The notes: generated by a model from the letters alone, not told the origin. A DNA stretch of 64,000 nucleotides from a virus (IMGVR_UViG_3300020203_000404:32001-96000), one strand, 5' to 3'. Shown: positions 1 to 64,000, counted from the stretch's first letter. Numbers and translations: made by a program.

Positions 1-239
1 CTCCTGATAGCGATTCTCCGCTGAGCGACGATTTTATTGTAAACATGTTGCGTTCTGACGCCGCTGAGACAGTTAAGGTAGATGTACTTAATATCTATAC
101 TGACAAGGTTGCTCAGTATAGCAAGTCGTTTGGTAAAACTCCTACTCGCGAGATGCGACGCCAGTTTATGGTGTCTGCTTGGACTCAAAAAGCAATCAAA
201 CAACACGTAGCACAAAAACCTGATGCACTGAGAGTATAG
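1..239 (+). CDS. 3' end of a gene truncated by the window edge (hypothetical; position would fit a head morphogenesis gene)
   Basis: Frame is open from position 3 to the TAG at 237-239. Confidence 0.6.
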   Translation, partial: PDSDSPLSDDFIVNMLRSDAAETVKVDVLNIYTDKVAQYSKSFGKTPTREMRRQFMVSAWTQKAIKQHVAQKPDALRV

Positions 240-240
240 T

Positions 241-251
241 TTTAGCGTATT
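241..251 (+). promoter_or_regulatory. Candidate phage late-promoter motif, variant TTTAGCGTATT
   Basis: 1 mismatch to TTTAGTGTATT; intergenic, upstream of ORF 330. Confidence 0.5.
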
Positions 252-329
252 GTACATTACGGACAAAGTTACTGTCGGTGTTGTCCCAGCACACAGCACG
301 AAGAACATTAGCTATTCTAAGGATAAACA

Positions 330-1100
330 ATGAATTACGAGCAAGCATTCCGCAATATGGCCAAATCTCTGAATGTCGAAGATGTGAAACCAGATCAAAT
401 CGGTCAGACGCCCGAGTCTCGCCCGCGTCAGGTTTACGTACCTTCTGATTCGATCACAGAAGGTTTTATTAGTGGTAGTATTGCTGGTCAGGTGTCGCCT
501 AGACTGTTAGACAAGAAGGATCATTTTCCAGTCTTTACAGAAACTCAAGCACGTTCCAGTATGTCACGAGCAATGCAGTTGACAGAAGTTCCTGTCTGGT
601 ATAGCGGCAACATGGATGATCTTCGAAGAGAGGTCTATATGGGGATTGCCAAGGTCCATCCTGATCTTGTAGACATTGAAGTTAATGTTCCCGCGTCACG
701 TATTGTTGCCCTGTCAGACGGCATGACACCAGCCGAACAGAGCAAGAAGTCTATTGACAATCCAGCCGACGTTCAGAAGACTTTGGTTCCTGGCGTCAAG
801 CGTCCAACCATCACGACCGCCGACGTTTTGAAAGTGTGTGAGAATGACGACATGCGTGTTGCAATTGCTGGCAAACTTCTAGAATGCATCGAAAGTCAAG
901 AAGCTGATATTGCTGGTGCCAAGAAGATGGCTCAAGTGCTTTTAAAGAAGGGCTTGAGTTCCGAGGAGTTCGATTTGCTTAGCACTTACTTGCAAAGTGA
1001 TATTTTGCGTGAAATGATGTACAATTCAAAGTCTAACGCATCGACGGAAGTACGTCGTCGTGTCCTTCTAGACCGTTTGAAGCCAGAAAACAAAAACTAA
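330..1100 (+). CDS. Hypothetical phage protein (256 aa)
   Basis: Long ORF with AAGGA upstream; no motif recognised. Confidence 0.75.
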   Translation: MNYEQAFRNMAKSLNVEDVKPDQIGQTPESRPRQVYVPSDSITEGFISGSIAGQVSPRLLDKKDHFPVFTETQARSSMSRAMQLTEVPVWYSGNMDDLRREVYMGIAKVHPDLVDIEVNVPASRIVALSDGMTPAEQSKKSIDNPADVQKTLVPGVKRPTITTADVLKVCENDDMRVAIAGKLLECIESQEADIAGAKKMAQVLLKKGLSSEEFDLLSTYLQSDILREMMYNSKSNASTEVRRRVLLDRLKPENKN

Positions 1101-1101
1101 A

Positions 1102-1341
1102 ATGTCAGCTCCTCTAAATTCTGGATTCAGAAACAATATTAACGTGATGCAGCTTCGTTCTAGTGGAACGAGTTTGCAACGTGTGACCGATCGTACTATC
1201 GGCAACATCACTTCGCTTGCGACAGATCCGCCCTCTCCTCCGGGACTGGAACGCACTGTTATTAGCACGAATGTAGATACTGATGGCGGCGTTGCTCACG
1301 ACAATCAAACAACTGTAGAATTCACAGAAGGTGGCAACTAA
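1102..1341 (+). CDS. Small hypothetical protein, possibly related to 22937..23122
   Basis: Coupled to its neighbours (TAATG overlap at 1339-1343); carries an NNxN...GTxLxRxxDR motif. Confidence 0.65.
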   Translation: MSAPLNSGFRNNINVMQLRSSGTSLQRVTDRTIGNITSLATDPPSPPGLERTVISTNVDTDGGVAHDNQTTVEFTEGGN

Positions 1342-1751
1342 TGTGGAAGCGTGAATATTTGTCCCGCAATCGCGGACTGCAAGCTGATATATTCAGCGAC
1401 GCAATGAAGGCCGCTGGTGCAAGTCCCGTCATTGCCGACACCCATTATTCCATTTTTAAGCCAAAGAATGTGCCCGCTTGGAATCATCGTCCAGCGATGC
1501 CAGCAGAAGAAGCTCTTTATATGGGTACGCACATTCATGCGGAATCTAATCCTCTTGGATTACATACTCACGTTAAGGGTGGTAAATTAACTGGTGGACA
1601 TAGCCACGGACCTCAAAATCGTTTTGGCGGACATCATCACAAAAAAGGTGCAATTGAAATGTCTGTTTCGATTGACGGTTCGCACGTTCACGAGGATGGT
1701 CGTAATTACCCGAACGGTGATCACGAGCACCGCCCTGAGAATTTTGGGTGA
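1341..1751 (+). CDS. His-rich protein with repeated (G)xHxH motifs
   Basis: THIH, LHTH, GHSH, GHHH, SHVH, DHEH. Confidence 0.7.
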   Translation: MWKREYLSRNRGLQADIFSDAMKAAGASPVIADTHYSIFKPKNVPAWNHRPAMPAEEALYMGTHIHAESNPLGLHTHVKGGKLTGGHSHGPQNRFGGHHHKKGAIEMSVSIDGSHVHEDGRNYPNGDHEHRPENFG

Positions 1752-1763
1752 GTCTAACCGACT

Positions 1764-1774
1764 TTTAGTTTATT
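1764..1774 (+). promoter_or_regulatory. Candidate late-promoter motif, variant TTTAGTTTATT
   Basis: 1 mismatch to consensus; directly upstream of the protease/scaffold gene. Confidence 0.45.
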
Positions 1775-1783
1775 GGTTATGGG

Positions 1784-3658
1784 ATGAAATACAAAACCCA
1801 GTTATATTCGAAAGCGACGCTTCTCAAGCCTCAGACTGATAAGTTTAAGTCTGTTGCTTCGTCGCTAAAGGATAAGTACGGCTTTGATCTAAAGCCGCAA
1901 ATGGATCTTTTGTATCTTGAATCGTGTCTTGTTTCCGCTGGCATTCGAGCTGGTGTTAACGATAACGATGACATCTTCACTCGTGAAGAGTGTTGGGCTG
2001 CTCGTCATACGCCTGTATTGAAGCCCTTTAATTGGCAGCATCAGGACAAGGATATTGTTGGGGTCATTTATACGGTTCAAGCCCGTGATCTCAATGGAAA
2101 CGTTCTTGATATTCATGACGAGAATGTACCAGAAAACGACTTCGATCTTTGGACGGAGGCCGTTATCTTCCGCTTGATTCATCCAGAACGTGCCCGCGAG
2201 GTTGAAGCTCGTGCGAAGGCAAATGATCTGTTTGTTTCTATGGAAGCTTGGTTTGACGATTACAGCTATGGACTGTACGGCAGTAATGGACTGTCTAAAA
2301 TCGTCGCCCGTAATGAGAAAACCTCTTTTCTTGATAAGCACTTGCGTGCTGCCGGGGGAGTAGGAAAATATTATGATCCTGAGTTGGGTCAAGATATGCG
2401 AATTGGTCGCGTTTTACGTTCTATTACGTTTGGCGGATGTGGTTTGGTTGACCACCCAGCAAATAAGCGTTCTGTTATCACATCTGTTGATGTGATGTCA
2501 AGCGTAGCTGAGCAAGATCAGATTGAACTATTTCTGCAACAACTAATGGAATCAGAAGCAAATCCCTCACAGGAGTTAGCCGTAATGAATACACAAGCAA
2601 ATGTAAATCAGCCTAATGTTGAGACGGCTATCGAATCCGTACTCGACAAGCGTGATCAGGTAGCTGCAAAGGCAGCCGCAGAGAAGGCATTGCAGGCCCG
2701 TGTAACTACAGCAGAAGTAACGAGCAAAGAACTCGAAGCTAAGAATGCTGAGTTGAACAAGGCCCTCGAAGTCAAGAGCCAAGAAGTCCAGTCTTTGAAC
2801 GATCAAACTGCCGCGTACGACGCTGCTGTTAAGAAGTTGGTCGAAGAGCATGTGACTGCTGGTGCGACGAATGACGTACCGCCTGAGATCTCTAAGATCG
2901 ACTTGGCGAAGACTGGTGCGGACGCTTTCGCTGCAAAGATAGCTTGGATTTCGCAATCGCGTGCATCTCTCGCCGCCCGTGCCGCTCGTGCTGATGAGCT
3001 TGAAGCCAAGCTTGCCGAAGCGGAACTAGTCGTGCGTGAACAGGACGTTCGTTCACTCCTGAGTGATGTAATGTCAGAAGAAGCAGTTGAAGCTTTTGTT
3101 GCTCATGCTACCAAGCTCGATAATGACGGTTACTTGCAGTGGCGTGACATGCAGGAACTAATGGTCATTGAGGTTGCGAAAGCAGCGACGACATACACAG
3201 AAGATGAAGATGCTCCTGTCGCCAAGAAGGGCAAGATGCCGTTCCCGCCCAAGAAGGGTAAGGAAGCTAAGGCTGCCAATCCTTTTAAGGTTCTTCTAGA
3301 AAAGTATCATTCAGAGAGTACTGCCAATCCCGACACAAGTGTCGTGACTAATGGCGATCCTCTGATCAACTTCCCAGCCGGTACTGGCATCAACAGTGGT
3401 GTCAACTCTGGGCAGTTAAAGAATCCTCGTTTCAAGATCGCTGGTGGTGCTGCCGGGAACGATCCTTCGAAGGTGCTGGAAACAGCTAAGCCTAAGAATG
3501 GCGTTTCTCTTGCCGGTGCTTCTCAAGCTGGTGACGATGGAGAAGCCGTTAACCCATTCCGCGTTCTCGCGAGCTTGGTAACGGATTCTAAGCAAGAGAG
3601 TGAAGATAATGAAATCCAGCCTAAGGCTCAAAAGCCCGGCTTTAACCCAATTCAGTAA
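1784..3658 (+). CDS. Prohead protease-scaffold fusion protein
   Basis: N-terminal globular domain (H in WQHQDKDIVG, VSME, G-LVDHPAN) typical of prohead proteases; Ala/Glu/Lys coiled-coil C-terminal half; upstream of the capsid genes. Confidence 0.7.
   Translation: MKYKTQLYSKATLLKPQTDKFKSVASSLKDKYGFDLKPQMDLLYLESCLVSAGIRAGVNDNDDIFTREECWAARHTPVLKPFNWQHQDKDIVGVIYTVQARDLNGNVLDIHDENVPENDFDLWTEAVIFRLIHPERAREVEARAKANDLFVSMEAWFDDYSYGLYGSNGLSKIVARNEKTSFLDKHLRAAGGVGKYYDPELGQDMRIGRVLRSITFGGCGLVDHPANKRSVITSVDVMSSVAEQDQIELFLQQLMESEANPSQELAVMNTQANVNQPNVETAIESVLDKRDQVAAKAAAEKALQARVTTAEVTSKELEAKNAELNKALEVKSQEVQSLNDQTAAYDAAVKKLVEEHVTAGATNDVPPEISKIDLAKTGADAFAAKIAWISQSRASLAARAARADELEAKLAEAELVVREQDVRSLLSDVMSEEAVEAFVAHATKLDNDGYLQWRDMQELMVIEVAKAATTYTEDEDAPVAKKGKMPFPPKKGKEAKAANPFKVLLEKYHSESTANPDTSVVTNGDPLINFPAGTGINSGVNSGQLKNPRFKIAGGAAGNDPSKVLETAKPKNGVSLAGASQAGDDGEAVNPFRVLASLVTDSKQESEDNEIQPKAQKPGFNPIQ
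2585..3658 (+). CDS. Probable nested in-frame scaffold protein (internal start)
   Basis: AGGAG at 2571-2575 and an in-frame ATG at 2585, exactly at the protease/coiled-coil boundary. Confidence 0.5.
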   Translation: MNTQANVNQPNVETAIESVLDKRDQVAAKAAAEKALQARVTTAEVTSKELEAKNAELNKALEVKSQEVQSLNDQTAAYDAAVKKLVEEHVTAGATNDVPPEISKIDLAKTGADAFAAKIAWISQSRASLAARAARADELEAKLAEAELVVREQDVRSLLSDVMSEEAVEAFVAHATKLDNDGYLQWRDMQELMVIEVAKAATTYTEDEDAPVAKKGKMPFPPKKGKEAKAANPFKVLLEKYHSESTANPDTSVVTNGDPLINFPAGTGINSGVNSGQLKNPRFKIAGGAAGNDPSKVLETAKPKNGVSLAGASQAGDDGEAVNPFRVLASLVTDSKQESEDNEIQPKAQKPGFNPIQ

Positions 3659-3671
3659 GAGGAGAGTAAAC

Positions 3672-4157
3672 ATGGCACTACAACCTAGTCGTCAAGTTTT
3701 CCAGACATACGTAGGAGGTACGTCATCTGGCGTCGCTGAACGTGGTGGAATCATGTCGTTCGTTCCCGGTGTTGCTGGGCTTGTAGCCTATGCTAACGCG
3801 GCTGCCGTTTCCGGTCAGCTTGTCCAACCGCTCGGTATTCTTTTGGATGACGTTGAAAACCTCAACTACTATAATCATCCTGAATACCGTCAGCGTAACG
3901 TTGTGCCTCAGGGCAGCGTTGTGGGCATCTGCACGGAAGGTGAGTTTTGGACTGACTTTGTGGAAGCGACTGGTCCGGGAGCAATCTCGGTCGGCACGTA
4001 CGCCCCAGGTGATGTCCTTTACCTCGCCGACAACGGACAGGTATCGCGTAACAACGGAACGTTCAACAATGGTACTACTGCTAAGCGTTTTGTAGTTGGT
4101 AAGGCCCTGTCTGCCCGTGGCAGCGACGGATTCCTACAAGTCCGTATTGATCTCTGA
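3672..4157 (+). CDS. Capsid decoration/cement-like protein
   Basis: RBS AGAGGAG then ATG 3672; lies between scaffold and MCP; GDVLYLADNGQV motif. Confidence 0.65.
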   Translation: MALQPSRQVFQTYVGGTSSGVAERGGIMSFVPGVAGLVAYANAAAVSGQLVQPLGILLDDVENLNYYNHPEYRQRNVVPQGSVVGICTEGEFWTDFVEATGPGAISVGTYAPGDVLYLADNGQVSRNNGTFNNGTTAKRFVVGKALSARGSDGFLQVRIDL

Positions 4158-4171
4158 TAAGGAGCACAGAC

Positions 4172-5209
4172 ATGAATTTCCAACGTTATCCGCAAGAAGC
4201 AATTGATGCACTACGTGCCACGGCTCACGCCGATAGTGAAGTACGTGCAAGAGCCCAGAAGGCGTTCGCCGCTGAATTGCAGTGGCCGCTCCGTCAGGGC
4301 GTGTTTGATCGTGACAACCTAGGTGGTATTTACGAGAAGCAAGTTCTCGCACCGGGTGCCCAGGCCAACTATCCTCTCGACTTCGTGAAGCCGGGCGATG
4401 AAGATCAATTCATTGCCTTCGCGATGCCGAAGCAGGGTCGTGTTCCTGAGCGTCACATTGAAGGCGACGAGCTGTGGGTTCCGACCTTCCAGATCGCCAA
4501 TTCGATTGACTGGTCATTGAAGTACGCAAAGGAAGCACGTTTCGACGTGATCATGCGTGCGATCCGTGTGTACGAAGCTGGCTTCGTCCGCAAGATCAAC
4601 AGTGACGGTTGGCGTACGATCCTTGGTGCGGCTGATGGCCGTGGCATGGTCGTGACGGCAAACGGATCTGCTCCGTTCACGGGCTCGACGCTCATTCCGA
4701 CTGCGGCTGCTGGACAGTTCACGAAGGAACTGATCAGCCGTATGAAGACGGCGATGACTCGTGGTGCAGGCGGCAACGGTAACAGCGGTCGTCTGACCGA
4801 CGTTTACCTGTCGATGGAAGCAATGGAAGACATTCGTGGGTGGGACGTGGATGAAATCGACGAGTTCACTCGTCGTGAGATCTTCGTTTCGAAAGAGTAC
4901 GGCCTAGCTCAGATCTATGGCGTTGTTCTGCACGAAATGACCGAGTTCGGCGAAGGTCAGGAATACGAGAACTTCGTTAAGACGACTCTTGGTCGTGCCC
5001 ACCAGACGGTCAACTCTGTCACTCTGAAAGAGTTCGCCATTGGTTTGGACCTGAGCACGATGGACTCATTCGTGATGCCGATTCGTGAAGAGTTGCAGAC
5101 CTATGAAGACCCGGCCCTCTATCGCGAGCAGCGTGCGGGCATCTTCGGATGGATGGAGCACGGCTTCGCCGTTCTCGATCCACGGAGGGTATTAATTGGA
5201 GAGTTTTGA
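4172..5209 (+). CDS. Major capsid protein
   Basis: 345 aa; strong RBS AAGGAG; highly biased codons; position after scaffold/decoration genes; followed by a terminator. Confidence 0.8.
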   Translation: MNFQRYPQEAIDALRATAHADSEVRARAQKAFAAELQWPLRQGVFDRDNLGGIYEKQVLAPGAQANYPLDFVKPGDEDQFIAFAMPKQGRVPERHIEGDELWVPTFQIANSIDWSLKYAKEARFDVIMRAIRVYEAGFVRKINSDGWRTILGAADGRGMVVTANGSAPFTGSTLIPTAAAGQFTKELISRMKTAMTRGAGGNGNSGRLTDVYLSMEAMEDIRGWDVDEIDEFTRREIFVSKEYGLAQIYGVVLHEMTEFGEGQEYENFVKTTLGRAHQTVNSVTLKEFAIGLDLSTMDSFVMPIREELQTYEDPALYREQRAGIFGWMEHGFAVLDPRRVLIGEF

Positions 5210-5246
5210 TCGGTTAATTCTGATCTTCTCCGAGTAATACTCATGA

Positions 5247-5257
5247 GTTAGTGTACT
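5247..5257 (+). promoter_or_regulatory. Candidate late-promoter motif GTTAGTGTACT
   Basis: Core TTAGTGTA; overlaps the 5' arm of the terminator hairpin. Confidence 0.45.
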
Positions 5258-5294
5258 CCCTGATGGGCAATCCTCATCAGGGAGTTTTCTTTTT
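5255..5294 (+). terminator. Rho-independent terminator after the capsid operon
   Basis: 11-bp stem ACTCCCTGATG / CATCAGGGAGT followed by TTTCTTTTT. Confidence 0.8.
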
Positions 5295-5295
5295 A

Positions 5296-6090
5296 ATGGA
5301 TGATCAAGTAATAGAACTTTACAAGCAGTGTGGTAATGGTGGATTAGTAGCTAAGCAATTAGGCTTAACTAACTACAAGGTGTATGCTATTCTTAGAAAG
5401 AATGGTATAGAGCCTAAAAAGGTTGGTGGTAAAGAAAAAGCAACCATTGAACAGATGACACAAGCTTATAATAATGGCCTGTCTTGTACTCAAGTTGCTA
5501 GACAATTTGGACTTACCTCTCCTTCTGTTGTAGAGCGTTTGCAAAATGCTGGTATACAGCTACGCTCTAAACAAGAAGCTTTAGAGTTATGTGGACACAC
5601 TAAGATTAAACGTTCTGACGAACAGAAGGTTATTGATTTGTATGAGGAAGGCTTATCATATAGAGATATAGCATGTTTGTATGATAGTACCACCAGATGT
5701 GTAGAGAGGGTTCTTAAAAAACACAGTATTGAACCACGCGATAATTTTGGTTCTAACAACCCAGCCTGGAAAGGCGGTAAAGTTCCTCTCAATAAGCTGA
5801 TTCGTAATTCGCAAAAGTACACAGATTTTGTTAAGCATATTATGGCGTCTCGTGATTATACTTGTGAGTTGACTGGTCAACGCGGTAATCGACTAAACGT
5901 ACACCACATCAAACCATTCTCACAACTTGTTGATGAATTTATGATTAGATATGGTCATATTTCTGATCGCGAACAACTGATGACCACAATTGAAACTTAT
6001 ACACCTTTTTGGGAAGAATCGAACGTGTTATTGGTCACAGAAGAAGAGCACAAAAAGATACACTCTAGTGTATTATCTAAGGGGGTTTAA
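5296..6090 (+). CDS. HNH homing endonuclease with N-terminal HTH repeats
   Basis: Three HTH-like repeats; NPAWKGG; RDYTCELTG...LNVHHIKPF...NVLLVTEEEHKKIH; AT-richer than flanks. Confidence 0.85.
   Translation: MDDQVIELYKQCGNGGLVAKQLGLTNYKVYAILRKNGIEPKKVGGKEKATIEQMTQAYNNGLSCTQVARQFGLTSPSVVERLQNAGIQLRSKQEALELCGHTKIKRSDEQKVIDLYEEGLSYRDIACLYDSTTRCVERVLKKHSIEPRDNFGSNNPAWKGGKVPLNKLIRNSQKYTDFVKHIMASRDYTCELTGQRGNRLNVHHIKPFSQLVDEFMIRYGHISDREQLMTTIETYTPFWEESNVLLVTEEEHKKIHSSVLSKGV
6064..6074 (+). promoter_or_regulatory. Candidate late-promoter motif TCTAGTGTATT
   Basis: In the 3' end of the HNH gene, upstream of RBS AAGGGGG and ATG 6090. Confidence 0.5.
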
Positions 6091-6962
6091 TGGCCAACGA
6101 AACAAAAATTCTCACTGTCGGTCAAGCTGCATCAGCCCTAGACATCTTTCTATCCGCTAACGGTGCTCCTGTTAGTGGACAATATGTAGGGTTTAGGCTA
6201 TTTGACGCTGCTAATGCTTCCGCCGTTAGCGGCGTTGCACTTAATCCTGAACTAGGACATTATACTGGTTCTGGCTTAATTCCCCCTGGTTATCAACTAG
6301 GCAGTTGGCATATTGATTGGACGATCGTTACGCAGACAAATTCAGTAGTCTTTGCAAGCGAACCATTTCAAGTCCAAGATGTATTAGTTTCTATTGGCTT
6401 TGCACCGCCAACAGATAAGACATCGACAATCTATGATGCTGTACGTATTGACATTGGCGATCCCGAAGGTCATATATTTGATGATAACTTTTTGCAGCAT
6501 GTGCTTGTAAAAGCTGTTCGTAGACTGAATCAAGCTTTGGGGCTTTCGCGAACATCTAGACCTCAAGGAATCCCCGGTGGATTTGGTGGTCCTAAGATCC
6601 AGGTCGCTGAACTTACAGTCGATGTTGAGGCTGGTACTATTGAGCCTAACAATGATGAATTGTGCGACTTGATCATTCTTCAAATGGAATACATCATTGT
6701 CACTGCTGAGACATCTGCACTCAAGAGACTTGGAGCGACTTTTGCTTCTGGTCCATTTGCAACTGTTGTAGGTGGCGTTGGCAATGAAGGCATTTCAGTA
6801 ACAAATGCCGACGGCGTGACAGTCAACATTAGTACTGGTCGTTTACAGTTCCGTACGACACTTCAACGTTTGGACGTTGAGACACGTAAGGAAGAACTTG
6901 AAACAGCAATTAAGCGTTTCCTGGGAAGAATGACGGGTTCAATGGGTAAGATGATTTATTAA
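6090..6962 (+). CDS. Virion protein, probable head-tail adaptor/neck
   Basis: Ig-like beta N-terminus followed by a helical VRIDIGD...FDDNFL adaptor-like segment; position after MCP. Confidence 0.55.
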   Translation: MANETKILTVGQAASALDIFLSANGAPVSGQYVGFRLFDAANASAVSGVALNPELGHYTGSGLIPPGYQLGSWHIDWTIVTQTNSVVFASEPFQVQDVLVSIGFAPPTDKTSTIYDAVRIDIGDPEGHIFDDNFLQHVLVKAVRRLNQALGLSRTSRPQGIPGGFGGPKIQVAELTVDVEAGTIEPNNDELCDLIILQMEYIIVTAETSALKRLGATFASGPFATVVGGVGNEGISVTNADGVTVNISTGRLQFRTTLQRLDVETRKEELETAIKRFLGRMTGSMGKMIY

Positions 6963-7399
6963 TGTCTAACAAGAATTGCAAGTATTGTGATGTGATTTTT
7001 ACTGCTAAAAATCAGCGGTCCTTATACTGTTCTGTGAAGTGCAAAAATAAATTGAAATCTGAAACAATCATGGCTAAACGTCGTGATAACCCGGAAAGAA
7101 AAACAGAAAATCAACGTAAATATTACCAAGACCATTGGTTTGAATTTCAAGCACGAAATTTTGCCCGTAGAGATCGTACCTTATCTGCTGATCTTGTACG
7201 TGAAGTCATGGAGAACGACAACTACACATGTCAATACTGTCATAAGCGTGGTGGTAAATTGACGATTGATCATCAACTACCAGTTTCGCGTGGTGGCACT
7301 GATGATCGTAAAAATCTTTGCACTGCTTGTCATCGCTGCAACTGTCGCAAAGGAGCTAAAACCGTCTCTGAATTTCAGGAGTATTTGACACGATGCTAG
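6962..7399 (+). CDS. HNH endonuclease
   Basis: DNYTCQYC...LTIDHQLPVSRGGTDDRKNLCTACHRCNCRKG; N-terminal CxxC...YCSxKC. Confidence 0.9.
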   Translation: MSNKNCKYCDVIFTAKNQRSLYCSVKCKNKLKSETIMAKRRDNPERKTENQRKYYQDHWFEFQARNFARRDRTLSADLVREVMENDNYTCQYCHKRGGKLTIDHQLPVSRGGTDDRKNLCTACHRCNCRKGAKTVSEFQEYLTRC

Positions 7400-7731
7400 T
7401 TCATTGCAAAACCCCCCGTGGTGTACTGTACATCAATAACGAACCTGTCTACGGCAGAGAAGATATGCACGATCCAGTTGATGTACCTTTTCAAGTCTAT
7501 GAAAAGTACAAAGATGCACTTGAAGACGCTACATATCGCGAGGGCTATCTTCGTGATAAGTTCGGATGGAATCAAGGTGAGATTGCGTTCACATATAGCG
7601 AATTGAAATGGCTGCCTGAAAATACACTTCGTAAAATCGCCAAAGGAATTGGAACGAGCGTCAAGAGAACCACTAAGAAGCAATTAGTACAAGATATTAC
7701 ACGAGCCCTTAGAAATGTCATTAAGACCTGA
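7393..7731 (+). CDS. Hypothetical protein with a C-terminal Rho-N/HeH-like helix pair
   Basis: LKWLPENTLRKIAKGIG...TKKQLVQDI. Confidence 0.6.
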   Translation: MLVHCKTPRGVLYINNEPVYGREDMHDPVDVPFQVYEKYKDALEDATYREGYLRDKFGWNQGEIAFTYSELKWLPENTLRKIAKGIGTSVKRTTKKQLVQDITRALRNVIKT

Positions 7732-8287
7732 TCGTCAGACTCAGCAAGTCAACATTAATTTTCCTTGTCCATACACTCAGGAACGTGGTGGTGTTTTGGG
7801 TTGGGCTCGGGCTTCTGGCATGTACTACGTTGAGTATGCTTTTAATCCTAGTGGTGTACATATTGCTGGTTTACAACTCAATGATATTGAGAATGTCAAC
7901 ATGACTCGTCAACCGTTTCAGCAGTACATTCGTAATATCGACATTCCATTCGCCATAGTTGGAGTTGCCACTAAAGGTGATTTTTTGACTGACTGGATAT
8001 ATCCAGTTGGAGCTATCAATCAAGGAGATATCGCATACGCTGGTCCAAGCGGCATGATCACGAACTCGTCAACTTTCGGAGGCGAAGTGATTGGCAAGTT
8101 CATTGGCGTTTTGATTCCCGAGCCGCACTGGGTAACTTTGCGTGGTATGGGATTCTCTCGTCAATACATCGACACCTCTAAGCATTCCAAGCCACTGATC
8201 TGGGAGAATAATCCAGCGGACGCTATTCGTTTAGCTACGCCGGGCTTTATCAAGGTTCGCGTTGATATGGGAGCTAGCCTAAAATAA
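7715..8287 (+). CDS. Paralog of the decoration-like protein 3672..4157
   Basis: Shared ERGG, LxDxENxN, VGxxTxGxFxTD, GDxxY and GFxxVRxD motifs. Confidence 0.7.
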   Translation: MSLRPDRQTQQVNINFPCPYTQERGGVLGWARASGMYYVEYAFNPSGVHIAGLQLNDIENVNMTRQPFQQYIRNIDIPFAIVGVATKGDFLTDWIYPVGAINQGDIAYAGPSGMITNSSTFGGEVIGKFIGVLIPEPHWVTLRGMGFSRQYIDTSKHSKPLIWENNPADAIRLATPGFIKVRVDMGASLK

Positions 8288-8826
8288 TGATCAATCTTAC
8301 TCCTAATCAAGACTTCTCGACGGCAAGCGGCATCATCAATACTGGCTTCATGGAGTCCGTCTATCACTCGTTTATGAGTGAGGCGTTCGTTGATTTGGGT
8401 CGTCCAGTGACCTTTCATTTGCCGCCGATCAAAGAACAAGACGTGCAGACTCAATCGCAGCCCGCACCTCAACAATTTAATCCTTTCTTTTCAAGGGTGC
8501 CTGTGCCCAATACTAACACTCGTGGTACAGGCGTCAAAGTCACGCCACGCGACGTAACGTACAAAGCTCAGATCGTAGTTGGTCCGCTCAAGAACGATTT
8601 GCGTTTAACTGGCATGGGTTGGCTCGATAATAATGAAGCTATGATTACTGTTGTAGTTGAAGCACTAGAACATGTTTTAGCTGCACTTGCTGTTTCTATT
8701 GAAGGACGAAGATATACAGTTGTCGAAACTCGTCCTATAGGATTTTCTGTTCGTAGATATCTAATGGTCAAGCTACGTGAAGTACAAGAATCGCAGCCGC
8801 CGTCAACAAACTTAACGGTGGGATAA
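8287..8826 (+). CDS. Virion neck protein (head-closure-like)
   Basis: Position; beta-rich C-terminus VSIEGRRYTVVETRPIG. Confidence 0.5.
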   Translation: MINLTPNQDFSTASGIINTGFMESVYHSFMSEAFVDLGRPVTFHLPPIKEQDVQTQSQPAPQQFNPFFSRVPVPNTNTRGTGVKVTPRDVTYKAQIVVGPLKNDLRLTGMGWLDNNEAMITVVVEALEHVLAALAVSIEGRRYTVVETRPIGFSVRRYLMVKLREVQESQPPSTNLTVG

Positions 8827-8853
8827 AGAAGTGCAGTATACGAAAGGCAACTA

Positions 8854-9879
8854 ATGGGACTTGAGTATAAATTACGAAGTCTTTTGAAGCTCAATCTCAA
8901 ATTGTTCTTGGATATGCATTTTCTGAGAGAATCTTCTTTCATTAATGTAGCATCTGGTCAATTATTTTATGATAATTCCGATATGAGCGTTCTGCTGCCT
9001 GACACTACAGCAAATGACACGTTATTTGGTCTGTCAGATGGACAAGTATGGCAATCGCCATTCAGACAATTTGTCTACGAATCTGGCGTTCCTCTTGACG
9101 GTACGAATGTTGGCACTTCTCCCGTAGTTGTTTCCGGCGTCTATATTGAGGGTGCTTTTAGACGAACGAACGATCCTCAATTTGGCCATACAATCGACTT
9201 TATCAATGGTCGCGTGATCTTCAATTCGCCGCAGTCTCTTAATTTACAAGTCAATGCAGAATATTCCGCACGTCAAGTACGCGTCGGTTTTGAGCATGAC
9301 TTCAATCAACAGTTCAGCAAAGGATATCTTGAAAGCAAGTACGGTACGAATCCATTAACGTCAATGCAACTAGTGTATCCTTCTGGAATATTCCAACCAT
9401 TTCCAGCCGTCTTCATTGAAGTAGACAATCGTACAATGACGCCGTACGAGCTTGGTAACCGCAGTGCTATTATCAAGGACAAGGTTATTCTGCATATCTG
9501 GGCATTGGATGATTTGCAACGAGATAATATCGTAGATATCTTGACTTCGCAGTGGCGTAAGGCCATTCCGATAATCAACTTCAACCGTGCTCCATTACCG
9601 CTCTCAGGGATTTACAACACTCTATCTCCTGAGTATGTGCCATATCAGGAAATGCTCAGAAATAACAAGTTAATTACTACTGTTGGTTCTGGCGTGCCAG
9701 TTATTTATACTGCCTATATCACCGATATTGAAGCCAACAACATTAATGTGGCTCAAGAGTACGAACGTGCTATTGTAACGTACGAAATTGACGTGTACTT
9801 GAATGCCCCAACCACGCCCCTAGGTAGTTACTTTGGGCCTATTTCGACGATCCCGACCATTGAAGGGCCGATCTTCTAG
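8854..9879 (+). CDS. Virion neck/tail-terminator-like protein
   Basis: FPAVFIE...LHIWA motif; immediately upstream of the tail gene. Confidence 0.5.
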   Translation: MGLEYKLRSLLKLNLKLFLDMHFLRESSFINVASGQLFYDNSDMSVLLPDTTANDTLFGLSDGQVWQSPFRQFVYESGVPLDGTNVGTSPVVVSGVYIEGAFRRTNDPQFGHTIDFINGRVIFNSPQSLNLQVNAEYSARQVRVGFEHDFNQQFSKGYLESKYGTNPLTSMQLVYPSGIFQPFPAVFIEVDNRTMTPYELGNRSAIIKDKVILHIWALDDLQRDNIVDILTSQWRKAIPIINFNRAPLPLSGIYNTLSPEYVPYQEMLRNNKLITTVGSGVPVIYTAYITDIEANNINVAQEYERAIVTYEIDVYLNAPTTPLGSYFGPISTIPTIEGPIF

Positions 9880-9890
9880 TTTAGTGTAAT
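9880..9890 (+). promoter_or_regulatory. Candidate late-promoter motif TTTAGTGTAAT
   Basis: Intergenic, upstream of the major tail gene. Confidence 0.55.
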
Positions 9891-9972
9891 CTACTGATGA
9901 GAAAGCGACTAAGGTACCACTGTCGCTAATCGTAACTTTGCAAAGTACCCTATACGTAGGGAGGAATGAAAC

Positions 9973-11379
9973 ATGACGAACAACAGAGTCTTCTGGGCAA
10001 TTGAGCAGCTTGCTTTAAAGGCAAACTCTTCACCCGCTACAAGCGGCGTGGCTGCTTTTAATGCCCGTAACTATGCTACAGGTGCTCTTGCATCGGGCAT
10101 AAACGAAGTGGGAGCACTATGGGAAGTGCCCCGTGGCGTACAAAGTGCCGGTATGAGCACGAAGTTTAATCTACAACAGGTTTTCCAAATTGGTCAGATT
10201 GAGCTTTACGAATATTCAGAACGTCAACCTGACATCGAAATGACAATTTCGAAGTGTGTTGATGGAACTAAGCCGTTGTTCTTGATGGTGACTGATCCGG
10301 CTGGCACGGACATCACTTCTAAGACGGCGAACTTCCGTGTTGACGTTGCCTTCCAAATTTTCCCAGATACGAAGTTCCGTGCAACTGGTAAGCCTGTGTC
10401 GATTTGCACTGGCTCTGGTATGTATCTGTCGAGCATCTCGTACACCTATCCGATTGATGGCTTCGTAACAGAAGACATCACGTTGGTTGGCAACGATAAG
10501 ATTTGGGGATCTTTCATCAACGTATCTGGCGTCACTGCCGGTAACGGCGGAACAGAATCACTTCTTTTGTTCCCGACTCCTGGCTTCAACGGCAACGTAG
10601 ATCCGAATGCCCCCGCTGGCGGACCCTCTGGTGTCTTTGGTCACGACGGTAACACGTCCCCACTTCTTGAGGGTGGAGCGTTTGAAACTGCCGGTGGTGC
10701 TGACAGATTCGGTGTTATTGTGGTTGGTTCTGGTGTAGCTCGTCGTGAAGAAGTGGACATCAGTCACTCGATCTTGCCGCGAGACATTCCGGGTATCATC
10801 ACGCCTAATATTTCGGGTATCAATGCTGCATATGTCAATGGTGGCTTTGGTTCTCAGGGGCCTGGAACTGCTTCTAACTTCACTCAGTTGATTACTAACG
10901 CGAATACGGATTACATTGCGGAACACATTCAGACGATCACCGTGTCCTTCTCGATTGCCCGCAAGGACATTTTCGAGCTTGGTAGCAAGCGTCCGTTCGT
11001 GAAAGTGCCGGAATATCCTCTCGAAGCAACGGCCAGCATCGCCGTTATCACCGCTCAGGGTGACCTAGTGGATGCAACGTCGCAGATCGACTGCGGGCCT
11101 GATAACACAAGAGAAAGCAACACAATCATCATCCGTACTTGCGACGGTCTCCAGGTTGACCTGGGTGACTCGAACCGCTTGACGGGCGTTGAGGTTGCTG
11201 GTGGCGAAGCTGGTGGTGACAACATGACTGTCACGTACAACTACTCAAGCTTCAACAACTTCTACGTGTCGCATGACTTCTTCCAGCCGAACCACCGCGT
11301 GGTGATCTTCGGAACGGGCAGAAGTCGCTTCAACGTAGGCAAGCCGCCGTTCTTGAGAAGCGACATCGGTCTCTTCTGA
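9973..11379 (+). CDS. Major tail (tube-like) structural protein
   Basis: Strong RBS GGAGG; MCP-like codon bias; internal duplicated motif (QVFQIGQ / DIFELGS); own terminator; upstream of the tape measure gene. Confidence 0.65.
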   Translation: MTNNRVFWAIEQLALKANSSPATSGVAAFNARNYATGALASGINEVGALWEVPRGVQSAGMSTKFNLQQVFQIGQIELYEYSERQPDIEMTISKCVDGTKPLFLMVTDPAGTDITSKTANFRVDVAFQIFPDTKFRATGKPVSICTGSGMYLSSISYTYPIDGFVTEDITLVGNDKIWGSFINVSGVTAGNGGTESLLLFPTPGFNGNVDPNAPAGGPSGVFGHDGNTSPLLEGGAFETAGGADRFGVIVVGSGVARREEVDISHSILPRDIPGIITPNISGINAAYVNGGFGSQGPGTASNFTQLITNANTDYIAEHIQTITVSFSIARKDIFELGSKRPFVKVPEYPLEATASIAVITAQGDLVDATSQIDCGPDNTRESNTIIIRTCDGLQVDLGDSNRLTGVEVAGGEAGGDNMTVTYNYSSFNNFYVSHDFFQPNHRVVIFGTGRSRFNVGKPPFLRSDIGLF

Positions 11380-11384
11380 TATCC

Positions 11385-11436
11385 GTTGGTGGGCCGTGAT
11401 AGGAGCAGGGGGTAAGGTCTGTCACGGTCCACTGAC
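11385..11436 (+). other. 19-bp RNA stem-loop with G-U wobble pairs in the 3' UTR of the tail gene
   Basis: GTTGGTGGGCCGTGATAGG pairs with TCTGTCACGGTCCACTGAC; 14-nt purine-rich loop. Confidence 0.6.
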
Positions 11437-11496
11437 TTACAATTTGATCAAGGTGCAAGGCTCCCGCTAGGCGGGTGGTTTAGGAATGGAGAACAT

Positions 11497-11524
11497 GGGA
11501 TGCACCAAAAGTGCGTCCCTTTTT
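11497..11524 (+). terminator. Rho-independent terminator
   Basis: GGGATGCAC-CAAAA-GTGCGTCCC-TTTTT. Confidence 0.75.
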
Positions 11525-11527
11525 CGT

Positions 11528-12721
11528 ATGTCGGTACAGGAAAAAATTCAGCAGATTCTTTGGGATAAACGCTATTTGTGTATTCCCGAAGAATATACTC
11601 AGTCGGGCATTGAATATGTTCTAATCAAGGACATGACGATAGAGGATCGCAACATCTATGCTTTCGTGCAGCGTCGCGAATTAGCATTAGCTCGTAAGCA
11701 GGGTGTCCAGACGGAAGTCGAACTATTATCTGCTGCAAAGGTCGTTGGACTATGGACTGCGGAAGATGATCTCGTGATCGCCAAAGCGGATGAGCACATC
11801 GAGTTTCTTGAGGCCGAAAAAAAGGCACAACGATTCTTAGCACGTAAAAAATCCCTCCAAGTCCAGATTGACGCTACGCTCGAAAAGAAACGAGTCACGC
11901 AATCTAAGCGTAACGAGTACTTCATTAATAGTGCGGAGTACTATGCGAGCGAGATAGCCGCCAACACTCTTGTGCGTCGTGTCGCCCATAACTTAGATGG
12001 CACGGTACTGTGGCCCACAGACGCATCTTTCCTCTTTTCAAAGCAACATCATCCTAGCTTTGTTATTTATATCACGAATGCAGTACTGTCCGAAGGCATT
12101 CTGCCTATCGACGAAATTCGTGAAGTTGCTCGTTATCCAGAGTGGCGTTTAACGTGGGTCTTGCAGCGTGAAAACTTACATGCTGTTTTTAATCGCTCTG
12201 TTGGTGACTTGACTATCAATCAAAAACTCCTTATTTATTGGAGTCGCATTTATGATTCTGCATTCGAATCTGCTGAGCCCCCCTCATCAGACATTGTAAA
12301 TGATGATGACAAATTTGATGCATGGCTAGCTAATCGTGAACTTGCCAGTAAAGAGTCGCATGACACAAAGCGTCTTGGAGCGAAAGATCATAATGAGAGA
12401 ATGCAGGTACTTGATGGCGAATACAGTCAAACCTGTAATTGTGGTGCGAAAGCCAAGAACGTTGGCAAGGGACTTGGTGAGCGTACACAACATAGTGTGG
12501 CTTGTCCATGGGGTACATTCCGTCGATACACAGTACAAGAACGTGAACAGATTGCACGACAAATCTATTCCCGTAATTCAGATCGCGTGAGAACTATTAT
12601 TGAGAATGAACAACAGACCGTGATTGCTAAGGGTGAAGTTGAAGAACATCATCTACGTGGTACAAAGACACGCCACATGTTAGGCATGAAAACGGACATA
12701 GTGTCTATGCATAAAAAATGA
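11528..12721 (+). CDS. Helical protein, possible tail assembly chaperone (paralog of 13269..14015)
   Basis: Between tail and tape measure genes; start may be 11486 or 11528. Confidence 0.55.
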   Translation: MSVQEKIQQILWDKRYLCIPEEYTQSGIEYVLIKDMTIEDRNIYAFVQRRELALARKQGVQTEVELLSAAKVVGLWTAEDDLVIAKADEHIEFLEAEKKAQRFLARKKSLQVQIDATLEKKRVTQSKRNEYFINSAEYYASEIAANTLVRRVAHNLDGTVLWPTDASFLFSKQHHPSFVIYITNAVLSEGILPIDEIREVARYPEWRLTWVLQRENLHAVFNRSVGDLTINQKLLIYWSRIYDSAFESAEPPSSDIVNDDDKFDAWLANRELASKESHDTKRLGAKDHNERMQVLDGEYSQTCNCGAKAKNVGKGLGERTQHSVACPWGTFRRYTVQEREQIARQIYSRNSDRVRTIIENEQQTVIAKGEVEEHHLRGTKTRHMLGMKTDIVSMHKK

Positions 12722-13272
12722 AAAAGCAAAATCAATCACTAGATCAGTTAAGTAAAAGTCTAGATCGTAGATCTCGTCACTTGATGGTGCAGACCTTACA
12801 GAGATTTGAAGACTCTTTTCCAGACGTAGACAACACACGTCAAGGACAGGTTTTTAAAGCCGATCTTCGCAATATGTTTAATGATGTCATGCGTGCCCAA
12901 AGGGACGAATTAAACGATTATGAAGTTGAGTATCGTCCTCTACGAATGACAGATAATGGAACTTTAGCTATGACTCAATCTTTCATGCAGACGGTGCAGA
13001 AGGTTGAATTTGGCTCTAGAGGTTCTATACCATTCATGAAAATCTATTCTAGTACCGAGTACTCTCGTGTCTTAGACGCAATTCGTATCGAGTTTGATGC
13101 TGGCGTTCTACATTACAACACACCCCAAGAAGTGATATTAGAAGTCGTTGGTGCTCATGATTGCGTTAGTGTACTAAATGTCATGGACCGATACCGTCTT
13201 CATGAGAAGACGGGATTGATCTATCGTGAATGGCGGAGCAAGGTTGTTAAAGTATATCAGGAGCAAGGATGA
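12718..13272 (+). CDS. Hypothetical protein
   Basis: ATGA overlaps with both neighbours. Confidence 0.7.
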   Translation: MKKQNQSLDQLSKSLDRRSRHLMVQTLQRFEDSFPDVDNTRQGQVFKADLRNMFNDVMRAQRDELNDYEVEYRPLRMTDNGTLAMTQSFMQTVQKVEFGSRGSIPFMKIYSSTEYSRVLDAIRIEFDAGVLHYNTPQEVILEVVGAHDCVSVLNVMDRYRLHEKTGLIYREWRSKVVKVYQEQG

Positions 13273-14015
13273 TCACGGAGAGAGCATTTCGAGCGGTAGA
13301 CCGCTTTGGGGCACAAATGGACTTTACGGTCTCTACCCCCACACTAGCGATTGAAAATGAAGGCGATCGTCAGTATCGTATTGCCTATAGTCAATCTTTA
13401 ACACAAGGCGTCTTTCCACGCAACAAGATGCGTGAAGTGATGCGTTCACATGGTATGTGGACTGATGAAGATGACCGTGTTATGCGTGAAGAGGTAGCTA
13501 ACTTAGCTATTTTGCAAATGGAGCTTGAACAAGCTCAACTCAAAGGTAAGCACGAGCAATGTCTTGAAGCTGCAAAAAAGATGCGTAAGCATCGTTATCG
13601 CATGTGGGAACTTTTCATGATTCAGCAGAGCGTGTATATGAATTCTGCCGAAGGTATTGCCGAGCTTGTTAAAGCCGAAGCTATCATGGCGGCATGCACT
13701 ATGATTAAAGCTACTGGTCAACGTTATTGGGCAACGTACACTGACTTTGTTCGTGAACGTGACGAGAGCACACAATCAACTGTTTACATTAAAGCGGTAG
13801 AAGTACAGAATGGTCTATTGCTTGAAATGCGTGACACGATCGAAGAAGGTCATCCAGAGAACAGATATCTCAAGGACGCAAAACAAGCAATGTTTGATCG
13901 TGACATTGAGGAACGTGTAGAAGCAGAGCTTGCATCACGCAAGCAGAAGGCATTAGAGCAAGCCGATGACAATGGGACTGGATTGGACAATCGAGCTGAT
14001 CAACCCTCTGAATAA
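13269..14015 (+). CDS. Helical protein, possible tail assembly chaperone (paralog of 11528..12721)
   Basis: GMWTDEDD and YMNSAEGIA match GLWTAEDD and FINSAEYYA. Confidence 0.55.
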   Translation: MITERAFRAVDRFGAQMDFTVSTPTLAIENEGDRQYRIAYSQSLTQGVFPRNKMREVMRSHGMWTDEDDRVMREEVANLAILQMELEQAQLKGKHEQCLEAAKKMRKHRYRMWELFMIQQSVYMNSAEGIAELVKAEAIMAACTMIKATGQRYWATYTDFVRERDESTQSTVYIKAVEVQNGLLLEMRDTIEEGHPENRYLKDAKQAMFDRDIEERVEAELASRKQKALEQADDNGTGLDNRADQPSE

Positions 14016-14622
14016 GCTAACGATTCACGCCGATAGAGCGTGGGCACGCAGCATGCAAGAGATTGATCAGTGGATGCGAAGAGAACTTATTCCTGCCATG
14101 GTTTATGGTGGAATGGGTATCGTCGGCATTGCACAAACAGATTTCTATCGGTATGTTACTAGTGCTCGTGGCCTTAGTGAACTTGGTATCGAAGCGTCGG
14201 AACCGCCCAAGCTTTTGAGGGCTTATGCTACTACGGCTTTCAAAATAGTAGTAGGCAAAAATCAAATGATTTTACAGTTTGGTAATTATGCTAAACTGAA
14301 AGCCGCAACGCCACATCCAGCAAATGGTACTGGCAATCTTCATATCGACTCATGGTTAGAATGGGTTAAAGGCAAGGAAGTCAACAGAGGTTTTGTTCCG
14401 CGTTCCAAGCTTGATAAGAACGCATCGAAATCAATTCGTTTGGGAGAGCCGCTTGGTGGCCTAATGCTTCCTCGTGGAGCATATGGTAGCGTAGGGTTGT
14501 GGCGATTTCCAGCACAACTAAAAAGCTATGAACAACAATGGGTGACACAGAATATCGCCGTGATTCAAGAGTTGATCACTAAAAAGATGTTATCCGTCTT
14601 TATTACGAAGTTGGTGACGTAA
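13966..14622 (+). CDS. Hypothetical virion morphogenesis protein
   Basis: 218-aa ORF coupled to the tape measure start (TAATG). Confidence 0.65.
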   Translation: MTMGLDWTIELINPLNKLTIHADRAWARSMQEIDQWMRRELIPAMVYGGMGIVGIAQTDFYRYVTSARGLSELGIEASEPPKLLRAYATTAFKIVVGKNQMILQFGNYAKLKAATPHPANGTGNLHIDSWLEWVKGKEVNRGFVPRSKLDKNASKSIRLGEPLGGLMLPRGAYGSVGLWRFPAQLKSYEQQWVTQNIAVIQELITKKMLSVFITKLVT

Positions 14623-17600
14623 TGAGCAACAGACTAGAACTCGAAGCAATCTTAAAATTTGTTGGCGTTAAGATTAATGCCAATGTATTCAGTAACATTA
14701 GTCGTGCGGCTGCCGGTATGCCTGGGCCTGTACAGCAATTCAATCGTAACTTACATCAGAGCGTTGATGCCGCCAATAATGTTAATCGTTCTATTCGTGG
14801 CGTTAATTCTCAGTTGAGTGGTAGTGAAAAAGCGGCTCGTTTGTTCCTTCAGCGTATGGCTCAGTTTGCTATTCTGTTGCCGACGTTCGCCACTTTAAAT
14901 AAGAGTATTCAGGGTGGTGTGCAGTTCTTATTTGAATTTGATGCAATCATCAAGGATATCATTCGTACCGATATTGGTTCGATGACTGGTAAGTTTGATG
15001 AGATTGCTAAAAGTGCTTTTGCATTGTCTAAAGAATTTGGAAGTAGTGCGATTGTCGCGGCAGAAACAATCAAGACATATGTGCAGGCTGGTAATAGTCT
15101 AAAAGAAGCTAATGAGTTAGCTCGTTTGTCAATTCTTGCTACAAAAGCATCTACCCTAGACGCTGCTCAAGCTGTTGAGTTTTTACTTTCTGCTAGTAAG
15201 CAGTTCGGACTTGAGGGTGAAGCTCTCGCTAATTCTCTTGACGCTCTTGTAAAAGCGGAAGACTTGACCGCTCTTGAAGCTCGTGATATTGCCGACGCTT
15301 TTAAAACTGGCGGTAACTCTCTTGCTGTATTTGGCAAGGATATTAATGACTCAATCGGTTTGATTTCTGCTTTGCGTGAACAAACACGTAAGTCAGGTAA
15401 TGAAATTGGTACGTTCTTTAAGACGTTACAGACACGTATCTTTGCTGCTGGCGAATCACGTTCGGCAGTTGAAGGTCTTCGCGTCTCTGTTCAAAATTTT
15501 GATGGTACTCTACGTCCCACGCTTGCTGTTTTGAATGATTTGAAGAAGGCATTTTTTGGCGTAGAGGGCGGTGCCAAGGGATTATCTGAGGCAGAACAAG
15601 CTAATGCGGCTAAGGCTATTGCTGGCGTACGTCAGTTTGAAGAATTGATTGGTACTCTAAAGTCTCTTGATCGTGCTAATGAGATTGCTGCCGAATCGGC
15701 TAATGCGGCAGGTGCAGCACGTCAAAAGGAAGCGGTTGATGCAACCAAGCTTCAACGTCGCTTGGACGAATTGATTGCTGCTGGACAAGAATTGGCACAG
15801 TCTCTTGGTAATGCGGGTTCTACTGATTTTTTCAAGAATTCTTTAAAGGGCGTGACCAGCCTTGTGGAAGGTATAACCGAGATTGTTAATCTTCTTGATA
15901 AATTCAAAGTTCCCATCTTGCCGATTTTAGCTCCTCTTGCTATCAAAGGTCTTGATACCGTTTTTGGTCTTGGGTTGATGGGTGGTGGCAAGGGTGGCAA
16001 GGGTGGAAGTCCTGGTGGACGCGGAGGCGGAGGCGGAGGAGGTCCGCCTGGATTAAACACTGCTGATCTTGCTGCCAATACTGCTGCATTAAGGCAGTTA
16101 ACTGGCGTGATTTCAGAGCTTGTGCAACATATTAAAATGGCATCTGGTGCCTACAGCAATCAAGCAGCCGCATCGCAGTTGGCTATTGCGGCAACCAATG
16201 TACAAACAAAGACCATGGAGGTGCAAGCCGGAGTCACACGAGAAGCGACATCTGCTACGCAATCGTTTACGCAACGCATGAAGGCGGCTTTCACCACTCG
16301 GATTGGCGGCGGTACAGGCAGGAGCATTAGAGGTACTGATAGCGTCAAAAATTTTGCCATTTTTGCTGGGTTGACGATTGCCGGTTCGGCAGTTACGTCC
16401 GGTCTTAATCATCTTGCTGATAACCTTGGATCACGAAGTCCTGTTGCTTCGTCATTAACTAAAACAACAAGTGCTGCTGCACAAATGGGAATTCAATTTG
16501 CTGCCTTCGGACCACTAGCCGCTGGAGTTGCGGCTGCGTTTGGAGCACTTATTGACGTTGGATTGCGTTTTGCTGATAATATTGGAGATATGAACGACGC
16601 CTCTAAAGAGAACCTTCAGCTAAGGGTAGATAGTGTTAAAGAGACTGCTGGTCTCAAGACGGTTGGTAGATCTTCGGAAGCTACTGCCGCATTCGGCAAT
16701 GCATTGGAAGGTCGAGCTAAGCAAAACATTAACTACTCTCAAGCTTTCAAGTTAATATTTGATAGTATGGATACTGGTACAAAGAAGCTGATTGGTAGTT
16801 CGGCTGCACTTAAAGAAGTGTATTTGACGAATAGTCGTGTTATCAATACAACAGTAACAGATTCATTTACTGGTGCTTCAAAGGTCGTTTCAAGTTACGT
16901 TAAGGGTGCTGGTGCCGATCTAATTAAGCAGTGGGCTTTTCAAGAAAGCGGAGCTATTCAGAATCAAGAAGCTCTTGATCTATTGCGTGCATCGTATGAT
17001 TCAACTGGTAATAGTACATTAGTTTATCGTGATCAGCAAGACCTGATTGAACAAGCTTATGGTAGACTGGCCGTCGGTGCTGCTGAGGCCGCTAAGCAAG
17101 TTGAATTTTTAAGATTAACGTTTGAAGATATGAAGGATCTGCAAAGTCTTATCGCGTCTGCTCAAGACGTGAATTCTATTAATCGTGACATTTTGAATCA
17201 ATCAAAGAAGCCAGAAGACTTGGCACAGGGTATTGACGAACTATCTCAGACATCTAAAAACGCCACGTCAGATCTGGCCAATGCTCAAAAGGCTTTTGAA
17301 GATCTACTATCTACATTACAAGTTGCTGGTGCCGACATATCACAATTAGGTGCTTTTTCAAGCATGGAAGAGACCAAAAAGTTTATCGGTGACATTGGTG
17401 CATTACTTTCAAAGCCCAATAATGGTGCTGCAATCGCAAGTTTTCTTGGCGATAAAGACATGACGGACTCGCAGAAGAATTTTGCAAAAGAGTATATCAA
17501 TATTGAAAAAGATCGCATTAAGGCTACTTTGACAGCCAAAGAAGCTGAGGCTGCCTTTAGCAGCGAAGCATATAAGCGTAATCTAGAAGAGACAAGGGCT

Positions 17601-19997
17601 CAAAAAGAAGCCACCGTCCAGGCTGCCGATTCACTTGGCAAGTTCCGTTCGGCACTGGCTAGGGTAGGAGCCCAGGCCGCCGCCAGTGGTGATATTGATC
17701 TCACTGGAGCAATCTCAGGTCTCAAGAGTGAAGATGTGCGAAAGGCTTTGGCTGGCGGTACAGATCTTCCTAAGGTCTTGCAAGAAGTGATTGCGTCTAC
17801 TTTCGTGAATGGAGTAAAGAGAGCCGAAACAGATCTTTCACAGGTTGCCGATGAATTGGCGGCTTCACTTGCCCCCATTACAAATAGAATGCAAGAGCTT
17901 CGCGACGAAATAGCCGCTCTTGGAGACGTTACTGCGAACACAGAGAAGGCGTCTAAGAAGGCTGAACTACAGCAAGAGCTTGCCGCTAAGGCACTTGAAA
18001 AGCAAAATGTAAAGCAGGATGCCTTCGTAAAGAGTCTTGAAGGTTTGCAGAAGCTGACGACTGAAGATAAGAAGTCACAAGAAGAAGCTGCAAAAGCAGA
18101 GGCTGAACGTATCAAGAAGACTCAAGCTCTCACTGATACCACAAGAGGATTCGCCAACTCTATTGATGATGTTAACAGAAGCTTTGAAGAATTCTCGAAG
18201 CAACGCATCGACAATCTTGCAGGGAAGCAGGCCGGTGCCTATGATGAAGTGAAGTCCGCTCAACAGGGCGTCATCAGTGCTACGGCAGACTTGTCGAATG
18301 TATATGTCGAGTATATTTCAGCTATCATCCAAGTTAACGGCGTTATTGCCGAAGCTAAAATTAAGTCCAATCTACTTGGTCGCGACATTGGTATGCTGAA
18401 CGGCAGCATTGTTTCTTTTCAAGATAAGCTTGGTTCTCTCGATAACGCATTCACAAGCGTTCTCGACGATGCCAACATGAAACTAGAACAACGAATTGGT
18501 CTAGAGAGACAACTTGCAGAACAGACTCTATCGTTCTTGCAGCAAGCTCAAGATCAAATCACGAGTGCTGGTATCAACATCTTTGGACAATCAGCTCAAG
18601 AGAATCAGGGGCTCCAAAAGGGCATTGCGGGCTTGACCTATGTAGCTGAGAAGCTCGGCGGATCATTCCAGAACTTCCTGGGAATGGACTCACAGGAGAT
18701 TGCCGGTCTATCGCAAGAGCTACTCAACTTACCAGTTGATTTCCGCAAACAACTCCTTGACGCCCTATCATTCCTTCCAGGCTCTACCTCGATTGGTGGC
18801 TTTAGTGCCGATCAATTGAAGCAAGCTATTGGACAAGTTGGTGCGGGCGTAGCTCCAGAAGAAGGTTTACCAGCCATCTCTGAACTCACCGCTCAGCAAG
18901 TGGAGCAACTTAAGATCCTAGGACAGCTTACTATGGAAGAGGCTAAGCTGCAACTTAGTCAGGTCTTAACTGCACAGAAGCAGCTTGAAAAAGCTCAAGA
19001 GCAATTGGATATTTCCAAGCTTCAAGAAGAGCGTGCTCGTGAAGGATTTGAAATTGTACGTCTAGCGGTACTTGATGAAATGGCGGTTATAGACCAAGCC
19101 AATATAGAGCGTCGTGAACTATTGCAGAAGGTGATTGAAGCTGATAATGCTAATTCATTACACGGGATTGATACACAAGCTCAGTTGTTTGCTGATCAAA
19201 ACAGAGTTTTTGGTGAAGTTGGAGACGCTGTTGTTGCTGGTGTAGCACAAGCTGTTAATGCTAAAATTGCTATGATTGAAGCTAGAACATCGTTTGATAA
19301 CTTGAATCAAGCAGAGAACCTTAGTAATCAGGCTAATGGATTTATCCCGAATTTCGCTAATGGAAACTTGTCTCCTGGCGAAGCTGCCGGTATTTTGCGT
19401 GCAGCGGCTCGTGAAAAGAAGATGATGCCGAATGGTGCCAACTTGGCTATTGCCAATGACCACGAAGCTATTATTCCGATGTACAAAAACTTTGCTGGTG
19501 GTAACGATCAAGGTAGTTCAATTGCTGCTAGCGTCAATAGTATTCGTACAATTGATCAAACTATGGTTGCTGCGATTGCTCGTTCTGTTCAAGGTACACT
19601 TTCGCAAATTACAACAAACAGTGGTAGTGAGCAATCTCTTGACAAGATTGCCGGATTGTTAGTAGATCTCAATACAAGCATTGGACAAGTGCGTGATTCA
19701 AGTATTGCTATTAAGACGAACACGGCTGGTCTTGCTGCTACTACTGGTAGCAGAACGACTGGTGCTCCGTCTACTGCTGGTGGACAAGAAATCAACATCA
19801 ATCTACAGACAAATCAACAAAGCACTGTGCAAATTACTGGACTTGAGAACTTGCGTGATCAATTGAGAGCGGCATTGTCTGAGACAACAGATAGACAAGT
19901 TGCCAAGCAGATTGAAGCATTGATGGTACAACTTGACCCTGTGTTCCAAGCATTGAATGAACGTGGTATTGTCAACTCGTTCGGGCAGTCGAGATAA
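14622..19997 (+). CDS. Tail tape measure protein
   Basis: 1791 aa, Ala/Leu/Gln-rich helical; TP901-type core (GNEIGTFFKTLQTRI); C-terminal GFIPNFANG/NFAGG motifs. Confidence 0.9.
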   Translation: MSNRLELEAILKFVGVKINANVFSNISRAAAGMPGPVQQFNRNLHQSVDAANNVNRSIRGVNSQLSGSEKAARLFLQRMAQFAILLPTFATLNKSIQGGVQFLFEFDAIIKDIIRTDIGSMTGKFDEIAKSAFALSKEFGSSAIVAAETIKTYVQAGNSLKEANELARLSILATKASTLDAAQAVEFLLSASKQFGLEGEALANSLDALVKAEDLTALEARDIADAFKTGGNSLAVFGKDINDSIGLISALREQTRKSGNEIGTFFKTLQTRIFAAGESRSAVEGLRVSVQNFDGTLRPTLAVLNDLKKAFFGVEGGAKGLSEAEQANAAKAIAGVRQFEELIGTLKSLDRANEIAAESANAAGAARQKEAVDATKLQRRLDELIAAGQELAQSLGNAGSTDFFKNSLKGVTSLVEGITEIVNLLDKFKVPILPILAPLAIKGLDTVFGLGLMGGGKGGKGGSPGGRGGGGGGGPPGLNTADLAANTAALRQLTGVISELVQHIKMASGAYSNQAAASQLAIAATNVQTKTMEVQAGVTREATSATQSFTQRMKAAFTTRIGGGTGRSIRGTDSVKNFAIFAGLTIAGSAVTSGLNHLADNLGSRSPVASSLTKTTSAAAQMGIQFAAFGPLAAGVAAAFGALIDVGLRFADNIGDMNDASKENLQLRVDSVKETAGLKTVGRSSEATAAFGNALEGRAKQNINYSQAFKLIFDSMDTGTKKLIGSSAALKEVYLTNSRVINTTVTDSFTGASKVVSSYVKGAGADLIKQWAFQESGAIQNQEALDLLRASYDSTGNSTLVYRDQQDLIEQAYGRLAVGAAEAAKQVEFLRLTFEDMKDLQSLIASAQDVNSINRDILNQSKKPEDLAQGIDELSQTSKNATSDLANAQKAFEDLLSTLQVAGADISQLGAFSSMEETKKFIGDIGALLSKPNNGAAIASFLGDKDMTDSQKNFAKEYINIEKDRIKATLTAKEAEAAFSSEAYKRNLEETRAQKEATVQAADSLGKFRSALARVGAQAAASGDIDLTGAISGLKSEDVRKALAGGTDLPKVLQEVIASTFVNGVKRAETDLSQVADELAASLAPITNRMQELRDEIAALGDVTANTEKASKKAELQQELAAKALEKQNVKQDAFVKSLEGLQKLTTEDKKSQEEAAKAEAERIKKTQALTDTTRGFANSIDDVNRSFEEFSKQRIDNLAGKQAGAYDEVKSAQQGVISATADLSNVYVEYISAIIQVNGVIAEAKIKSNLLGRDIGMLNGSIVSFQDKLGSLDNAFTSVLDDANMKLEQRIGLERQLAEQTLSFLQQAQDQITSAGINIFGQSAQENQGLQKGIAGLTYVAEKLGGSFQNFLGMDSQEIAGLSQELLNLPVDFRKQLLDALSFLPGSTSIGGFSADQLKQAIGQVGAGVAPEEGLPAISELTAQQVEQLKILGQLTMEEAKLQLSQVLTAQKQLEKAQEQLDISKLQEERAREGFEIVRLAVLDEMAVIDQANIERRELLQKVIEADNANSLHGIDTQAQLFADQNRVFGEVGDAVVAGVAQAVNAKIAMIEARTSFDNLNQAENLSNQANGFIPNFANGNLSPGEAAGILRAAAREKKMMPNGANLAIANDHEAIIPMYKNFAGGNDQGSSIAASVNSIRTIDQTMVAAIARSVQGTLSQITTNSGSEQSLDKIAGLLVDLNTSIGQVRDSSIAIKTNTAGLAATTGSRTTGAPSTAGGQEININLQTNQQSTVQITGLENLRDQLRAALSETTDRQVAKQIEALMVQLDPVFQALNERGIVNSFGQSR

Positions 19998-19999
19998 TC

Positions 20000-21517
20000 A
20001 TGGCCGACCTAATCTCTATCGTTACTCAACCACCGCAGTCAGCGGTTGAAGTCTTCTACAATGGACAGAAGATTGTACCCGCTCCGTTTATTGATTGGAC
20101 GGTCGAATCACAGTTCCGAAATGATGGAACTCGTGTATCCAATGTTAATAGATTGACGTTGACGGGCACCACGCTTATTGTACCTTCGGGTAGTTATGAG
20201 CAGATGTATCTTAAGCAGCAAGCATTACGCGATGTTTTCTCTGAGGATTATCAAGACTTCGTAATTCTTGCTGGCCCCGGCAATAAGACCTTGCCACTTG
20301 GAGCAATCATTGCTTCTGGTTTACGTCCTCGTATTAACAGTATCAATATCGCACCTGATACTCAAGTACAAAGATTTGACTGGACGATCGAGATGCAGGA
20401 TCTCGTTGCCGCTTCCGGTGTAAGTGGCATCACTTCTAGTCTTAGCAATCAGTGGTCTTTTCGTGAAGATCAAGATACATGCACTCTTCGTGTAACTCAC
20501 CAAGTAAATGCTGAGGGGCCTGAAAACGAACCAGATAAGTTTGCACAAGCTATGGCTGCCGTTAAGCCATTACTTGGTATTGACAAACTTCCTCTAGATA
20601 TTCCATACTTTGCTCAACCAAACTTCTCTGGTTTGTTTGGTATGACACATCCATCACTTCTTGGTGGTGGACCCGTTTTCGAGGTTTCTGTTCAGCGTGA
20701 AGAAGTGGCGGACATTGCCAATGGTAGCTATTCTGTTACCGAACAGTTCACAATTGTAAGTGGTGTACCATTTTACTTCACTTCTAAGACAGAATCTTTT
20801 CAAGAAGATGCTAATGGAATTGCCGAAGTAACGATCGCTGGTTCCGTACAGGGACTTGGACGCACTCTCACTCCTTTGGACGCAGAGGGTGGCGTAGGTT
20901 ACTTTAGAGCAGCATCTGGATTTGCTAATTATGTTCGTCCTCAACTTCCATGGACTGCCTCTGGCGTTTACATACGTTTCAAGAGCGGTAGTGGTGGTGC
21001 TGGCGGTAGCGGGCTTGCTCTCAATAACCCGACGGCGTTTTCGATCTCGCAGAATAAGTGTCGTGGGTCGATTGACTTCTCGATTACATACACTGATAAT
21101 CCAAACGCTAATTTGCCAAGTGGTATTGCTAGTAAGACATCAAATGTAAATATTGTTGAAGGTACAAGAGTGCAAGTTAGTCACTCTATTCCGTTTCGTC
21201 GTCTTGGTAGCATTATCCAAGACATCAAGACGACTACAGATGGCAGCATTAACATTCAGTGTCAGGCTGTTGCTAAAAATACTGGTAACAACACAATAGA
21301 CACTAATTTGGCAATTGCATTTGTGCAAAATGAAATCAATAGACTCAAAGACATTTATGCCAACACTGCGAATTTTGTTACGTTGCGAATTACGGGCCTA
21401 AATCAACAGACGAGCGACATTGAGCGTAGCTGCAATGTTACTCTTGAATACGCTTTTACGATTGATCTTGCGACAGTACAAGCGGTTGGATCTACAATCA
21501 CGCTAAGGACTTTGTGA
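20000..21517 (+). CDS. Tail tip/baseplate-region structural protein
   Basis: Beta-rich 505 aa directly after the tape measure gene. Confidence 0.6.
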   Translation: MADLISIVTQPPQSAVEVFYNGQKIVPAPFIDWTVESQFRNDGTRVSNVNRLTLTGTTLIVPSGSYEQMYLKQQALRDVFSEDYQDFVILAGPGNKTLPLGAIIASGLRPRINSINIAPDTQVQRFDWTIEMQDLVAASGVSGITSSLSNQWSFREDQDTCTLRVTHQVNAEGPENEPDKFAQAMAAVKPLLGIDKLPLDIPYFAQPNFSGLFGMTHPSLLGGGPVFEVSVQREEVADIANGSYSVTEQFTIVSGVPFYFTSKTESFQEDANGIAEVTIAGSVQGLGRTLTPLDAEGGVGYFRAASGFANYVRPQLPWTASGVYIRFKSGSGGAGGSGLALNNPTAFSISQNKCRGSIDFSITYTDNPNANLPSGIASKTSNVNIVEGTRVQVSHSIPFRRLGSIIQDIKTTTDGSINIQCQAVAKNTGNNTIDTNLAIAFVQNEINRLKDIYANTANFVTLRITGLNQQTSDIERSCNVTLEYAFTIDLATVQAVGSTITLRTL

Positions 21518-21518
21518 C

Positions 21519-22079
21519 ATGGTTAATTTCCCCGCCCTGGAATGGATTCAGCAAAGTCTCGTGATTGATCCTTCTGGCTTCCGTCAATTGAAGCAGCCAG
21601 TCAAGGGTTTTATTCGTAACGTAGATACCGGGGCTGGTGGCGTACTAGATTTCGGCAGCATTAATACAACGGGTTCTGGTGCGATTAGCAATACGCTACT
21701 CGTTTATCCTCGTATCTCATATATGGGTGATGCGAGTGGCGTTTACAACATGCGTTTCTTCTTGACTAACGCATCTGCATTCACTGCTGGTGCATACAGA
21801 TTCTTGGAACAGAAGAGTATGCATTTCGTGCCAAATCTTGCCCTGGATTCAAGTGCGAATAACACACCCAGTAATGTACCAACAAATACTAACTTATCGG
21901 GAACTATTCAGACGCCGAATTGGCAATCTGGTCAGCCATGGATGAGTGGTGTTTTGGACGCGGATGTAGGTCAGTATGTTTACTTGGCTGTAGAAGCCGG
22001 TGTCAGTGTACCGATTGGAACCAAGGGCGGTGCCGGTGCGGGCACATTTAGATACAGACTACTCTATGATTTCTCCTGA
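21519..22079 (+). CDS. Virion structural protein (paralog of 22230..22871)
   Basis: C-terminal YVYL...PIG..G..G.G..RY motif. Confidence 0.6.
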   Translation: MVNFPALEWIQQSLVIDPSGFRQLKQPVKGFIRNVDTGAGGVLDFGSINTTGSGAISNTLLVYPRISYMGDASGVYNMRFFLTNASAFTAGAYRFLEQKSMHFVPNLALDSSANNTPSNVPTNTNLSGTIQTPNWQSGQPWMSGVLDADVGQYVYLAVEAGVSVPIGTKGGAGAGTFRYRLLYDFS

Positions 22080-22251
22080 TCAAGATATCACACTCAAGAA
22101 GGTTGGCGAATCGGAAGACCAAGCTCTACCGATCGGTATCTATCTTGTTACATTTGGTGACAAGGCGGTGTTTGTGCGTCGCTTTGCTGGACGTTTTATG
22201 CCTGTGTCTACAAAGGAACAAGATGAGCTATGTCAACAATTTCGCCTCTAA
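22066..22251 (+). CDS. Small hypothetical protein (61 aa)
   Basis: Fills the gap and overlaps both neighbours. Confidence 0.5.
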   Translation: MISPDQDITLKKVGESEDQALPIGIYLVTFGDKAVFVRRFAGRFMPVSTKEQDELCQQFRL

Positions 22252-22871
22252 TCCGCGTCTTCGCTTGGGACGTTGCTGAGATAGCCAGTCCGGTCGGTAG
22301 TCGTACCGTGCCGGGCGGCTCATTTGCTTTCAAGCACATGGTCTCGTCTGGCTGCATGACGGCAGATCCATTGAATCCTGCAACGACATCTGGAGTGCTA
22401 CTTTTCGAGGGTACAAAGTTTGACCTTACGAATTTGCCGCCTCCACCGCATTTGGCTTCTAAGCCAGCTTGCTTAACTTTTAATCTTGCGAATAGTGGCG
22501 TTGCTGTATCCGACCTGAGTTTGTTCTTGATTAACGACTCCGCCCTAAGGGCGGGCGTTTGGAGCGGTGCTGGATCGGGTATTGTTCAAATAATGCAAGG
22601 TGGATCAAGCTGGCTATACAATCTGTCTATGCCGTCAGGCTCAAGTCCAGTCTTGACCACAAGCATTCCAAGCATTCCAAATGTACGTCGTCAAGACGGT
22701 ACAGCGGCACTCGCTGCACAGGACGATCTCAATTCGTCTGAGTTTGTATACCTAAACCTCATATTACCGATTGGCTTTCCACTTGGTAGCTTTGGAGTAT
22801 GTGGATCTGGCTTATTGAGATTCGGGTTAGTGTTTAATTATTGGCCTAATGACTACCTTCTATCTTTTTAG
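22230..22871 (+). CDS. Virion structural protein (paralog of 21519..22079)
   Basis: C-terminal FVYL...PLG..G..G.G..RF motif. Confidence 0.6.
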   Translation: MSTISPLIRVFAWDVAEIASPVGSRTVPGGSFAFKHMVSSGCMTADPLNPATTSGVLLFEGTKFDLTNLPPPPHLASKPACLTFNLANSGVAVSDLSLFLINDSALRAGVWSGAGSGIVQIMQGGSSWLYNLSMPSGSSPVLTTSIPSIPNVRRQDGTAALAAQDDLNSSEFVYLNLILPIGFPLGSFGVCGSGLLRFGLVFNYWPNDYLLSF

Positions 22872-22877
22872 TGTATT
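22867..22877 (+). promoter_or_regulatory. Candidate late-promoter motif TTTAGTGTATT (exact)
   Basis: Exact 11-mer; its TAG is the stop codon of the upstream gene. Confidence 0.6.
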
Positions 22878-22936
22878 CCATAGTGGGTCAAGAGCCCACT
22901 AGTCAAACGTTTGATTTCTTAGAAGGGGGCCATAAC

Positions 22937-23122
22937 ATGGCAACTGTCAATTTTACAAGTAGCAAGAACAACGCTAACTTTGTGTCGTGGACACTCGGAA
23001 CGAAGTTAGAAAGGCTTTCTGATCGTGATGGCGTTACGGTAACCCGTGGCGGTCTGATCAGTGTTATCAGCAACCTCGGCGTCGGCGTCACTGCGGCCAA
23101 TCCTTTCACTATCCTTGGATGA
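22937..23122 (+). CDS. Small protein (61 aa) with its own promoter motif and terminator
   Basis: RBS AAGGGGG, ATG 22937. Confidence 0.65.
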   Translation: MATVNFTSSKNNANFVSWTLGTKLERLSDRDGVTVTRGGLISVISNLGVGVTAANPFTILG

Positions 23123-23143
23123 GTGAAAATCGCTGACTGCCAA

Positions 23144-23178
23144 GGCAAAGCCCGCTTATGCGGGCTTTGTCGTTTTTT
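23144..23178 (+). terminator. Rho-independent terminator
   Basis: GGCAAAGCCCGC-TTAT-GCGGGCTTTGTC-GTTTTTT. Confidence 0.85.
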
Positions 23179-23277
23179 GCCAACTCTTCAGTAGTTACTA
23201 ATATAATTTCTATTTTCTGGTAAATCCATGATTTTACTTGCCAAAACGCCAAAACCATGTAAGCATAAAACAGCAAG

Positions 23278-23523
23278 GCTGTGATAACGCTAGGCGAAGC
23301 CGAGTGTGACCAGCTATATGAGCTAACATGTTGTCACGGCATCAGTAGCTAATATAGGCCAACTGATATTTTCCTCTTTTCAAGCCGCCTCCCGTGCTAA
23401 CGTTAGTTTGATCTAACATGGCTCTTGCGAGTGGATCCTTGTTGATATCGCTTGAAAATGAAGAAAGATAGGGTGTTGCGAAGGCGGGCCAATGGCCACC
23501 GCCACCAGTTCTTCTTTTTCAAG
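23278..23523 (+). ncRNA. Candidate structured non-coding RNA (alternatively an origin-like element)
   Basis: Several nested stems with G-U pairs in the longest non-coding stretch of the window. Confidence 0.3.
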
Positions 23524-23534
23524 TTTAGTGTATT
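23524..23534 (+). promoter_or_regulatory. Candidate late-promoter motif TTTAGTGTATT (exact)
   Basis: Exact 11-mer upstream of the tail-tip operon. Confidence 0.6.
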
Positions 23535-23586
23535 CATGACATGGGGCATAGCGTTTCGCTTAGCCTTTGGTGTAAGGGGATATACA

Positions 23587-23742
23587 GTGACTAAGACATG
23601 TTGTAAGCTTAAAAAGGCTAAGATTGAGTTCTATGGCAATAGAACCAAGAGTGACGGCTTGTCAATGTCATGTAGCAAAATGCTACGTCAAGCATATACT
23701 GCTGATAAATTGGAGCAGCTACATGCCTACGGCGTCATTTGA
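23587..23742 (+). pseudogene. Degenerate Zn-finger of the type found at the N-terminus of phage homing endonucleases
   Basis: RBS AAGGGGA + GTG; KTCCK...EFYGNRTKSDGLSMSCSK, and removing one A at 23677-23680 restores CSKC. Confidence 0.4.
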
Positions 23743-24187
23743 ATACGAAGGTGATGTTGGCACCTTAACAGTAGTCACGCACTTTGACGCTACGCACGTC
23801 ATTAGCTGCACCAAGCATGACGGCGAGCTTTTCCGTCTAGGCGGAACTGCCGTGAATGAAGTCGCGGTCCATGAAGGCGTCATCCTCAACATTACCCTTT
23901 CTACTTTTCGAGCGTTTGCATCTAACGGCCAGACCTTTGAAGGCCGTGGTGTACTATCTCCAGAAAACTGGAGCGATGCTGATCTGCACTGCTACGTGCA
24001 TGAACATTATCCGCTTGATATGGAAGGCAAAGAGCCTGAGTGGTTCGTTGCCAGCCGTCCACTTCAAAACGCCCATCACATTTTCGTGAACCTGGACGTG
24101 CTTGATGGTGGCGGAAATTTGATTAAGAGATATAGAATGTCTCCATTTACTGGAAAACATGTAGTATTGGAGTACGTCAATGGTTAA
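23723..24187 (+). CDS. Hypothetical protein (154 aa)
   Basis: GGAG at 23712, ATG 23723. Confidence 0.7.
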   Translation: MPTASFEYEGDVGTLTVVTHFDATHVISCTKHDGELFRLGGTAVNEVAVHEGVILNITLSTFRAFASNGQTFEGRGVLSPENWSDADLHCYVHEHYPLDMEGKEPEWFVASRPLQNAHHIFVNLDVLDGGGNLIKRYRMSPFTGKHVVLEYVNG

Positions 24188-27100
24188 TTTCCTAAATGAT
24201 GGATCATTGATTGGATTTTGGCCGCTTAATGAACCTAGTGGCTCTCCTATTTTCCTGAACTACTCTCCAGCACGTTCGAGAGCACCTAGCGGCATTTCGT
24301 TTGACTTCCACGTTGCTGTAGCTGATACAGTTGACGACGAAGAAGTCAAGTCGGTTTGGCCCGGTACGACTACAGTCTTTAATCCTGAGTCTGGCGTCAA
24401 TTACAATGGTTACATGGTTCAGGGCTATTGGAGGCTTGGTGCGGACTCTTCTCCGTATAGCAGATATCTTGTTCTTGGAAATGGTTGTTCGCAAGTTTGT
24501 GAACAGACACTATCGAGTAACGTAGCACAGAGTGGTATTACTGTTGGTATTTGGGTATATCCAAATAGCGATGGTTATTTGAATTATTATGCTGATGCGT
24601 TACCAGGATCATTCAACGGAGAAACGGAAGGTGCTCGTTGCCACACGTTGTTTACACAAAAACAACATGCCACTCTTGGTGGTTGGCAGATTGGTGTATC
24701 TGGTGCCACTAACAATGGTGCCCAATTCAATTCTTTTTCAAGCAATAGACAATTGACAGCGTATGCAAGCATTGAAAGAAATACTGCCGCCCCAACTGTT
24801 CTAAGTACTCCTATTGAATCTGGTTGCTATACTCACCTGACATTTACGTTTCGTTACATTAATGGTACGGCAGATCAGATTGTCCTTTACAAGAACGGAC
24901 GTGTTGCGGCCAGCGGGACCAGTAACACTGGTGCTGGTGGTGCCAGTGCTACTACTCTTGCTAATACAAATCTTATTGGACGTGCTCTTGCTATTGGCGG
25001 TGGAGACGACGCCAATGTCGGTTCAAGTGACTATGGCGGAACGTGTGGATGGAACCATCTAGTGTCTGGAGCGTATGTTTTCAGACGTGTGTTGAATGAG
25101 GGTGAAATTCTAGACCTTCATGTTGGGGCTACACTTCAGCCACTAGAGGGTAATATAAAGCAACCCATTAGGGTTGAGTTGACAGACGATAAACTTTTAG
25201 CTTATTATCCATTCCGTTCCGTGGGTTGGCCCGACGTTTCAAAGAATCATAGAGCACTGATTGGCACCCAAGACGAAGGATCGCTATCTTACTACATTTC
25301 TGTTCCTGGCCCATTTAAGGGTGGCGGAATGTTGATGAATGGAACGTCACAAGCCGAGTCGGTGGTAGCAACAAGTGGATTGATCTATGATATGATCAAT
25401 TCAAGAAGCTGGACTTTGAGCGTTGTTGCTGGACCAGTAAATGGTTTGGGCCGTGACGACAACATGATCTTTTCTATGGGATCAGTATCTGCCTCTACCG
25501 CTGGTGCTCCGGCGGCAATTACTACTTCGACATTTGGTATGGCATTAACAGAAATGTCGTCACCAAATAGAATTCGTCTATCTGTATATCCGCTTGGTGA
25601 TATTACTGCTTCCGTTTTTAATATTGATTCAGCAACCAGTGGTTATTACAATAGCGTCCCATGTAATTACGCCGTTGCATATGACGATAGCACAAAAGGT
25701 ATTGCACTATACGTTGATGGCCATGTACAAGGCAGTGGAACACTGGAACACTCATTGTCCGATCAGCTACTCAGACTAGCGGGTAGTGGCTACCCATTAA
25801 TGTTTGCAAATGGTATTGCAAACACGATAGCTGACGCAAATGATCCTGGCATACTCACCGCTGGTGGTCGAGATTTATATTTTGGACCTATTCTTGTAAT
25901 GGGCAGAGCTATGCTGCCAGAAGAATTGATGTACGTTGCTCAAAGCGGTATTAATACGACATCCACTTGGCGTACGCCGTATGATTCTAGATTGATGGGT
26001 TACTGGCCTTGTTCTGATTTCAAGCTCGATGATGTTATTGTTGAGGATCGTGCTAGAGTATGGAATGAGTTTCCCGGTAATCTGTTACGTGGTGATACTA
26101 CTACTAAGTGGGCGGCATACTATGCTTTGAATCAACGGACTAATCAGTTTGGTACGCGTATTACACCACCTCAGCTTGCCAGCTATGGCACACTTGGCAT
26201 TACATCTGGTATTTTTGGAGTACATGGCTTAAGTGCGGGTACGGCAAATGTTACCGATGCTGGTGCAGCAAGATCTTCTATTGCTAATTTTAGTCAACGT
26301 TACAAACCCGTCAACGTAGCATCTAATATTCAGTGCCAGAACGTTCTTGGTGATTTTTTGATTGGTTACGAAGTCACTCCAAGCGGAAATATTCCACTAA
26401 CTCCATTTGGTTTGACTGGTGATAACGTGAAGTTTGAATTCAATTCAACACTAAGCGTGTATGGTAACCAAGCCGGTAGTTCAGCCAATGGCGAGCTTCG
26501 CTCATTCTTAACGACTGTAGATGCGGCACAAGGTTCTGGCGTGTCGATTGTGTTTGCGTCACGTACTGGTACATTCAATGCTGCCAATTATGTTGGACTG
26601 GTATCTGGCGTGGTACCATATGGTGTACCAACGAAGATCCTCTTCCATTCAAAGATGGATGCTCCATACAATGTGAATGGTGATACTGCTGGTTCAACGC
26701 CTCTAACTATTACGTTGTGGATTAATGGCGTGCCGGTACAGCGTCGTCGTATGACTGCTGCTACCGCTCGTATCTGGACGCCGAACGCCCCTAACGCAAC
26801 CACCGATGATTTCTTGTTACAGTTTGGTGGCGAAGCCGGTAACGACGTACTTACGACGCAGATCTCTAGAGATGGTGGTCTGGGCGAATTGTACATGCGT
26901 GAGATTTTTCTCATGCGTGGAATATTTGATCAAAATGAAGTTGAGGCGTTAGCTGTCAGTGGTATTCAGAATCCAACAATCACCGGATACACCCCAACGC
27001 TTTCAAAGACACAAGTGACCGTTTTCGATTCTAATTTGCAAGGGTATTGGAGATTCAATGGACTAGCGGGTGGAGGATCAGGTACAACCGATTTGAGCTT

Positions 27101-28979
27101 CAAGTCGAATCACTTAGATCCATTGAGTGAACAAAAGAATAGAGCAGGAGGATCTACACAATCTTCGCGTTCGTTTAAGTTTTTGCCCGGACCATTGAAG
27201 GATTCTGATCTACTTATACAATGTAGTGGATTGACATATGGTACTGCTGGTGCTGGTGCCGCTTCAATTACGCCGCCGTTTGCTGTTTCTGGCGTAGAGT
27301 TTGATAGTCCTCAAAATGGTTTCTCGGTTGGCTTCTTGATGTCTCGTAGAGTAGGCACGACAGCAAGTACGGCTAATCCAATGCTTGTTTATGGTTTACT
27401 TGGCTCTAATGTAATTTCCAGCACAACAACAAATTTTAATCGTGGCTGGGCAATTCTTTCTGACGATAACAATAACATCAAAATGGTTATGTCAGTTGGA
27501 GGTGGCGGATACTATGACAACTCTAGTAGTGCCGCACAGTCTGGACAGATAGTCTGTGGTACGTTTAATACTGATTCAATTTACGAGGACAATAGACGCT
27601 TCAATAATTACTTATTTGGTAATATAAAGCCAGCTAGTCTTGACTACTGGAGTCACTATTGCTGGACATACACGCCAACATCCAAAGAATTGGTGTGCTA
27701 TATAAATGGACAAGAGGTAGATCGCAAGGCAACAAAGGTCGCTGTTGATCCGCTAAATGGCGGTCCTCCGTCTGGATTGAATCCTATCGTGCCAGTAAAT
27801 CCTGCCGCACGCATGATTACTTTCTTGACGCATCAGAATGCTAATCCATGGGACTTTAGTGCATCTAATCTTTTAGATGGAGACGGTATCATTACCGACG
27901 TATTCTACTTCTCTCGTGCCATTACAGAACCAGAAGTCAGATACATTTCTCAGAATGGTATTGATGGTGCTGATGGCACTCTTGTTAGCGGCGTCATCGG
28001 CGGTTACATTCTAGGATCTGAATTGGTATCGGGAATCATCGGTGGTTATAATATAGGTCAGGACACTGGTTCGGGAATCATCGGTGGTTATGGCTTTAGT
28101 GCTCTGGATGTGTCCGGTGTCATCGGTGGTTATGGCTTTAGTGCTCTGGATGTGTCCGGTGTCATTGGTGGTTATGTCCGTGGCCTATATACCGTTTCAG
28201 GCATTCTTGGCGGATACATTTATAGTACCGACCAAGCTAGCGGTATCATTGGCGGTTTTGTGATTGGTGGCTTGGTCGCTAACATGCAGTTTGATGGCGG
28301 CTTTACTGTTCAAGCCTTTGCAGCCAAAGACTTCGACTCACAGATCGTTCTTCGCAAAAATACCAATGCAGACTTTGATGCTAAGCTTGTTGTCTTTCAA
28401 GCTGAAACTGGTCCGGTAGTTGATATTGTTATTCCCCAAAAAACTGTTAGTGGCGTTACTGCACCATTTAACCAATACTTTATTGGTGCCGCATCTGGTA
28501 CTCAAGGCAAGTCGATCGTGCAAACACGCTGGACATTCGGTGACTTGACGCCTTCTGTATCAGTTTCCGTAAGTGGTGCCGGTTACTACCCTGTCCAGCA
28601 TTACTATGCTGGTAGCGGTTTCTTCATCGCCAAGTTTGAAGCGATTGACTCAAACGGTATCCATGGTTCGGCTACACGTATCATCAATGCGGCTTCTGGC
28701 ATCAGCCCAGTTATCATCAGCGTGTCTGGTGTGCCTCGTTCTGGTAACGCAGCCTTGACTGTGGACTTCACAACGACTGTAGATGGCTTGCCGCCTGGAG
28801 TTGCAATCAACGCCAGCTTGTTGAGCTTTGACGACGGACAATCGACGATCACCTTCAACCCAACTCACGTCTATACTGAGCCGGGCCAGTATCGCCCAGT
28901 ATGGTGTATTAGAGACAGCAGGGGTGTATATTGGTGTGATAGCTTGGAAGCCGGTAACGATTTCTTGAAAGAGATCTAG
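24180..28979 (+). CDS. Large virion adhesin/fibre protein: 4 LamG/concanavalin-like modules, a 14-aa repeat linker and 2 PKD-like domains
   Basis: Module starts LIGFWPL, LLAYYPF, LMGYWPC, LQGYWRF; module ends RVLNEGEI, RAMLPEEL, GIFDQNEV, RAITEPEV; C-terminal WTFGD and FDDG...PTHVYTEPG. Confidence 0.75.
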   Translation: MVNFLNDGSLIGFWPLNEPSGSPIFLNYSPARSRAPSGISFDFHVAVADTVDDEEVKSVWPGTTTVFNPESGVNYNGYMVQGYWRLGADSSPYSRYLVLGNGCSQVCEQTLSSNVAQSGITVGIWVYPNSDGYLNYYADALPGSFNGETEGARCHTLFTQKQHATLGGWQIGVSGATNNGAQFNSFSSNRQLTAYASIERNTAAPTVLSTPIESGCYTHLTFTFRYINGTADQIVLYKNGRVAASGTSNTGAGGASATTLANTNLIGRALAIGGGDDANVGSSDYGGTCGWNHLVSGAYVFRRVLNEGEILDLHVGATLQPLEGNIKQPIRVELTDDKLLAYYPFRSVGWPDVSKNHRALIGTQDEGSLSYYISVPGPFKGGGMLMNGTSQAESVVATSGLIYDMINSRSWTLSVVAGPVNGLGRDDNMIFSMGSVSASTAGAPAAITTSTFGMALTEMSSPNRIRLSVYPLGDITASVFNIDSATSGYYNSVPCNYAVAYDDSTKGIALYVDGHVQGSGTLEHSLSDQLLRLAGSGYPLMFANGIANTIADANDPGILTAGGRDLYFGPILVMGRAMLPEELMYVAQSGINTTSTWRTPYDSRLMGYWPCSDFKLDDVIVEDRARVWNEFPGNLLRGDTTTKWAAYYALNQRTNQFGTRITPPQLASYGTLGITSGIFGVHGLSAGTANVTDAGAARSSIANFSQRYKPVNVASNIQCQNVLGDFLIGYEVTPSGNIPLTPFGLTGDNVKFEFNSTLSVYGNQAGSSANGELRSFLTTVDAAQGSGVSIVFASRTGTFNAANYVGLVSGVVPYGVPTKILFHSKMDAPYNVNGDTAGSTPLTITLWINGVPVQRRRMTAATARIWTPNAPNATTDDFLLQFGGEAGNDVLTTQISRDGGLGELYMREIFLMRGIFDQNEVEALAVSGIQNPTITGYTPTLSKTQVTVFDSNLQGYWRFNGLAGGGSGTTDLSFKSNHLDPLSEQKNRAGGSTQSSRSFKFLPGPLKDSDLLIQCSGLTYGTAGAGAASITPPFAVSGVEFDSPQNGFSVGFLMSRRVGTTASTANPMLVYGLLGSNVISSTTTNFNRGWAILSDDNNNIKMVMSVGGGGYYDNSSSAAQSGQIVCGTFNTDSIYEDNRRFNNYLFGNIKPASLDYWSHYCWTYTPTSKELVCYINGQEVDRKATKVAVDPLNGGPPSGLNPIVPVNPAARMITFLTHQNANPWDFSASNLLDGDGIITDVFYFSRAITEPEVRYISQNGIDGADGTLVSGVIGGYILGSELVSGIIGGYNIGQDTGSGIIGGYGFSALDVSGVIGGYGFSALDVSGVIGGYVRGLYTVSGILGGYIYSTDQASGIIGGFVIGGLVANMQFDGGFTVQAFAAKDFDSQIVLRKNTNADFDAKLVVFQAETGPVVDIVIPQKTVSGVTAPFNQYFIGAASGTQGKSIVQTRWTFGDLTPSVSVSVSGAGYYPVQHYYAGSGFFIAKFEAIDSNGIHGSATRIINAASGISPVIISVSGVPRSGNAALTVDFTTTVDGLPPGVAINASLLSFDDGQSTITFNPTHVYTEPGQYRPVWCIRDSRGVYWCDSLEAGNDFLKEI
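28081..28164 (+). repeat. Exact 42-bp tandem duplication (2 copies) within 7 x 14-aa SG(I/V)(I/L)GG(Y/F) repeats
   Basis: TCGGTGGTTATGGCTTTAGTGCTCTGGATGTGTCCGGTGTCA at 28081-28122 and 28123-28164. Confidence 0.95.
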
Positions 28980-28981
28980 AG

Positions 28982-31900
28982 ATGAATATTCTAGTGTCAG
29001 ATGGTATTGTAGTCAGCGGCGTGGGAGTGCCGCTGAATGGCGTTGCGTTCCCTTCTGGTCAGTTTGGATTTGGTGTACCGGGTTCTAAACTCGCTGCCTT
29101 CTTATCGTCAGCAAATGCTGCGTTTGGTTTCAATGTCACGCCTCATAATTTACAAACAGAATGGGTACCAGTTGGGCCTTCTGAAACTTTTCATGGAGCT
29201 AGTGGACAGTTACCTGAAATTGGCAAACCAATGGAAGTGTTCATTGGTGACTTCTATTTCCGTGGAAGTGTAGTTCATTCGGATTATACGACTGGTATGG
29301 GAGGAACTGTCGTCAGCGTCACTCTTGAAGACGATCGTCGTAATTTGCGTCGTGTCAAAATTCATACGGAAGATCTTGGACAAAGTGTTCCAAGCGGAGT
29401 GGTTTCCGTCGCAAGAGCATTTCGTATTTTGAATGGTCTTGAAGACATTAATGGTAATCCATCGGAACCGCTTGTAAAAGAATATGATCGTATTTTGCAA
29501 TTTGGTGGCACGTACGACCAAATCTTGGCTGCAATCGACCTCACCTATAACGAAGGCAATTTATCTGTTCCGGTCTCTATTCTTCCAACTGTAGAACATA
29601 TCGAGAAGAACATTGGCGGTACAATCACAGCTATACGTTTTCAGTTCAACCTTGATCCCTTAGATGATGTATTATCACGTATTCTTTTAGATACTGGTTA
29701 CGACTGGTACTGGAATATGGACGCTCAGCGTGTAGCCCTCGTCAACAAGAAGGTTCAGTTTGATATCAGTGAAGCTGAAATTCTGAACTTGGTGTCGCAA
29801 TTTGGTAGCCAGTCTGGCTTAAACGAAACTAAGCAACTTGGCTTTGGTCATGACGTTGTGCCGGATCCTACACGTTTTCGTGTTCTTGGCGGTCACCAAG
29901 AAGGCTTCATTAATTCTGAATTACTTAGTCCGATTGACGGAATGGAAACGTCCGCACTTGATGGGAATGTTGTGTTCTCAAAAGCTTGGGACAAGTTGAG
30001 CGTTGGCTTTTATGATGCCGATGGATACTTTCGTACGTACATGCCCACTGAGAAAGAGTTACAGCTTGCACTTGCTGGTATTGAGCAATGGACGTACTAC
30101 AAAATCTATCAAACGCCTAGCGGCACGGCTAATCCACCGGGGTATGGCTTTCCGCCTGACAATGGTTCTATTGCCGCTCAAAATTCATCGTTCCAAAGTC
30201 GCTTAGATCCGAACATGCCGCTCGCCGGTATTGCTACTGGTGCAGCCGAATCTGGTCTACGAGTGATCAGTAATCGTAGAGATCAAGAGCAAAACTGGGT
30301 TATTGCATTCTACAATAGAATTCGTGACCATGCTTCGCGTCACTATGGTCGTTCGTACGTGGTTGAAGGACTACTATATAATCAAGCTTCTGGCTTGTTT
30401 CAGCTTGTTGACGCTGCCTGGGCGAACGTTGAAAATCAAGTACAAGGCTATTCGCTGTCCGCCTCTGGCACCGTGACTACGAGTGGCGTATTCGTTGAAG
30501 ACTACGAGATTAATCGCGGTCTCGGACCTGTGAGCCCATTCGTGACCGAAGACTTTAGGGTGCGTGCGTATTGCGTGCTGCCACAAAGCACTGTGTATGG
30601 TCCACTTGGAGATGACAATCCAGCGAGCTTTGCCAATTGGACAGAAGACGCACCGCCATTTAATCCAAGTGGTGATGGCAGACACTATATTCCCGTGACA
30701 TTGCAAGACGTTGGAGATCGTGTAATAGATCCGCACAGCGAAGCAGATCTTTACGGTTTCGAGTCATATCCCAAGGGAACATTACTGTGTCAATTGCCGA
30801 TTAATGCTGGTCCATCTGGCGGCATTGTCAATGACGGCATTATCTTTAACTTGGCGACGATGTTGACTACTATCAACAAGTTGACTGGTTCTGGACTACT
30901 AGACATTATTAATCCATCTCAGGTATTGAATGTGTACGACGCACTTTCTGGCGTCGCAATTCCCGTACAGTCTCGTCTTCGTTATGGACAAACATATCCA
31001 AGTCAGTGGGTTTTGGGCGATCTTCATTATGAACGTCACGAAGATATACAGCTAGACGATCAGTTTGTTCCGTGGGCATTCTCTCCCGAGGGCAATCAAA
31101 CGTCACTGGCTATTATGACAGATCGTGCTATTCGTCGCGTAGAAGGCAAGATTGTTCCCAAGTCTTCTTCTCGTTATGCTGACTTCCAGCAAGTTGGACT
31201 CCCGCTCTTGTCGTTTGATGCATTTGCGGAACAAAACATTGGTCCTTCTGGACTGTACGGTGAAATTTCGCACGGCGTCAGTGAACTCAATATCAGTTTT
31301 GGCATCGACGGCTTCGTTACACGTTACAAGATTCAGTCGTATTATCCTAAGTTTGGTCGCGATGCCCCGCTTGGCGAGCGAGTTCGTGCCCAACTCAATG
31401 GCATTCTGAATCCGATCGACTTTGCCGACTTGGCACTACTTGATCCCAATCCAGGTAGAGCCAGCAATACCACGTTGCCGGGCGATACATTTGTACCGCC
31501 GATCTTCTTTGACTCTGAGCAGAACGCCGTTCGTGTAACGATTACCGAAGTCAACAACATTTTCTCTCTTTCAAGCATACCTGGAACGGAAGTCGATGAA
31601 CGCTATCGTGGTATCGACCAGCAGGCTTACGTGAAGCCACCATTGGCTCTTAGCTCTTCGAATATCGACTTCCGTGAAGGGGCAATTTGTATTGATGGAT
31701 TCTTAAACATTGATGATAAAGCCGTATATCACACCGATAACTTCCAATTGCCAGATGGCAATACCATTCTACGTTACTTTACGCAAGGTCGCCCCTTTGC
31801 TAATGGTACTATTGTTCAGATCGAGCGTGTGAATCCAAGCAACACAGCCAACTATGACGTGACATTTGTAGGGGGCACTGGATCTAGAGCGATCTTCAAT

Positions 31901-32299
31901 CTGCCAGTCTTGAATGGCACCGTCCAAGTTGGAGCTAAGACTACGCTGGCTGCACAGGGGAATGCCAAAGTCACTCCTGGTGATACTATTGGTACTATCT
32001 ACTTGAACGGTACGGCTTCAAGTGCAGCGGGAGTCGTGCCCGTTGAAATCACTGCGGTAGCAAACCAAGGATCGCCGCTCGCCAAGGCCATCTGTCGTCC
32101 GCTTGACCACAACGGTCAAGTGGTGACATCTGGAACGCTGTACGCGGACGTGGTGCCCATTCCGTATCCTCAGTTCGCCGCATCTGGTGATAGAGGGTTC
32201 TTGGCACAGGCTATCGTGCCAAGTGGCATGGGTGGACTTGCTACAGTAAACTTCATCGAAATCGTTCGTCCTGCAATGCAGAACTTCGGTATCTTCTAA
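28982..32299 (+). CDS. Large tail-tip/baseplate hub-like structural protein
   Basis: 1105 aa; LDDVLSRILLDTGYDWYW segment resembling hub proteins; context. Confidence 0.55.
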   Translation: MNILVSDGIVVSGVGVPLNGVAFPSGQFGFGVPGSKLAAFLSSANAAFGFNVTPHNLQTEWVPVGPSETFHGASGQLPEIGKPMEVFIGDFYFRGSVVHSDYTTGMGGTVVSVTLEDDRRNLRRVKIHTEDLGQSVPSGVVSVARAFRILNGLEDINGNPSEPLVKEYDRILQFGGTYDQILAAIDLTYNEGNLSVPVSILPTVEHIEKNIGGTITAIRFQFNLDPLDDVLSRILLDTGYDWYWNMDAQRVALVNKKVQFDISEAEILNLVSQFGSQSGLNETKQLGFGHDVVPDPTRFRVLGGHQEGFINSELLSPIDGMETSALDGNVVFSKAWDKLSVGFYDADGYFRTYMPTEKELQLALAGIEQWTYYKIYQTPSGTANPPGYGFPPDNGSIAAQNSSFQSRLDPNMPLAGIATGAAESGLRVISNRRDQEQNWVIAFYNRIRDHASRHYGRSYVVEGLLYNQASGLFQLVDAAWANVENQVQGYSLSASGTVTTSGVFVEDYEINRGLGPVSPFVTEDFRVRAYCVLPQSTVYGPLGDDNPASFANWTEDAPPFNPSGDGRHYIPVTLQDVGDRVIDPHSEADLYGFESYPKGTLLCQLPINAGPSGGIVNDGIIFNLATMLTTINKLTGSGLLDIINPSQVLNVYDALSGVAIPVQSRLRYGQTYPSQWVLGDLHYERHEDIQLDDQFVPWAFSPEGNQTSLAIMTDRAIRRVEGKIVPKSSSRYADFQQVGLPLLSFDAFAEQNIGPSGLYGEISHGVSELNISFGIDGFVTRYKIQSYYPKFGRDAPLGERVRAQLNGILNPIDFADLALLDPNPGRASNTTLPGDTFVPPIFFDSEQNAVRVTITEVNNIFSLSSIPGTEVDERYRGIDQQAYVKPPLALSSSNIDFREGAICIDGFLNIDDKAVYHTDNFQLPDGNTILRYFTQGRPFANGTIVQIERVNPSNTANYDVTFVGGTGSRAIFNLPVLNGTVQVGAKTTLAAQGNAKVTPGDTIGTIYLNGTASSAAGVVPVEITAVANQGSPLAKAICRPLDHNGQVVTSGTLYADVVPIPYPQFAASGDRGFLAQAIVPSGMGGLATVNFIEIVRPAMQNFGIF

Positions 32300-34221
32300 T
32301 GCCAGTGCTCCAGTCAGGAGTTATTCCGTATGGGTATGTTGTGCCCGGTCCAGTCAAGACAGCGACACACGCACCCGGCAGTTTCCTTCAACCATCTGGT
32401 TTGCTTTTCGAGCAAGCCGCATGGGTGTTGATGGCAGAACTACGTCGTTACAACGCTTCGGGCATGTTCAACACAGCGGAAGTGGTTGGTATTCCAACAC
32501 TCAACAACTACCCAGATCGTCGTTTTCCAGTCAATGGATTGTATGATCCTTCGCCGATTGGAGCGAATCTTGGTTCGTACACGCCAGCGTTCTTGCAGAA
32601 CTCAACTAACATCGGCAGCATCCGAAGCTTGATGTTGAACCTATTCTTTGGCCCAGCCGGTATTGGTGGTCTTGGTAGAGCCGTGGCTGAAGATTGGTTC
32701 TTGGAAACGTTCCGTAATCATCCACGCGGCACAGTATCCAATCCATTTTTCAGTCAGGACATTTTTGCTCATCCAATTTCAGAAAATGGTACGGCGGTCG
32801 TTGGCGAGCTGCTTATTAATCCGTTAACGGAAGAAGATACTTTCTTTACCGGCAGGCCATATTATCCTTTGGGATCGTCTGGCGTGATATACGATATTGA
32901 CATGTCCGAGTTGATGTATCAGCCGTGGCCACGACTGACGACCAATGCCTTTAGTAATGGAACTTCAATTTTTGGTGGCGGTTCAGCACCTATTTTTCCA
33001 CAATTTCAGACTACTGCTGGTGCATTAATTGCGGTAAGTAATGCTGGTTTTACAAAATTTTGGAATGATGGCAACTTTGCCATTCGCGGTGATTTAATTC
33101 TTCCGGGTACAGAACTACTCATTACTCAAGTAAATGATTTTAGTGCCGGTAATTTGATAGCACAGCTATCTTTTGTAGAGCCTGGATTAGCTCCATTGCC
33201 ATCATTTGACAACAATTTATCTACAATCGCAGAGGGGGCGTTCACCCCCACTTCATTGGCTGCTGGATCATATAGAATGGGTATTCGTTTACCAAAATCA
33301 GTCAACGTCAACGTTGTAATACCATCTGGTATTCGCACATCTGTATTTCCAGTTATCAATTTGACAACTGATACTGGATTACATGTTTTTAGTGACGCAC
33401 TTTTCTTAGAAACCAATACAGCAGCCGCCGTTCTCTCTCCTATTACGCAGGATTTTAAACACGATTGCTTAGCAGAGGGTACAATTGCAGCCCCCACATG
33501 GCGACAGGTCATGGGTCTAGTACGTGTGACGGCTAATGAACTAGTCAAGACTGGTAGTGCTGTTCATCAGACGGCGTTCAACATAGCGACCGGGGAACAG
33601 ACGCTTGATATTGGGTTTGTAACATTTGATGATGTTGTCAATCGCGTATCTGTCGCTTCTGGTTCCGTTGTTTTGCCAACAGATGATGGTCTCGGCTTCC
33701 CACCATTTGCTAATCCGGCCCTTTTCGACGGATCTATACGATTATCAGATTGGTTTACTCATAACAACGCTGGCTATCTCATTGAAAAAAGTAGTACACG
33801 TATACATAGATTTACTGGGTCTCCCATGGCTTATGATAGTACCATTCATAATGTCACTCCCATATTCCCATTTGGAGGCTCTATGAATGGTGACCTATGG
33901 ACGTTCGGTGACACGGGAGACAATCGTTTTTTGAATGTGACTGGTGGATTTGTCACAAAAACATTTGACGTGACAACAAATTTTCCAGCATTAAGTACAA
34001 CCAATCTTATCCTGCATAGCGTATGGCAAGTTTCTGGTGCAGTAAATGTGACTAATGGAATTTATGTCTTGTGGAGTGCTACATCTGGTGGATTACGCAC
34101 ATATAAAATTTCACGCATGATTGAACGAGCGACAACATTTGAAGTGCTTCAAAATCTTGTGTCAAAAGCGACAGGCACAACCCTGAGGGACAACACACAT
34201 ATTTGGTGGAGGACCATTTAG
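32299..34221 (+). CDS. Virion protein, possible receptor-binding protein
   Basis: 640 aa, beta-rich; last gene of the tail operon. Confidence 0.5.
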   Translation: MPVLQSGVIPYGYVVPGPVKTATHAPGSFLQPSGLLFEQAAWVLMAELRRYNASGMFNTAEVVGIPTLNNYPDRRFPVNGLYDPSPIGANLGSYTPAFLQNSTNIGSIRSLMLNLFFGPAGIGGLGRAVAEDWFLETFRNHPRGTVSNPFFSQDIFAHPISENGTAVVGELLINPLTEEDTFFTGRPYYPLGSSGVIYDIDMSELMYQPWPRLTTNAFSNGTSIFGGGSAPIFPQFQTTAGALIAVSNAGFTKFWNDGNFAIRGDLILPGTELLITQVNDFSAGNLIAQLSFVEPGLAPLPSFDNNLSTIAEGAFTPTSLAAGSYRMGIRLPKSVNVNVVIPSGIRTSVFPVINLTTDTGLHVFSDALFLETNTAAAVLSPITQDFKHDCLAEGTIAAPTWRQVMGLVRVTANELVKTGSAVHQTAFNIATGEQTLDIGFVTFDDVVNRVSVASGSVVLPTDDGLGFPPFANPALFDGSIRLSDWFTHNNAGYLIEKSSTRIHRFTGSPMAYDSTIHNVTPIFPFGGSMNGDLWTFGDTGDNRFLNVTGGFVTKTFDVTTNFPALSTTNLILHSVWQVSGAVNVTNGIYVLWSATSGGLRTYKISRMIERATTFEVLQNLVSKATGTTLRDNTHIWWRTI

Positions 34222-34227
34222 TGTATT
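34217..34227 (+). promoter_or_regulatory. Candidate late-promoter motif TTTAGTGTATT (exact)
   Basis: Exact 11-mer; its TAG is the stop codon of the upstream gene. Confidence 0.6.
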
Positions 34228-34392
34228 GTCCATAGCGTTGGTATCCACCATAGCTTACTCGGCTCAAGACGTTCCCGCATAGGGATAGCTACAGCCATTT
34301 TAAGGCCGTAGTATGTCTAACTTAGATTTGTGTCCGAATCGAGTCAAGGGGCGTAAACTCTTGGCGTGTGCCGATCAGAAAGAGGTAGCATT

Positions 34393-35052
34393 ATGGTAAG
34401 CGGAATTCGTTTTTTTGCATGCTCTGGTGCTATGGGCGGTACGCCCAGTACACGAGCGACACCCAATCTTGAGATTTTCAATCTCGAAGCTGGAGCTACA
34501 AACAACCCCAATCGTATGGGCTTTTTCGGATCCGCTGGTGCTCCGAATAGTGCCGTGATTGTTGGTCGGTACCAAGATCGCACTCACCGTTGTGACGAGA
34601 CTGGCGTTGACTTCGGCACGATGATCAACGTTAAGTTTACGGGAGCAAGCACTGCTAGTGTATCTGGCGTGCCATTTACAGCCGGTCTCACTAACATTCC
34701 TTCGATTTCTGGAACGCTTTTGTGTCGTTTCATCGAGCCGAACAACACTGCTGTCGTCACGCAGAATGCAACATTCCGTGCTATTGGCTTGACGCCTGGG
34801 TCTGGTGCTCCAGACGTTGACAATCTCGTGAGTGCTGGTATTTTGATCAAGGCCGCTCAACTTCAAGATACGCAAGGCTTTGCTGGAAATGCTTCGTGGC
34901 AAAACATTGACAGTAGCGGCTCTGCACTAGCTCTTCAAGCTCAGTTGAGTGCTCAATCAGTTCATGACTACCATCTTATTATCAGTGGTACGCCGACTGC
35001 TGCTGGACGTAAGATCAACTTTGCGTACTTGTTATTGTTAGAGTATTTGTAA
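34393..35052 (+). CDS. Probable virion structural protein (219 aa)
   Basis: RBS AGAGG, ATG 34393; small-residue beta-rich composition. Confidence 0.6.
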   Translation: MVSGIRFFACSGAMGGTPSTRATPNLEIFNLEAGATNNPNRMGFFGSAGAPNSAVIVGRYQDRTHRCDETGVDFGTMINVKFTGASTASVSGVPFTAGLTNIPSISGTLLCRFIEPNNTAVVTQNATFRAIGLTPGSGAPDVDNLVSAGILIKAAQLQDTQGFAGNASWQNIDSSGSALALQAQLSAQSVHDYHLIISGTPTAAGRKINFAYLLLLEYL

Positions 35053-35104
35053 GCAACGTCCAGAGGCGTTAAACTCTATCTTGATGCGTGGCAACATTTT
35101 GTGA

Positions 35105-35133
35105 TAGACGAGTCTATGTCTGTTGGTCATAAT
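35105..35133 (+). promoter_or_regulatory. Possible sigma70-type promoter for the replication module
   Basis: TAGACG-17 nt-CATAAT at the structural/replication boundary. Confidence 0.35.
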
Positions 35134-35170
35134 GTAGTGTCAATCACGAAGATGATTTTCACTCGTGGAC

Positions 35171-35632
35171 ATGATCAATATGCTGGCATTCTCTTCAAAA
35201 CATCCATTTGTTCCTAATCCTGCGAAGGATCCGACCGTTAGTCGTTGGATTGCCTCCCTCTCTGACGGTACAACCGTTTTCGAGGACGTTATGCCAGGAG
35301 AACGAACGGCCTGGGTTCGTCTTAGCGAGTACGTTAAGGTTCATAAGCTCAAGCTCACGAATCTACGACTAGAAGCGTACAGTCGTCGTGTTATACTTAT
35401 GCCTTATCGAGACGATAGTGGCAATCCCCAGATTAATGGCTACTGGCAATCCAAGAAGGCTGGGGCATTGCTGAATGCAACACAGGTCGGCCAGATTAAT
35501 TGGGTTGGCATTGGTCTGATTAAAGGTCGCGAAATTCATGTGACGTGGATTGATCATGCTGGCAACGTCTCCTACGAAATAAAGCCGTACAGCGAGACTA
35601 ATCTCGCGTGCATAGTGAACGACGCAGTATGA
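35171..35632 (+). CDS. Hypothetical protein
   Basis: ORF coupled to the next gene (ATGA). Confidence 0.7.
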   Translation: MINMLAFSSKHPFVPNPAKDPTVSRWIASLSDGTTVFEDVMPGERTAWVRLSEYVKVHKLKLTNLRLEAYSRRVILMPYRDDSGNPQINGYWQSKKAGALLNATQVGQINWVGIGLIKGREIHVTWIDHAGNVSYEIKPYSETNLACIVNDAV

Positions 35633-36066
35633 AGTACGAGTCGCTTACAACGCCCGGAATTGAGCATGATGAAGCCAATATTCTCACGGAGATGCTGTGG
35701 CTGAATCGTGATCTACGCTCAGCCATCTTCCCGTGGCGTGGCGACAACGGCAAAGAGTGGGGTCGATTCGTCGCGGCCTTCAAGAAGCTCATGGGGCCAT
35801 CGTTTGGCCTATCCTCCGAGCAACTTGCTTTCTACGTTTTCAAGTGTAAGCCGCACTACATAAATCCACCAGAGTTTGCCAAGATGGCTGTCGTAGCCCG
35901 CAAGCTGTTTAGACGCTATAACATAGACGAAGTATGTAGACTCTATTCCGATCAACGCCGCGAGTCCATGAAGCCCGGACTTGAAAAGGCGTCATACAAG
36001 CAAGAAAAACCGAAGTCATTCCTGACTTTTTTGAAGGAGCTAGAACGTGGCGAAGTCAAAGACTGA
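35629..36066 (+). CDS. Hypothetical protein
   Basis: ATGA overlap; its 3' end holds the RBS of the recA-like gene. Confidence 0.7.
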   Translation: MKYESLTTPGIEHDEANILTEMLWLNRDLRSAIFPWRGDNGKEWGRFVAAFKKLMGPSFGLSSEQLAFYVFKCKPHYINPPEFAKMAVVARKLFRRYNIDEVCRLYSDQRRESMKPGLEKASYKQEKPKSFLTFLKELERGEVKD

Positions 36067-37213
36067 TAAGCAGCCCAATATTCCCGCACAAGTTTCGCTT
36101 GAGTTCTTTAGTGGTGAACTAAGCAACGAAGAAACGGGCGTGTATGTTGTTGGTGCCAACGCAATGGAAGATCCGCCGGGCAATGAAAGCGGATCGTATA
36201 CCCTAGACTACGACCTAGTTGTTCCATTTCCAGCGGGTCGCATTACCGAACTTTATGGAGATGAGGGTACGGGCAAGACAACTATCATTCTTGAAATTAT
36301 AGGAAGAGCGTTGTCTACTGATCCGACTAAGCGATGCATGTTTGTCAATATGGAGAAGAGCCTGAATGTTTCGCTCATGAGGACGATTCGTAGTCTACGT
36401 CCATTCGTGGAAGAGGCTGTCTCGAAAAAGAATGATTGTCGTTTTTGGATCGTCAATACTACAAATGGTGAACAAGCCCTTGAGGCGATGCGTCAGTTTG
36501 CTGCCATGTGTCCAGGTGGCATTGCTGCTCTTGACTCTATTGATGCGGCACAACCTGAGACTGTTTTGTCTGGTGCTATTGGCGAGAACCGAGTTGGTAA
36601 TCATGGTAAGTTAATGTCTGATGCTATGCGTAAACTTATCGGTGTAGCCGAACAGAACAATGTTGCGTTAATCTTTACCAATCAAACTCGTAGCAAGATT
36701 ACGTTGTATGGCGATCCAACTACAACGCCGGGTGGTGCTGCCGTTGCATTCTATGCGTCTCAACGTATTCGTCTTAAGAAGCCAACTAAGGCAGATATGA
36801 TTACGATGGCGGATGGTCACATTATTGGCAAGCTGATCAATTATAAGGTGGTCAAGAATAAGTTTGCACCAGAGGGGGCAGAAAATGCCGTACCTCTACT
36901 CTATAATAGCGGTATTTTTCGCGAGCAAGAACTTGTGATTCAGTGCTGTAACTTTGGTATCTTGCGTTTGGGTGGCAAGGGTGGCAAACAAGTTTATTTG
37001 CCCAAGCTAGATCGTGCCACCAATGAATTCGTCAAGAAAGATGCTACGGAACTAGATGGTACATGGATGTCTCAATTCAATGCGTCACGCAAATTATTGC
37101 TTGATCCGGCATTGACGCTTAAGCTTGATCAACAGTTAAAAGCATTCCTTAAGACGGACGCACGCCATGATGTTTTAGATGATCTTACAGATGAAGTTTC
37201 TGACCCTCAGTAA
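36047..37213 (+). CDS. recA: RecA/UvsX-like recombinase
   Basis: GRITELYGDEGTGKTT Walker A; LDSIDA; IFTNQTRSKI; YGDPTTTPGG; VVKNKFAP. Confidence 0.9.
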   Translation: MAKSKTDKQPNIPAQVSLEFFSGELSNEETGVYVVGANAMEDPPGNESGSYTLDYDLVVPFPAGRITELYGDEGTGKTTIILEIIGRALSTDPTKRCMFVNMEKSLNVSLMRTIRSLRPFVEEAVSKKNDCRFWIVNTTNGEQALEAMRQFAAMCPGGIAALDSIDAAQPETVLSGAIGENRVGNHGKLMSDAMRKLIGVAEQNNVALIFTNQTRSKITLYGDPTTTPGGAAVAFYASQRIRLKKPTKADMITMADGHIIGKLINYKVVKNKFAPEGAENAVPLLYNSGIFREQELVIQCCNFGILRLGGKGGKQVYLPKLDRATNEFVKKDATELDGTWMSQFNASRKLLLDPALTLKLDQQLKAFLKTDARHDVLDDLTDEVSDPQ

Positions 37214-37613
37214 AAAAGAAGTGCGTCTTGAGATTCTGCCGAGTAAGTATCCTGTTCGGTCCAGAACTCAGTCTAAGTCTATAGGTCAGTACAATCTGGG
37301 ACGTGCTATCCGTTCTATTTATGGTACGCAAGCTTTAGTTTTAGAAGAGTTTCCTATTCCAGAAGAAAGACTTTTGCTTGACTTTTATATGCCACACAAC
37401 AATCTTGCATTTGAGTTTCAGGGTGTACAACACGACATTTTCAACAAATTCTTTCATGGCGATAAAGATGGCTTCGAGCGTTCAAGGGGCAGGGATCAAC
37501 GTAAGCGAGACTGGTGCGTGCTCAATAAAATCCTATTGATTGAAGTGCGTGACACACTTTCTACTGATGAACTCAAAGATTTGATTCAATCGAACAGGGA
37601 AGACGATGAGTAA
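37191..37613 (+). CDS. PD-(D/E)XK / Vsr-DUF559-like endonuclease
   Basis: LDFYMP...AFEFQGVQH...RDQRKRDWC...LIEV. Confidence 0.75.
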   Translation: MKFLTLSKKEVRLEILPSKYPVRSRTQSKSIGQYNLGRAIRSIYGTQALVLEEFPIPEERLLLDFYMPHNNLAFEFQGVQHDIFNKFFHGDKDGFERSRGRDQRKRDWCVLNKILLIEVRDTLSTDELKDLIQSNREDDE

Positions 37614-39108
37614 TATTGCCGCCGAGCAGGTCTTTTTGGCCGGGGTTATCGCGAACCCAACCAAACTATTTGATTATCTAGACTATCTAGATGATACAGA
37701 TTTTCAGCACTCAGCCACGAAGATGACATTCGAGGCTTTGCGTTCGTTGGTTCTGAATAAGGAAGCAACTAACATCACGAAGTCCAAGCTGGTAGCGGAG
37801 GCCAAAGCTCTTGGTCACCAGAACTATCTATCAGCCACCAAGGATGGGGCGTGGATTGATGAACTCTATAGGGAAAAAGTTGGTGAACAAGAACTAACCG
37901 ACCTCTTCCTAGAGATTAAGCGTCAGACACTTAAAGGTAGTTACAGGCGTGCCTTTGAAGACACCAACAACTATCTGACAACTACGTCTGATCCTTTGTC
38001 GATCATGATTGGTAAGGTCGAAGATGCGATCATTAGCCAAGTTAATACACTTGATCGTGGCGAAAACGCTCCTGTACTCCTGACCAAAGGCATTTTCGAG
38101 TTCATTGACGCACTCGCGAACGATCCTGGAAATTTAGGAATAGATTTGGGTTTCCCAATATGGCAAGATCGTGTGGGTCAATTCAGAAACGGGTCTGTAA
38201 CTTTTGTGGTGGCTACAGCTAAGGCTGGTAAGTCGCAGTTTGCGTTACGTGCAGCCCTCAATACAGCCCGGAAAGGACTGCCGGTCATCTTGTGTGATAG
38301 TGAACTTAACAAGAATGATCAACAGATTCGTCTTGTGGCCCTGATGGCTCGTGTACCATTCCAGTACATTGAAACTGGTTTTTGGAAGATGACCCCAGAG
38401 CAGTTGAAGTTTCATGGAGTAACTGATGAGCAGCAGATTTCGCACATTATGGAATGTGGTCGCCGCATTCGTGACCCTGAGTTACGTGAGCGTGTTTTGG
38501 CCTTACCTATTACATACCAATCTATTTCGGGCATGGATGTATCTGCCGTCATTCCGCATCTACGTCGCTGGATTCTAAAAGACGTTAAGCCAGACCGCAC
38601 TACAAAGAATGCACAGTGTTTAGTAGTCTACGACTACATTAAGTTGGCGACCGTTTCTGAACTTAAGGCTAATCATAATTTAGCTGAGTGGCAGATGCAC
38701 GGTATCAACGTAGCGTTGTTACATGACACGATGAAGAAGTATAACATTCCTTGTCTGGCGTTTGGTCAGACAAATAATGAGGTTGACGAAGGCATCAAGT
38801 GTGTTGCTGGTGGTAAGCGTATTAGCGAAAACGTTACGTCGGTGAGTTACCTTAAAAGAAAGACAGATGATGAAAGAGCGTTTGACGGCAATGGTTCTCA
38901 CTATTTACGAGTATTTGTTACCCGTTATGGTGCGGGTACACCGACTGGTCACATCAATTTTGACGCTGATTTGAGTTGTGGTGATTTCAAAGAGATCGGC
39001 CTTAGTACCGTGAACTTCAATGAAGAGCGTCAAAAGCGGTTAGATCAGTTTAAGAAGAGTCGTGACGTAGCCTCCAAGAGAAAGGGTGCCGATGATGAAG
39101 ATGACTGA
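37606..39108 (+). CDS. dnaB: DnaB-like replicative helicase
   Basis: N-terminal AEQVFLAGVI; Walker A ATAKAGKS; DSEL; VVYDYIKL; GQTN. Confidence 0.85.
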   Translation: MSNIAAEQVFLAGVIANPTKLFDYLDYLDDTDFQHSATKMTFEALRSLVLNKEATNITKSKLVAEAKALGHQNYLSATKDGAWIDELYREKVGEQELTDLFLEIKRQTLKGSYRRAFEDTNNYLTTTSDPLSIMIGKVEDAIISQVNTLDRGENAPVLLTKGIFEFIDALANDPGNLGIDLGFPIWQDRVGQFRNGSVTFVVATAKAGKSQFALRAALNTARKGLPVILCDSELNKNDQQIRLVALMARVPFQYIETGFWKMTPEQLKFHGVTDEQQISHIMECGRRIRDPELRERVLALPITYQSISGMDVSAVIPHLRRWILKDVKPDRTTKNAQCLVVYDYIKLATVSELKANHNLAEWQMHGINVALLHDTMKKYNIPCLAFGQTNNEVDEGIKCVAGGKRISENVTSVSYLKRKTDDERAFDGNGSHYLRVFVTRYGAGTPTGHINFDADLSCGDFKEIGLSTVNFNEERQKRLDQFKKSRDVASKRKGADDEDD

Positions 39109-40147
39109 AAACGAAAAAGTGGCTTTACGTAATCACGCAAATCGCAACATTACTTATCTACTTGATAAGCTTGCAATCAACTATACCGATCGTGGAGATG
39201 GTCTTATTCAGTCATGTTGCAAGTGTCAACAACATGGTGGAAATCGTGATAATCCCACCGCCTTTAGTTGGCGTCCAGGTCTCGGCAGGTGGGTGTGTTG
39301 GACTCATCACTGCGAAGAGTCACGAGGCAACGACATTTTTGGTCTTGTAGGTAGCATTCTCGGCATCAATTTTCTCGGCACTTCTAAGTGGATTCATGAT
39401 CGTCTATCTGAGAAGAGTATTGACGTAACTCAAGTCGCAGCCCCGCCCGAGAATCTTTATCGTGGAACGGCACTTCATACACATGAACCACTCAAGGAGG
39501 ATAATCTGCGTTTCTTGCAGATGGATCCCGAGTACCTGATTAAGCGTGGCTTTAGCAAGGAAGTACTAAGAGACTACAACGCTGGATTGTGGCAACGTCC
39601 TGGAACATTCATGCATGATCGTGTAGTGTTTCCGATTCGAGACCATGATGGATTCTTGGTTGGCTATAGTGGCCGTACTATTCATTCAGAGAAATACTTC
39701 ACTGAGAAGGGTACCGAGTATCGCAAATGGATTCATGGTCGCAACTATAATCTATGGCCAAAGCGTGGCGAACTTTTGATTAGTTCATTGCTATTCAATC
39801 TCAATAGAGCAAAGCGTTTTATGGGTCAGCAGAGGAAGATGATCGTAGTAGAGGGGCCGCTTGATGGCATGAAGCTGGAAATGTCCGGCATTCATAACTG
39901 GGTAGCGACCCTCGGAACGACATTTTGTGTCAACCACAGAACTCTATTGGTTAAGTATGGCATTACTGACGTGTACGTCGCTTATGATGACGATGAAAAC
40001 GATGCCGGTGACAAGGGACTCACGAGACTTAAGCGTGTTGTTGGTGACATCTTTAACGTTCATCAAGTTGATCTTAATGGATCGCACGATTGCGGCGAAC
40101 TTTCTATCGAACAACTTCAACTCATTTTCAAGGGTGTAGGATGCTAA
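39101..40147 (+). CDS. dnaG: DNA primase (DnaG-like)
   Basis: Zn-binding C..H...DNPTAFS...C...C; DRVVFPIRD..G.LVGYSGR; TOPRIM VVEGPLD and YDDD. Confidence 0.9.
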   Translation: MTENEKVALRNHANRNITYLLDKLAINYTDRGDGLIQSCCKCQQHGGNRDNPTAFSWRPGLGRWVCWTHHCEESRGNDIFGLVGSILGINFLGTSKWIHDRLSEKSIDVTQVAAPPENLYRGTALHTHEPLKEDNLRFLQMDPEYLIKRGFSKEVLRDYNAGLWQRPGTFMHDRVVFPIRDHDGFLVGYSGRTIHSEKYFTEKGTEYRKWIHGRNYNLWPKRGELLISSLLFNLNRAKRFMGQQRKMIVVEGPLDGMKLEMSGIHNWVATLGTTFCVNHRTLLVKYGITDVYVAYDDDENDAGDKGLTRLKRVVGDIFNVHQVDLNGSHDCGELSIEQLQLIFKGVGC

Positions 40148-41109
40148 AACTCAAATCATGTTCACCTAGCCGTATCAAGACGTATGACATGTGTAAGTTT
40201 AAATACTGGCTTACCTATAATTGCCCTGGTCTAAAGCTTAAGACAAATTGGGGGGCGGTACATGGATCTTTATTGCATGATGTCTTGGAGAATCTTGCTA
40301 ATGAAAATGATACAGATTGGATGAGTCGTCTGTACAGGGGGTATGCTGGTGAACTTGCTACGTTAGACCGCAATGGTCAGCCTGAGATTATGGAGTCACC
40401 TCTAGTCTGGGCGAAGACTAAAGACTATCATGACAAGAAGCCTTACTGTGATACCTGTCCATATAAGCAGGGCGATATATGTGGCATCTCTAAAGAGAAG
40501 CTTGATGATCTAACGGGCTGTCCACGGAACCTGTTTGATGGTTCGGTCAGTATGCTTGAGACGACCATTAAGAAGTATAGAAATGGCATTTGGGACAAGA
40601 TGCTTCGGGACGCGAAGGGCGTTCCTATCGGCACTGAGTATTCCTTTAATATCAAGCTTACAGGCACGGACGTTCCTCTGATCGGCATTATGGATCTCGT
40701 GATCGAAGAAGATCCCGAAACGATTCACATCATCGACTATAAGAGTGGTGCTTGGGTACAAAGTTATGCTGAGTGTCGCGAAGACATTCAAGTAAAGATC
40801 TATTCAATGGCGAGCCGTAAAGAGTTCATTGAAGACGTGAACAACAAGGGATACAAATACAAGAATGTCATGTTGACTTTCGACTACTTTACCAGCACCC
40901 CCATTACTATCGCTTTTACAGCGGAAGAGGATGCTGAGACAGAAATTTCGACAGTTAAAAAGATTCATGAGATTCAAGACACCAATTGGATTGATCGTAT
41001 TGTTCGTAGTAACGAAGACTTCTCTCAGCGTTGGGCTTGGAAGTGTAAGTCGCTTTGCGATACGGAAGTGTGTGCATCTAAGTGGACGGGAAAGTTCAAG
41101 ACGGAATGA
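40141..41109 (+). CDS. PD-(D/E)XK exonuclease (RecB/Cas4-like)
   Basis: SPSRIKTYDMC; GSLLHDVLE; GIMDLV...IIDYKSG; QVKIY; C-terminal Cys cluster. Confidence 0.85.
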   Translation: MLKLKSCSPSRIKTYDMCKFKYWLTYNCPGLKLKTNWGAVHGSLLHDVLENLANENDTDWMSRLYRGYAGELATLDRNGQPEIMESPLVWAKTKDYHDKKPYCDTCPYKQGDICGISKEKLDDLTGCPRNLFDGSVSMLETTIKKYRNGIWDKMLRDAKGVPIGTEYSFNIKLTGTDVPLIGIMDLVIEEDPETIHIIDYKSGAWVQSYAECREDIQVKIYSMASRKEFIEDVNNKGYKYKNVMLTFDYFTSTPITIAFTAEEDAETEISTVKKIHEIQDTNWIDRIVRSNEDFSQRWAWKCKSLCDTEVCASKWTGKFKTE

Positions 41110-41684
41110 TGGCACGAATTTCAAAAGATCTGATTGACGCATACTTTCAATATGGCGTTGACATTACCAATCGAAAAGTGTTCTTGTTTGACGACGTTGA
41201 TGCCAGCAGTATTGGTGCTGTCATTAAAGGTCTATATTTAATGGAGTCTCAATATTCAAATAAGCCAATTGAACTTTTTGTAGGCTCGTTTGGTGGATCT
41301 GAATATGATATGTTTGCCCTGTATGATGTATGTCGTACATTAGTGAGTCCCATTTATACTACAGCCATTGGCAAGTGTATGTCTGCGGCACCACTGCTTG
41401 TTGCCGCAGGCGAAAAAGGACATCGCTATGCTACTCCCAATACCTTTTTCATGGTTCATGAGTCATGGGAAGAATTTGGTGCCAAAAGAGTTGATGAGCT
41501 TGAATTGGACTTAAGGCACTATAGAGTTATGGGATCCAAGTGGGGTGAATTGATGGGTAAACACAGTAACAAAACTTCTAAGTTTTGGCTAGGTCTTTGT
41601 AAAAAATCTGGCGACACTTACTTTGACGCCGAACAGGCTTTAGAGTGGGGTTTGATTGATCACATTTGGGATGAGAAGGAGTGA
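41106..41684 (+). CDS. clpP: ClpP-like protease
   Basis: RKVFLFDDVD; SFGGS; GKCMSAA (catalytic Ser); FMVHE; DTYFDAEQALEWGLIDHI. Confidence 0.9.
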   Translation: MMARISKDLIDAYFQYGVDITNRKVFLFDDVDASSIGAVIKGLYLMESQYSNKPIELFVGSFGGSEYDMFALYDVCRTLVSPIYTTAIGKCMSAAPLLVAAGEKGHRYATPNTFFMVHESWEEFGAKRVDELELDLRHYRVMGSKWGELMGKHSNKTSKFWLGLCKKSGDTYFDAEQALEWGLIDHIWDEKE

Positions 41685-41685
41685 T

Positions 41686-42366
41686 ATGTCGAAATCAGTA
41701 GTACGTATTATGTGCTGGAAACGCTCACACGTTACCGAATTGGTCATGAATAGGAGTCAGGAGCAGAAACTTGAATCGGATATTCCTAAGATGAAGAAGG
41801 TGTGTCCTGATTGCAAGCCAGAACATTCTGCCATTACGATTGTGGGTGGTGCAACAGTGTTTAGTCAAGCGAAAGGCTATCGTTGCGAGCATGGTCACTT
41901 GAGTCTAATCTCGACGCTCGGCAAGCAACTACACGTCTGTTTTGGTCCCAGTAATGATGAATTTGTGAACGTTACAGGATCGCTGGCCGATTTGCCGAAT
42001 TTGGTTGACGAGGGTTACATTGCGTGTAATCATGTAGTGGATGGAAAGATGTGCGACTGTAAGCTAACCGCTATTGATGACTCTGTTCTGAATTACCCGT
42101 CGTCTCCTGGTATCAAAACTAGAATGCGTGTTGGTGATTTGTGGGATCGTCATGGTATCGAGCCGGTACGTACAGGCAACTATGACGGACAGGGCGGCTA
42201 TAATGATAGTCGTTCACAGAAAGCTAACAACGATCGGTTGGCTCGTATGAGCAGAACACGCAATACATCGAAGGACCGTCAGCCCGGCAAGACAATCAAT
42301 AAGGCCACGAAAACAGATTACGGACATCGTAACAAGTCGTCCGTAAATCCAGACAGACTCAAATGA
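41686..42366 (+). CDS. Hypothetical Cys/His-rich (Zn-binding) protein with a basic tail
   Basis: RBS AAGGAG; CPDC, CEHGH, CNH, CDC motifs. Confidence 0.65.
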   Translation: MSKSVVRIMCWKRSHVTELVMNRSQEQKLESDIPKMKKVCPDCKPEHSAITIVGGATVFSQAKGYRCEHGHLSLISTLGKQLHVCFGPSNDEFVNVTGSLADLPNLVDEGYIACNHVVDGKMCDCKLTAIDDSVLNYPSSPGIKTRMRVGDLWDRHGIEPVRTGNYDGQGGYNDSRSQKANNDRLARMSRTRNTSKDRQPGKTINKATKTDYGHRNKSSVNPDRLK

Positions 42367-45300
42367 ATTTCACTCACCTAAACGTTCACTCGAAGGCGTC
42401 GATGCTATATGGATCGGCCAACGTCAAGGACATCATTAAGTGTGCCAAAGACTTGGGACAAACGTCCGTCGCACTAACAGACTATTCCAATCTTTTTAAT
42501 GCGATTGAGTTTTACAAGCAGGCCAAGACTGCTGGACTAAAGCCTATTCTTGGCGTTGATATTTTCTTCTGTGAGGACGCTGAGCAGCTACGTATTCAAA
42601 AGGTGCGACAAGTTTCGCATTTGATTCTGTTGGCAGAGACGGACGAAGGTTGGAAGAATATCGCGAGGATTGTTTCGGAGGCGAATAGCGAAGCTAACTA
42701 TTATTACAATCCCCGTGTTGACTTTAAGTTGCTTGAAAAGTACAAAGAGGGTGTGATTTGTTTGACTGGCGGTAGCCTTGATGGTGTGATTGCAAGGTAC
42801 CTGTATGATAAGCCCACTGAGGATGGCAATGACGTTGAGCCCGCAGCTATTTTTAAAGCCGAGGGCATGGTACGTCGCTTCTTGAAGATCTACGATCAAT
42901 CTCATTTCTTCCTCGAAGTGCAATCTACTGGCTTAGTGCAGCAAGAACAGATCAATAGTCGCTTGCGTACTATGGCACTCAAGTATGGCATTAAGACCGT
43001 GGCGACCGGCAACGTTCACTACGTTCATCAGCATGACGCGGAGTCTCATAAGACGTTGCTGGCTATGAGCGAGAATGCCTACAGTAAGCTCACGTACACT
43101 GACTTTTCGCACGAAGAATACTACATCAAGTCTCGCGAGCAAATGCTTGCGGCTGGTCTACAAGAGGCTGAGCTTGATGTTACGAATGAGATTGCTGAGC
43201 GTTGTAACGTCACGATTGACATTAACAAGAGACGCTTACCTAAGTACGCTTTCGTGCCAGATGGCAAGACTTCTGATGAGTATTTGGTTGAGATTGCCAA
43301 CGATGGGCTTTCTCGTATTCTCAAGGTTGCTGGATCAGAACAAGACTATCAGGATCGTCTCGATCGTGAATTGAATGACATTCGCGAAATGGGGTTCTCT
43401 GACTACTTCCTCATCGTTCACGACGTGATCTCGTGGATTCACAGCAAGGAAATTTTACTCGGGCGTGGCCGTGGCTCTGCTGGTGGTAGCCTTGTGAGTT
43501 ACGCCCTCGGGATTACCAACATTGATCCACTCCAGTACGGCTTGATTTGGGAACGCTTCATGAACAAGGGGCGTGGTGGATTGCCTGACATCGACACGGA
43601 CGTGCCACGTTCGAAGCGTCAGAAGGTCTTGGAGTATGTTCGCAATCGTTTCGGTGCTGGCAACGTTGCTCAGCTTGTAACCTTCAATGGCTTGCAAGCG
43701 AGAGCCGTGCTCAAGGAAGTGTTTCGTGTGTATGACATGCCGTTCGATGAGGCCAACAAGATCACCGCGTTGGTTCCCGCGAAGAACGACGAGCACGTTG
43801 CTATCAGTCTGGATGAGGCTATCGAGTCCGTCAAGGAACTCAAAGAATACGCCGAGAAGTACAAGCCATGGTTCACCATCGCTCGTGCCCTCGAAGGTTG
43901 CTACAAGTCAACTGGTTTGCATGCTGCTGCTGTTGTGATCTCGGACGTTCCGTTTGACGAAAGTGCCTATCCTCTGACTCGTTCAAAGGATGGCGATCTA
44001 ATTTTCGGTTGGGACATGAACACGGTCGATTCTTTGAATCTGCTTAAGTTGGATATCTTGGGATTGAATACACTTGATGACATTCAGGTGACCATGGATT
44101 TGGTTGCTGAGCGTCGCAAGATTGACATCTCTCGCTCTTCTATGCCTCTGGACGATCCGATTACCTACGCCATGATTGGTCAGGGGTTTACGGTTGGTGT
44201 TTTCCAGATCGAAAAGCAGCTTGGTAGAACATGGAGCAAGAATCTTAGGCCGGAAAGTATAGAACAGCTAAGTGACTTATGTAGTATTATTCGTCCTGGT
44301 CCGCTTGACTCTGGTATGGCAACTCAATATCGCGACGTGAAGATGAAGGGGGGGGATCCGACCTACATTCATCCTGCTCTTGAGCCTATTCTCAAGAATA
44401 CCTATTCAGGTCTTTTGTATCAAGAACAGGTAATTGAGATCTGTCGTGTACTTGCTGGCATGTCTTTGATCGACGCCGACAAGGTGCGTAAGGCGATGGG
44501 CAAGAAGAAGCCCGAAGAGATGAAGAAGTGGGAACAAATCTTCACGGCTGGATGTAGCAAGAACGGGATTGACCCTGACATTGCTCTGTCTATTTGGAGC
44601 TACATCGACAAGTTCGCGGGGTATGGATTTAACAAATCTCACGGTGTCGGTTATGCTTTGATGGCTTATGAGACTGCCTATCTCAAAGCCAACTATACGG
44701 TTGAGTTCTTGTGTGCTAAGCTTTCGAATTCAGACGGCGAAGCCGAGAAACTGAGTGGTTTGGTGTACGATGCCAAACTATTTGGTATCGAAGTCACACC
44801 GCCTCGTATTACGCATGCAAATAAAGACTTCGATGTGGTCACAGACAGGCATATCGCTTTCGGTCTCACAGCCCTCAAGGGTGTTGGCGTGGCCGCTGTG
44901 GGCGACATGATCAAGTTGTCGAAGGGCCTCAAGACTTTCGACGAGATCATCTGGAAGTGGGCGACCACCAAGAGTAAGGTAACGAGTGCCACTATGATGG
45001 CGTTCATTAAAGGTGGAGCACTTGATGACGTGCAAGAAAATCGCGTTCGTGGCGTTTCACGTTTGAAGTTGCTTGATAACTTGACCGACAAGGAACGCGA
45101 GACTGTGACGCGGTTGATGCAAATTGAAACTGATGTCACTGATTGGGTGCGTTTCGTGAAATCATTGTCCGATGACAACAAGGTCGATCAGATTAAAGAG
45201 AAATATGGCGTGACAATTCCGAACGTACGTCGTCGTGCTACAATTCGTGAGCTATTACAAGAGTACGATGCTGGCGAACTCTTTGATAGTAAGGCTCAAC

Positions 45301-45650
45301 GCATTGCCTGGGAGCAGTTTTATCTTGGTATTTCACTTAGTGGTAGCGAAGCCGACATCTACAAAGCCCGCCACAAGTGCGTGGACTTGGTGAAGAACGC
45401 ATCTGCTGATATGGCTTTCGAGATTGCCGTATGTGTTGATAGCGTACGTCAAATTACAACCAAGAAGGGTGATGACATGGCCTTTGTGACAGCTCGTGAC
45501 AATACCTATCAAATGGACAACATCGTCGTTTTTCCAAGAACATTTGCTCTATCTAAAGGGCTTTTGGAATCTGGCAATGTCATTCGTATTAAAGGTAAAG
45601 TTGATGATCGTGGCTCACTGATCGCCGACGTTGTGGAAAGACTTAAATGA
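42363..45650 (+). CDS. dnaE: DNA polymerase III alpha subunit (family C)
   Basis: PHP domain HLNVHS; GRGSAGGSLVSYALGIT; PDIDTD; HAAAVVI; KLDILGL; RPGP; YGFNKSH; C-terminal OB fold; no intein. Confidence 0.97.
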   Translation: MNFTHLNVHSKASMLYGSANVKDIIKCAKDLGQTSVALTDYSNLFNAIEFYKQAKTAGLKPILGVDIFFCEDAEQLRIQKVRQVSHLILLAETDEGWKNIARIVSEANSEANYYYNPRVDFKLLEKYKEGVICLTGGSLDGVIARYLYDKPTEDGNDVEPAAIFKAEGMVRRFLKIYDQSHFFLEVQSTGLVQQEQINSRLRTMALKYGIKTVATGNVHYVHQHDAESHKTLLAMSENAYSKLTYTDFSHEEYYIKSREQMLAAGLQEAELDVTNEIAERCNVTIDINKRRLPKYAFVPDGKTSDEYLVEIANDGLSRILKVAGSEQDYQDRLDRELNDIREMGFSDYFLIVHDVISWIHSKEILLGRGRGSAGGSLVSYALGITNIDPLQYGLIWERFMNKGRGGLPDIDTDVPRSKRQKVLEYVRNRFGAGNVAQLVTFNGLQARAVLKEVFRVYDMPFDEANKITALVPAKNDEHVAISLDEAIESVKELKEYAEKYKPWFTIARALEGCYKSTGLHAAAVVISDVPFDESAYPLTRSKDGDLIFGWDMNTVDSLNLLKLDILGLNTLDDIQVTMDLVAERRKIDISRSSMPLDDPITYAMIGQGFTVGVFQIEKQLGRTWSKNLRPESIEQLSDLCSIIRPGPLDSGMATQYRDVKMKGGDPTYIHPALEPILKNTYSGLLYQEQVIEICRVLAGMSLIDADKVRKAMGKKKPEEMKKWEQIFTAGCSKNGIDPDIALSIWSYIDKFAGYGFNKSHGVGYALMAYETAYLKANYTVEFLCAKLSNSDGEAEKLSGLVYDAKLFGIEVTPPRITHANKDFDVVTDRHIAFGLTALKGVGVAAVGDMIKLSKGLKTFDEIIWKWATTKSKVTSATMMAFIKGGALDDVQENRVRGVSRLKLLDNLTDKERETVTRLMQIETDVTDWVRFVKSLSDDNKVDQIKEKYGVTIPNVRRRATIRELLQEYDAGELFDSKAQRIAWEQFYLGISLSGSEADIYKARHKCVDLVKNASADMAFEIAVCVDSVRQITTKKGDDMAFVTARDNTYQMDNIVVFPRTFALSKGLLESGNVIRIKGKVDDRGSLIADVVERLK

Positions 45651-45862
45651 ATTACGAATACGATTTTGAAGATATTGGTCTCACGGAAGATCAACGCAAA
45701 CTTGTTGAATTGGGGATGGCAAAGGTTGAAGATCTTAATGTCATCATCAAGAAAGCAATTAACGCACGATCAAAAAACGGCTGGGAACCACTTTATCCAT
45801 TCTCTGTGCCGCTCATGTGGTTTAGACGAATTCCTCCCACACAAAAACGAAAAACTAAGTGA
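45647..45862 (+). CDS. Small hypothetical protein
   Basis: ATGA overlap; YEY...IN....GWE pattern. Confidence 0.55.
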   Translation: MNYEYDFEDIGLTEDQRKLVELGMAKVEDLNVIIKKAINARSKNGWEPLYPFSVPLMWFRRIPPTQKRKTK

Positions 45863-45910
45863 CGGTTATGTTGATTGGTGTCATTATAATGATGGATGGA
45901 GGACTTAGAC

Positions 45911-46570
45911 ATGATGGTTGATGTATCTGACGACACAGTAGCACAGATTCTTGAACAGTATCATCCCTTTGTTCGCTACATTGCTAAACGTGCCTGTTGC
46001 TCATCTGCGACGCTTGATATCAACGACTTGTATCAGGTTGGAGATATGGCTGTTTTACGAGCGGTTAAAGCATATGATCCTTCATCTGGTACTAACATCA
46101 AGTCGTTTGTTACAAACTCCATTCGAAACGCGATCTTTAACGAGGCGGCTCGTTTTCTTGGTGTATTGACAGTTGATTTTAGAACGACCGCCTTGGCGTC
46201 TATGGCGTCAAAATTGCACGAAAAAGGACAAAGTGACGAAGAGATCGCAGTTATGTTAACTAACAAGTATGGTCGCAATTTCGATGCAGATCATGCTCGC
46301 GACTTGCGTATCACCTATAGTCGTAGACACTATACACAAGTACAAGAAGATATCACGGTAGACGGTATTGAGAATGATTTCTCGATCAGGGATCTATTGG
46401 ACAGTGTTGTAAGGGACGAGACAGATCGTATCATCCTTCATAGACGCATACTGGGTGGTCTCTCTGTAGAACAGATAGCGGCCATTCTTCATATTTCAAG
46501 AAGGGCGGTTTCCAAAAAAGAGACCCGCCTTAAGACCAGAATCAAACGAGCCCTTGAGGACGCGGCATAA
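45911..46570 (+). CDS. Phage RNA polymerase sigma factor (sigma70 family)
   Basis: RBS GGAGG; region 2 DLYQVGDMAVLRAVKAYDP...FVTNSIRNAI; region 4 LSVEQIAAILHISRRAV. Confidence 0.85.
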   Translation: MMVDVSDDTVAQILEQYHPFVRYIAKRACCSSATLDINDLYQVGDMAVLRAVKAYDPSSGTNIKSFVTNSIRNAIFNEAARFLGVLTVDFRTTALASMASKLHEKGQSDEEIAVMLTNKYGRNFDADHARDLRITYSRRHYTQVQEDITVDGIENDFSIRDLLDSVVRDETDRIILHRRILGGLSVEQIAAILHISRRAVSKKETRLKTRIKRALEDAA

Positions 46571-48369
46571 TGTATAAGAAACGAATTCTATTTGTTGGTG
46601 AAGCTAGTTTTTTGAATACTGGTTTTTCAACCTACTATCGTGAGCTGTTGCCTCGATTAGCCGCTACAGGCAAGTATGAAATTGCTGAGCTTGGCTCGTA
46701 TGCACGTCAGGACGATCCTCGTGTACAAGAGTTTATTGCTGGTCGTTGGCGTTTTTATGGCGTGATGCCGACCACTAATGAAGAGAATCAAGTTTATCAA
46801 CAGCAAAATCCGCACCCACGTACACGCGGACAGAACACTAATCAGTTTGGTGAATACAAGTTTGCTTACGCTCTTGTTGATTTTAAGCCGGATATCGTTA
46901 TTGATATTCGTGACTGGTGGATGCTTGAATTCCAAGAACGTAACATCTTTCGCCCATGGTACAAGTGGCTTGTAATGCCAACGGTTGACGCTGAACCTCA
47001 ACAAGAAGAGTGGATTCAGTCATATGAAAACGCCAACATGGTTTTGGCGTATTCGGATTATGGCATTCATACGTTGCGTCGCCAATCTTCGCTAGCTACA
47101 AACGGCAAGCGTGCCATGAAGATTTTCCCGAAGCCGATGCGTCCTGGCGTAGACATTAACTCTTTCAAGCCAACTGACAAGAAGACGAGTCGCGAACACT
47201 GGAATTTGGCCGCTGACGTACCTGTTATTGGTACCGTTATGCGTAATCAAAGTCGCAAACTCTATCCCGATCTTATTGACGCTTTTGCGTTAATGAAGAA
47301 TAAGTATAAGGGCGAGTCACAAGTTGACAAGGCTGTATTACTCATTCATTCGTGTTGGCCAGACAACATGCATTCATATGACTATCCTCGTCACGTAGCA
47401 CGCCTAGATCGTTATGAGTGGATGGCCAATCATCATAAGGGCATTCGCGGTAGCGTCTTACAATCTCTCTATTGTGATTCTTGTAAGCAGCCGTCTATCA
47501 CTTTTGCCGCCAACCTCTTTGGTCGTCCGGTTCAAGCGGGTGGACGCATTAAGCTACCGTGCTGTTATTGCGGCAAGACGGACGCTTCGCCGCCGAGCAC
47601 GCTTGGTGGCTTCGACCGCAACGATCTAGCTAAGCTATACAATCTGATGGACGTTTACGTTCAGTGTTCTATTTGTGAAGGCGACGGCATGCCTATTCAA
47701 GAAGCCAAGGCTTGTGGTGTCCCAGCCTTGGTTATGGATTACACTGCCATGCGAGAGAAGGGCCGTTACCCTGATTATTCTCATTTCAAGGAATCTGATA
47801 TCACTGAACGTAATTATACGTGCCACAAGGGTGGTGAAGTAATTAACGTTGATAGATACTATTATGAACCTGAAACTTCATGCAAGAGGGCGTTGCCTGA
47901 TATCGCTGATCTAGCACTTAAAATGCGTAACATGATTAAGGATCCAGTGCGTCTAGCGGCACTTAGTAACGAGGCTCGTGAATGCGTTGAAGAAAACTAC
48001 AACTGGGATGAGTTGTGGCATCAGTGGGAGTACGTGTTGGATAATGTCAAAATTTTGGATCGTGCCGACACATGGGATAGTCCCATCGCTCAGGTTGACG
48101 AAGTGCGTAGTATTCCTGTTCCGGCTAACCTTAGCGATGAGCAGTTTGTGAATTGGCTATACTTGAACATTCTTAAGTATCCTTCGGTGGATACCGAAGG
48201 GGCCAAGATGTGGATCTCTCACATTCAACAGGGCGTAACACGCGATCAACTCATGCAGCAATTTGTCTCGATCGGTAATCAGCAATCAAGTGCTAGCAAG
48301 ACGCGTGATCAAGTGCGACTTGAAATGAGTGATAAGCCGCCGACGAAGAAGTCGCAGGAGTTTGTATGA
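46570..48369 (+). CDS. GT-B (GT4-like) glycosyltransferase with a Zn-finger insertion and a C-terminal DUF4214-like domain
   Basis: VMRNQSRK; LYNLMDVYVQCSICEGDGMPIQEAKACGVP; SDEQFVNWLYLNIL...EGAKMW. Confidence 0.85.
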   Translation: MYKKRILFVGEASFLNTGFSTYYRELLPRLAATGKYEIAELGSYARQDDPRVQEFIAGRWRFYGVMPTTNEENQVYQQQNPHPRTRGQNTNQFGEYKFAYALVDFKPDIVIDIRDWWMLEFQERNIFRPWYKWLVMPTVDAEPQQEEWIQSYENANMVLAYSDYGIHTLRRQSSLATNGKRAMKIFPKPMRPGVDINSFKPTDKKTSREHWNLAADVPVIGTVMRNQSRKLYPDLIDAFALMKNKYKGESQVDKAVLLIHSCWPDNMHSYDYPRHVARLDRYEWMANHHKGIRGSVLQSLYCDSCKQPSITFAANLFGRPVQAGGRIKLPCCYCGKTDASPPSTLGGFDRNDLAKLYNLMDVYVQCSICEGDGMPIQEAKACGVPALVMDYTAMREKGRYPDYSHFKESDITERNYTCHKGGEVINVDRYYYEPETSCKRALPDIADLALKMRNMIKDPVRLAALSNEARECVEENYNWDELWHQWEYVLDNVKILDRADTWDSPIAQVDEVRSIPVPANLSDEQFVNWLYLNILKYPSVDTEGAKMWISHIQQGVTRDQLMQQFVSIGNQQSSASKTRDQVRLEMSDKPPTKKSQEFV

Positions 48370-49601
48370 AATTACTATTCACTGGCCCACTATTGGATTT
48401 TAGTGGATTCGCTCATGCCTCACGTATCTTTCTGCGTACGCTCTTGCAAGATGATAATATTGTCGTGACAGCACGGGCACTCAAATACGATCAGCTAGAC
48501 GTTGGTCAGGCTTTCAAGCCAGACGCTTGGCTATCCGCCGTTCTCGCAAGAGACTTGCAGGACGTTGATGTAGCTATTCAGATGACAACGTGTAATGTCG
48601 AGGCTGTACCAATTCCTGGCATCCTGAATGGATTGTATACGTTCTTAGAAAGCAGTCATATGCAGTTGTCTTGGGCGGCCAAGGCCAATGAGTTTGACTT
48701 CTTGATGGTGCCATCTAAATCTAACGCAGAAGCGATGTTTAACTCTGGCGTGGTTAAGCCTATTGTTGTGTGCGGTCTTCCATGTGACGAAGATGTATAC
48801 GCCAAGCAGTACGAGCCGTATATTCTTGAGCACGCTGGCGACCGCACGGTGTTCTACAACATCTGTCAGTTGAGTAACAAGAAGGGGATTGATGCCCTGT
48901 TACGTGCTTATAATGCGGCCTTCTGGGACCGTCCAGACGAAGTTTTGCTTGTTCTTAAAACGTACATTCAGATGTCTGGACGGAATAATGAGCAAGAGCA
49001 AGTTAAGCAGTACATTCAGAATATTCGTCAACGTTGCCGCATTCCTGCTGATCGTTTTCCGCCCGTGTTGCCGTTAGTGTTCACAATGAGCGATGACGAG
49101 ATTCATAGTCTTCATGCTCGTGGTGACGCTTACGTTTGTTCTTCTCGTGCCGAAGGATGGGGTATCCCCGTTTTTGATGCTCTTGGATATGGCAAGACAG
49201 TAATCACAAATGCCGCTGGTGGTATGGCGGATTTCGTGACTCGTGATAATGCTCTCGTATATGGTGGTATGCCAACATACTTCTTTGATACGCCTCATAG
49301 TGATCCAGGACTTTACACTGGTGTCGAACAGTGTTTCGAGCCATGTGTTCCAGAAATGGCCATGGCTATGCGTAACTTTCATTTCCTTCGCAATGGAGAC
49401 AAAGCAGGAGTGCTTGACGATTCCAATAAAGAACAATGGAGGTCTGTTTTGACGCGGCGTGAGAACGCCAAGCTTGTTGGACGGAAGCATGACTACAGAC
49501 GTATTTCGTCTATAATTACGAAACCAATTCATACGATGCTCGATATGTGGAAACAAACAGGAGCCGTGAGATTCAATGAAATCGTCCAAGAGAATAGCTA
49601 A
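48366..49601 (+). CDS. GT4-like glycosyltransferase
   Basis: SGFAHASR; KKGIDALLRAY; DAYVCSSRAEGWGIPVFDALGYGKTVI. Confidence 0.9.
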   Translation: MKLLFTGPLLDFSGFAHASRIFLRTLLQDDNIVVTARALKYDQLDVGQAFKPDAWLSAVLARDLQDVDVAIQMTTCNVEAVPIPGILNGLYTFLESSHMQLSWAAKANEFDFLMVPSKSNAEAMFNSGVVKPIVVCGLPCDEDVYAKQYEPYILEHAGDRTVFYNICQLSNKKGIDALLRAYNAAFWDRPDEVLLVLKTYIQMSGRNNEQEQVKQYIQNIRQRCRIPADRFPPVLPLVFTMSDDEIHSLHARGDAYVCSSRAEGWGIPVFDALGYGKTVITNAAGGMADFVTRDNALVYGGMPTYFFDTPHSDPGLYTGVEQCFEPCVPEMAMAMRNFHFLRNGDKAGVLDDSNKEQWRSVLTRRENAKLVGRKHDYRRISSIITKPIHTMLDMWKQTGAVRFNEIVQENS

Positions 49602-49920
49602 GTATAATTTAACAAATCGTCTTGAAAACGAGATGCGTGTTTCGCATCCGAAACGCGGTCTTAAGGCGGATTATCAACGTAGTCGTACCGCCGCCATTCA
49701 GTTGTTTTGTTTGTCTTGCATGGGTGGCTGCCGTGCTGATGTAGTTGCCTGTACATCTAAGATTTGTCCACTTTGGCAGTTCAGACCGGGTGCCAAGAAA
49801 GGTGTGCGTCCGCCGGGTATTCCTAGCGAGGCAGACTATAATGAAATGATTGGCGGTCGCGTTAGTAATAAGCAGAGTGAAGCAGGACGTAAGCTAGGTA
49901 AAGAGGATGATGTAGAATGA
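49576..49920 (+). CDS. Small Cys-rich (Zn-binding) hypothetical protein
   Basis: AIQLFCLSCMGG...C....CPLWQFR; start may be 49633. Confidence 0.65.
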   Translation: MKSSKRIAKYNLTNRLENEMRVSHPKRGLKADYQRSRTAAIQLFCLSCMGGCRADVVACTSKICPLWQFRPGAKKGVRPPGIPSEADYNEMIGGRVSNKQSEAGRKLGKEDDVE

Positions 49921-50924
49921 ATCAGTTTTATGAACCGCAAATGAAGTCGATTGCGGAGCGAGTGAATCGCAAGCCGCGATTGGTACAGTGTATTCAGATG
50001 CTGAACGAAGAAGAGTTTGCCCCCTTGGTTCTGCGTTCGATCTATGATCAGGTAGACCGCATCCTAGTTATCGAAGGGGCGGTCGCAAACAACCCTCGAT
50101 CGACGCCCGATGGGCATTCGATCGACAAGACCCGTGAAATCCTAGCGGATTTCAAAGCGAATCACGACCCCAAGAAAAAGGTTGTTATCATCTCTATCAA
50201 CAAGCATTGGAAAAACTTGGAAGAGATGAAGCAGACGTTCTTGGATATGTCCATTCCTGGTGATTGGATTTTGATCAATGATGCTGACGAAATCTATCGT
50301 CCAGAAGACATCATTCGGCTCCGTCGTGCGATCGAATTGAATCCACATGTACAAGAGTGGATTCCGGCGTTTTTGCATTTTTATCGTGACTTTCATCATA
50401 TTGCCAAACCTGGACCCGAATGGAATCCATTACATCAAAGAATATTTAAGTATGTACGTGGCATGAAGTATATTGGCCACCCAACAGTATGTGACCCCGC
50501 TGGCAACGATACTTATTTCAATCCACAGTACTGGCATCGCCGCTATAATTTGAATGATTTCTTCATCTATCATTATGGGTATGCACGTAGTAATATGGAC
50601 GAGATCATGACTGCTAAGCAGGAATACTATGGTAAGGAATTGGTCGCTCACGGAGCAGCCAACAAGAAGTTCGATCAAAAAGTCAAGGATTGGTTCGCTA
50701 ATACTGAGCCGATTTTGTACTTTGATGGCAAACATCCTAGCGTGATGGAAACCCATTCAATGTGGCACGCTTGGACTGATCGTAAAAGCGACACAATGCA
50801 TTGGCGTGAAGATCCATTCTACGCCAAAGTTCTTGCTGGAGAACAATTTGGAACTATGTGGCTTAATCAAACGGGCCAAGCACAACCGCCCGTTCCATTC
50901 TTTCACAATCAATTAGACGTATGA
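49917..50924 (+). CDS. GT-A (GT2-like) glycosyltransferase
   Basis: NEEEF...SIYDQVDRILVIEG; DWILINDADEIY; IYHYGY. Confidence 0.8.
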   Translation: MNQFYEPQMKSIAERVNRKPRLVQCIQMLNEEEFAPLVLRSIYDQVDRILVIEGAVANNPRSTPDGHSIDKTREILADFKANHDPKKKVVIISINKHWKNLEEMKQTFLDMSIPGDWILINDADEIYRPEDIIRLRRAIELNPHVQEWIPAFLHFYRDFHHIAKPGPEWNPLHQRIFKYVRGMKYIGHPTVCDPAGNDTYFNPQYWHRRYNLNDFFIYHYGYARSNMDEIMTAKQEYYGKELVAHGAANKKFDQKVKDWFANTEPILYFDGKHPSVMETHSMWHAWTDRKSDTMHWREDPFYAKVLAGEQFGTMWLNQTGQAQPPVPFFHNQLDV

Positions 50925-50954
50925 GACTTAAACGCAATTCAGAAAGGCGTTTAC

Positions 50955-51797
50955 GTGCCTAAGCTATCGTATCTTGTCTCGACCTATGATGCTGGCCACT
51001 ATCTTGACCGGCATATTGCCGACTTGCTTGAAAAGCAAACTGATCCCGACTTCGAGATCGTTGTTATGAATCCCGCTTCTCCTGGCACCGATGACATCAT
51101 TGGTAGGAAGTGGGCCGAGTTTGACTTGCGAGTCAAGTATCTTTATTGGCCAACACGAGAATGGTACGGTACGTCGTGGCTAAGAGCTTGGCAGAGTGCC
51201 ACTGGCGATTTCGTGATCAATAGCAACGCAGACGATTACCACGCACCGACTACTACTGCTGAGTTTCATAAGCACATGAGCTTTGCGACCAGCGGCATGC
51301 ACGCCGGTCGCAAGATTGGTTTCGGATATGCTGGCATTCATGTCATCGACGATCATGGCGTTTCACTTGGCGGTGGCATTAAGCCGCCCTTCGACTTTGA
51401 ACTAATGAGTCGTGAGTGTTGGGCGGGCCCTCAAGTGTGTTGGCGGAATGATCCGGCCTTCAAGAAGTCGCTAGACTGGGACTTAATGTTCGCTCGTTCC
51501 GAACAATACCGATCAGCGTTTGATTACTGGCTATGGCTGTATTTCATGTCCCTGGGCTATCACGGTCATGTGATCCCCCAGGTGCTCACGATTTACACTC
51601 AAAGACCCGGTTCGATCGAGAACAGCAACAAGTCTGCGAACAATTACGAGACTTACTCGGCCATTTCCGAGTTCTTCGGTCATAATTTCAGGGGACACTT
51701 GAAGCACGCGATCGAGTTCGAAGACTTCAAGAGCCCCCCACCGCGTGACGAATGGATTGCCACTATGCAAGCTGGCAAGAAATGGAAGCGGTCATAA
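50955..51797 (+). CDS. GT2-family glycosyltransferase
   Basis: KLSYLVSTY; FEIVV; ATGDFVINSNADD; DYWLWL. Confidence 0.85.
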   Translation: MPKLSYLVSTYDAGHYLDRHIADLLEKQTDPDFEIVVMNPASPGTDDIIGRKWAEFDLRVKYLYWPTREWYGTSWLRAWQSATGDFVINSNADDYHAPTTTAEFHKHMSFATSGMHAGRKIGFGYAGIHVIDDHGVSLGGGIKPPFDFELMSRECWAGPQVCWRNDPAFKKSLDWDLMFARSEQYRSAFDYWLWLYFMSLGYHGHVIPQVLTIYTQRPGSIENSNKSANNYETYSAISEFFGHNFRGHLKHAIEFEDFKSPPPRDEWIATMQAGKKWKRS

Positions 51798-51827
51798 TTT
51801 CAATGGACACTTGAAGCACGCGATCGA
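51677..51827 (+). repeat. 39-bp direct repeat (37/39 identical) at the 3' end of the GT2 gene
   Basis: CGGTCATAATTTCA(GG/AT)GGACACTTGAAGCACGCGATCGA at 51677-51715 and 51789-51827. Confidence 0.9.
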
Positions 51828-51854
51828 AACTGAGTGATGTCGTAAGACTAGAGG

Positions 51855-52223
51855 ATGATTATGATTTTTAAGAAATTGTGGTATCAGGTATTTGCTTCCA
51901 AGCTCTATCGCAGAGAGCGTGAAACATTTCAACTTTTTCGAGATAAATGTGGCGAAGTATTCAAGCTTCAAAGTGAAATCAATAGACTTGAGCTACCTAC
52001 GTATATTGGCAGTTGGGTAGCATCACAATCCCATGCCGCGAAGCAACGTATCGTTGCTCTAGAGCATGACCTTGCGAAGATGAGTCTTGTACGCGACGCC
52101 TTGAAGCATGAAAAGGCTTACTCGCTCTTCTTAGAGGACAGTCTTATATGTCACAACCCTGTCGAAGTATTTAACGCCCTTCCGTTTGACAAGCGGAAAG
52201 AGTATTTTGAACGAGCACAATGA
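51855..52223 (+). CDS. Hypothetical protein
   Basis: ORF with ATGA coupling to the next gene. Confidence 0.6.
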   Translation: MIMIFKKLWYQVFASKLYRRERETFQLFRDKCGEVFKLQSEINRLELPTYIGSWVASQSHAAKQRIVALEHDLAKMSLVRDALKHEKAYSLFLEDSLICHNPVEVFNALPFDKRKEYFERAQ

Positions 52224-53305
52224 TCAAAGTTCTTCACTATCTGCGTCACCTTGGGTTAGGTGGTACTGAAAAAACATGCCAACTCTTTTTCGAGCACGCT
52301 GACGTTAGCGAGTTTGAAGTAGCCGTAGTATACGACACTGGTGGCACTCATCCTCGTCGAGAAGAGTTTCAGAAGTCCGCCATGGTTTGTGGTGGCAAGT
52401 TGTACAGCGTAGACACGCACGGACACAGCAACGCAAACGAGTTGCAGGCTGTCATCGACGATTTCAAGCCTGACATCTTCCATGTCTACCGTAGCGGCTA
52501 TCACGAGTTTCCGAGTCCTGGACACCACATCCAGGTGCCACGCTTCGTAGAGACTAACGTGTTTGGCTTCTACGACGGTAATCCAAAGATTAACAAGTCA
52601 CTGTTCATGAGCAAATGGCTCATGCAGAACACCATCAAGCAGCTTGGTGTCAAGCCAGACCGCTTTGACTTCGTGAACAACCCTGTTGAGATGCCGTGTA
52701 CGGGCGACGTGCTGGCAATTAGTCAGCGTTGGAAGGCCGAGGGGGCGATTGTTGTGGGTCGCTGTGGTCGTCCAGACAACGGCATCTACAACGCAGTGAG
52801 TGTTGATGCTGTTCGCCTACTACGTATGGTGGGACACGACGTTAGGTTCTTGGTGGTTGCTCCGCCGTCCAACATGATCGACGATCTAGCACGCCATGAG
52901 ATCCCGTTCTACGTCATCGAACCAACAACAAGTCCCTTGGTTCTAAGCACATTCTATAACAGCGTGGACATTTACACGCATGCCAGAGCGGATGGCGAGA
53001 CCTTTGGCGTGAACATTGCTGAGGCCATGATCCATGGCAAACCAGTTATCACACATATCGCCACCCCAAGTGTGCCGGGTATGGGCGTGTTCCAGTCACA
53101 GACGGAGCTTGTAGACAATGGCCGTACCGGCTTTGTTGTGAACAACACTCCTGGCGAATATGCGGAAGCCTTGAAGGCCCTGATCGACGATGAGCGTTCT
53201 CGCAACATCATGGGTGAACTAGGTAGACGTAAGGCCCAAGCAGAATACGAGGTTGGCGTCTGTATGCACAAACTCGAAACCATTTACAGAGAGATAGTAT
53301 CATGA
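52220..53305 (+). CDS. GT4-like glycosyltransferase
   Basis: LGLGGTEK; DIYTHARADGETFGVNIAEAMIHGKPVI. Confidence 0.9.
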   Translation: MIKVLHYLRHLGLGGTEKTCQLFFEHADVSEFEVAVVYDTGGTHPRREEFQKSAMVCGGKLYSVDTHGHSNANELQAVIDDFKPDIFHVYRSGYHEFPSPGHHIQVPRFVETNVFGFYDGNPKINKSLFMSKWLMQNTIKQLGVKPDRFDFVNNPVEMPCTGDVLAISQRWKAEGAIVVGRCGRPDNGIYNAVSVDAVRLLRMVGHDVRFLVVAPPSNMIDDLARHEIPFYVIEPTTSPLVLSTFYNSVDIYTHARADGETFGVNIAEAMIHGKPVITHIATPSVPGMGVFQSQTELVDNGRTGFVVNNTPGEYAEALKALIDDERSRNIMGELGRRKAQAEYEVGVCMHKLETIYREIVS

Positions 53306-53781
53306 TGAGAACTGGTCGTCCTGCAACTAATCCCATAACACGCTTATTGAATAGAATCAATAAGTGTAGCGGAGTATTTGGCGAAGACGGCAAATACGAA
53401 ACAGAGTGTTGGCTCTATACGGGATATATTAACAGGCTTGGATATGGCACAGTTGGCATTCGACAGAGTTTTGTGCTCGCACACAGATTAAGCTACGAAT
53501 ATCATAGGGGTATTATTTCTAATAACTTATGTGTAGATCATCTATGTCGAATGCGTTCTTGTGTCAATCCAGATCATATGGAGCTTGTAACGCGAGTAGA
53601 AAATGTCATGCGTGGCAACAGTCTTCATGCTGTCAACTTGAGGAAAACACATTGTAGTCATGGTCATGAATTTACGTTAGAAAATACAGGCATAGATGGA
53701 CGCAATAGACGTTATTGTAAACTCTGTGCTCGCGATAGACGCCGCAAGTTTCAAGGATATCAAGGTCATGGAAAAGATTAG
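53302..53781 (+). CDS. HNH homing endonuclease
   Basis: CWLYTG; AHRLSYE; VDHLCRMRSCVNPDHME; KTHCSHGH...CKLC. Confidence 0.9.
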   Translation: MMRTGRPATNPITRLLNRINKCSGVFGEDGKYETECWLYTGYINRLGYGTVGIRQSFVLAHRLSYEYHRGIISNNLCVDHLCRMRSCVNPDHMELVTRVENVMRGNSLHAVNLRKTHCSHGHEFTLENTGIDGRNRRYCKLCARDRRRKFQGYQGHGKD

Positions 53782-54922
53782 AGTTGTACATCACGCGAAA
53801 ACTGTCGGATTTTCTGGCACGGACAGAACTTGTCAGTTATTTTGCAAGTACCTCGCCAAGAGCGAGAAGTACGAACCGTTTATCGTCTATCGCGAGGGCG
53901 ATCTGGCGAACAATCGTCTAGCTATTGTGAAACAATGGCTAGGCGATGACCACGTAATTCCATACCAATGGACCCCTGGAAAGAAGGGTCGGCAAGCCCC
54001 CTACCTGCCAGAGTCGGACAACCTCTACGACGTTTTAAAGCAGATCGACCCACAGATTATGCACGTCCATCGCAGCGGCTACACGGAATGGCCAGCCTTT
54101 CGCTACATGGCACCCAAGGCGAAGTGGATAGAGACTAACATCTTCGGCTTTAAAGATAATGCACCTGAACCGCAGATCGACGTTAACGTCTATATCTCCC
54201 AGTACATTCGCAGCACCGCCTTGGGTGCCGGTAGCGTCGATGGTCCGGTATTATACAACCCGATTGAAGTGCCGGTACTCGACGTTACGACAGAGAACAA
54301 GGAAGTATGTCGCGAACATCTTCTTTCAACTTTCAAGCTACCTCATAATGCAGTTATACTTGGACGTGTAGGTCGAGCAGACAACTTTGATCCTATCTCT
54401 CTAAGAGCGTTTAAGGCTATTGAAGATGTCTATTCGAACGCCTACTACATTGTTGTAAATCCTTGTCAGGGTTGGCACGATACGGTGCGTCAGCTAGGCA
54501 TTAAGAACGTTTGCTTTTCAAGCCCTATCGTCAAAGACGATGAACTGTCAAAATTCTATATGGGACTTGACATTTACGCTCACGCTCGTCATGATGGAGA
54601 GTGCTGTCCGTGCAACATCCAGGAAGCCATGATGCATGGTCTGCCGGTGGTGTCACACGAGAGTATGATCTATAACGGTCAGTCTGAGATCCTTGCTGAA
54701 AGTGGCTTTGTTGTTCCTGTTGGCAATCACGAAGCTTATCGTGACGTACTAATGCAGCTTATTGCCAATCCTGAACTCGCGACGGAAGACGAGAGGTCTA
54801 CTATTCGTCTACGACAGCACTTCGGTCGCGAAGCCCGTCGCCGTGCTATGCGACACTTTGAAGCAAGTACCGTGACAGGACAGTTGATGCAAATCTACGA
54901 TTGGACATTGGCAAACAAATGA
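53768..54922 (+). CDS. GT4-like glycosyltransferase (paralog of 52220..53305)
   Basis: GTDRTCQLF; HVHRSGY; ETNIFGF; GRVGRADN; DIYAHARHDGE; EAMMHGLPVV. Confidence 0.9.
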   Translation: MEKIRVVHHAKTVGFSGTDRTCQLFCKYLAKSEKYEPFIVYREGDLANNRLAIVKQWLGDDHVIPYQWTPGKKGRQAPYLPESDNLYDVLKQIDPQIMHVHRSGYTEWPAFRYMAPKAKWIETNIFGFKDNAPEPQIDVNVYISQYIRSTALGAGSVDGPVLYNPIEVPVLDVTTENKEVCREHLLSTFKLPHNAVILGRVGRADNFDPISLRAFKAIEDVYSNAYYIVVNPCQGWHDTVRQLGIKNVCFSSPIVKDDELSKFYMGLDIYAHARHDGECCPCNIQEAMMHGLPVVSHESMIYNGQSEILAESGFVVPVGNHEAYRDVLMQLIANPELATEDERSTIRLRQHFGREARRRAMRHFEASTVTGQLMQIYDWTLANK

Positions 54923-55587
54923 AAGTCATATCATTCTGTCTTTGGGGGAATGATCCAAAATATCTTGTTGGTGCAATGAAAAATATTGAACTCGCACGTA
55001 CACTATTTCCAGACTGGACCTGTCGTTTTTATGTTGGTCAGTCAGTACCGAGCGACACTATTAAGCAATTGCTTATCCCTAGAGATAATGTTGAGGTTGT
55101 TTGCGTGGATGAGCCGGGTGATTGGCGTATGATGTTGTATCGCTTTAGCCCTATCGGTGAAAATGATGTAGAAGTCATGATTAGTCGTGATTGCGACTCT
55201 CGTCTTTCTTTGCGAGAAAAGCTTGCAGTTAACGAGTGGTTGGCTAGTGACAAATCATTTCATACTATGCACTGTCACTTTCATCATTCGGTGCCGATAC
55301 TTGGTGGAATGTTTGGAATTAAAAAAGGACTGTTTTCTGAGCTGTCTCGACACGCTATTGAATGGGCTCAGGCTCGTGAATCTCGATGGCAGATTGATCA
55401 AGATTTTCTAAAGGAAATTGTCTGGCCTATTGTTAAGCACGACACTTTGAATCATGCTGACTTTCATACCAATATTTGGCCGGGTGTTCCATTTCCTACT
55501 CCAATGACGCCTGGATATTTTATTGGTGCCACATATGATGAGAATGATAATATTGACCCGGCACAACTCAGAGCTTTACATGGCTAG
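54919..55587 (+). CDS. Putative GT-A-fold glycosyltransferase
   Basis: VISFCLWG..PKY; DxD in SRDCDSRL; ILGGMFG; DQDFL. Confidence 0.6.
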   Translation: MKVISFCLWGNDPKYLVGAMKNIELARTLFPDWTCRFYVGQSVPSDTIKQLLIPRDNVEVVCVDEPGDWRMMLYRFSPIGENDVEVMISRDCDSRLSLREKLAVNEWLASDKSFHTMHCHFHHSVPILGGMFGIKKGLFSELSRHAIEWAQARESRWQIDQDFLKEIVWPIVKHDTLNHADFHTNIWPGVPFPTPMTPGYFIGATYDENDNIDPAQLRALHG

Positions 55588-55678
55588 AAAAGTGTGTGAT
55601 CCTCATGTCGTCTTGACGACAGAGAATTTATCAGAAAGAAAAGGAAGGCTTAAATGATCCGTAAGGGTTATTCATTCG

Positions 55679-56944
55679 ATGACTATAGATGAACACGGTT
55701 ATATTTTAGTGCATGACGGTATAGAATATCGCAGACAACATAGAGTTGTGATGGAGCAAGTATTGCAACGCCCATTGACCAATGTTGAACAAGTTCATTA
55801 TATTGATGGAGACAAATTAAATAATCTCGCCCATAATTTACATTTGTGTGCATCAGACGTTGACCATAGTGAATTACATAAACAATTAGAGTCCGTAGCT
55901 ATGCAGGCTGTAAAAAGCGGTTTTATTTTCTTTGATCGCTCGTCTGGACAATATAGATTACGATCTGATTTGATGCCACGCTCATTAGGTTTTGAAGATA
56001 TAGCAATTCAACAGTCATTTAATCAATGTCAATCTAGACTTGATGTAGATACAAAAAGCGAGATTTGTCGTGGCGTTTGGCTTAATGTGCCTTTGGTCGC
56101 CTCAAACATGTCTACTGTTGTTAATGCTGATTTTTGTATTTTACTTAGTAAATATGGTGCTATGGGCATTATGCATCGTGCCGCACCCGATGATATACTT
56201 ATACAATCTGCAAAATCCATGGCTAGTTACTTAGAGCATATTGCCGTTTCGGTTGGCGTCGGAGACGTTCAAGTGCAATTGGCAAAAAAATTAATTCGTG
56301 CAGGTGCAACTATAGTAGTTATTGATATTGCACATGGTTTTAGTTCTGGCGTGCTAGACACCGCCAAGGCCATCAAAGTATTTAGTCCAACAACAAAAAT
56401 TATTGTTGGCAATTTTGTTTGTCCAGAAGCTATACCATATTTTAATGATTATGTTGATGGTATAAAATTAGGTATTGCACAAGGCTTGGCATGTGAAACA
56501 AAAAATACTGCTGGCTGTACAGAGAAACAATTTTCTGCTATTGCTAAAATGACCGCTATATGTCGTGATTTTGGCATGCCAATGATCAGTGATGGTGGTA
56601 TTCGAGAACCCGCTGATTACACTAAGGCAATTGCTGCTGGTGCGAACGCTGTGATGGCCGGGTCTATTTTTGCTCGTTGTCCAGAATCAGCAGCAGAAAT
56701 TGTGCATGTTGATGGTGTGGCTAAAAAAGTATATGCCGGTATGGCCAGTCGTTACGTACAGGACAAATGGCGTGGTATGAAAGCCGGTACATGTCCCGAG
56801 GGCAGTGTTCGATATCTTGATATTGGAGAGTCAGTTGAAAAATTAATTGAACGATATCAGGGAGCATTACGAAGTGGCGTTACATATGCTGGCGGAAAAG
56901 ACATTCAGTCGTTTCAGGCCAATGTGAAATTTATTCGTGTATAA
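55679..56944 (+). CDS. IMP dehydrogenase/GMP reductase family protein (no CBS domains) with an N-terminal degenerate HNH domain
   Basis: PLVASNMSTV; IDIAHG; GIAQGLACET (catalytic Cys); ISDGGI; KAIAAGA..VMAGS; YAGMAS; PEG; N-terminal HRVVMEQ...VHYIDGDKLNN. Confidence 0.9.
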   Translation: MTIDEHGYILVHDGIEYRRQHRVVMEQVLQRPLTNVEQVHYIDGDKLNNLAHNLHLCASDVDHSELHKQLESVAMQAVKSGFIFFDRSSGQYRLRSDLMPRSLGFEDIAIQQSFNQCQSRLDVDTKSEICRGVWLNVPLVASNMSTVVNADFCILLSKYGAMGIMHRAAPDDILIQSAKSMASYLEHIAVSVGVGDVQVQLAKKLIRAGATIVVIDIAHGFSSGVLDTAKAIKVFSPTTKIIVGNFVCPEAIPYFNDYVDGIKLGIAQGLACETKNTAGCTEKQFSAIAKMTAICRDFGMPMISDGGIREPADYTKAIAAGANAVMAGSIFARCPESAAEIVHVDGVAKKVYAGMASRYVQDKWRGMKAGTCPEGSVRYLDIGESVEKLIERYQGALRSGVTYAGGKDIQSFQANVKFIRV

Positions 56945-56960
56945 ATAAAGGAGGCTATAA

Positions 56961-57290
56961 ATGTCAATAACTTTAACAGAGAGTGCTATTAAAGAATTAG
57001 ATCGTATTATGTTAGAACAGAATCTTTCAAAAAATACATGCCTTCGTTTAGGAGTGCGAGGAGGCGGCTGTTCGGGCTTTAGCTATATTTTAGAATTCGA
57101 TGACACTGTGAATGAAGTAGATCAAGTTAATGAACATGGCGGCATTACAGTTGTTTGTGATCCAAAGAGTTTTTTGTATCTTAGTGGTATGAGTGTTGAC
57201 TTTGAGAACACTTTAATGAATCGTGGTTTTAAGTTCATCAATCCTAACGCAGTTAAAAGCTGTGGATGCGGCGAGTCGTTTTCGGCATGA
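56961..57290 (+). CDS. iscA: A-type Fe-S cluster carrier (IscA/HesB/ErpA)
   Basis: LRLGVRGGGCSGFSY; NPNAVKSCGCGESF; RBS AAGGAGG. Confidence 0.95.
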   Translation: MSITLTESAIKELDRIMLEQNLSKNTCLRLGVRGGGCSGFSYILEFDDTVNEVDQVNEHGGITVVCDPKSFLYLSGMSVDFENTLMNRGFKFINPNAVKSCGCGESFSA

Positions 57291-58159
57291 CAATGCGTAT
57301 TCTAGTTTCATACAGAGGAATTCCTCAGTCTCGTGGCTGGGCGACTGGGGATTGCGTCGTTCGTGCTTTTCAAGAACTTGGGCACGAAGCTGTTCCATAT
57401 GGTAACTACTATCAGACACAAGAGAGACTAGAGGGCTCACGGAAGGTCTTAGAAGAAGACTGGGACTTATTCTTATTTCTTGAATGCGGCGATGGCGATC
57501 CCGTCTATACAGAGCTAATGAATGTACGGTCACGCAAGCGAGCTAGCTGGTTTTTTGATGCCGCACTCTATCCTGATCGTTGGCGAGCAATCAATAACAT
57601 GTTTGGCTTTGATGTTAACTTTATGGCAAACGCCAATATGATCTACGATGGAATGTACTTGCCATACGCCGCCGATGAGAAGTTGCATTTTAGATCTTAT
57701 CAAGAAAAGGTTCGTGACTTTCTAATCATAGGTTCTGATAGACCAGAACGTCGCCACCTTTACAATCTAATTAGACAATATTGTCCGGCAGCAAGAACAG
57801 ATTTTTTGCATGGCGTGTTTAGAGAGCAGTACATTGATGAGATAGCTAGATCTCATTATGTTGTAAATGATGTTGCTGGTGGAGGGGGTGGTTTATTACC
57901 CATGAGATGCACCGAAACCATGGCGGCGTGTAGTGTGCTCCTCAGTGTACAAGATTCGGCCCTGCATACCATTGGCAATGATCTTGAGCACTTCATTTCA
58001 TTTCAAGACGAAAACCATCTCGTTGGCAATATTCCAAAAATGTTTTCTGTGGGAGAAAGTCTTTCCAAGAGAATTGCCACTCAGGGCCAAGAGCATTGCT
58101 TGAAGAACCATACCTACAGGAATAGATGTTCGGCCATTTTGACTAGGATGTTCCCGTAA
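57287..58159 (+). CDS. CgeB-like glycosyltransferase
   Basis: YLPYAADEKLH; MRCTETMAAC; GQEHCLKNHTYRNR. Confidence 0.75.
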   Translation: MTMRILVSYRGIPQSRGWATGDCVVRAFQELGHEAVPYGNYYQTQERLEGSRKVLEEDWDLFLFLECGDGDPVYTELMNVRSRKRASWFFDAALYPDRWRAINNMFGFDVNFMANANMIYDGMYLPYAADEKLHFRSYQEKVRDFLIIGSDRPERRHLYNLIRQYCPAARTDFLHGVFREQYIDEIARSHYVVNDVAGGGGGLLPMRCTETMAACSVLLSVQDSALHTIGNDLEHFISFQDENHLVGNIPKMFSVGESLSKRIATQGQEHCLKNHTYRNRCSAILTRMFP

Positions 58160-58167
58160 TTATTCCA

Positions 58168-58248
58168 GATAGTGCTGGACAAGATGTTGTTTCAAGTAAT
58201 CATATGTATGGGCACCGTTGTTCGACGATCTTAAAAAGTTGTTTCCAC
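58168..58248 (+). pseudogene. Orphan C-terminal fragment of a CgeB-like glycosyltransferase
   Basis: Translates as DSAGQDVVSSNHMYGHRCSTILKSCF, 11/26 identical to the upstream gene's C-terminus. Confidence 0.6.
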
Positions 58249-58923
58249 ATGAAAGAGTCTGACAAGATTAGTATTTTGGTTTGCTGTCACAGCAACGATC
58301 ATGAGCACGACATGCTTTTGCAAGCTGCTCTTGAGTCTTTAACTCGACAGACGTATCAAAATTTTGAAACTGTTTTAGTGCTTGATGAGTGTCGTGAAGG
58401 CACGAAATGGATAGCTGAGCCCTATAGGGATATTTTAAGTCTTAAGATTCATGAGCGTTCCCATAAGCAAGGCTTGGCAATGGCTAAGAACTTTGGTCTA
58501 GCTCGCTGTACGGGTCAATGGGTTGCCTACCTTGATGCTGACGACCAGTGGATGGATTGTAAGCTTGAACTGCAACGCAACTTCCTTTTAGAGAACGAGA
58601 ATACGGATTTTGTATTTTGTGAAGTATGGGATAATTATGCTGGTACGCTAACTCCTAACTGTTTCAAGATTGGGCAATACGAAACCCACGCGGCAATTGC
58701 TGCTGCGATGCCGCGTGAGAATGTTGTATGTCACGGCTCAGCGTTAATTCGTAAGTTAGCTATTGATTCTCTGGGTGGTTACAGTACCGACCGTTTACTA
58801 TTGGGTCGCGAAGACTGGGATTTGTGGCAAAGAGCTATCGCTAATGGATTTCATTTCTATAAAATACCAGAAAGATTGTATATTTATGGCATGGGAACTA
58901 GCGTTGTTCGTGGCGAAGTATAA
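58249..58923 (+). CDS. GT2-family glycosyltransferase
   Basis: ISILV; ESLTRQTY; GLAMAKNFGL; VAYLDADD; EDWDLW. Confidence 0.92.
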   Translation: MKESDKISILVCCHSNDHEHDMLLQAALESLTRQTYQNFETVLVLDECREGTKWIAEPYRDILSLKIHERSHKQGLAMAKNFGLARCTGQWVAYLDADDQWMDCKLELQRNFLLENENTDFVFCEVWDNYAGTLTPNCFKIGQYETHAAIAAAMPRENVVCHGSALIRKLAIDSLGGYSTDRLLLGREDWDLWQRAIANGFHFYKIPERLYIYGMGTSVVRGEV

Positions 58924-59885
58924 TGAAATTACTTTATTGTGGACTAAGATTCAACTATGGCAAATCACTAGAGGGCGATAGCTACGAATATTGGAATTTT
59001 GAAGCTGGATTGAAGGAATTTTGCTTATCTCATAAAATAGAACTTCAAATTTATTATCCAGACTATTCTAATATTGCTGTTGACGAACTATGCACTACGG
59101 CATTTGATGCCATTATTCACTTTGCCTTTAATGAATCATTAGATTTGCCAGAGTGTATTGCTAAATTGGCATTAAAGCGTGATGTTCCCGTTATTCAATT
59201 TGATGCAGATTCAAGCTGGCGTTTCCAGAACTGGATCTTCCCGCGTCGTGACCGCGTGAGTCACTTTGTCACTACTCATTCTGCCACTATTCCTTGGTAT
59301 GAAAAGAATGGCTTGAAAGTTATTAAGTCACAGTGGGCTGGTTCCCCGGCGTATAAGGCGAATCCGTGGGCGTATATGTACGACGCTACGTTTGTTGGCC
59401 AGAAGCATGGTCAGATGCCGAATGGCAAATTTCTACGCTCAGAGATCGTGGATGCCATTATGAACGCTGGTATCCGCGTTGACATCTTTGGTAATTACTG
59501 GGATGGTTATGCCAACTGGCATGGCTACGCGAAGGACTTTGAAGAAGTGATTCGCGTATTCAATCAGTCGCGTGTCAATTTGAATCTGTCGAATCCATGG
59601 CATCATGGAACGATGCCACAGATTAAGGGCAGGCACTTCGAAATTCCTCAGTGTCAAGGGTTTCAGATTAGTACGCCAGCAGACGATCTTGAATCTTACT
59701 TTGTACCAGACAAGGAAATAGTCATTGCCAAAAACGTTCAAGAGTTGATTGAGAAGACACAATACTATCTTGCCAATCCAGAGGAGCGAGAGGTAATTGC
59801 TCAAGCGGGTCGTGACCGTATGCTTCGTGACCATCAATGGTACCATCGTTTCGAGTACATCTTTAAGGAAGTGGGATTGCTATGA
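58923..59885 (+). CDS. CgeB-like glycosyltransferase
   Basis: YDATFVG; SRVNLN; KGRHFEIP; YYLANPEEREVIAQAGRDRMLRDH. Confidence 0.85.
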   Translation: MKLLYCGLRFNYGKSLEGDSYEYWNFEAGLKEFCLSHKIELQIYYPDYSNIAVDELCTTAFDAIIHFAFNESLDLPECIAKLALKRDVPVIQFDADSSWRFQNWIFPRRDRVSHFVTTHSATIPWYEKNGLKVIKSQWAGSPAYKANPWAYMYDATFVGQKHGQMPNGKFLRSEIVDAIMNAGIRVDIFGNYWDGYANWHGYAKDFEEVIRVFNQSRVNLNLSNPWHHGTMPQIKGRHFEIPQCQGFQISTPADDLESYFVPDKEIVIAKNVQELIEKTQYYLANPEEREVIAQAGRDRMLRDHQWYHRFEYIFKEVGLL

Positions 59886-60415
59886 GATTGAATCTAGCAT
59901 CACACGGCGACAACCGCGAAGGCTACGTCAACATTGATTACGATCATCCCTCGGCAGACCTCAAGGCCGATGTTTCGGCACTGCCGTACGAGGAAGATTC
60001 GGTAGATCAGATCCTGGCTTACCACATTCTCGAACACTTTCGAGCCGGTGAGTACGAGCCACAACTATCGAATCCGCTCAATCCCAAGACAGCAATGGCT
60101 GCTCTTGCTGAGTGGCGTCGAGTCCTGAAACCGGGCGGCACACTAGAGATCAAGGTGCCGGACTTCGAGAAGATCGTTTGGCTTTACTTCAACTTCCCTC
60201 AATGGGCCAGAGCAGAATCCAGCGTCAACGCTCCATTTGGTAGCTACTCGGATTGGGTTGTATCTAACGGGCAGCACCAGTGCTTGTTTGACAAGCGGGC
60301 TATGCAGCGACTACTAACCGTATGTGGCTTCACGAACATCACGTTCGTTGACTCGCCAGCGGTTGCCGTAATTGACAGAGCGAATTTAGAGATGTATGTA
60401 ATCTGCTCTAAGTGA
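59882..60415 (+). CDS. Class I SAM-dependent methyltransferase
   Basis: LPYEEDSVDQILAYHILEH; EWRRVLKPGGTLEIKVPD. Confidence 0.85.
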   Translation: MRLNLASHGDNREGYVNIDYDHPSADLKADVSALPYEEDSVDQILAYHILEHFRAGEYEPQLSNPLNPKTAMAALAEWRRVLKPGGTLEIKVPDFEKIVWLYFNFPQWARAESSVNAPFGSYSDWVVSNGQHQCLFDKRAMQRLLTVCGFTNITFVDSPAVAVIDRANLEMYVICSK

Positions 60416-60783
60416 TGGTACGCACATACAAAACACTTGAGTTTGGTAGAGCTTCTGGCAATGAAGTATGGCGGTCATACATCGCTCGTGCCGCATCTAA
60501 GGGACTGGCTTGGGAATTGACACGCTGTGAATTTGATGCACTGATATCTCGATCATGTGTCTATTGCAGTAGACCTCCCGGCAACATCAAAAACAACGGC
60601 AGAAACTATGGCCATTTGTTTTACAATGGCATTGATAGAGTTGACAATCGTCTCGGATACATCAAGAGTAATGTAGTCTCGTGCTGTGCCATCTGTAACA
60701 GAGCTAAAGGCACGCTCACCACACAAGAATTCGATCTATGGATTCATGATCTCATGCGAGTACAACATGGACTACCAAACTAG
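60412..60783 (+). CDS. HNH-family endonuclease
   Basis: CVYC...NGIDRVDNRLGYIKSNVVSCCAICNRAK. Confidence 0.85.
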   Translation: MMVRTYKTLEFGRASGNEVWRSYIARAASKGLAWELTRCEFDALISRSCVYCSRPPGNIKNNGRNYGHLFYNGIDRVDNRLGYIKSNVVSCCAICNRAKGTLTTQEFDLWIHDLMRVQHGLPN

Positions 60784-61402
60784 ACGCGACAATCACGACT
60801 TCATGACCGAAGAGCACATCTCGGTGTTCCTACGTAATCACAACACGGGCACGAACAATCGTGGTCGTCATCGCTTGGCGTCCCTACTTTTTGAATACCA
60901 ACAACCGACTGTGTTAGACGTTGCCTGTGGTTCTTGTGTCAACTGGGAAGTGTTTAAGGGACGCGGACTCGACTGCCAGTACACTGGCTTGGATCGCACT
61001 AAGAAGATGCTGGCTCACGCTCAAGCACTCTACGGCGACGAAATTAAACTACAAGAAGGCTTCATCCAGAGTCTTCCATTTCAAGATAGTGCGTTTGATA
61101 TAGTAATCGCCAGACACATAATTGAGCACCTTGGCGAAGGCTATGAACAGGCGATTAAGGAAGTCTATCGTGTTGCTTCCAAAGAGGCAATCATCGTTCT
61201 GTTCGTCGATCTAGCCAATGGGCCAGACGACGAAATCAAGGAGTCGGATCCCGACGAGAACGGCTGCACTTACTTCTGGAACACCTACGCTCACGATAAG
61301 TTCATGACTTTTCTTGGCACATTGGGATGTCAAGTCAAGGTGGAGTATGTGCGTACGCCCGGTGCTGCTGCTAATGATACGATCATTCGACTTATCAAAT
61401 AA
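60767..61402 (+). CDS. Class I SAM-dependent methyltransferase
   Basis: VLDVACGS; YTGLD; LPFQDSAFDIV. Confidence 0.9.
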   Translation: MDYQTRRDNHDFMTEEHISVFLRNHNTGTNNRGRHRLASLLFEYQQPTVLDVACGSCVNWEVFKGRGLDCQYTGLDRTKKMLAHAQALYGDEIKLQEGFIQSLPFQDSAFDIVIARHIIEHLGEGYEQAIKEVYRVASKEAIIVLFVDLANGPDDEIKESDPDENGCTYFWNTYAHDKFMTFLGTLGCQVKVEYVRTPGAAANDTIIRLIK

Positions 61403-61947
61403 TGCACAAACGAATTCAAAACCTTGACGGCAAGAAGTTTGGTAGCTTGACGGCTACTAACATAACTCGTAAACGTCGTAATAGAAAATTGCAGCGTCTA
61501 TGTCATTGTGATTGTGGGCAAGATTCTTGGGTCGAGACAAATGCCTTGATAAGCGGCGGCACCAAAAGTTGTGGCTGTAAGCAAGGCGGTGGTAGAAAAT
61601 TGTCTTTTGGTACCGCCTCAAGAAATGAAGTCTTAAGAAATTACAAAAGCAGTGCTAAGAAACGTGCTCTTGTTTGGAAAATTACCGACAAAGAGTTTGA
61701 CGAGCTAACAAGTGGCATATGTCATTATTGTGGCTCGCCACCCTCTAGAGTCAAACATACTGGAAGAAATTATGGTGACTTTGTTTATAATGGTATTGAT
61801 AGTGCTATAGGATATACTGTCAAAAATGTTGTCCCTTGTTGTACGCTATGCAATAGAGCTAAAAACACCATGAACTATATTGATTTTATTCATTGGATTG
61901 ATAATATCAGGACGCACAATCGTTTGGAGGTTGTATATGTTTCATGA
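61402..61947 (+). CDS. HNH-family endonuclease (active-site segment shortened)
   Basis: GKKFGSLT...CHCDCG...TKSCGC; CHYCG; NGIDSAIGY..NVVPCCTLCNRAK. Confidence 0.8.
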   Translation: MHKRIQNLDGKKFGSLTATNITRKRRNRKLQRLCHCDCGQDSWVETNALISGGTKSCGCKQGGGRKLSFGTASRNEVLRNYKSSAKKRALVWKITDKEFDELTSGICHYCGSPPSRVKHTGRNYGDFVYNGIDSAIGYTVKNVVPCCTLCNRAKNTMNYIDFIHWIDNIRTHNRLEVVYVS

Positions 61948-62785
61948 TGTGACGTACGGGGTTTTGCATTACAATCCCAGCCTAGATGCAGGTGCGACTC
62001 GTGCGTATATTAATGCTGTTGATTCTTTAGCACAAAATAGAAGCTCTAGTTTGCGTAGTGAAATTTTTCTTATTGATCAAAATAGTGATCAAGAGTTAAC
62101 GAATACACTTGCTAAAAAATATGGCTTTAGTTCATTATGTTTAAACAAAAACATTGGCATTAGTCGTGGTATCAACCTGTTAGCCAATATGGCTCGCGGC
62201 AAGTATGTGTCATTAGTCACATCAGATGTGATCTTCCCACAAGGACTTGATGAAAGACTTATGTCTGTGCTTGATGCCGACCCCAAGATCTATCAGATCT
62301 GCCCAGTGTCCGACAACTCGTCTCTGGATCACCAGCGTTCGCCTTGTGCTATTGAAGATGGCGTCCTTATTCCCAACCTAGTTCAAGAGTTGACCATTCA
62401 GTATTGGCCACGTACCGTTTTCGACAAGATTGGATACTTTGACGAACGCTGGAAGGCGTGCTACGAGAACATGGACTTTGCTCTCCGTGCCTTCTTGGAG
62501 GGCGGATCTGTCGTAGTCGATCAACGTGCGTTCTGCCACCATGAGCACAACACCACTATGAAGAGTGGTGCGATTCACCATGCATACGACGGCTATCTAC
62601 CTATGCCCAATGGTCTTGATCATCAGCCGCTCTTGCAGATGTGGCGTGACAAGTGGCCCAACCTTGAAAGATACATGAATCACTATGACACATTCACTAA
62701 GGATATGGGCCAAACGCGGGCGGCAATGTTTTTTGCGTATAGCAAGAACGTGTATCTGCCGTATGTACAAGAAGTCCCTTATTAA
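61937..62785 (+). CDS. GT2-family glycosyltransferase
   Basis: RBS GGAGG; IDQNS; NIGISRGIN; ARGKYV; IGYFDERW..YENMDF. Confidence 0.85.
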   Translation: MFHDVTYGVLHYNPSLDAGATRAYINAVDSLAQNRSSSLRSEIFLIDQNSDQELTNTLAKKYGFSSLCLNKNIGISRGINLLANMARGKYVSLVTSDVIFPQGLDERLMSVLDADPKIYQICPVSDNSSLDHQRSPCAIEDGVLIPNLVQELTIQYWPRTVFDKIGYFDERWKACYENMDFALRAFLEGGSVVVDQRAFCHHEHNTTMKSGAIHHAYDGYLPMPNGLDHQPLLQMWRDKWPNLERYMNHYDTFTKDMGQTRAAMFFAYSKNVYLPYVQEVPY

Positions 62786-62786
62786 C

Positions 62787-63368
62787 ATGAAACGCTACGA
62801 TATCATTCGTCATCTGATTGAGGCACGCGACTACAAGTCGTATCTTGAAATTGGTGTACTGGAACAAGAAACATTCAACAGCTTGCCGCCATTAGATGTT
62901 AAACATAGTGTTGATCCTAATGGGCAAGCTGTGTTTAATACTACCTCCGACGACTTTTTCAAGAATCATTGTCATCAATATTATGATTTAATCTTTATTG
63001 ACGGCTTACATCTTGAAGAGCAAGTGCAAAGAGATATGGAAAATTCATTGACATACCTAAACGAAGGTGGCATAATTATAGTACATGACTGCTTGCCTTC
63101 GGCAGAGTATGAGCAACTGCGAGAAGGTGTTAGTGGCAAACCATGGACTGGGGACGTGTGGAAGGCATTTGCAAAGCTGCGAGCGGATCGTAGGGACTTA
63201 ATTATGCGTGTTGTGGACACTGATTATGGATGTGGGTTGATTGAGCGTGGTGTCGATCCGGTCGAGTATCACTCAATTGATGGCGATTACACCTGGGACT
63301 TCTTCTGTAAGAATCGTAACGAAATCATGGGTGTTATTACACCGGAGCAGTTCATTGGACGTTCATAA
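62787..63368 (+). CDS. Class I SAM-dependent methyltransferase (Methyltransf_24-like)
   Basis: YLEIGV; TSDDFF; DLIFIDGLH; GGIIIVHDC. Confidence 0.9.
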   Translation: MKRYDIIRHLIEARDYKSYLEIGVLEQETFNSLPPLDVKHSVDPNGQAVFNTTSDDFFKNHCHQYYDLIFIDGLHLEEQVQRDMENSLTYLNEGGIIIVHDCLPSAEYEQLREGVSGKPWTGDVWKAFAKLRADRRDLIMRVVDTDYGCGLIERGVDPVEYHSIDGDYTWDFFCKNRNEIMGVITPEQFIGRS

Positions 63369-63882
63369 TCGAGATTGGGTTGTAGCCCGTAACAATCTTT
63401 TGAATGGTAAGCTACTTGAGATTGGTAGTTTTGTTGTGCCCGGCCAAGAACAGATTGCCTTGCGACCAGTAGTCGAAAAGTTTGTCAATAGCTATCTCGG
63501 CATTGACATGCGTGAAGGCCCTGGCGTTGATCTCGTAACTAGCGAAGACAACGCCTTTCCTTTTGAAGATAACACATTTGATGTCGTTGTATCGTTAGAC
63601 ACCCTTGAACACGTTCGCAACCCTTGGACGTTCATTGAAAACGCAGCGAGAGTCCTAAAGCCCGGTGGTCACTTCTTTTTGGCTACCGTGTTTTCATTTC
63701 CTATTCATGGTTACCCGGATGACTACTGGCGTTTCACCCCCAATTGCTTGAAGATGCTCATCGAGACCTATGGTCTCGAAGTGGCAGGTGATTTGACGCC
63801 ATCTGAATGCTGTACTAAAAACCCTGCACATCACTTGGCGAACCCGACAATCGTTCGTCTAATTGCTAGAAAGCCACTATGA
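63355..63882 (+). CDS. Class I SAM-dependent methyltransferase
   Basis: GGAG + TTG start; LLEIGS; GPGVD; FDVVVSLDTLEH; RVLKPGG; HGYPDDYWRFT. Confidence 0.88.
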   Translation: MDVHNRDWVVARNNLLNGKLLEIGSFVVPGQEQIALRPVVEKFVNSYLGIDMREGPGVDLVTSEDNAFPFEDNTFDVVVSLDTLEHVRNPWTFIENAARVLKPGGHFFLATVFSFPIHGYPDDYWRFTPNCLKMLIETYGLEVAGDLTPSECCTKNPAHHLANPTIVRLIARKPL

Positions 63883-64000
63883 ACGCCAAGACATTAGTTA
63901 CTGGTTCGTCTGGATTTTTAGGTCAACATGTCGTTCCACTCTTACGTGCCGACGGTCATGAAGTGATGACCCCATCAAGTAACTCTTTGAACTTACTTGA
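63879..64000 (+). CDS. NAD-dependent epimerase/dehydratase, N-terminus only (GDP-fucose-synthase-like)
   Basis: MNAKTLVTGSSGFLGQHVV Rossmann motif; runs off the window. Confidence 0.75.
   Translation, partial: MNAKTLVTGSSGFLGQHVVPLLRADGHEVMTPSSNSLNLL

Follow-up and report, generated by a model that had tools for sequence, protein, structure and literature searches.

A serine-glycine-hydrophobic motif confined to the outer tail, neck and fibre proteins of an uncultured phage, a candidate sequon for glycosylation by its own enzymes

To our knowledge only few phages glycosylate their own particles, and we know of none for which an acceptor motif has been defined. The machinery of chloroviruses and other giant viruses comprises a cluster of soluble glycosyltransferases (GTs), GDP-mannose 4,6-dehydratase with an epimerase/reductase, and methyltransferases; chlorovirus glycans are N-linked to asparagines of the major capsid protein (MCP). 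A Ser-Gly acceptor core is known from the xylosylation of eukaryotic proteoglycans, which is specific for serine; its flanks are acidic, and SGxG is a frequent form. TibC and AAH, acting on TibA and AIDA-I, are soluble cytoplasmic GT-B enzymes that modify many serines but not threonines (PMC4358343). The target is a repetitive beta-structure protein whose final place is outside the cell. The serines lie in its loops, and one of those modified by TibC, Ser-313 of TibA, stands in an N-S-G-G context (PMC4358343). In mycobacteriophages the virion is O-glycosylated by phage GTs (Freeman et al. 2023, as cited in PMC12619734), and the latter article places the glycans towards the C termini of the capsid and tail-tube subunits.

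The DNA analysed here is a window of 64,000 nt (IMGVR_UViG_3300020203_000404:32001-96000) from the genome of an uncultured 152-kb phage, whose relatives form a clade of uncultured phages of 140-185 kb. A sequence-only reading had noted that Ser-Gly (SG), usually followed by a hydrophobic residue, is frequent in its predicted exterior proteins, and had proposed a phage-built, methylated glycan coat. The relevant virion proteins are given below with their SG counts and the numbers expected; shuffling within each protein served as the control for composition.

6090..6962, + strand: 290-aa neck-region virion protein of the neck/sheath block, SG 4 against 1.9; no match in Pfam or PHROG
7715..8287, + strand: 190-aa neck-region protein, SG 3 against 1.0, all three followed by a hydrophobic residue
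8854..9879, + strand: 341-aa virion protein, SG 6 against 1.6, five of them SG-hydrophobic
9973..11379, + strand: 468-aa virion protein, putative sheath by its size, SG 7 against 4.3, all SG-hydrophobic; a sequence search of solved structures gave no relative
14622..19997, + strand: tape measure protein (PF10145, 72.5 bits), which lacks the motif and serves as internal control, SG 8 against 12.1
20000..21517, + strand: 505-aa tail-tip protein, SG 12 against 3.6; Ser of SG 82% conserved, other Ser 61%
21519..22079, + strand: 186-aa tail-tip protein, SG 6 against 1.9; Ser of SG 80% conserved, other Ser 36%
22230..22871, + strand: 213-aa tail-tip protein, SG 7 against 2.7; Ser of SG 65% conserved, other Ser 41%
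24180..28979, + strand: 1599-aa tail-tip protein, SG 37 against 18.6, TG 6 against 15.4
28982..32299, + strand: 1105-aa protein, probable central hub/spike, SG 18 against 8.0
32299..34221, + strand: 640-aa hypervariable tail protein (22-26% identity within its family), probably a receptor binder, SG 8 against 4.6
34366..35052, + strand: 228-aa tail-tip protein, SG 7 against 2.3; Ser of SG 85% conserved, other Ser 32%

The hand counts of the sequence-only reading were exact, both for the SG-rich proteins (6/341, 7/468, 12/505, 6/186, 7/213, 37/1599 with 18 GS, 18/1105, 8/640, and 7 in the ORF starting at 34366 or 34393) and for the controls low in SG (tape measure 8/1791, 624-aa protein 2, helicase 1/500, DnaE 5/1095, MCP 1/345). 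On recount all seven SG of the 468-aa protein were indeed followed by V, I or M. The tape measure, DnaB-like helicase and DnaE were correctly named; the labels "protease-scaffold" and "chaperone-like" found no Pfam match. Taken together, the nine proteins named as rich in SG contain 108 SG against 47.7 expected (z 8.7 in within-protein shuffles), which ranks first among the 400 dipeptides, the runner-up reaching z 3.5. The reverse dipeptide GS is barely raised (z 3.0), so that the motif is directional, and TG is depleted (31 against 42, z -1.9). The claimed excess thus survives correction for composition.

As a control for selection bias, contiguous gene blocks were taken unselected. The tail-tip module showed 95 SG against 43.8 expected (z 8.8) and 56 SG[VILMF] against 12.5 (z 13), the neck/sheath block SG at z 3.6 and 18 SG[VILMF] against 3.0 (z 8.7), and a fibre cluster at genome 105388-109689, beyond the window, z 4.2 and z 6.2, respectively. 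Six other blocks were at chance (z -1.6 to 0), among them head/packaging, tape-measure, replication, GT-island and nucleotide-metabolism genes. The S-G-hydrophobic motif is therefore confirmed as real and as confined to proteins of the outer tail, the neck and the fibres. A glycan "coat" is not supported by this distribution: neither the capsid protein (MCP, SG 1 against 1.2 expected) nor the portal nor the rest of the head module departs from chance. By the same block test [DN]G shows no enrichment in the proteins in which SG is raised 2.2-fold, neither NG nor DG is depleted below chance, and SG is not avoided in non-virion phage proteins. The consensus context is [VIL]-A-[VPA]-S-G-[VIL], and the candidate sites number about 150 SG across more than 15 unrelated proteins.

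Conservation was determined for 87 SG sites of six orthogroups in 21-34 relatives. The serine of SG was conserved in 85% and its glycine in 92% of cases; in the same proteins other serines reached 44%, Asp before Gly 66%, Asn before Gly 55% and glycines overall 77%. In neighbouring non-virion proteins the SG serines were unconserved (28%). The 1599-aa protein is particularly clear, with 90% for SG serines and 35% for the others, the SG pairs forming islands of near-100% identity amid variable flanks. Where the serine was replaced, threonine accounted for only 13% of the replacements and was thus not preferred. Of the 69 conserved SG sites, 25 had both serine codon classes (TCN and AGY) among the relatives, which indicates that selection acts on the residue; since SG is also encoded by many different codon pairs, the signal lies at the protein level.

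The excess is kept in more than 100 homologues. Thirteen SG columns of the 1105-aa protein are at least 80% conserved among 115 homologues. Nine more distant homologues (24-33% identity) are at chance (SG 3-10 against 5-9), and where SG positions align without a gap they show DT, TD, LD or NN instead; two further ones (22-27% identity) are rich in SG at other positions, which is consistent with repeated acquisition. Four loci were sampled in two distant lineages, and the tail neighbours there were likewise SG-rich, for example with 21 against 5.0 and 29 against 11.5. This clade-wide, serine-specific conservation of SG, together with SG at other places in distant homologues, is new in the present analysis.

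The 1599-aa protein carries a Laminin_G_3 domain. It also has a 14-aa repeat (xxxxxVSG[VI]IGGYx) that occurs seven times over residues 1265-1360 and, at its C terminus, two PKD-like sandwiches with 7 SG. In the confidently modelled PKD-like region six of the seven SG are predicted in loops or at strand ends; both AF2 models are poor overall, and more than 100 further SG sites lie outside the confident part. Some SG are part of ordinary structural repeats: they lie in the 14-aa repeat or where a PKD domain begins. For the 1105-aa protein the assignment as hub/spike rests on resemblances of its N domain to VgrG/gp27 (4mtk_A, Z 7.5, rmsd 2.8, 85 residues aligned) and of its C domain to P2 gpV (3qr8, Z 6.6, rmsd 3.5, 70 aligned), with middling Z scores from a low-confidence model.

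The second half of the earlier proposal was a large island of soluble sugar enzymes, and such an island is present:

45896..46570, + strand: sigma-70-like factor (PF04542, PF04545), immediately 5' of the island
46570..48369, + strand: 599-aa soluble GT-B with C-terminal DUF4214, core, homologue in five of five distant lineages; candidate protein-directed glycosyltransferase
48366..49601, + strand: 411-aa GT4 glycosyltransferase, core, in four of five distant lineages
49917..50924, + strand: 335-aa GT2 glycosyltransferase, core, in five of five distant lineages
50955..54922, + strand: lineage-variable GTs (GT2 50955-51797, GT4 52220-53305, GT4 53696-54922)
53302-53781, + strand: HNH endonuclease ORF amid these GTs
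57266..59885, + strand: lineage-variable GTs (PF13524 57266-58159, GT2 58204-58923, PF13524 58923-59885)
59882-60415, 60686-61402, 62685-63368 and 63241-63882, + strand: four SAM-methyltransferase ORFs
61880-62785, + strand: GT2 among the methyltransferase ORFs
63879..64000, + strand: start of an NAD-dependent epimerase/dehydratase ORF (genome 95879-96835, PF01370, 174.7 bits)
genome 97049-98089, beyond the window and 3' of the epimerase ORF: GDP-mannose 4,6-dehydratase (PF16363, 352.9 bits)

Pfam recognised 10 GTs in the window rather than the "about 11" first counted, and three more elsewhere bring the genome to 13. The four methyltransferases were borne out; the "NDP-sugar enzyme" is an epimerase/dehydratase of which only the start lies in the window, the ORF running off its end. 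None of the island ORFs has a membrane-like segment, and the enzymes are predicted to be soluble, without export components. Three GTs (the 599-aa, 411-aa and 335-aa proteins) are conserved in the clade and the others vary. The methyltransferases and GDP-sugar genes are also lineage-variable and not part of the core, which makes a methylated glycan speculative. A thymidylate-synthase-type hydroxymethylase, as in the classical route to DNA glycosylation, was not found in the genome. None of the GTs matched a family known to glycosylate proteins, and GT9 (PF01075) had no match in the 151.8-kb genome.

The explanation we favour, although we stop just short of calling it probable, is that the soluble GTs of the phage itself O-glycosylate the serine of S-G-[VILMF] in the cytoplasm. 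The acceptor serines would sit where neck, tail-tip and fibre proteins form loops or strand edges. One enzyme of the core trio (the 599-aa GT-B with DUF4214, the 411-aa GT4 or the 335-aa GT2) would attach the first sugar to serines of newly made tail proteins, and the lineage-variable set of seven further GTs and four methyltransferases might extend and decorate the sugar; the GDP-mannose dehydratase and the epimerase/reductase would supply a 6-deoxyhexose. The glycan may shield the tail tip or bind the host surface. A more tentative extension is that a clade-wide three-residue sequon is read by the conserved trio for O-glycosylation at well over 100 tail-tip, neck and fibre sites per protein set, with variable glycans on top, which would be the first sequon-directed protein glycosylation in tailed phages.

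For this proposal we count the large and specific excess, the serine-specific and directional motif, its exceptional conservation, the selection at residue level, the soluble enzymes with a conserved core trio alongside variable extras, and the lack of a hydroxymethylase for the classical DNA route. We also count that the fold does not dictate SG, to judge from the 1105-aa homologues that lack it, that tail neighbours in distant lineages share the enrichment and T4 does not, and, by analogy, that TibC glycosylates Ser, not Thr, in the cytoplasm at loops of beta-structure. Against it stand the fixed positions of SG within the family, the hydrophobic flanks, which fit strand-turn-strand geometry and possibly partial burial, the SG in ordinary structural repeats and a mild excess in lambda. 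The exposed capsid protein, a known target in mycobacteriophages, shows no excess, no GT matches a family known to glycosylate proteins or GT9, and non-virion proteins do not avoid SG. Of the original sequon interpretation, the excess, location and conservation of the motif and the island have held; its link to the enzymes we infer, as we do the action of the island enzymes on proteins, the choice of initiating enzyme and the role of the glycan. Since all 18 large clade contigs searched (including this genome, with MCP identity down to 43%) carry GTs, no comparison with GT-less relatives was possible and co-occurrence is uninformative; motif and enzymes may both be merely clade traits.

A serious rival, which we consider possible if rather doubtful, is a purely structural code, in which Ser-Gly marks tight turns in the clade's beta-rich tail proteins, or strand connections of the G1-bulge type. 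Serine might be used instead of Asp or Asn, for example to avoid labile Asn-Gly and Asp-Gly in long-lived particles, and the island would serve another target. A type I turn with G1 beta-bulge has a small polar residue, then Gly and a strand residue that is hydrophobic, with Pro frequent at the second place before Gly. The consensus context suits strand-turn-strand. The predicted loop and strand-end location of six of seven modelled SG, the fixed positions and the seven SG inside a 14-aa structural repeat count in its favour. Helical or internal proteins such as the tape measure lack SG, as beta-turns would predict, and unenriched [DN]G where SG is enriched is consistent with Ser replacing Asp or Asn. 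Moreover, lambda tail proteins are biased in the same way (SG z 2.6, DG z 2.6, TG z -2.4) without any GT, so that part of the signal reflects a generic turn preference. However, turn positions usually accept Asp, Asn, Ser, Thr and Gly, with Asp and Asn commonest before Gly, yet here Ser is conserved to 85% and Asn and Asp before Gly to 55-66% in the same proteins. NG and DG are at chance rather than depleted, homologues of the same fold lack SG, and even Gly, at ungapped positions, and the capsid and portal proteins contain beta structure but are at chance. T4 baseplate and fibre proteins also have no excess (SG 57 against 54.8, SG-hydrophobic 15 against 14.8).

It is quite unlikely that the SG serines function otherwise, whether through another covalent modification such as phosphorylation or acylation or by forming hydrogen bonds directly when the particle assembles or binds its receptor. 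Serine-specific conservation without preference for Thr shows that this hydroxyl or this size is needed, whatever its use, but the ORFs scanned included neither a kinase nor an acyltransferase, and specific contacts would hardly account for about 150 sites in more than 15 unrelated proteins. An artefact of composition, internal repeats, a DNA motif or post-hoc choice of proteins is highly improbable and was rejected: although the proteins were chosen after counting and 7 of the 37 SG in the largest come from one repeat, the excess withstands within-protein shuffles, remains in unselected blocks (z 8.8 for SG, z 13 for SG[VILMF]), uses many codon pairs with switches of serine codon class among relatives, and persists in more than 100 homologues and the sampled loci of two distant lineages.

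If the glycosylation proposal is correct, glycosylated phage proteins would be predictable from sequence across many uncultured aquatic phages, and the large, puzzling GT islands of big phages would have a function. A sugar layer on the host-recognition machinery would affect which hosts the phage infects, how stable its particles are and how predators or immune systems recognise them. Should the role of the motif be structural alone, such a clade-specific rule of tail architecture remains unusual and calls for a structural explanation. In both cases the prediction is specific enough for a test on one small recombinant protein.

How does this locus compare with the known systems? With the proteoglycan sequon it shares the serine-specific Ser-Gly core, but the earlier analogy to xylosylation fails on context: the flanks are hydrophobic (V/I/L, A and P) and not acidic, and a related xylosyltransferase was not identified. 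SG followed by a hydrophobic residue also matches the layout of the G1-bulge turn, in which Asp, Asn, Ser and Thr are interchangeable; here Ser alone is enriched and conserved (85%, against 66% for Asp and 55% for Asn). The soluble GT cluster, GDP-mannose 4,6-dehydratase and epimerase/reductase of giant viruses are all found, and the methyltransferases could yield methylated sugars as well. Unlike in chloroviruses, the candidate acceptor is Ser in the tail proteins of a tailed phage instead of capsid Asn, and the deoxyhexose and methylation genes are not core to the clade. Phage-encoded GTs are shared with the mycobacteriophages, but the set is much larger (13 GTs, 10 of them in the window), the capsid lacks the motif and the candidate sites are dispersed over the proteins of neck, tail tip and fibres. 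The likeness to TibC/AAH lies in a soluble GT-B enzyme and Ser-Gly serines, both predicted from sequence here. The phage genome has no GT9-type enzyme and a heptose pathway was not seen; the targets would be phage tail proteins of many unrelated folds, and the motif adds a hydrophobic residue after the glycine.

The window covers bases 32001-96000 of a single-contig phage genome of 151,810 bp. Its genes all lie on the plus strand and are arranged as follows.

From the window start, plus strand: head genes, including that of the major capsid protein (MCP), 26% identical to its counterpart in Bacillus phage G
Next, plus strand: neck and tail genes
Next, plus strand: tape measure gene (1791 aa, PF10145)
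20000-35052, plus strand: tail-tip module
Next, plus strand: replication module (RecA, DnaB-like helicase, primase and DnaE)
45896-46570, plus strand: gene for a sigma-70-like factor, immediately 5' of the glycosyltransferase (GT) island
46570 to beyond the window end, plus strand: long island of sugar-enzyme genes
A short way upstream of the window (genome 24375-25319 and 26171-26980): a pair of GT genes beside terminase (PF13524, 84.5 bits; GT2)

No cultured relatives of the phage were found with megablast or tblastn, and the only match to a cultured phage was that of the MCP to phage G. The phage belongs to a big metagenomic family with contigs of 137-183 kb. One member, L042 (NZ_JAILWB010000012.1, 157,945 bp; 71% identity in the 1105-aa tail-tip protein), was binned in a Hydrogenophaga sp. 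MAG. Since it is probably an entire phage genome co-binned with this MAG, Hydrogenophaga is only a weak hint as to the host. An apparent excess of the dipeptide PM (157 against 59) turned out to be an artefact of the greedy ORF caller, which took antisense frames of hexapeptide-repeat cassette arrays outside the window (genome 481-9407 and 134550-141420). The antisense ORFs, filled with xFxPMVxF units, show that these arrays are open on both strands.

The sequence-only reading had counted the dipeptide Ser-Gly (SG) by hand and picked out nine exterior virion proteins as rich in it; every count was reproduced. The predicted excess over shuffled sequence, GS and TG was borne out as well: within-protein shuffles gave 108 SG against 47.7 expected (z 8.7), the first of all 400 dipeptides (runner-up z 3.5), with GS at z 3.0 and TG at z -1.9. 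The remaining proteome had 148 against 170, and non-virion phage proteins showed no avoidance of the motif. Because the nine proteins had been chosen after counting, the test was redone on contiguous gene blocks. SG was in excess in the tail-tip block (95 against 43.8, z 8.8) and in the neck/sheath block (21 against 10.2, z 3.6); the counts were 9 against 14.8 for the tape-measure block, 15 against 15.3 for replication and 22 against 24.5 for the GT island. The head/packaging block was at expectation (17 against 17.1), which leaves the proposed glycan coat unsupported for the head. A following hydrophobic residue sharpened the signal, the tail tip having 56 S-G-[VILMF] against 12.5 (z 13) and the neck block 18 against 3.0, and the wider context was [VIL]-A-[VPA]-S-G-[VIL]. 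Beyond the window, genome 105388-109689 holds a second SG-rich cluster (32 against 16.7). PHROG families annotated 'head decoration' and 'virion structural protein' are matched by two of the cluster's proteins, and three have an N-terminal region in common; they are probably fibres. We found no literature report of a Ser-Gly motif in phage tails.

The strongest new result is the conservation of the SG serines. In orthogroups built from 33 family loci for six proteins of the tail tip and eight non-virion neighbours, the serine was 85% and the glycine 92% conserved over 87 tail-protein SG sites. In the same tail proteins the values were 44% for other serines, 66% for Asp in DG, 55% for Asn in NG, 54% for Thr in TG and 77% for all glycines, and in the non-virion neighbours SG serines were 28% conserved (10 sites). 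Where the serine was replaced, threonine was not favoured. In the 1599-aa protein, whose identity within the family is 35-76%, SG pairs stay nearly fully identical between variable flanks. For the 1105-aa protein, 115 homologues gave 13 SG columns with at least 80% conservation, compared with 3 for GS, 2 for TG, 3 for AG, 6 for NG and 3 for DG.

More distant full-length homologues of the 1105-aa protein (22-46% identity) came from a profile search against 1.8 billion representatives. Seven were SG-rich (17-24 against 7-11 expected) and nine were at chance (3-10 against 5-9). At the few SG positions comparable without gaps, in alignments of modest quality, the latter have DT, TD, LD or NN, so that Ser and Gly both appear dispensable there. 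Two SG-rich homologues at 22-27% identity had only 2 of the 18 query SG sites in common, and neighbouring tail proteins at four sampled loci of these two distant lineages were again SG-rich (21 against 5.9, 14 against 4.7, 21 against 5.0, 29 against 11.5 and 18 against 7.9). The excess thus behaves as a trait of the clade which shifts between proteins and positions and then stays fixed.

The main alternative is that SG is a purely structural code for Ser-Gly turns. The hydrophobic flanks, the fixed positions of the sites and the fact that some SG are borne by repeats speak for it, as does the lambda control: the lambda tail set had 28 SG against 18 (z 2.6), with DG at z 2.6, NG at z 1.7 and TG at z -2.4. 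A generic property of tail proteins is ruled out for T4, where baseplate, fibres and sheath gave 57-61 SG against 55-58 and 15 SG-hydrophobic motifs against 14.8, and the lambda effect is mild. A mild general preference for Ser, Asp or Asn ahead of Gly therefore exists; that of the clade is several-fold stronger and is Ser-only, since [DN]G remains at chance. We regard a turn code as possible, though on the doubtful side. Some other role for the SG serine is improbable. That the excess is an artefact is scarcely credible, as within-protein shuffles rule out composition, and a DNA motif or repeat is ruled out by the many codon pairs that encode SG, TCN and AGY serine codons both occurring at 25 of the 69 conserved sites.

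The tail proteins gave no match in Pfam and PHROGs except Laminin_G_3 and PKD domains, and none when solved structures were searched by sequence. AF2 models were poor overall for the 1105-aa protein (pLDDT 49.7) and for residues 1100-1599 of the 1599-aa protein (pLDDT 53.8). In the confident parts of the former, at middling Z, the N domain resembles VgrG/gp27 (4mtk_A, Z 7.5, rmsd 2.8, 85 aligned) and the C end a gpV-like OB domain (3qr8, Z 6.6), so that the protein is probably the central hub/spike. It (window 28982-32299) looks like a fusion of a hub domain and an OB-spike domain, separated by some 700 residues of unknown fold. Two PKD-like sandwiches (2c26, Z 11.4, rmsd 2.5, 91 aligned) form the C-terminal end of the 1599-aa protein; of their seven SG in the model, six lie in loops or strand ends and one within a strand. 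Residues 1265-1360 of this protein (window 27972-28260) form seven tandem units of a 14-aa repeat, xxxxxVSG[VI]IGGYx, with seven SG; the period recalls the beta-roll head repeats of trimeric adhesins, in a low-confidence part of the model. The 640-aa protein (window 32299-34221) stands out in the tail module as hypervariable, at 22-26% identity among relatives whose neighbours reach 60-90%, and is a probable receptor-binding protein.

As to the enzymes, the four methyltransferases claimed for the window were found, and Pfam recognised ten GTs rather than about 11. The island runs on past the window with an epimerase/dehydratase and then a GDP-mannose 4,6-dehydratase, and three GT-like ORFs lie elsewhere in the genome, two of them adjoining terminase; most family contigs have search matches at the places corresponding to this pair. 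The sigma-70-like factor may set the timing of island expression. A free-standing HNH endonuclease ORF (window 53302-53781) and a weak N-terminal HNH_3 match in an IMPDH/GMP-reductase-family gene (window 55679-56944, 213 bits) look like homing-endonuclease traffic inside the island. No island ORF has membrane-like segments, and the genome encodes no GT9 enzyme. The ten GTs gave only generic NCBIfam matches below the cut-offs, and the 599-aa GT matched only virus-specific GT clusters in the ESM Atlas. The genome also has no ThyA-type hydroxymethylase, the classical route to DNA glycosylation, which weakens DNA as the target.

GTs were present in all 18 large clade contigs searched, source genome included, at MCP identities down to 43%, so that the co-occurrence of motif and enzymes cannot discriminate. 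In the GT-bearing regions of five distant lineages, the only island genes in common were a core trio (window 46570-50924) in conserved order: the 599-aa GT-B with DUF4214 (5 of 5), the 335-aa GT2 (5 of 5) and the 411-aa GT4 (4 of 5). The remaining GTs, methyltransferases and GDP-sugar genes were common to the nearest lineage only. A Ser-specific, directional and strongly conserved motif confined to outer tail proteins, together with a conserved soluble GT trio in the clade, fits an O-glycosylation sequon, and judging from these sequences SG-hydrophobic may quite possibly be one.

The suggested analogy to eukaryotic xylosylation fails on sequence context, the flanks here being [VIL]-A-[VPA] and [VIL]. 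The closest mechanistic precedent for an SG sequon is TibC/AAH, an enzyme family of which the phage has no member. In the cytoplasm these enzymes modify serines but no threonines, in the loops of proteins with beta-structure, and N-S-G-G is one of the sites mapped (PMC4358343).
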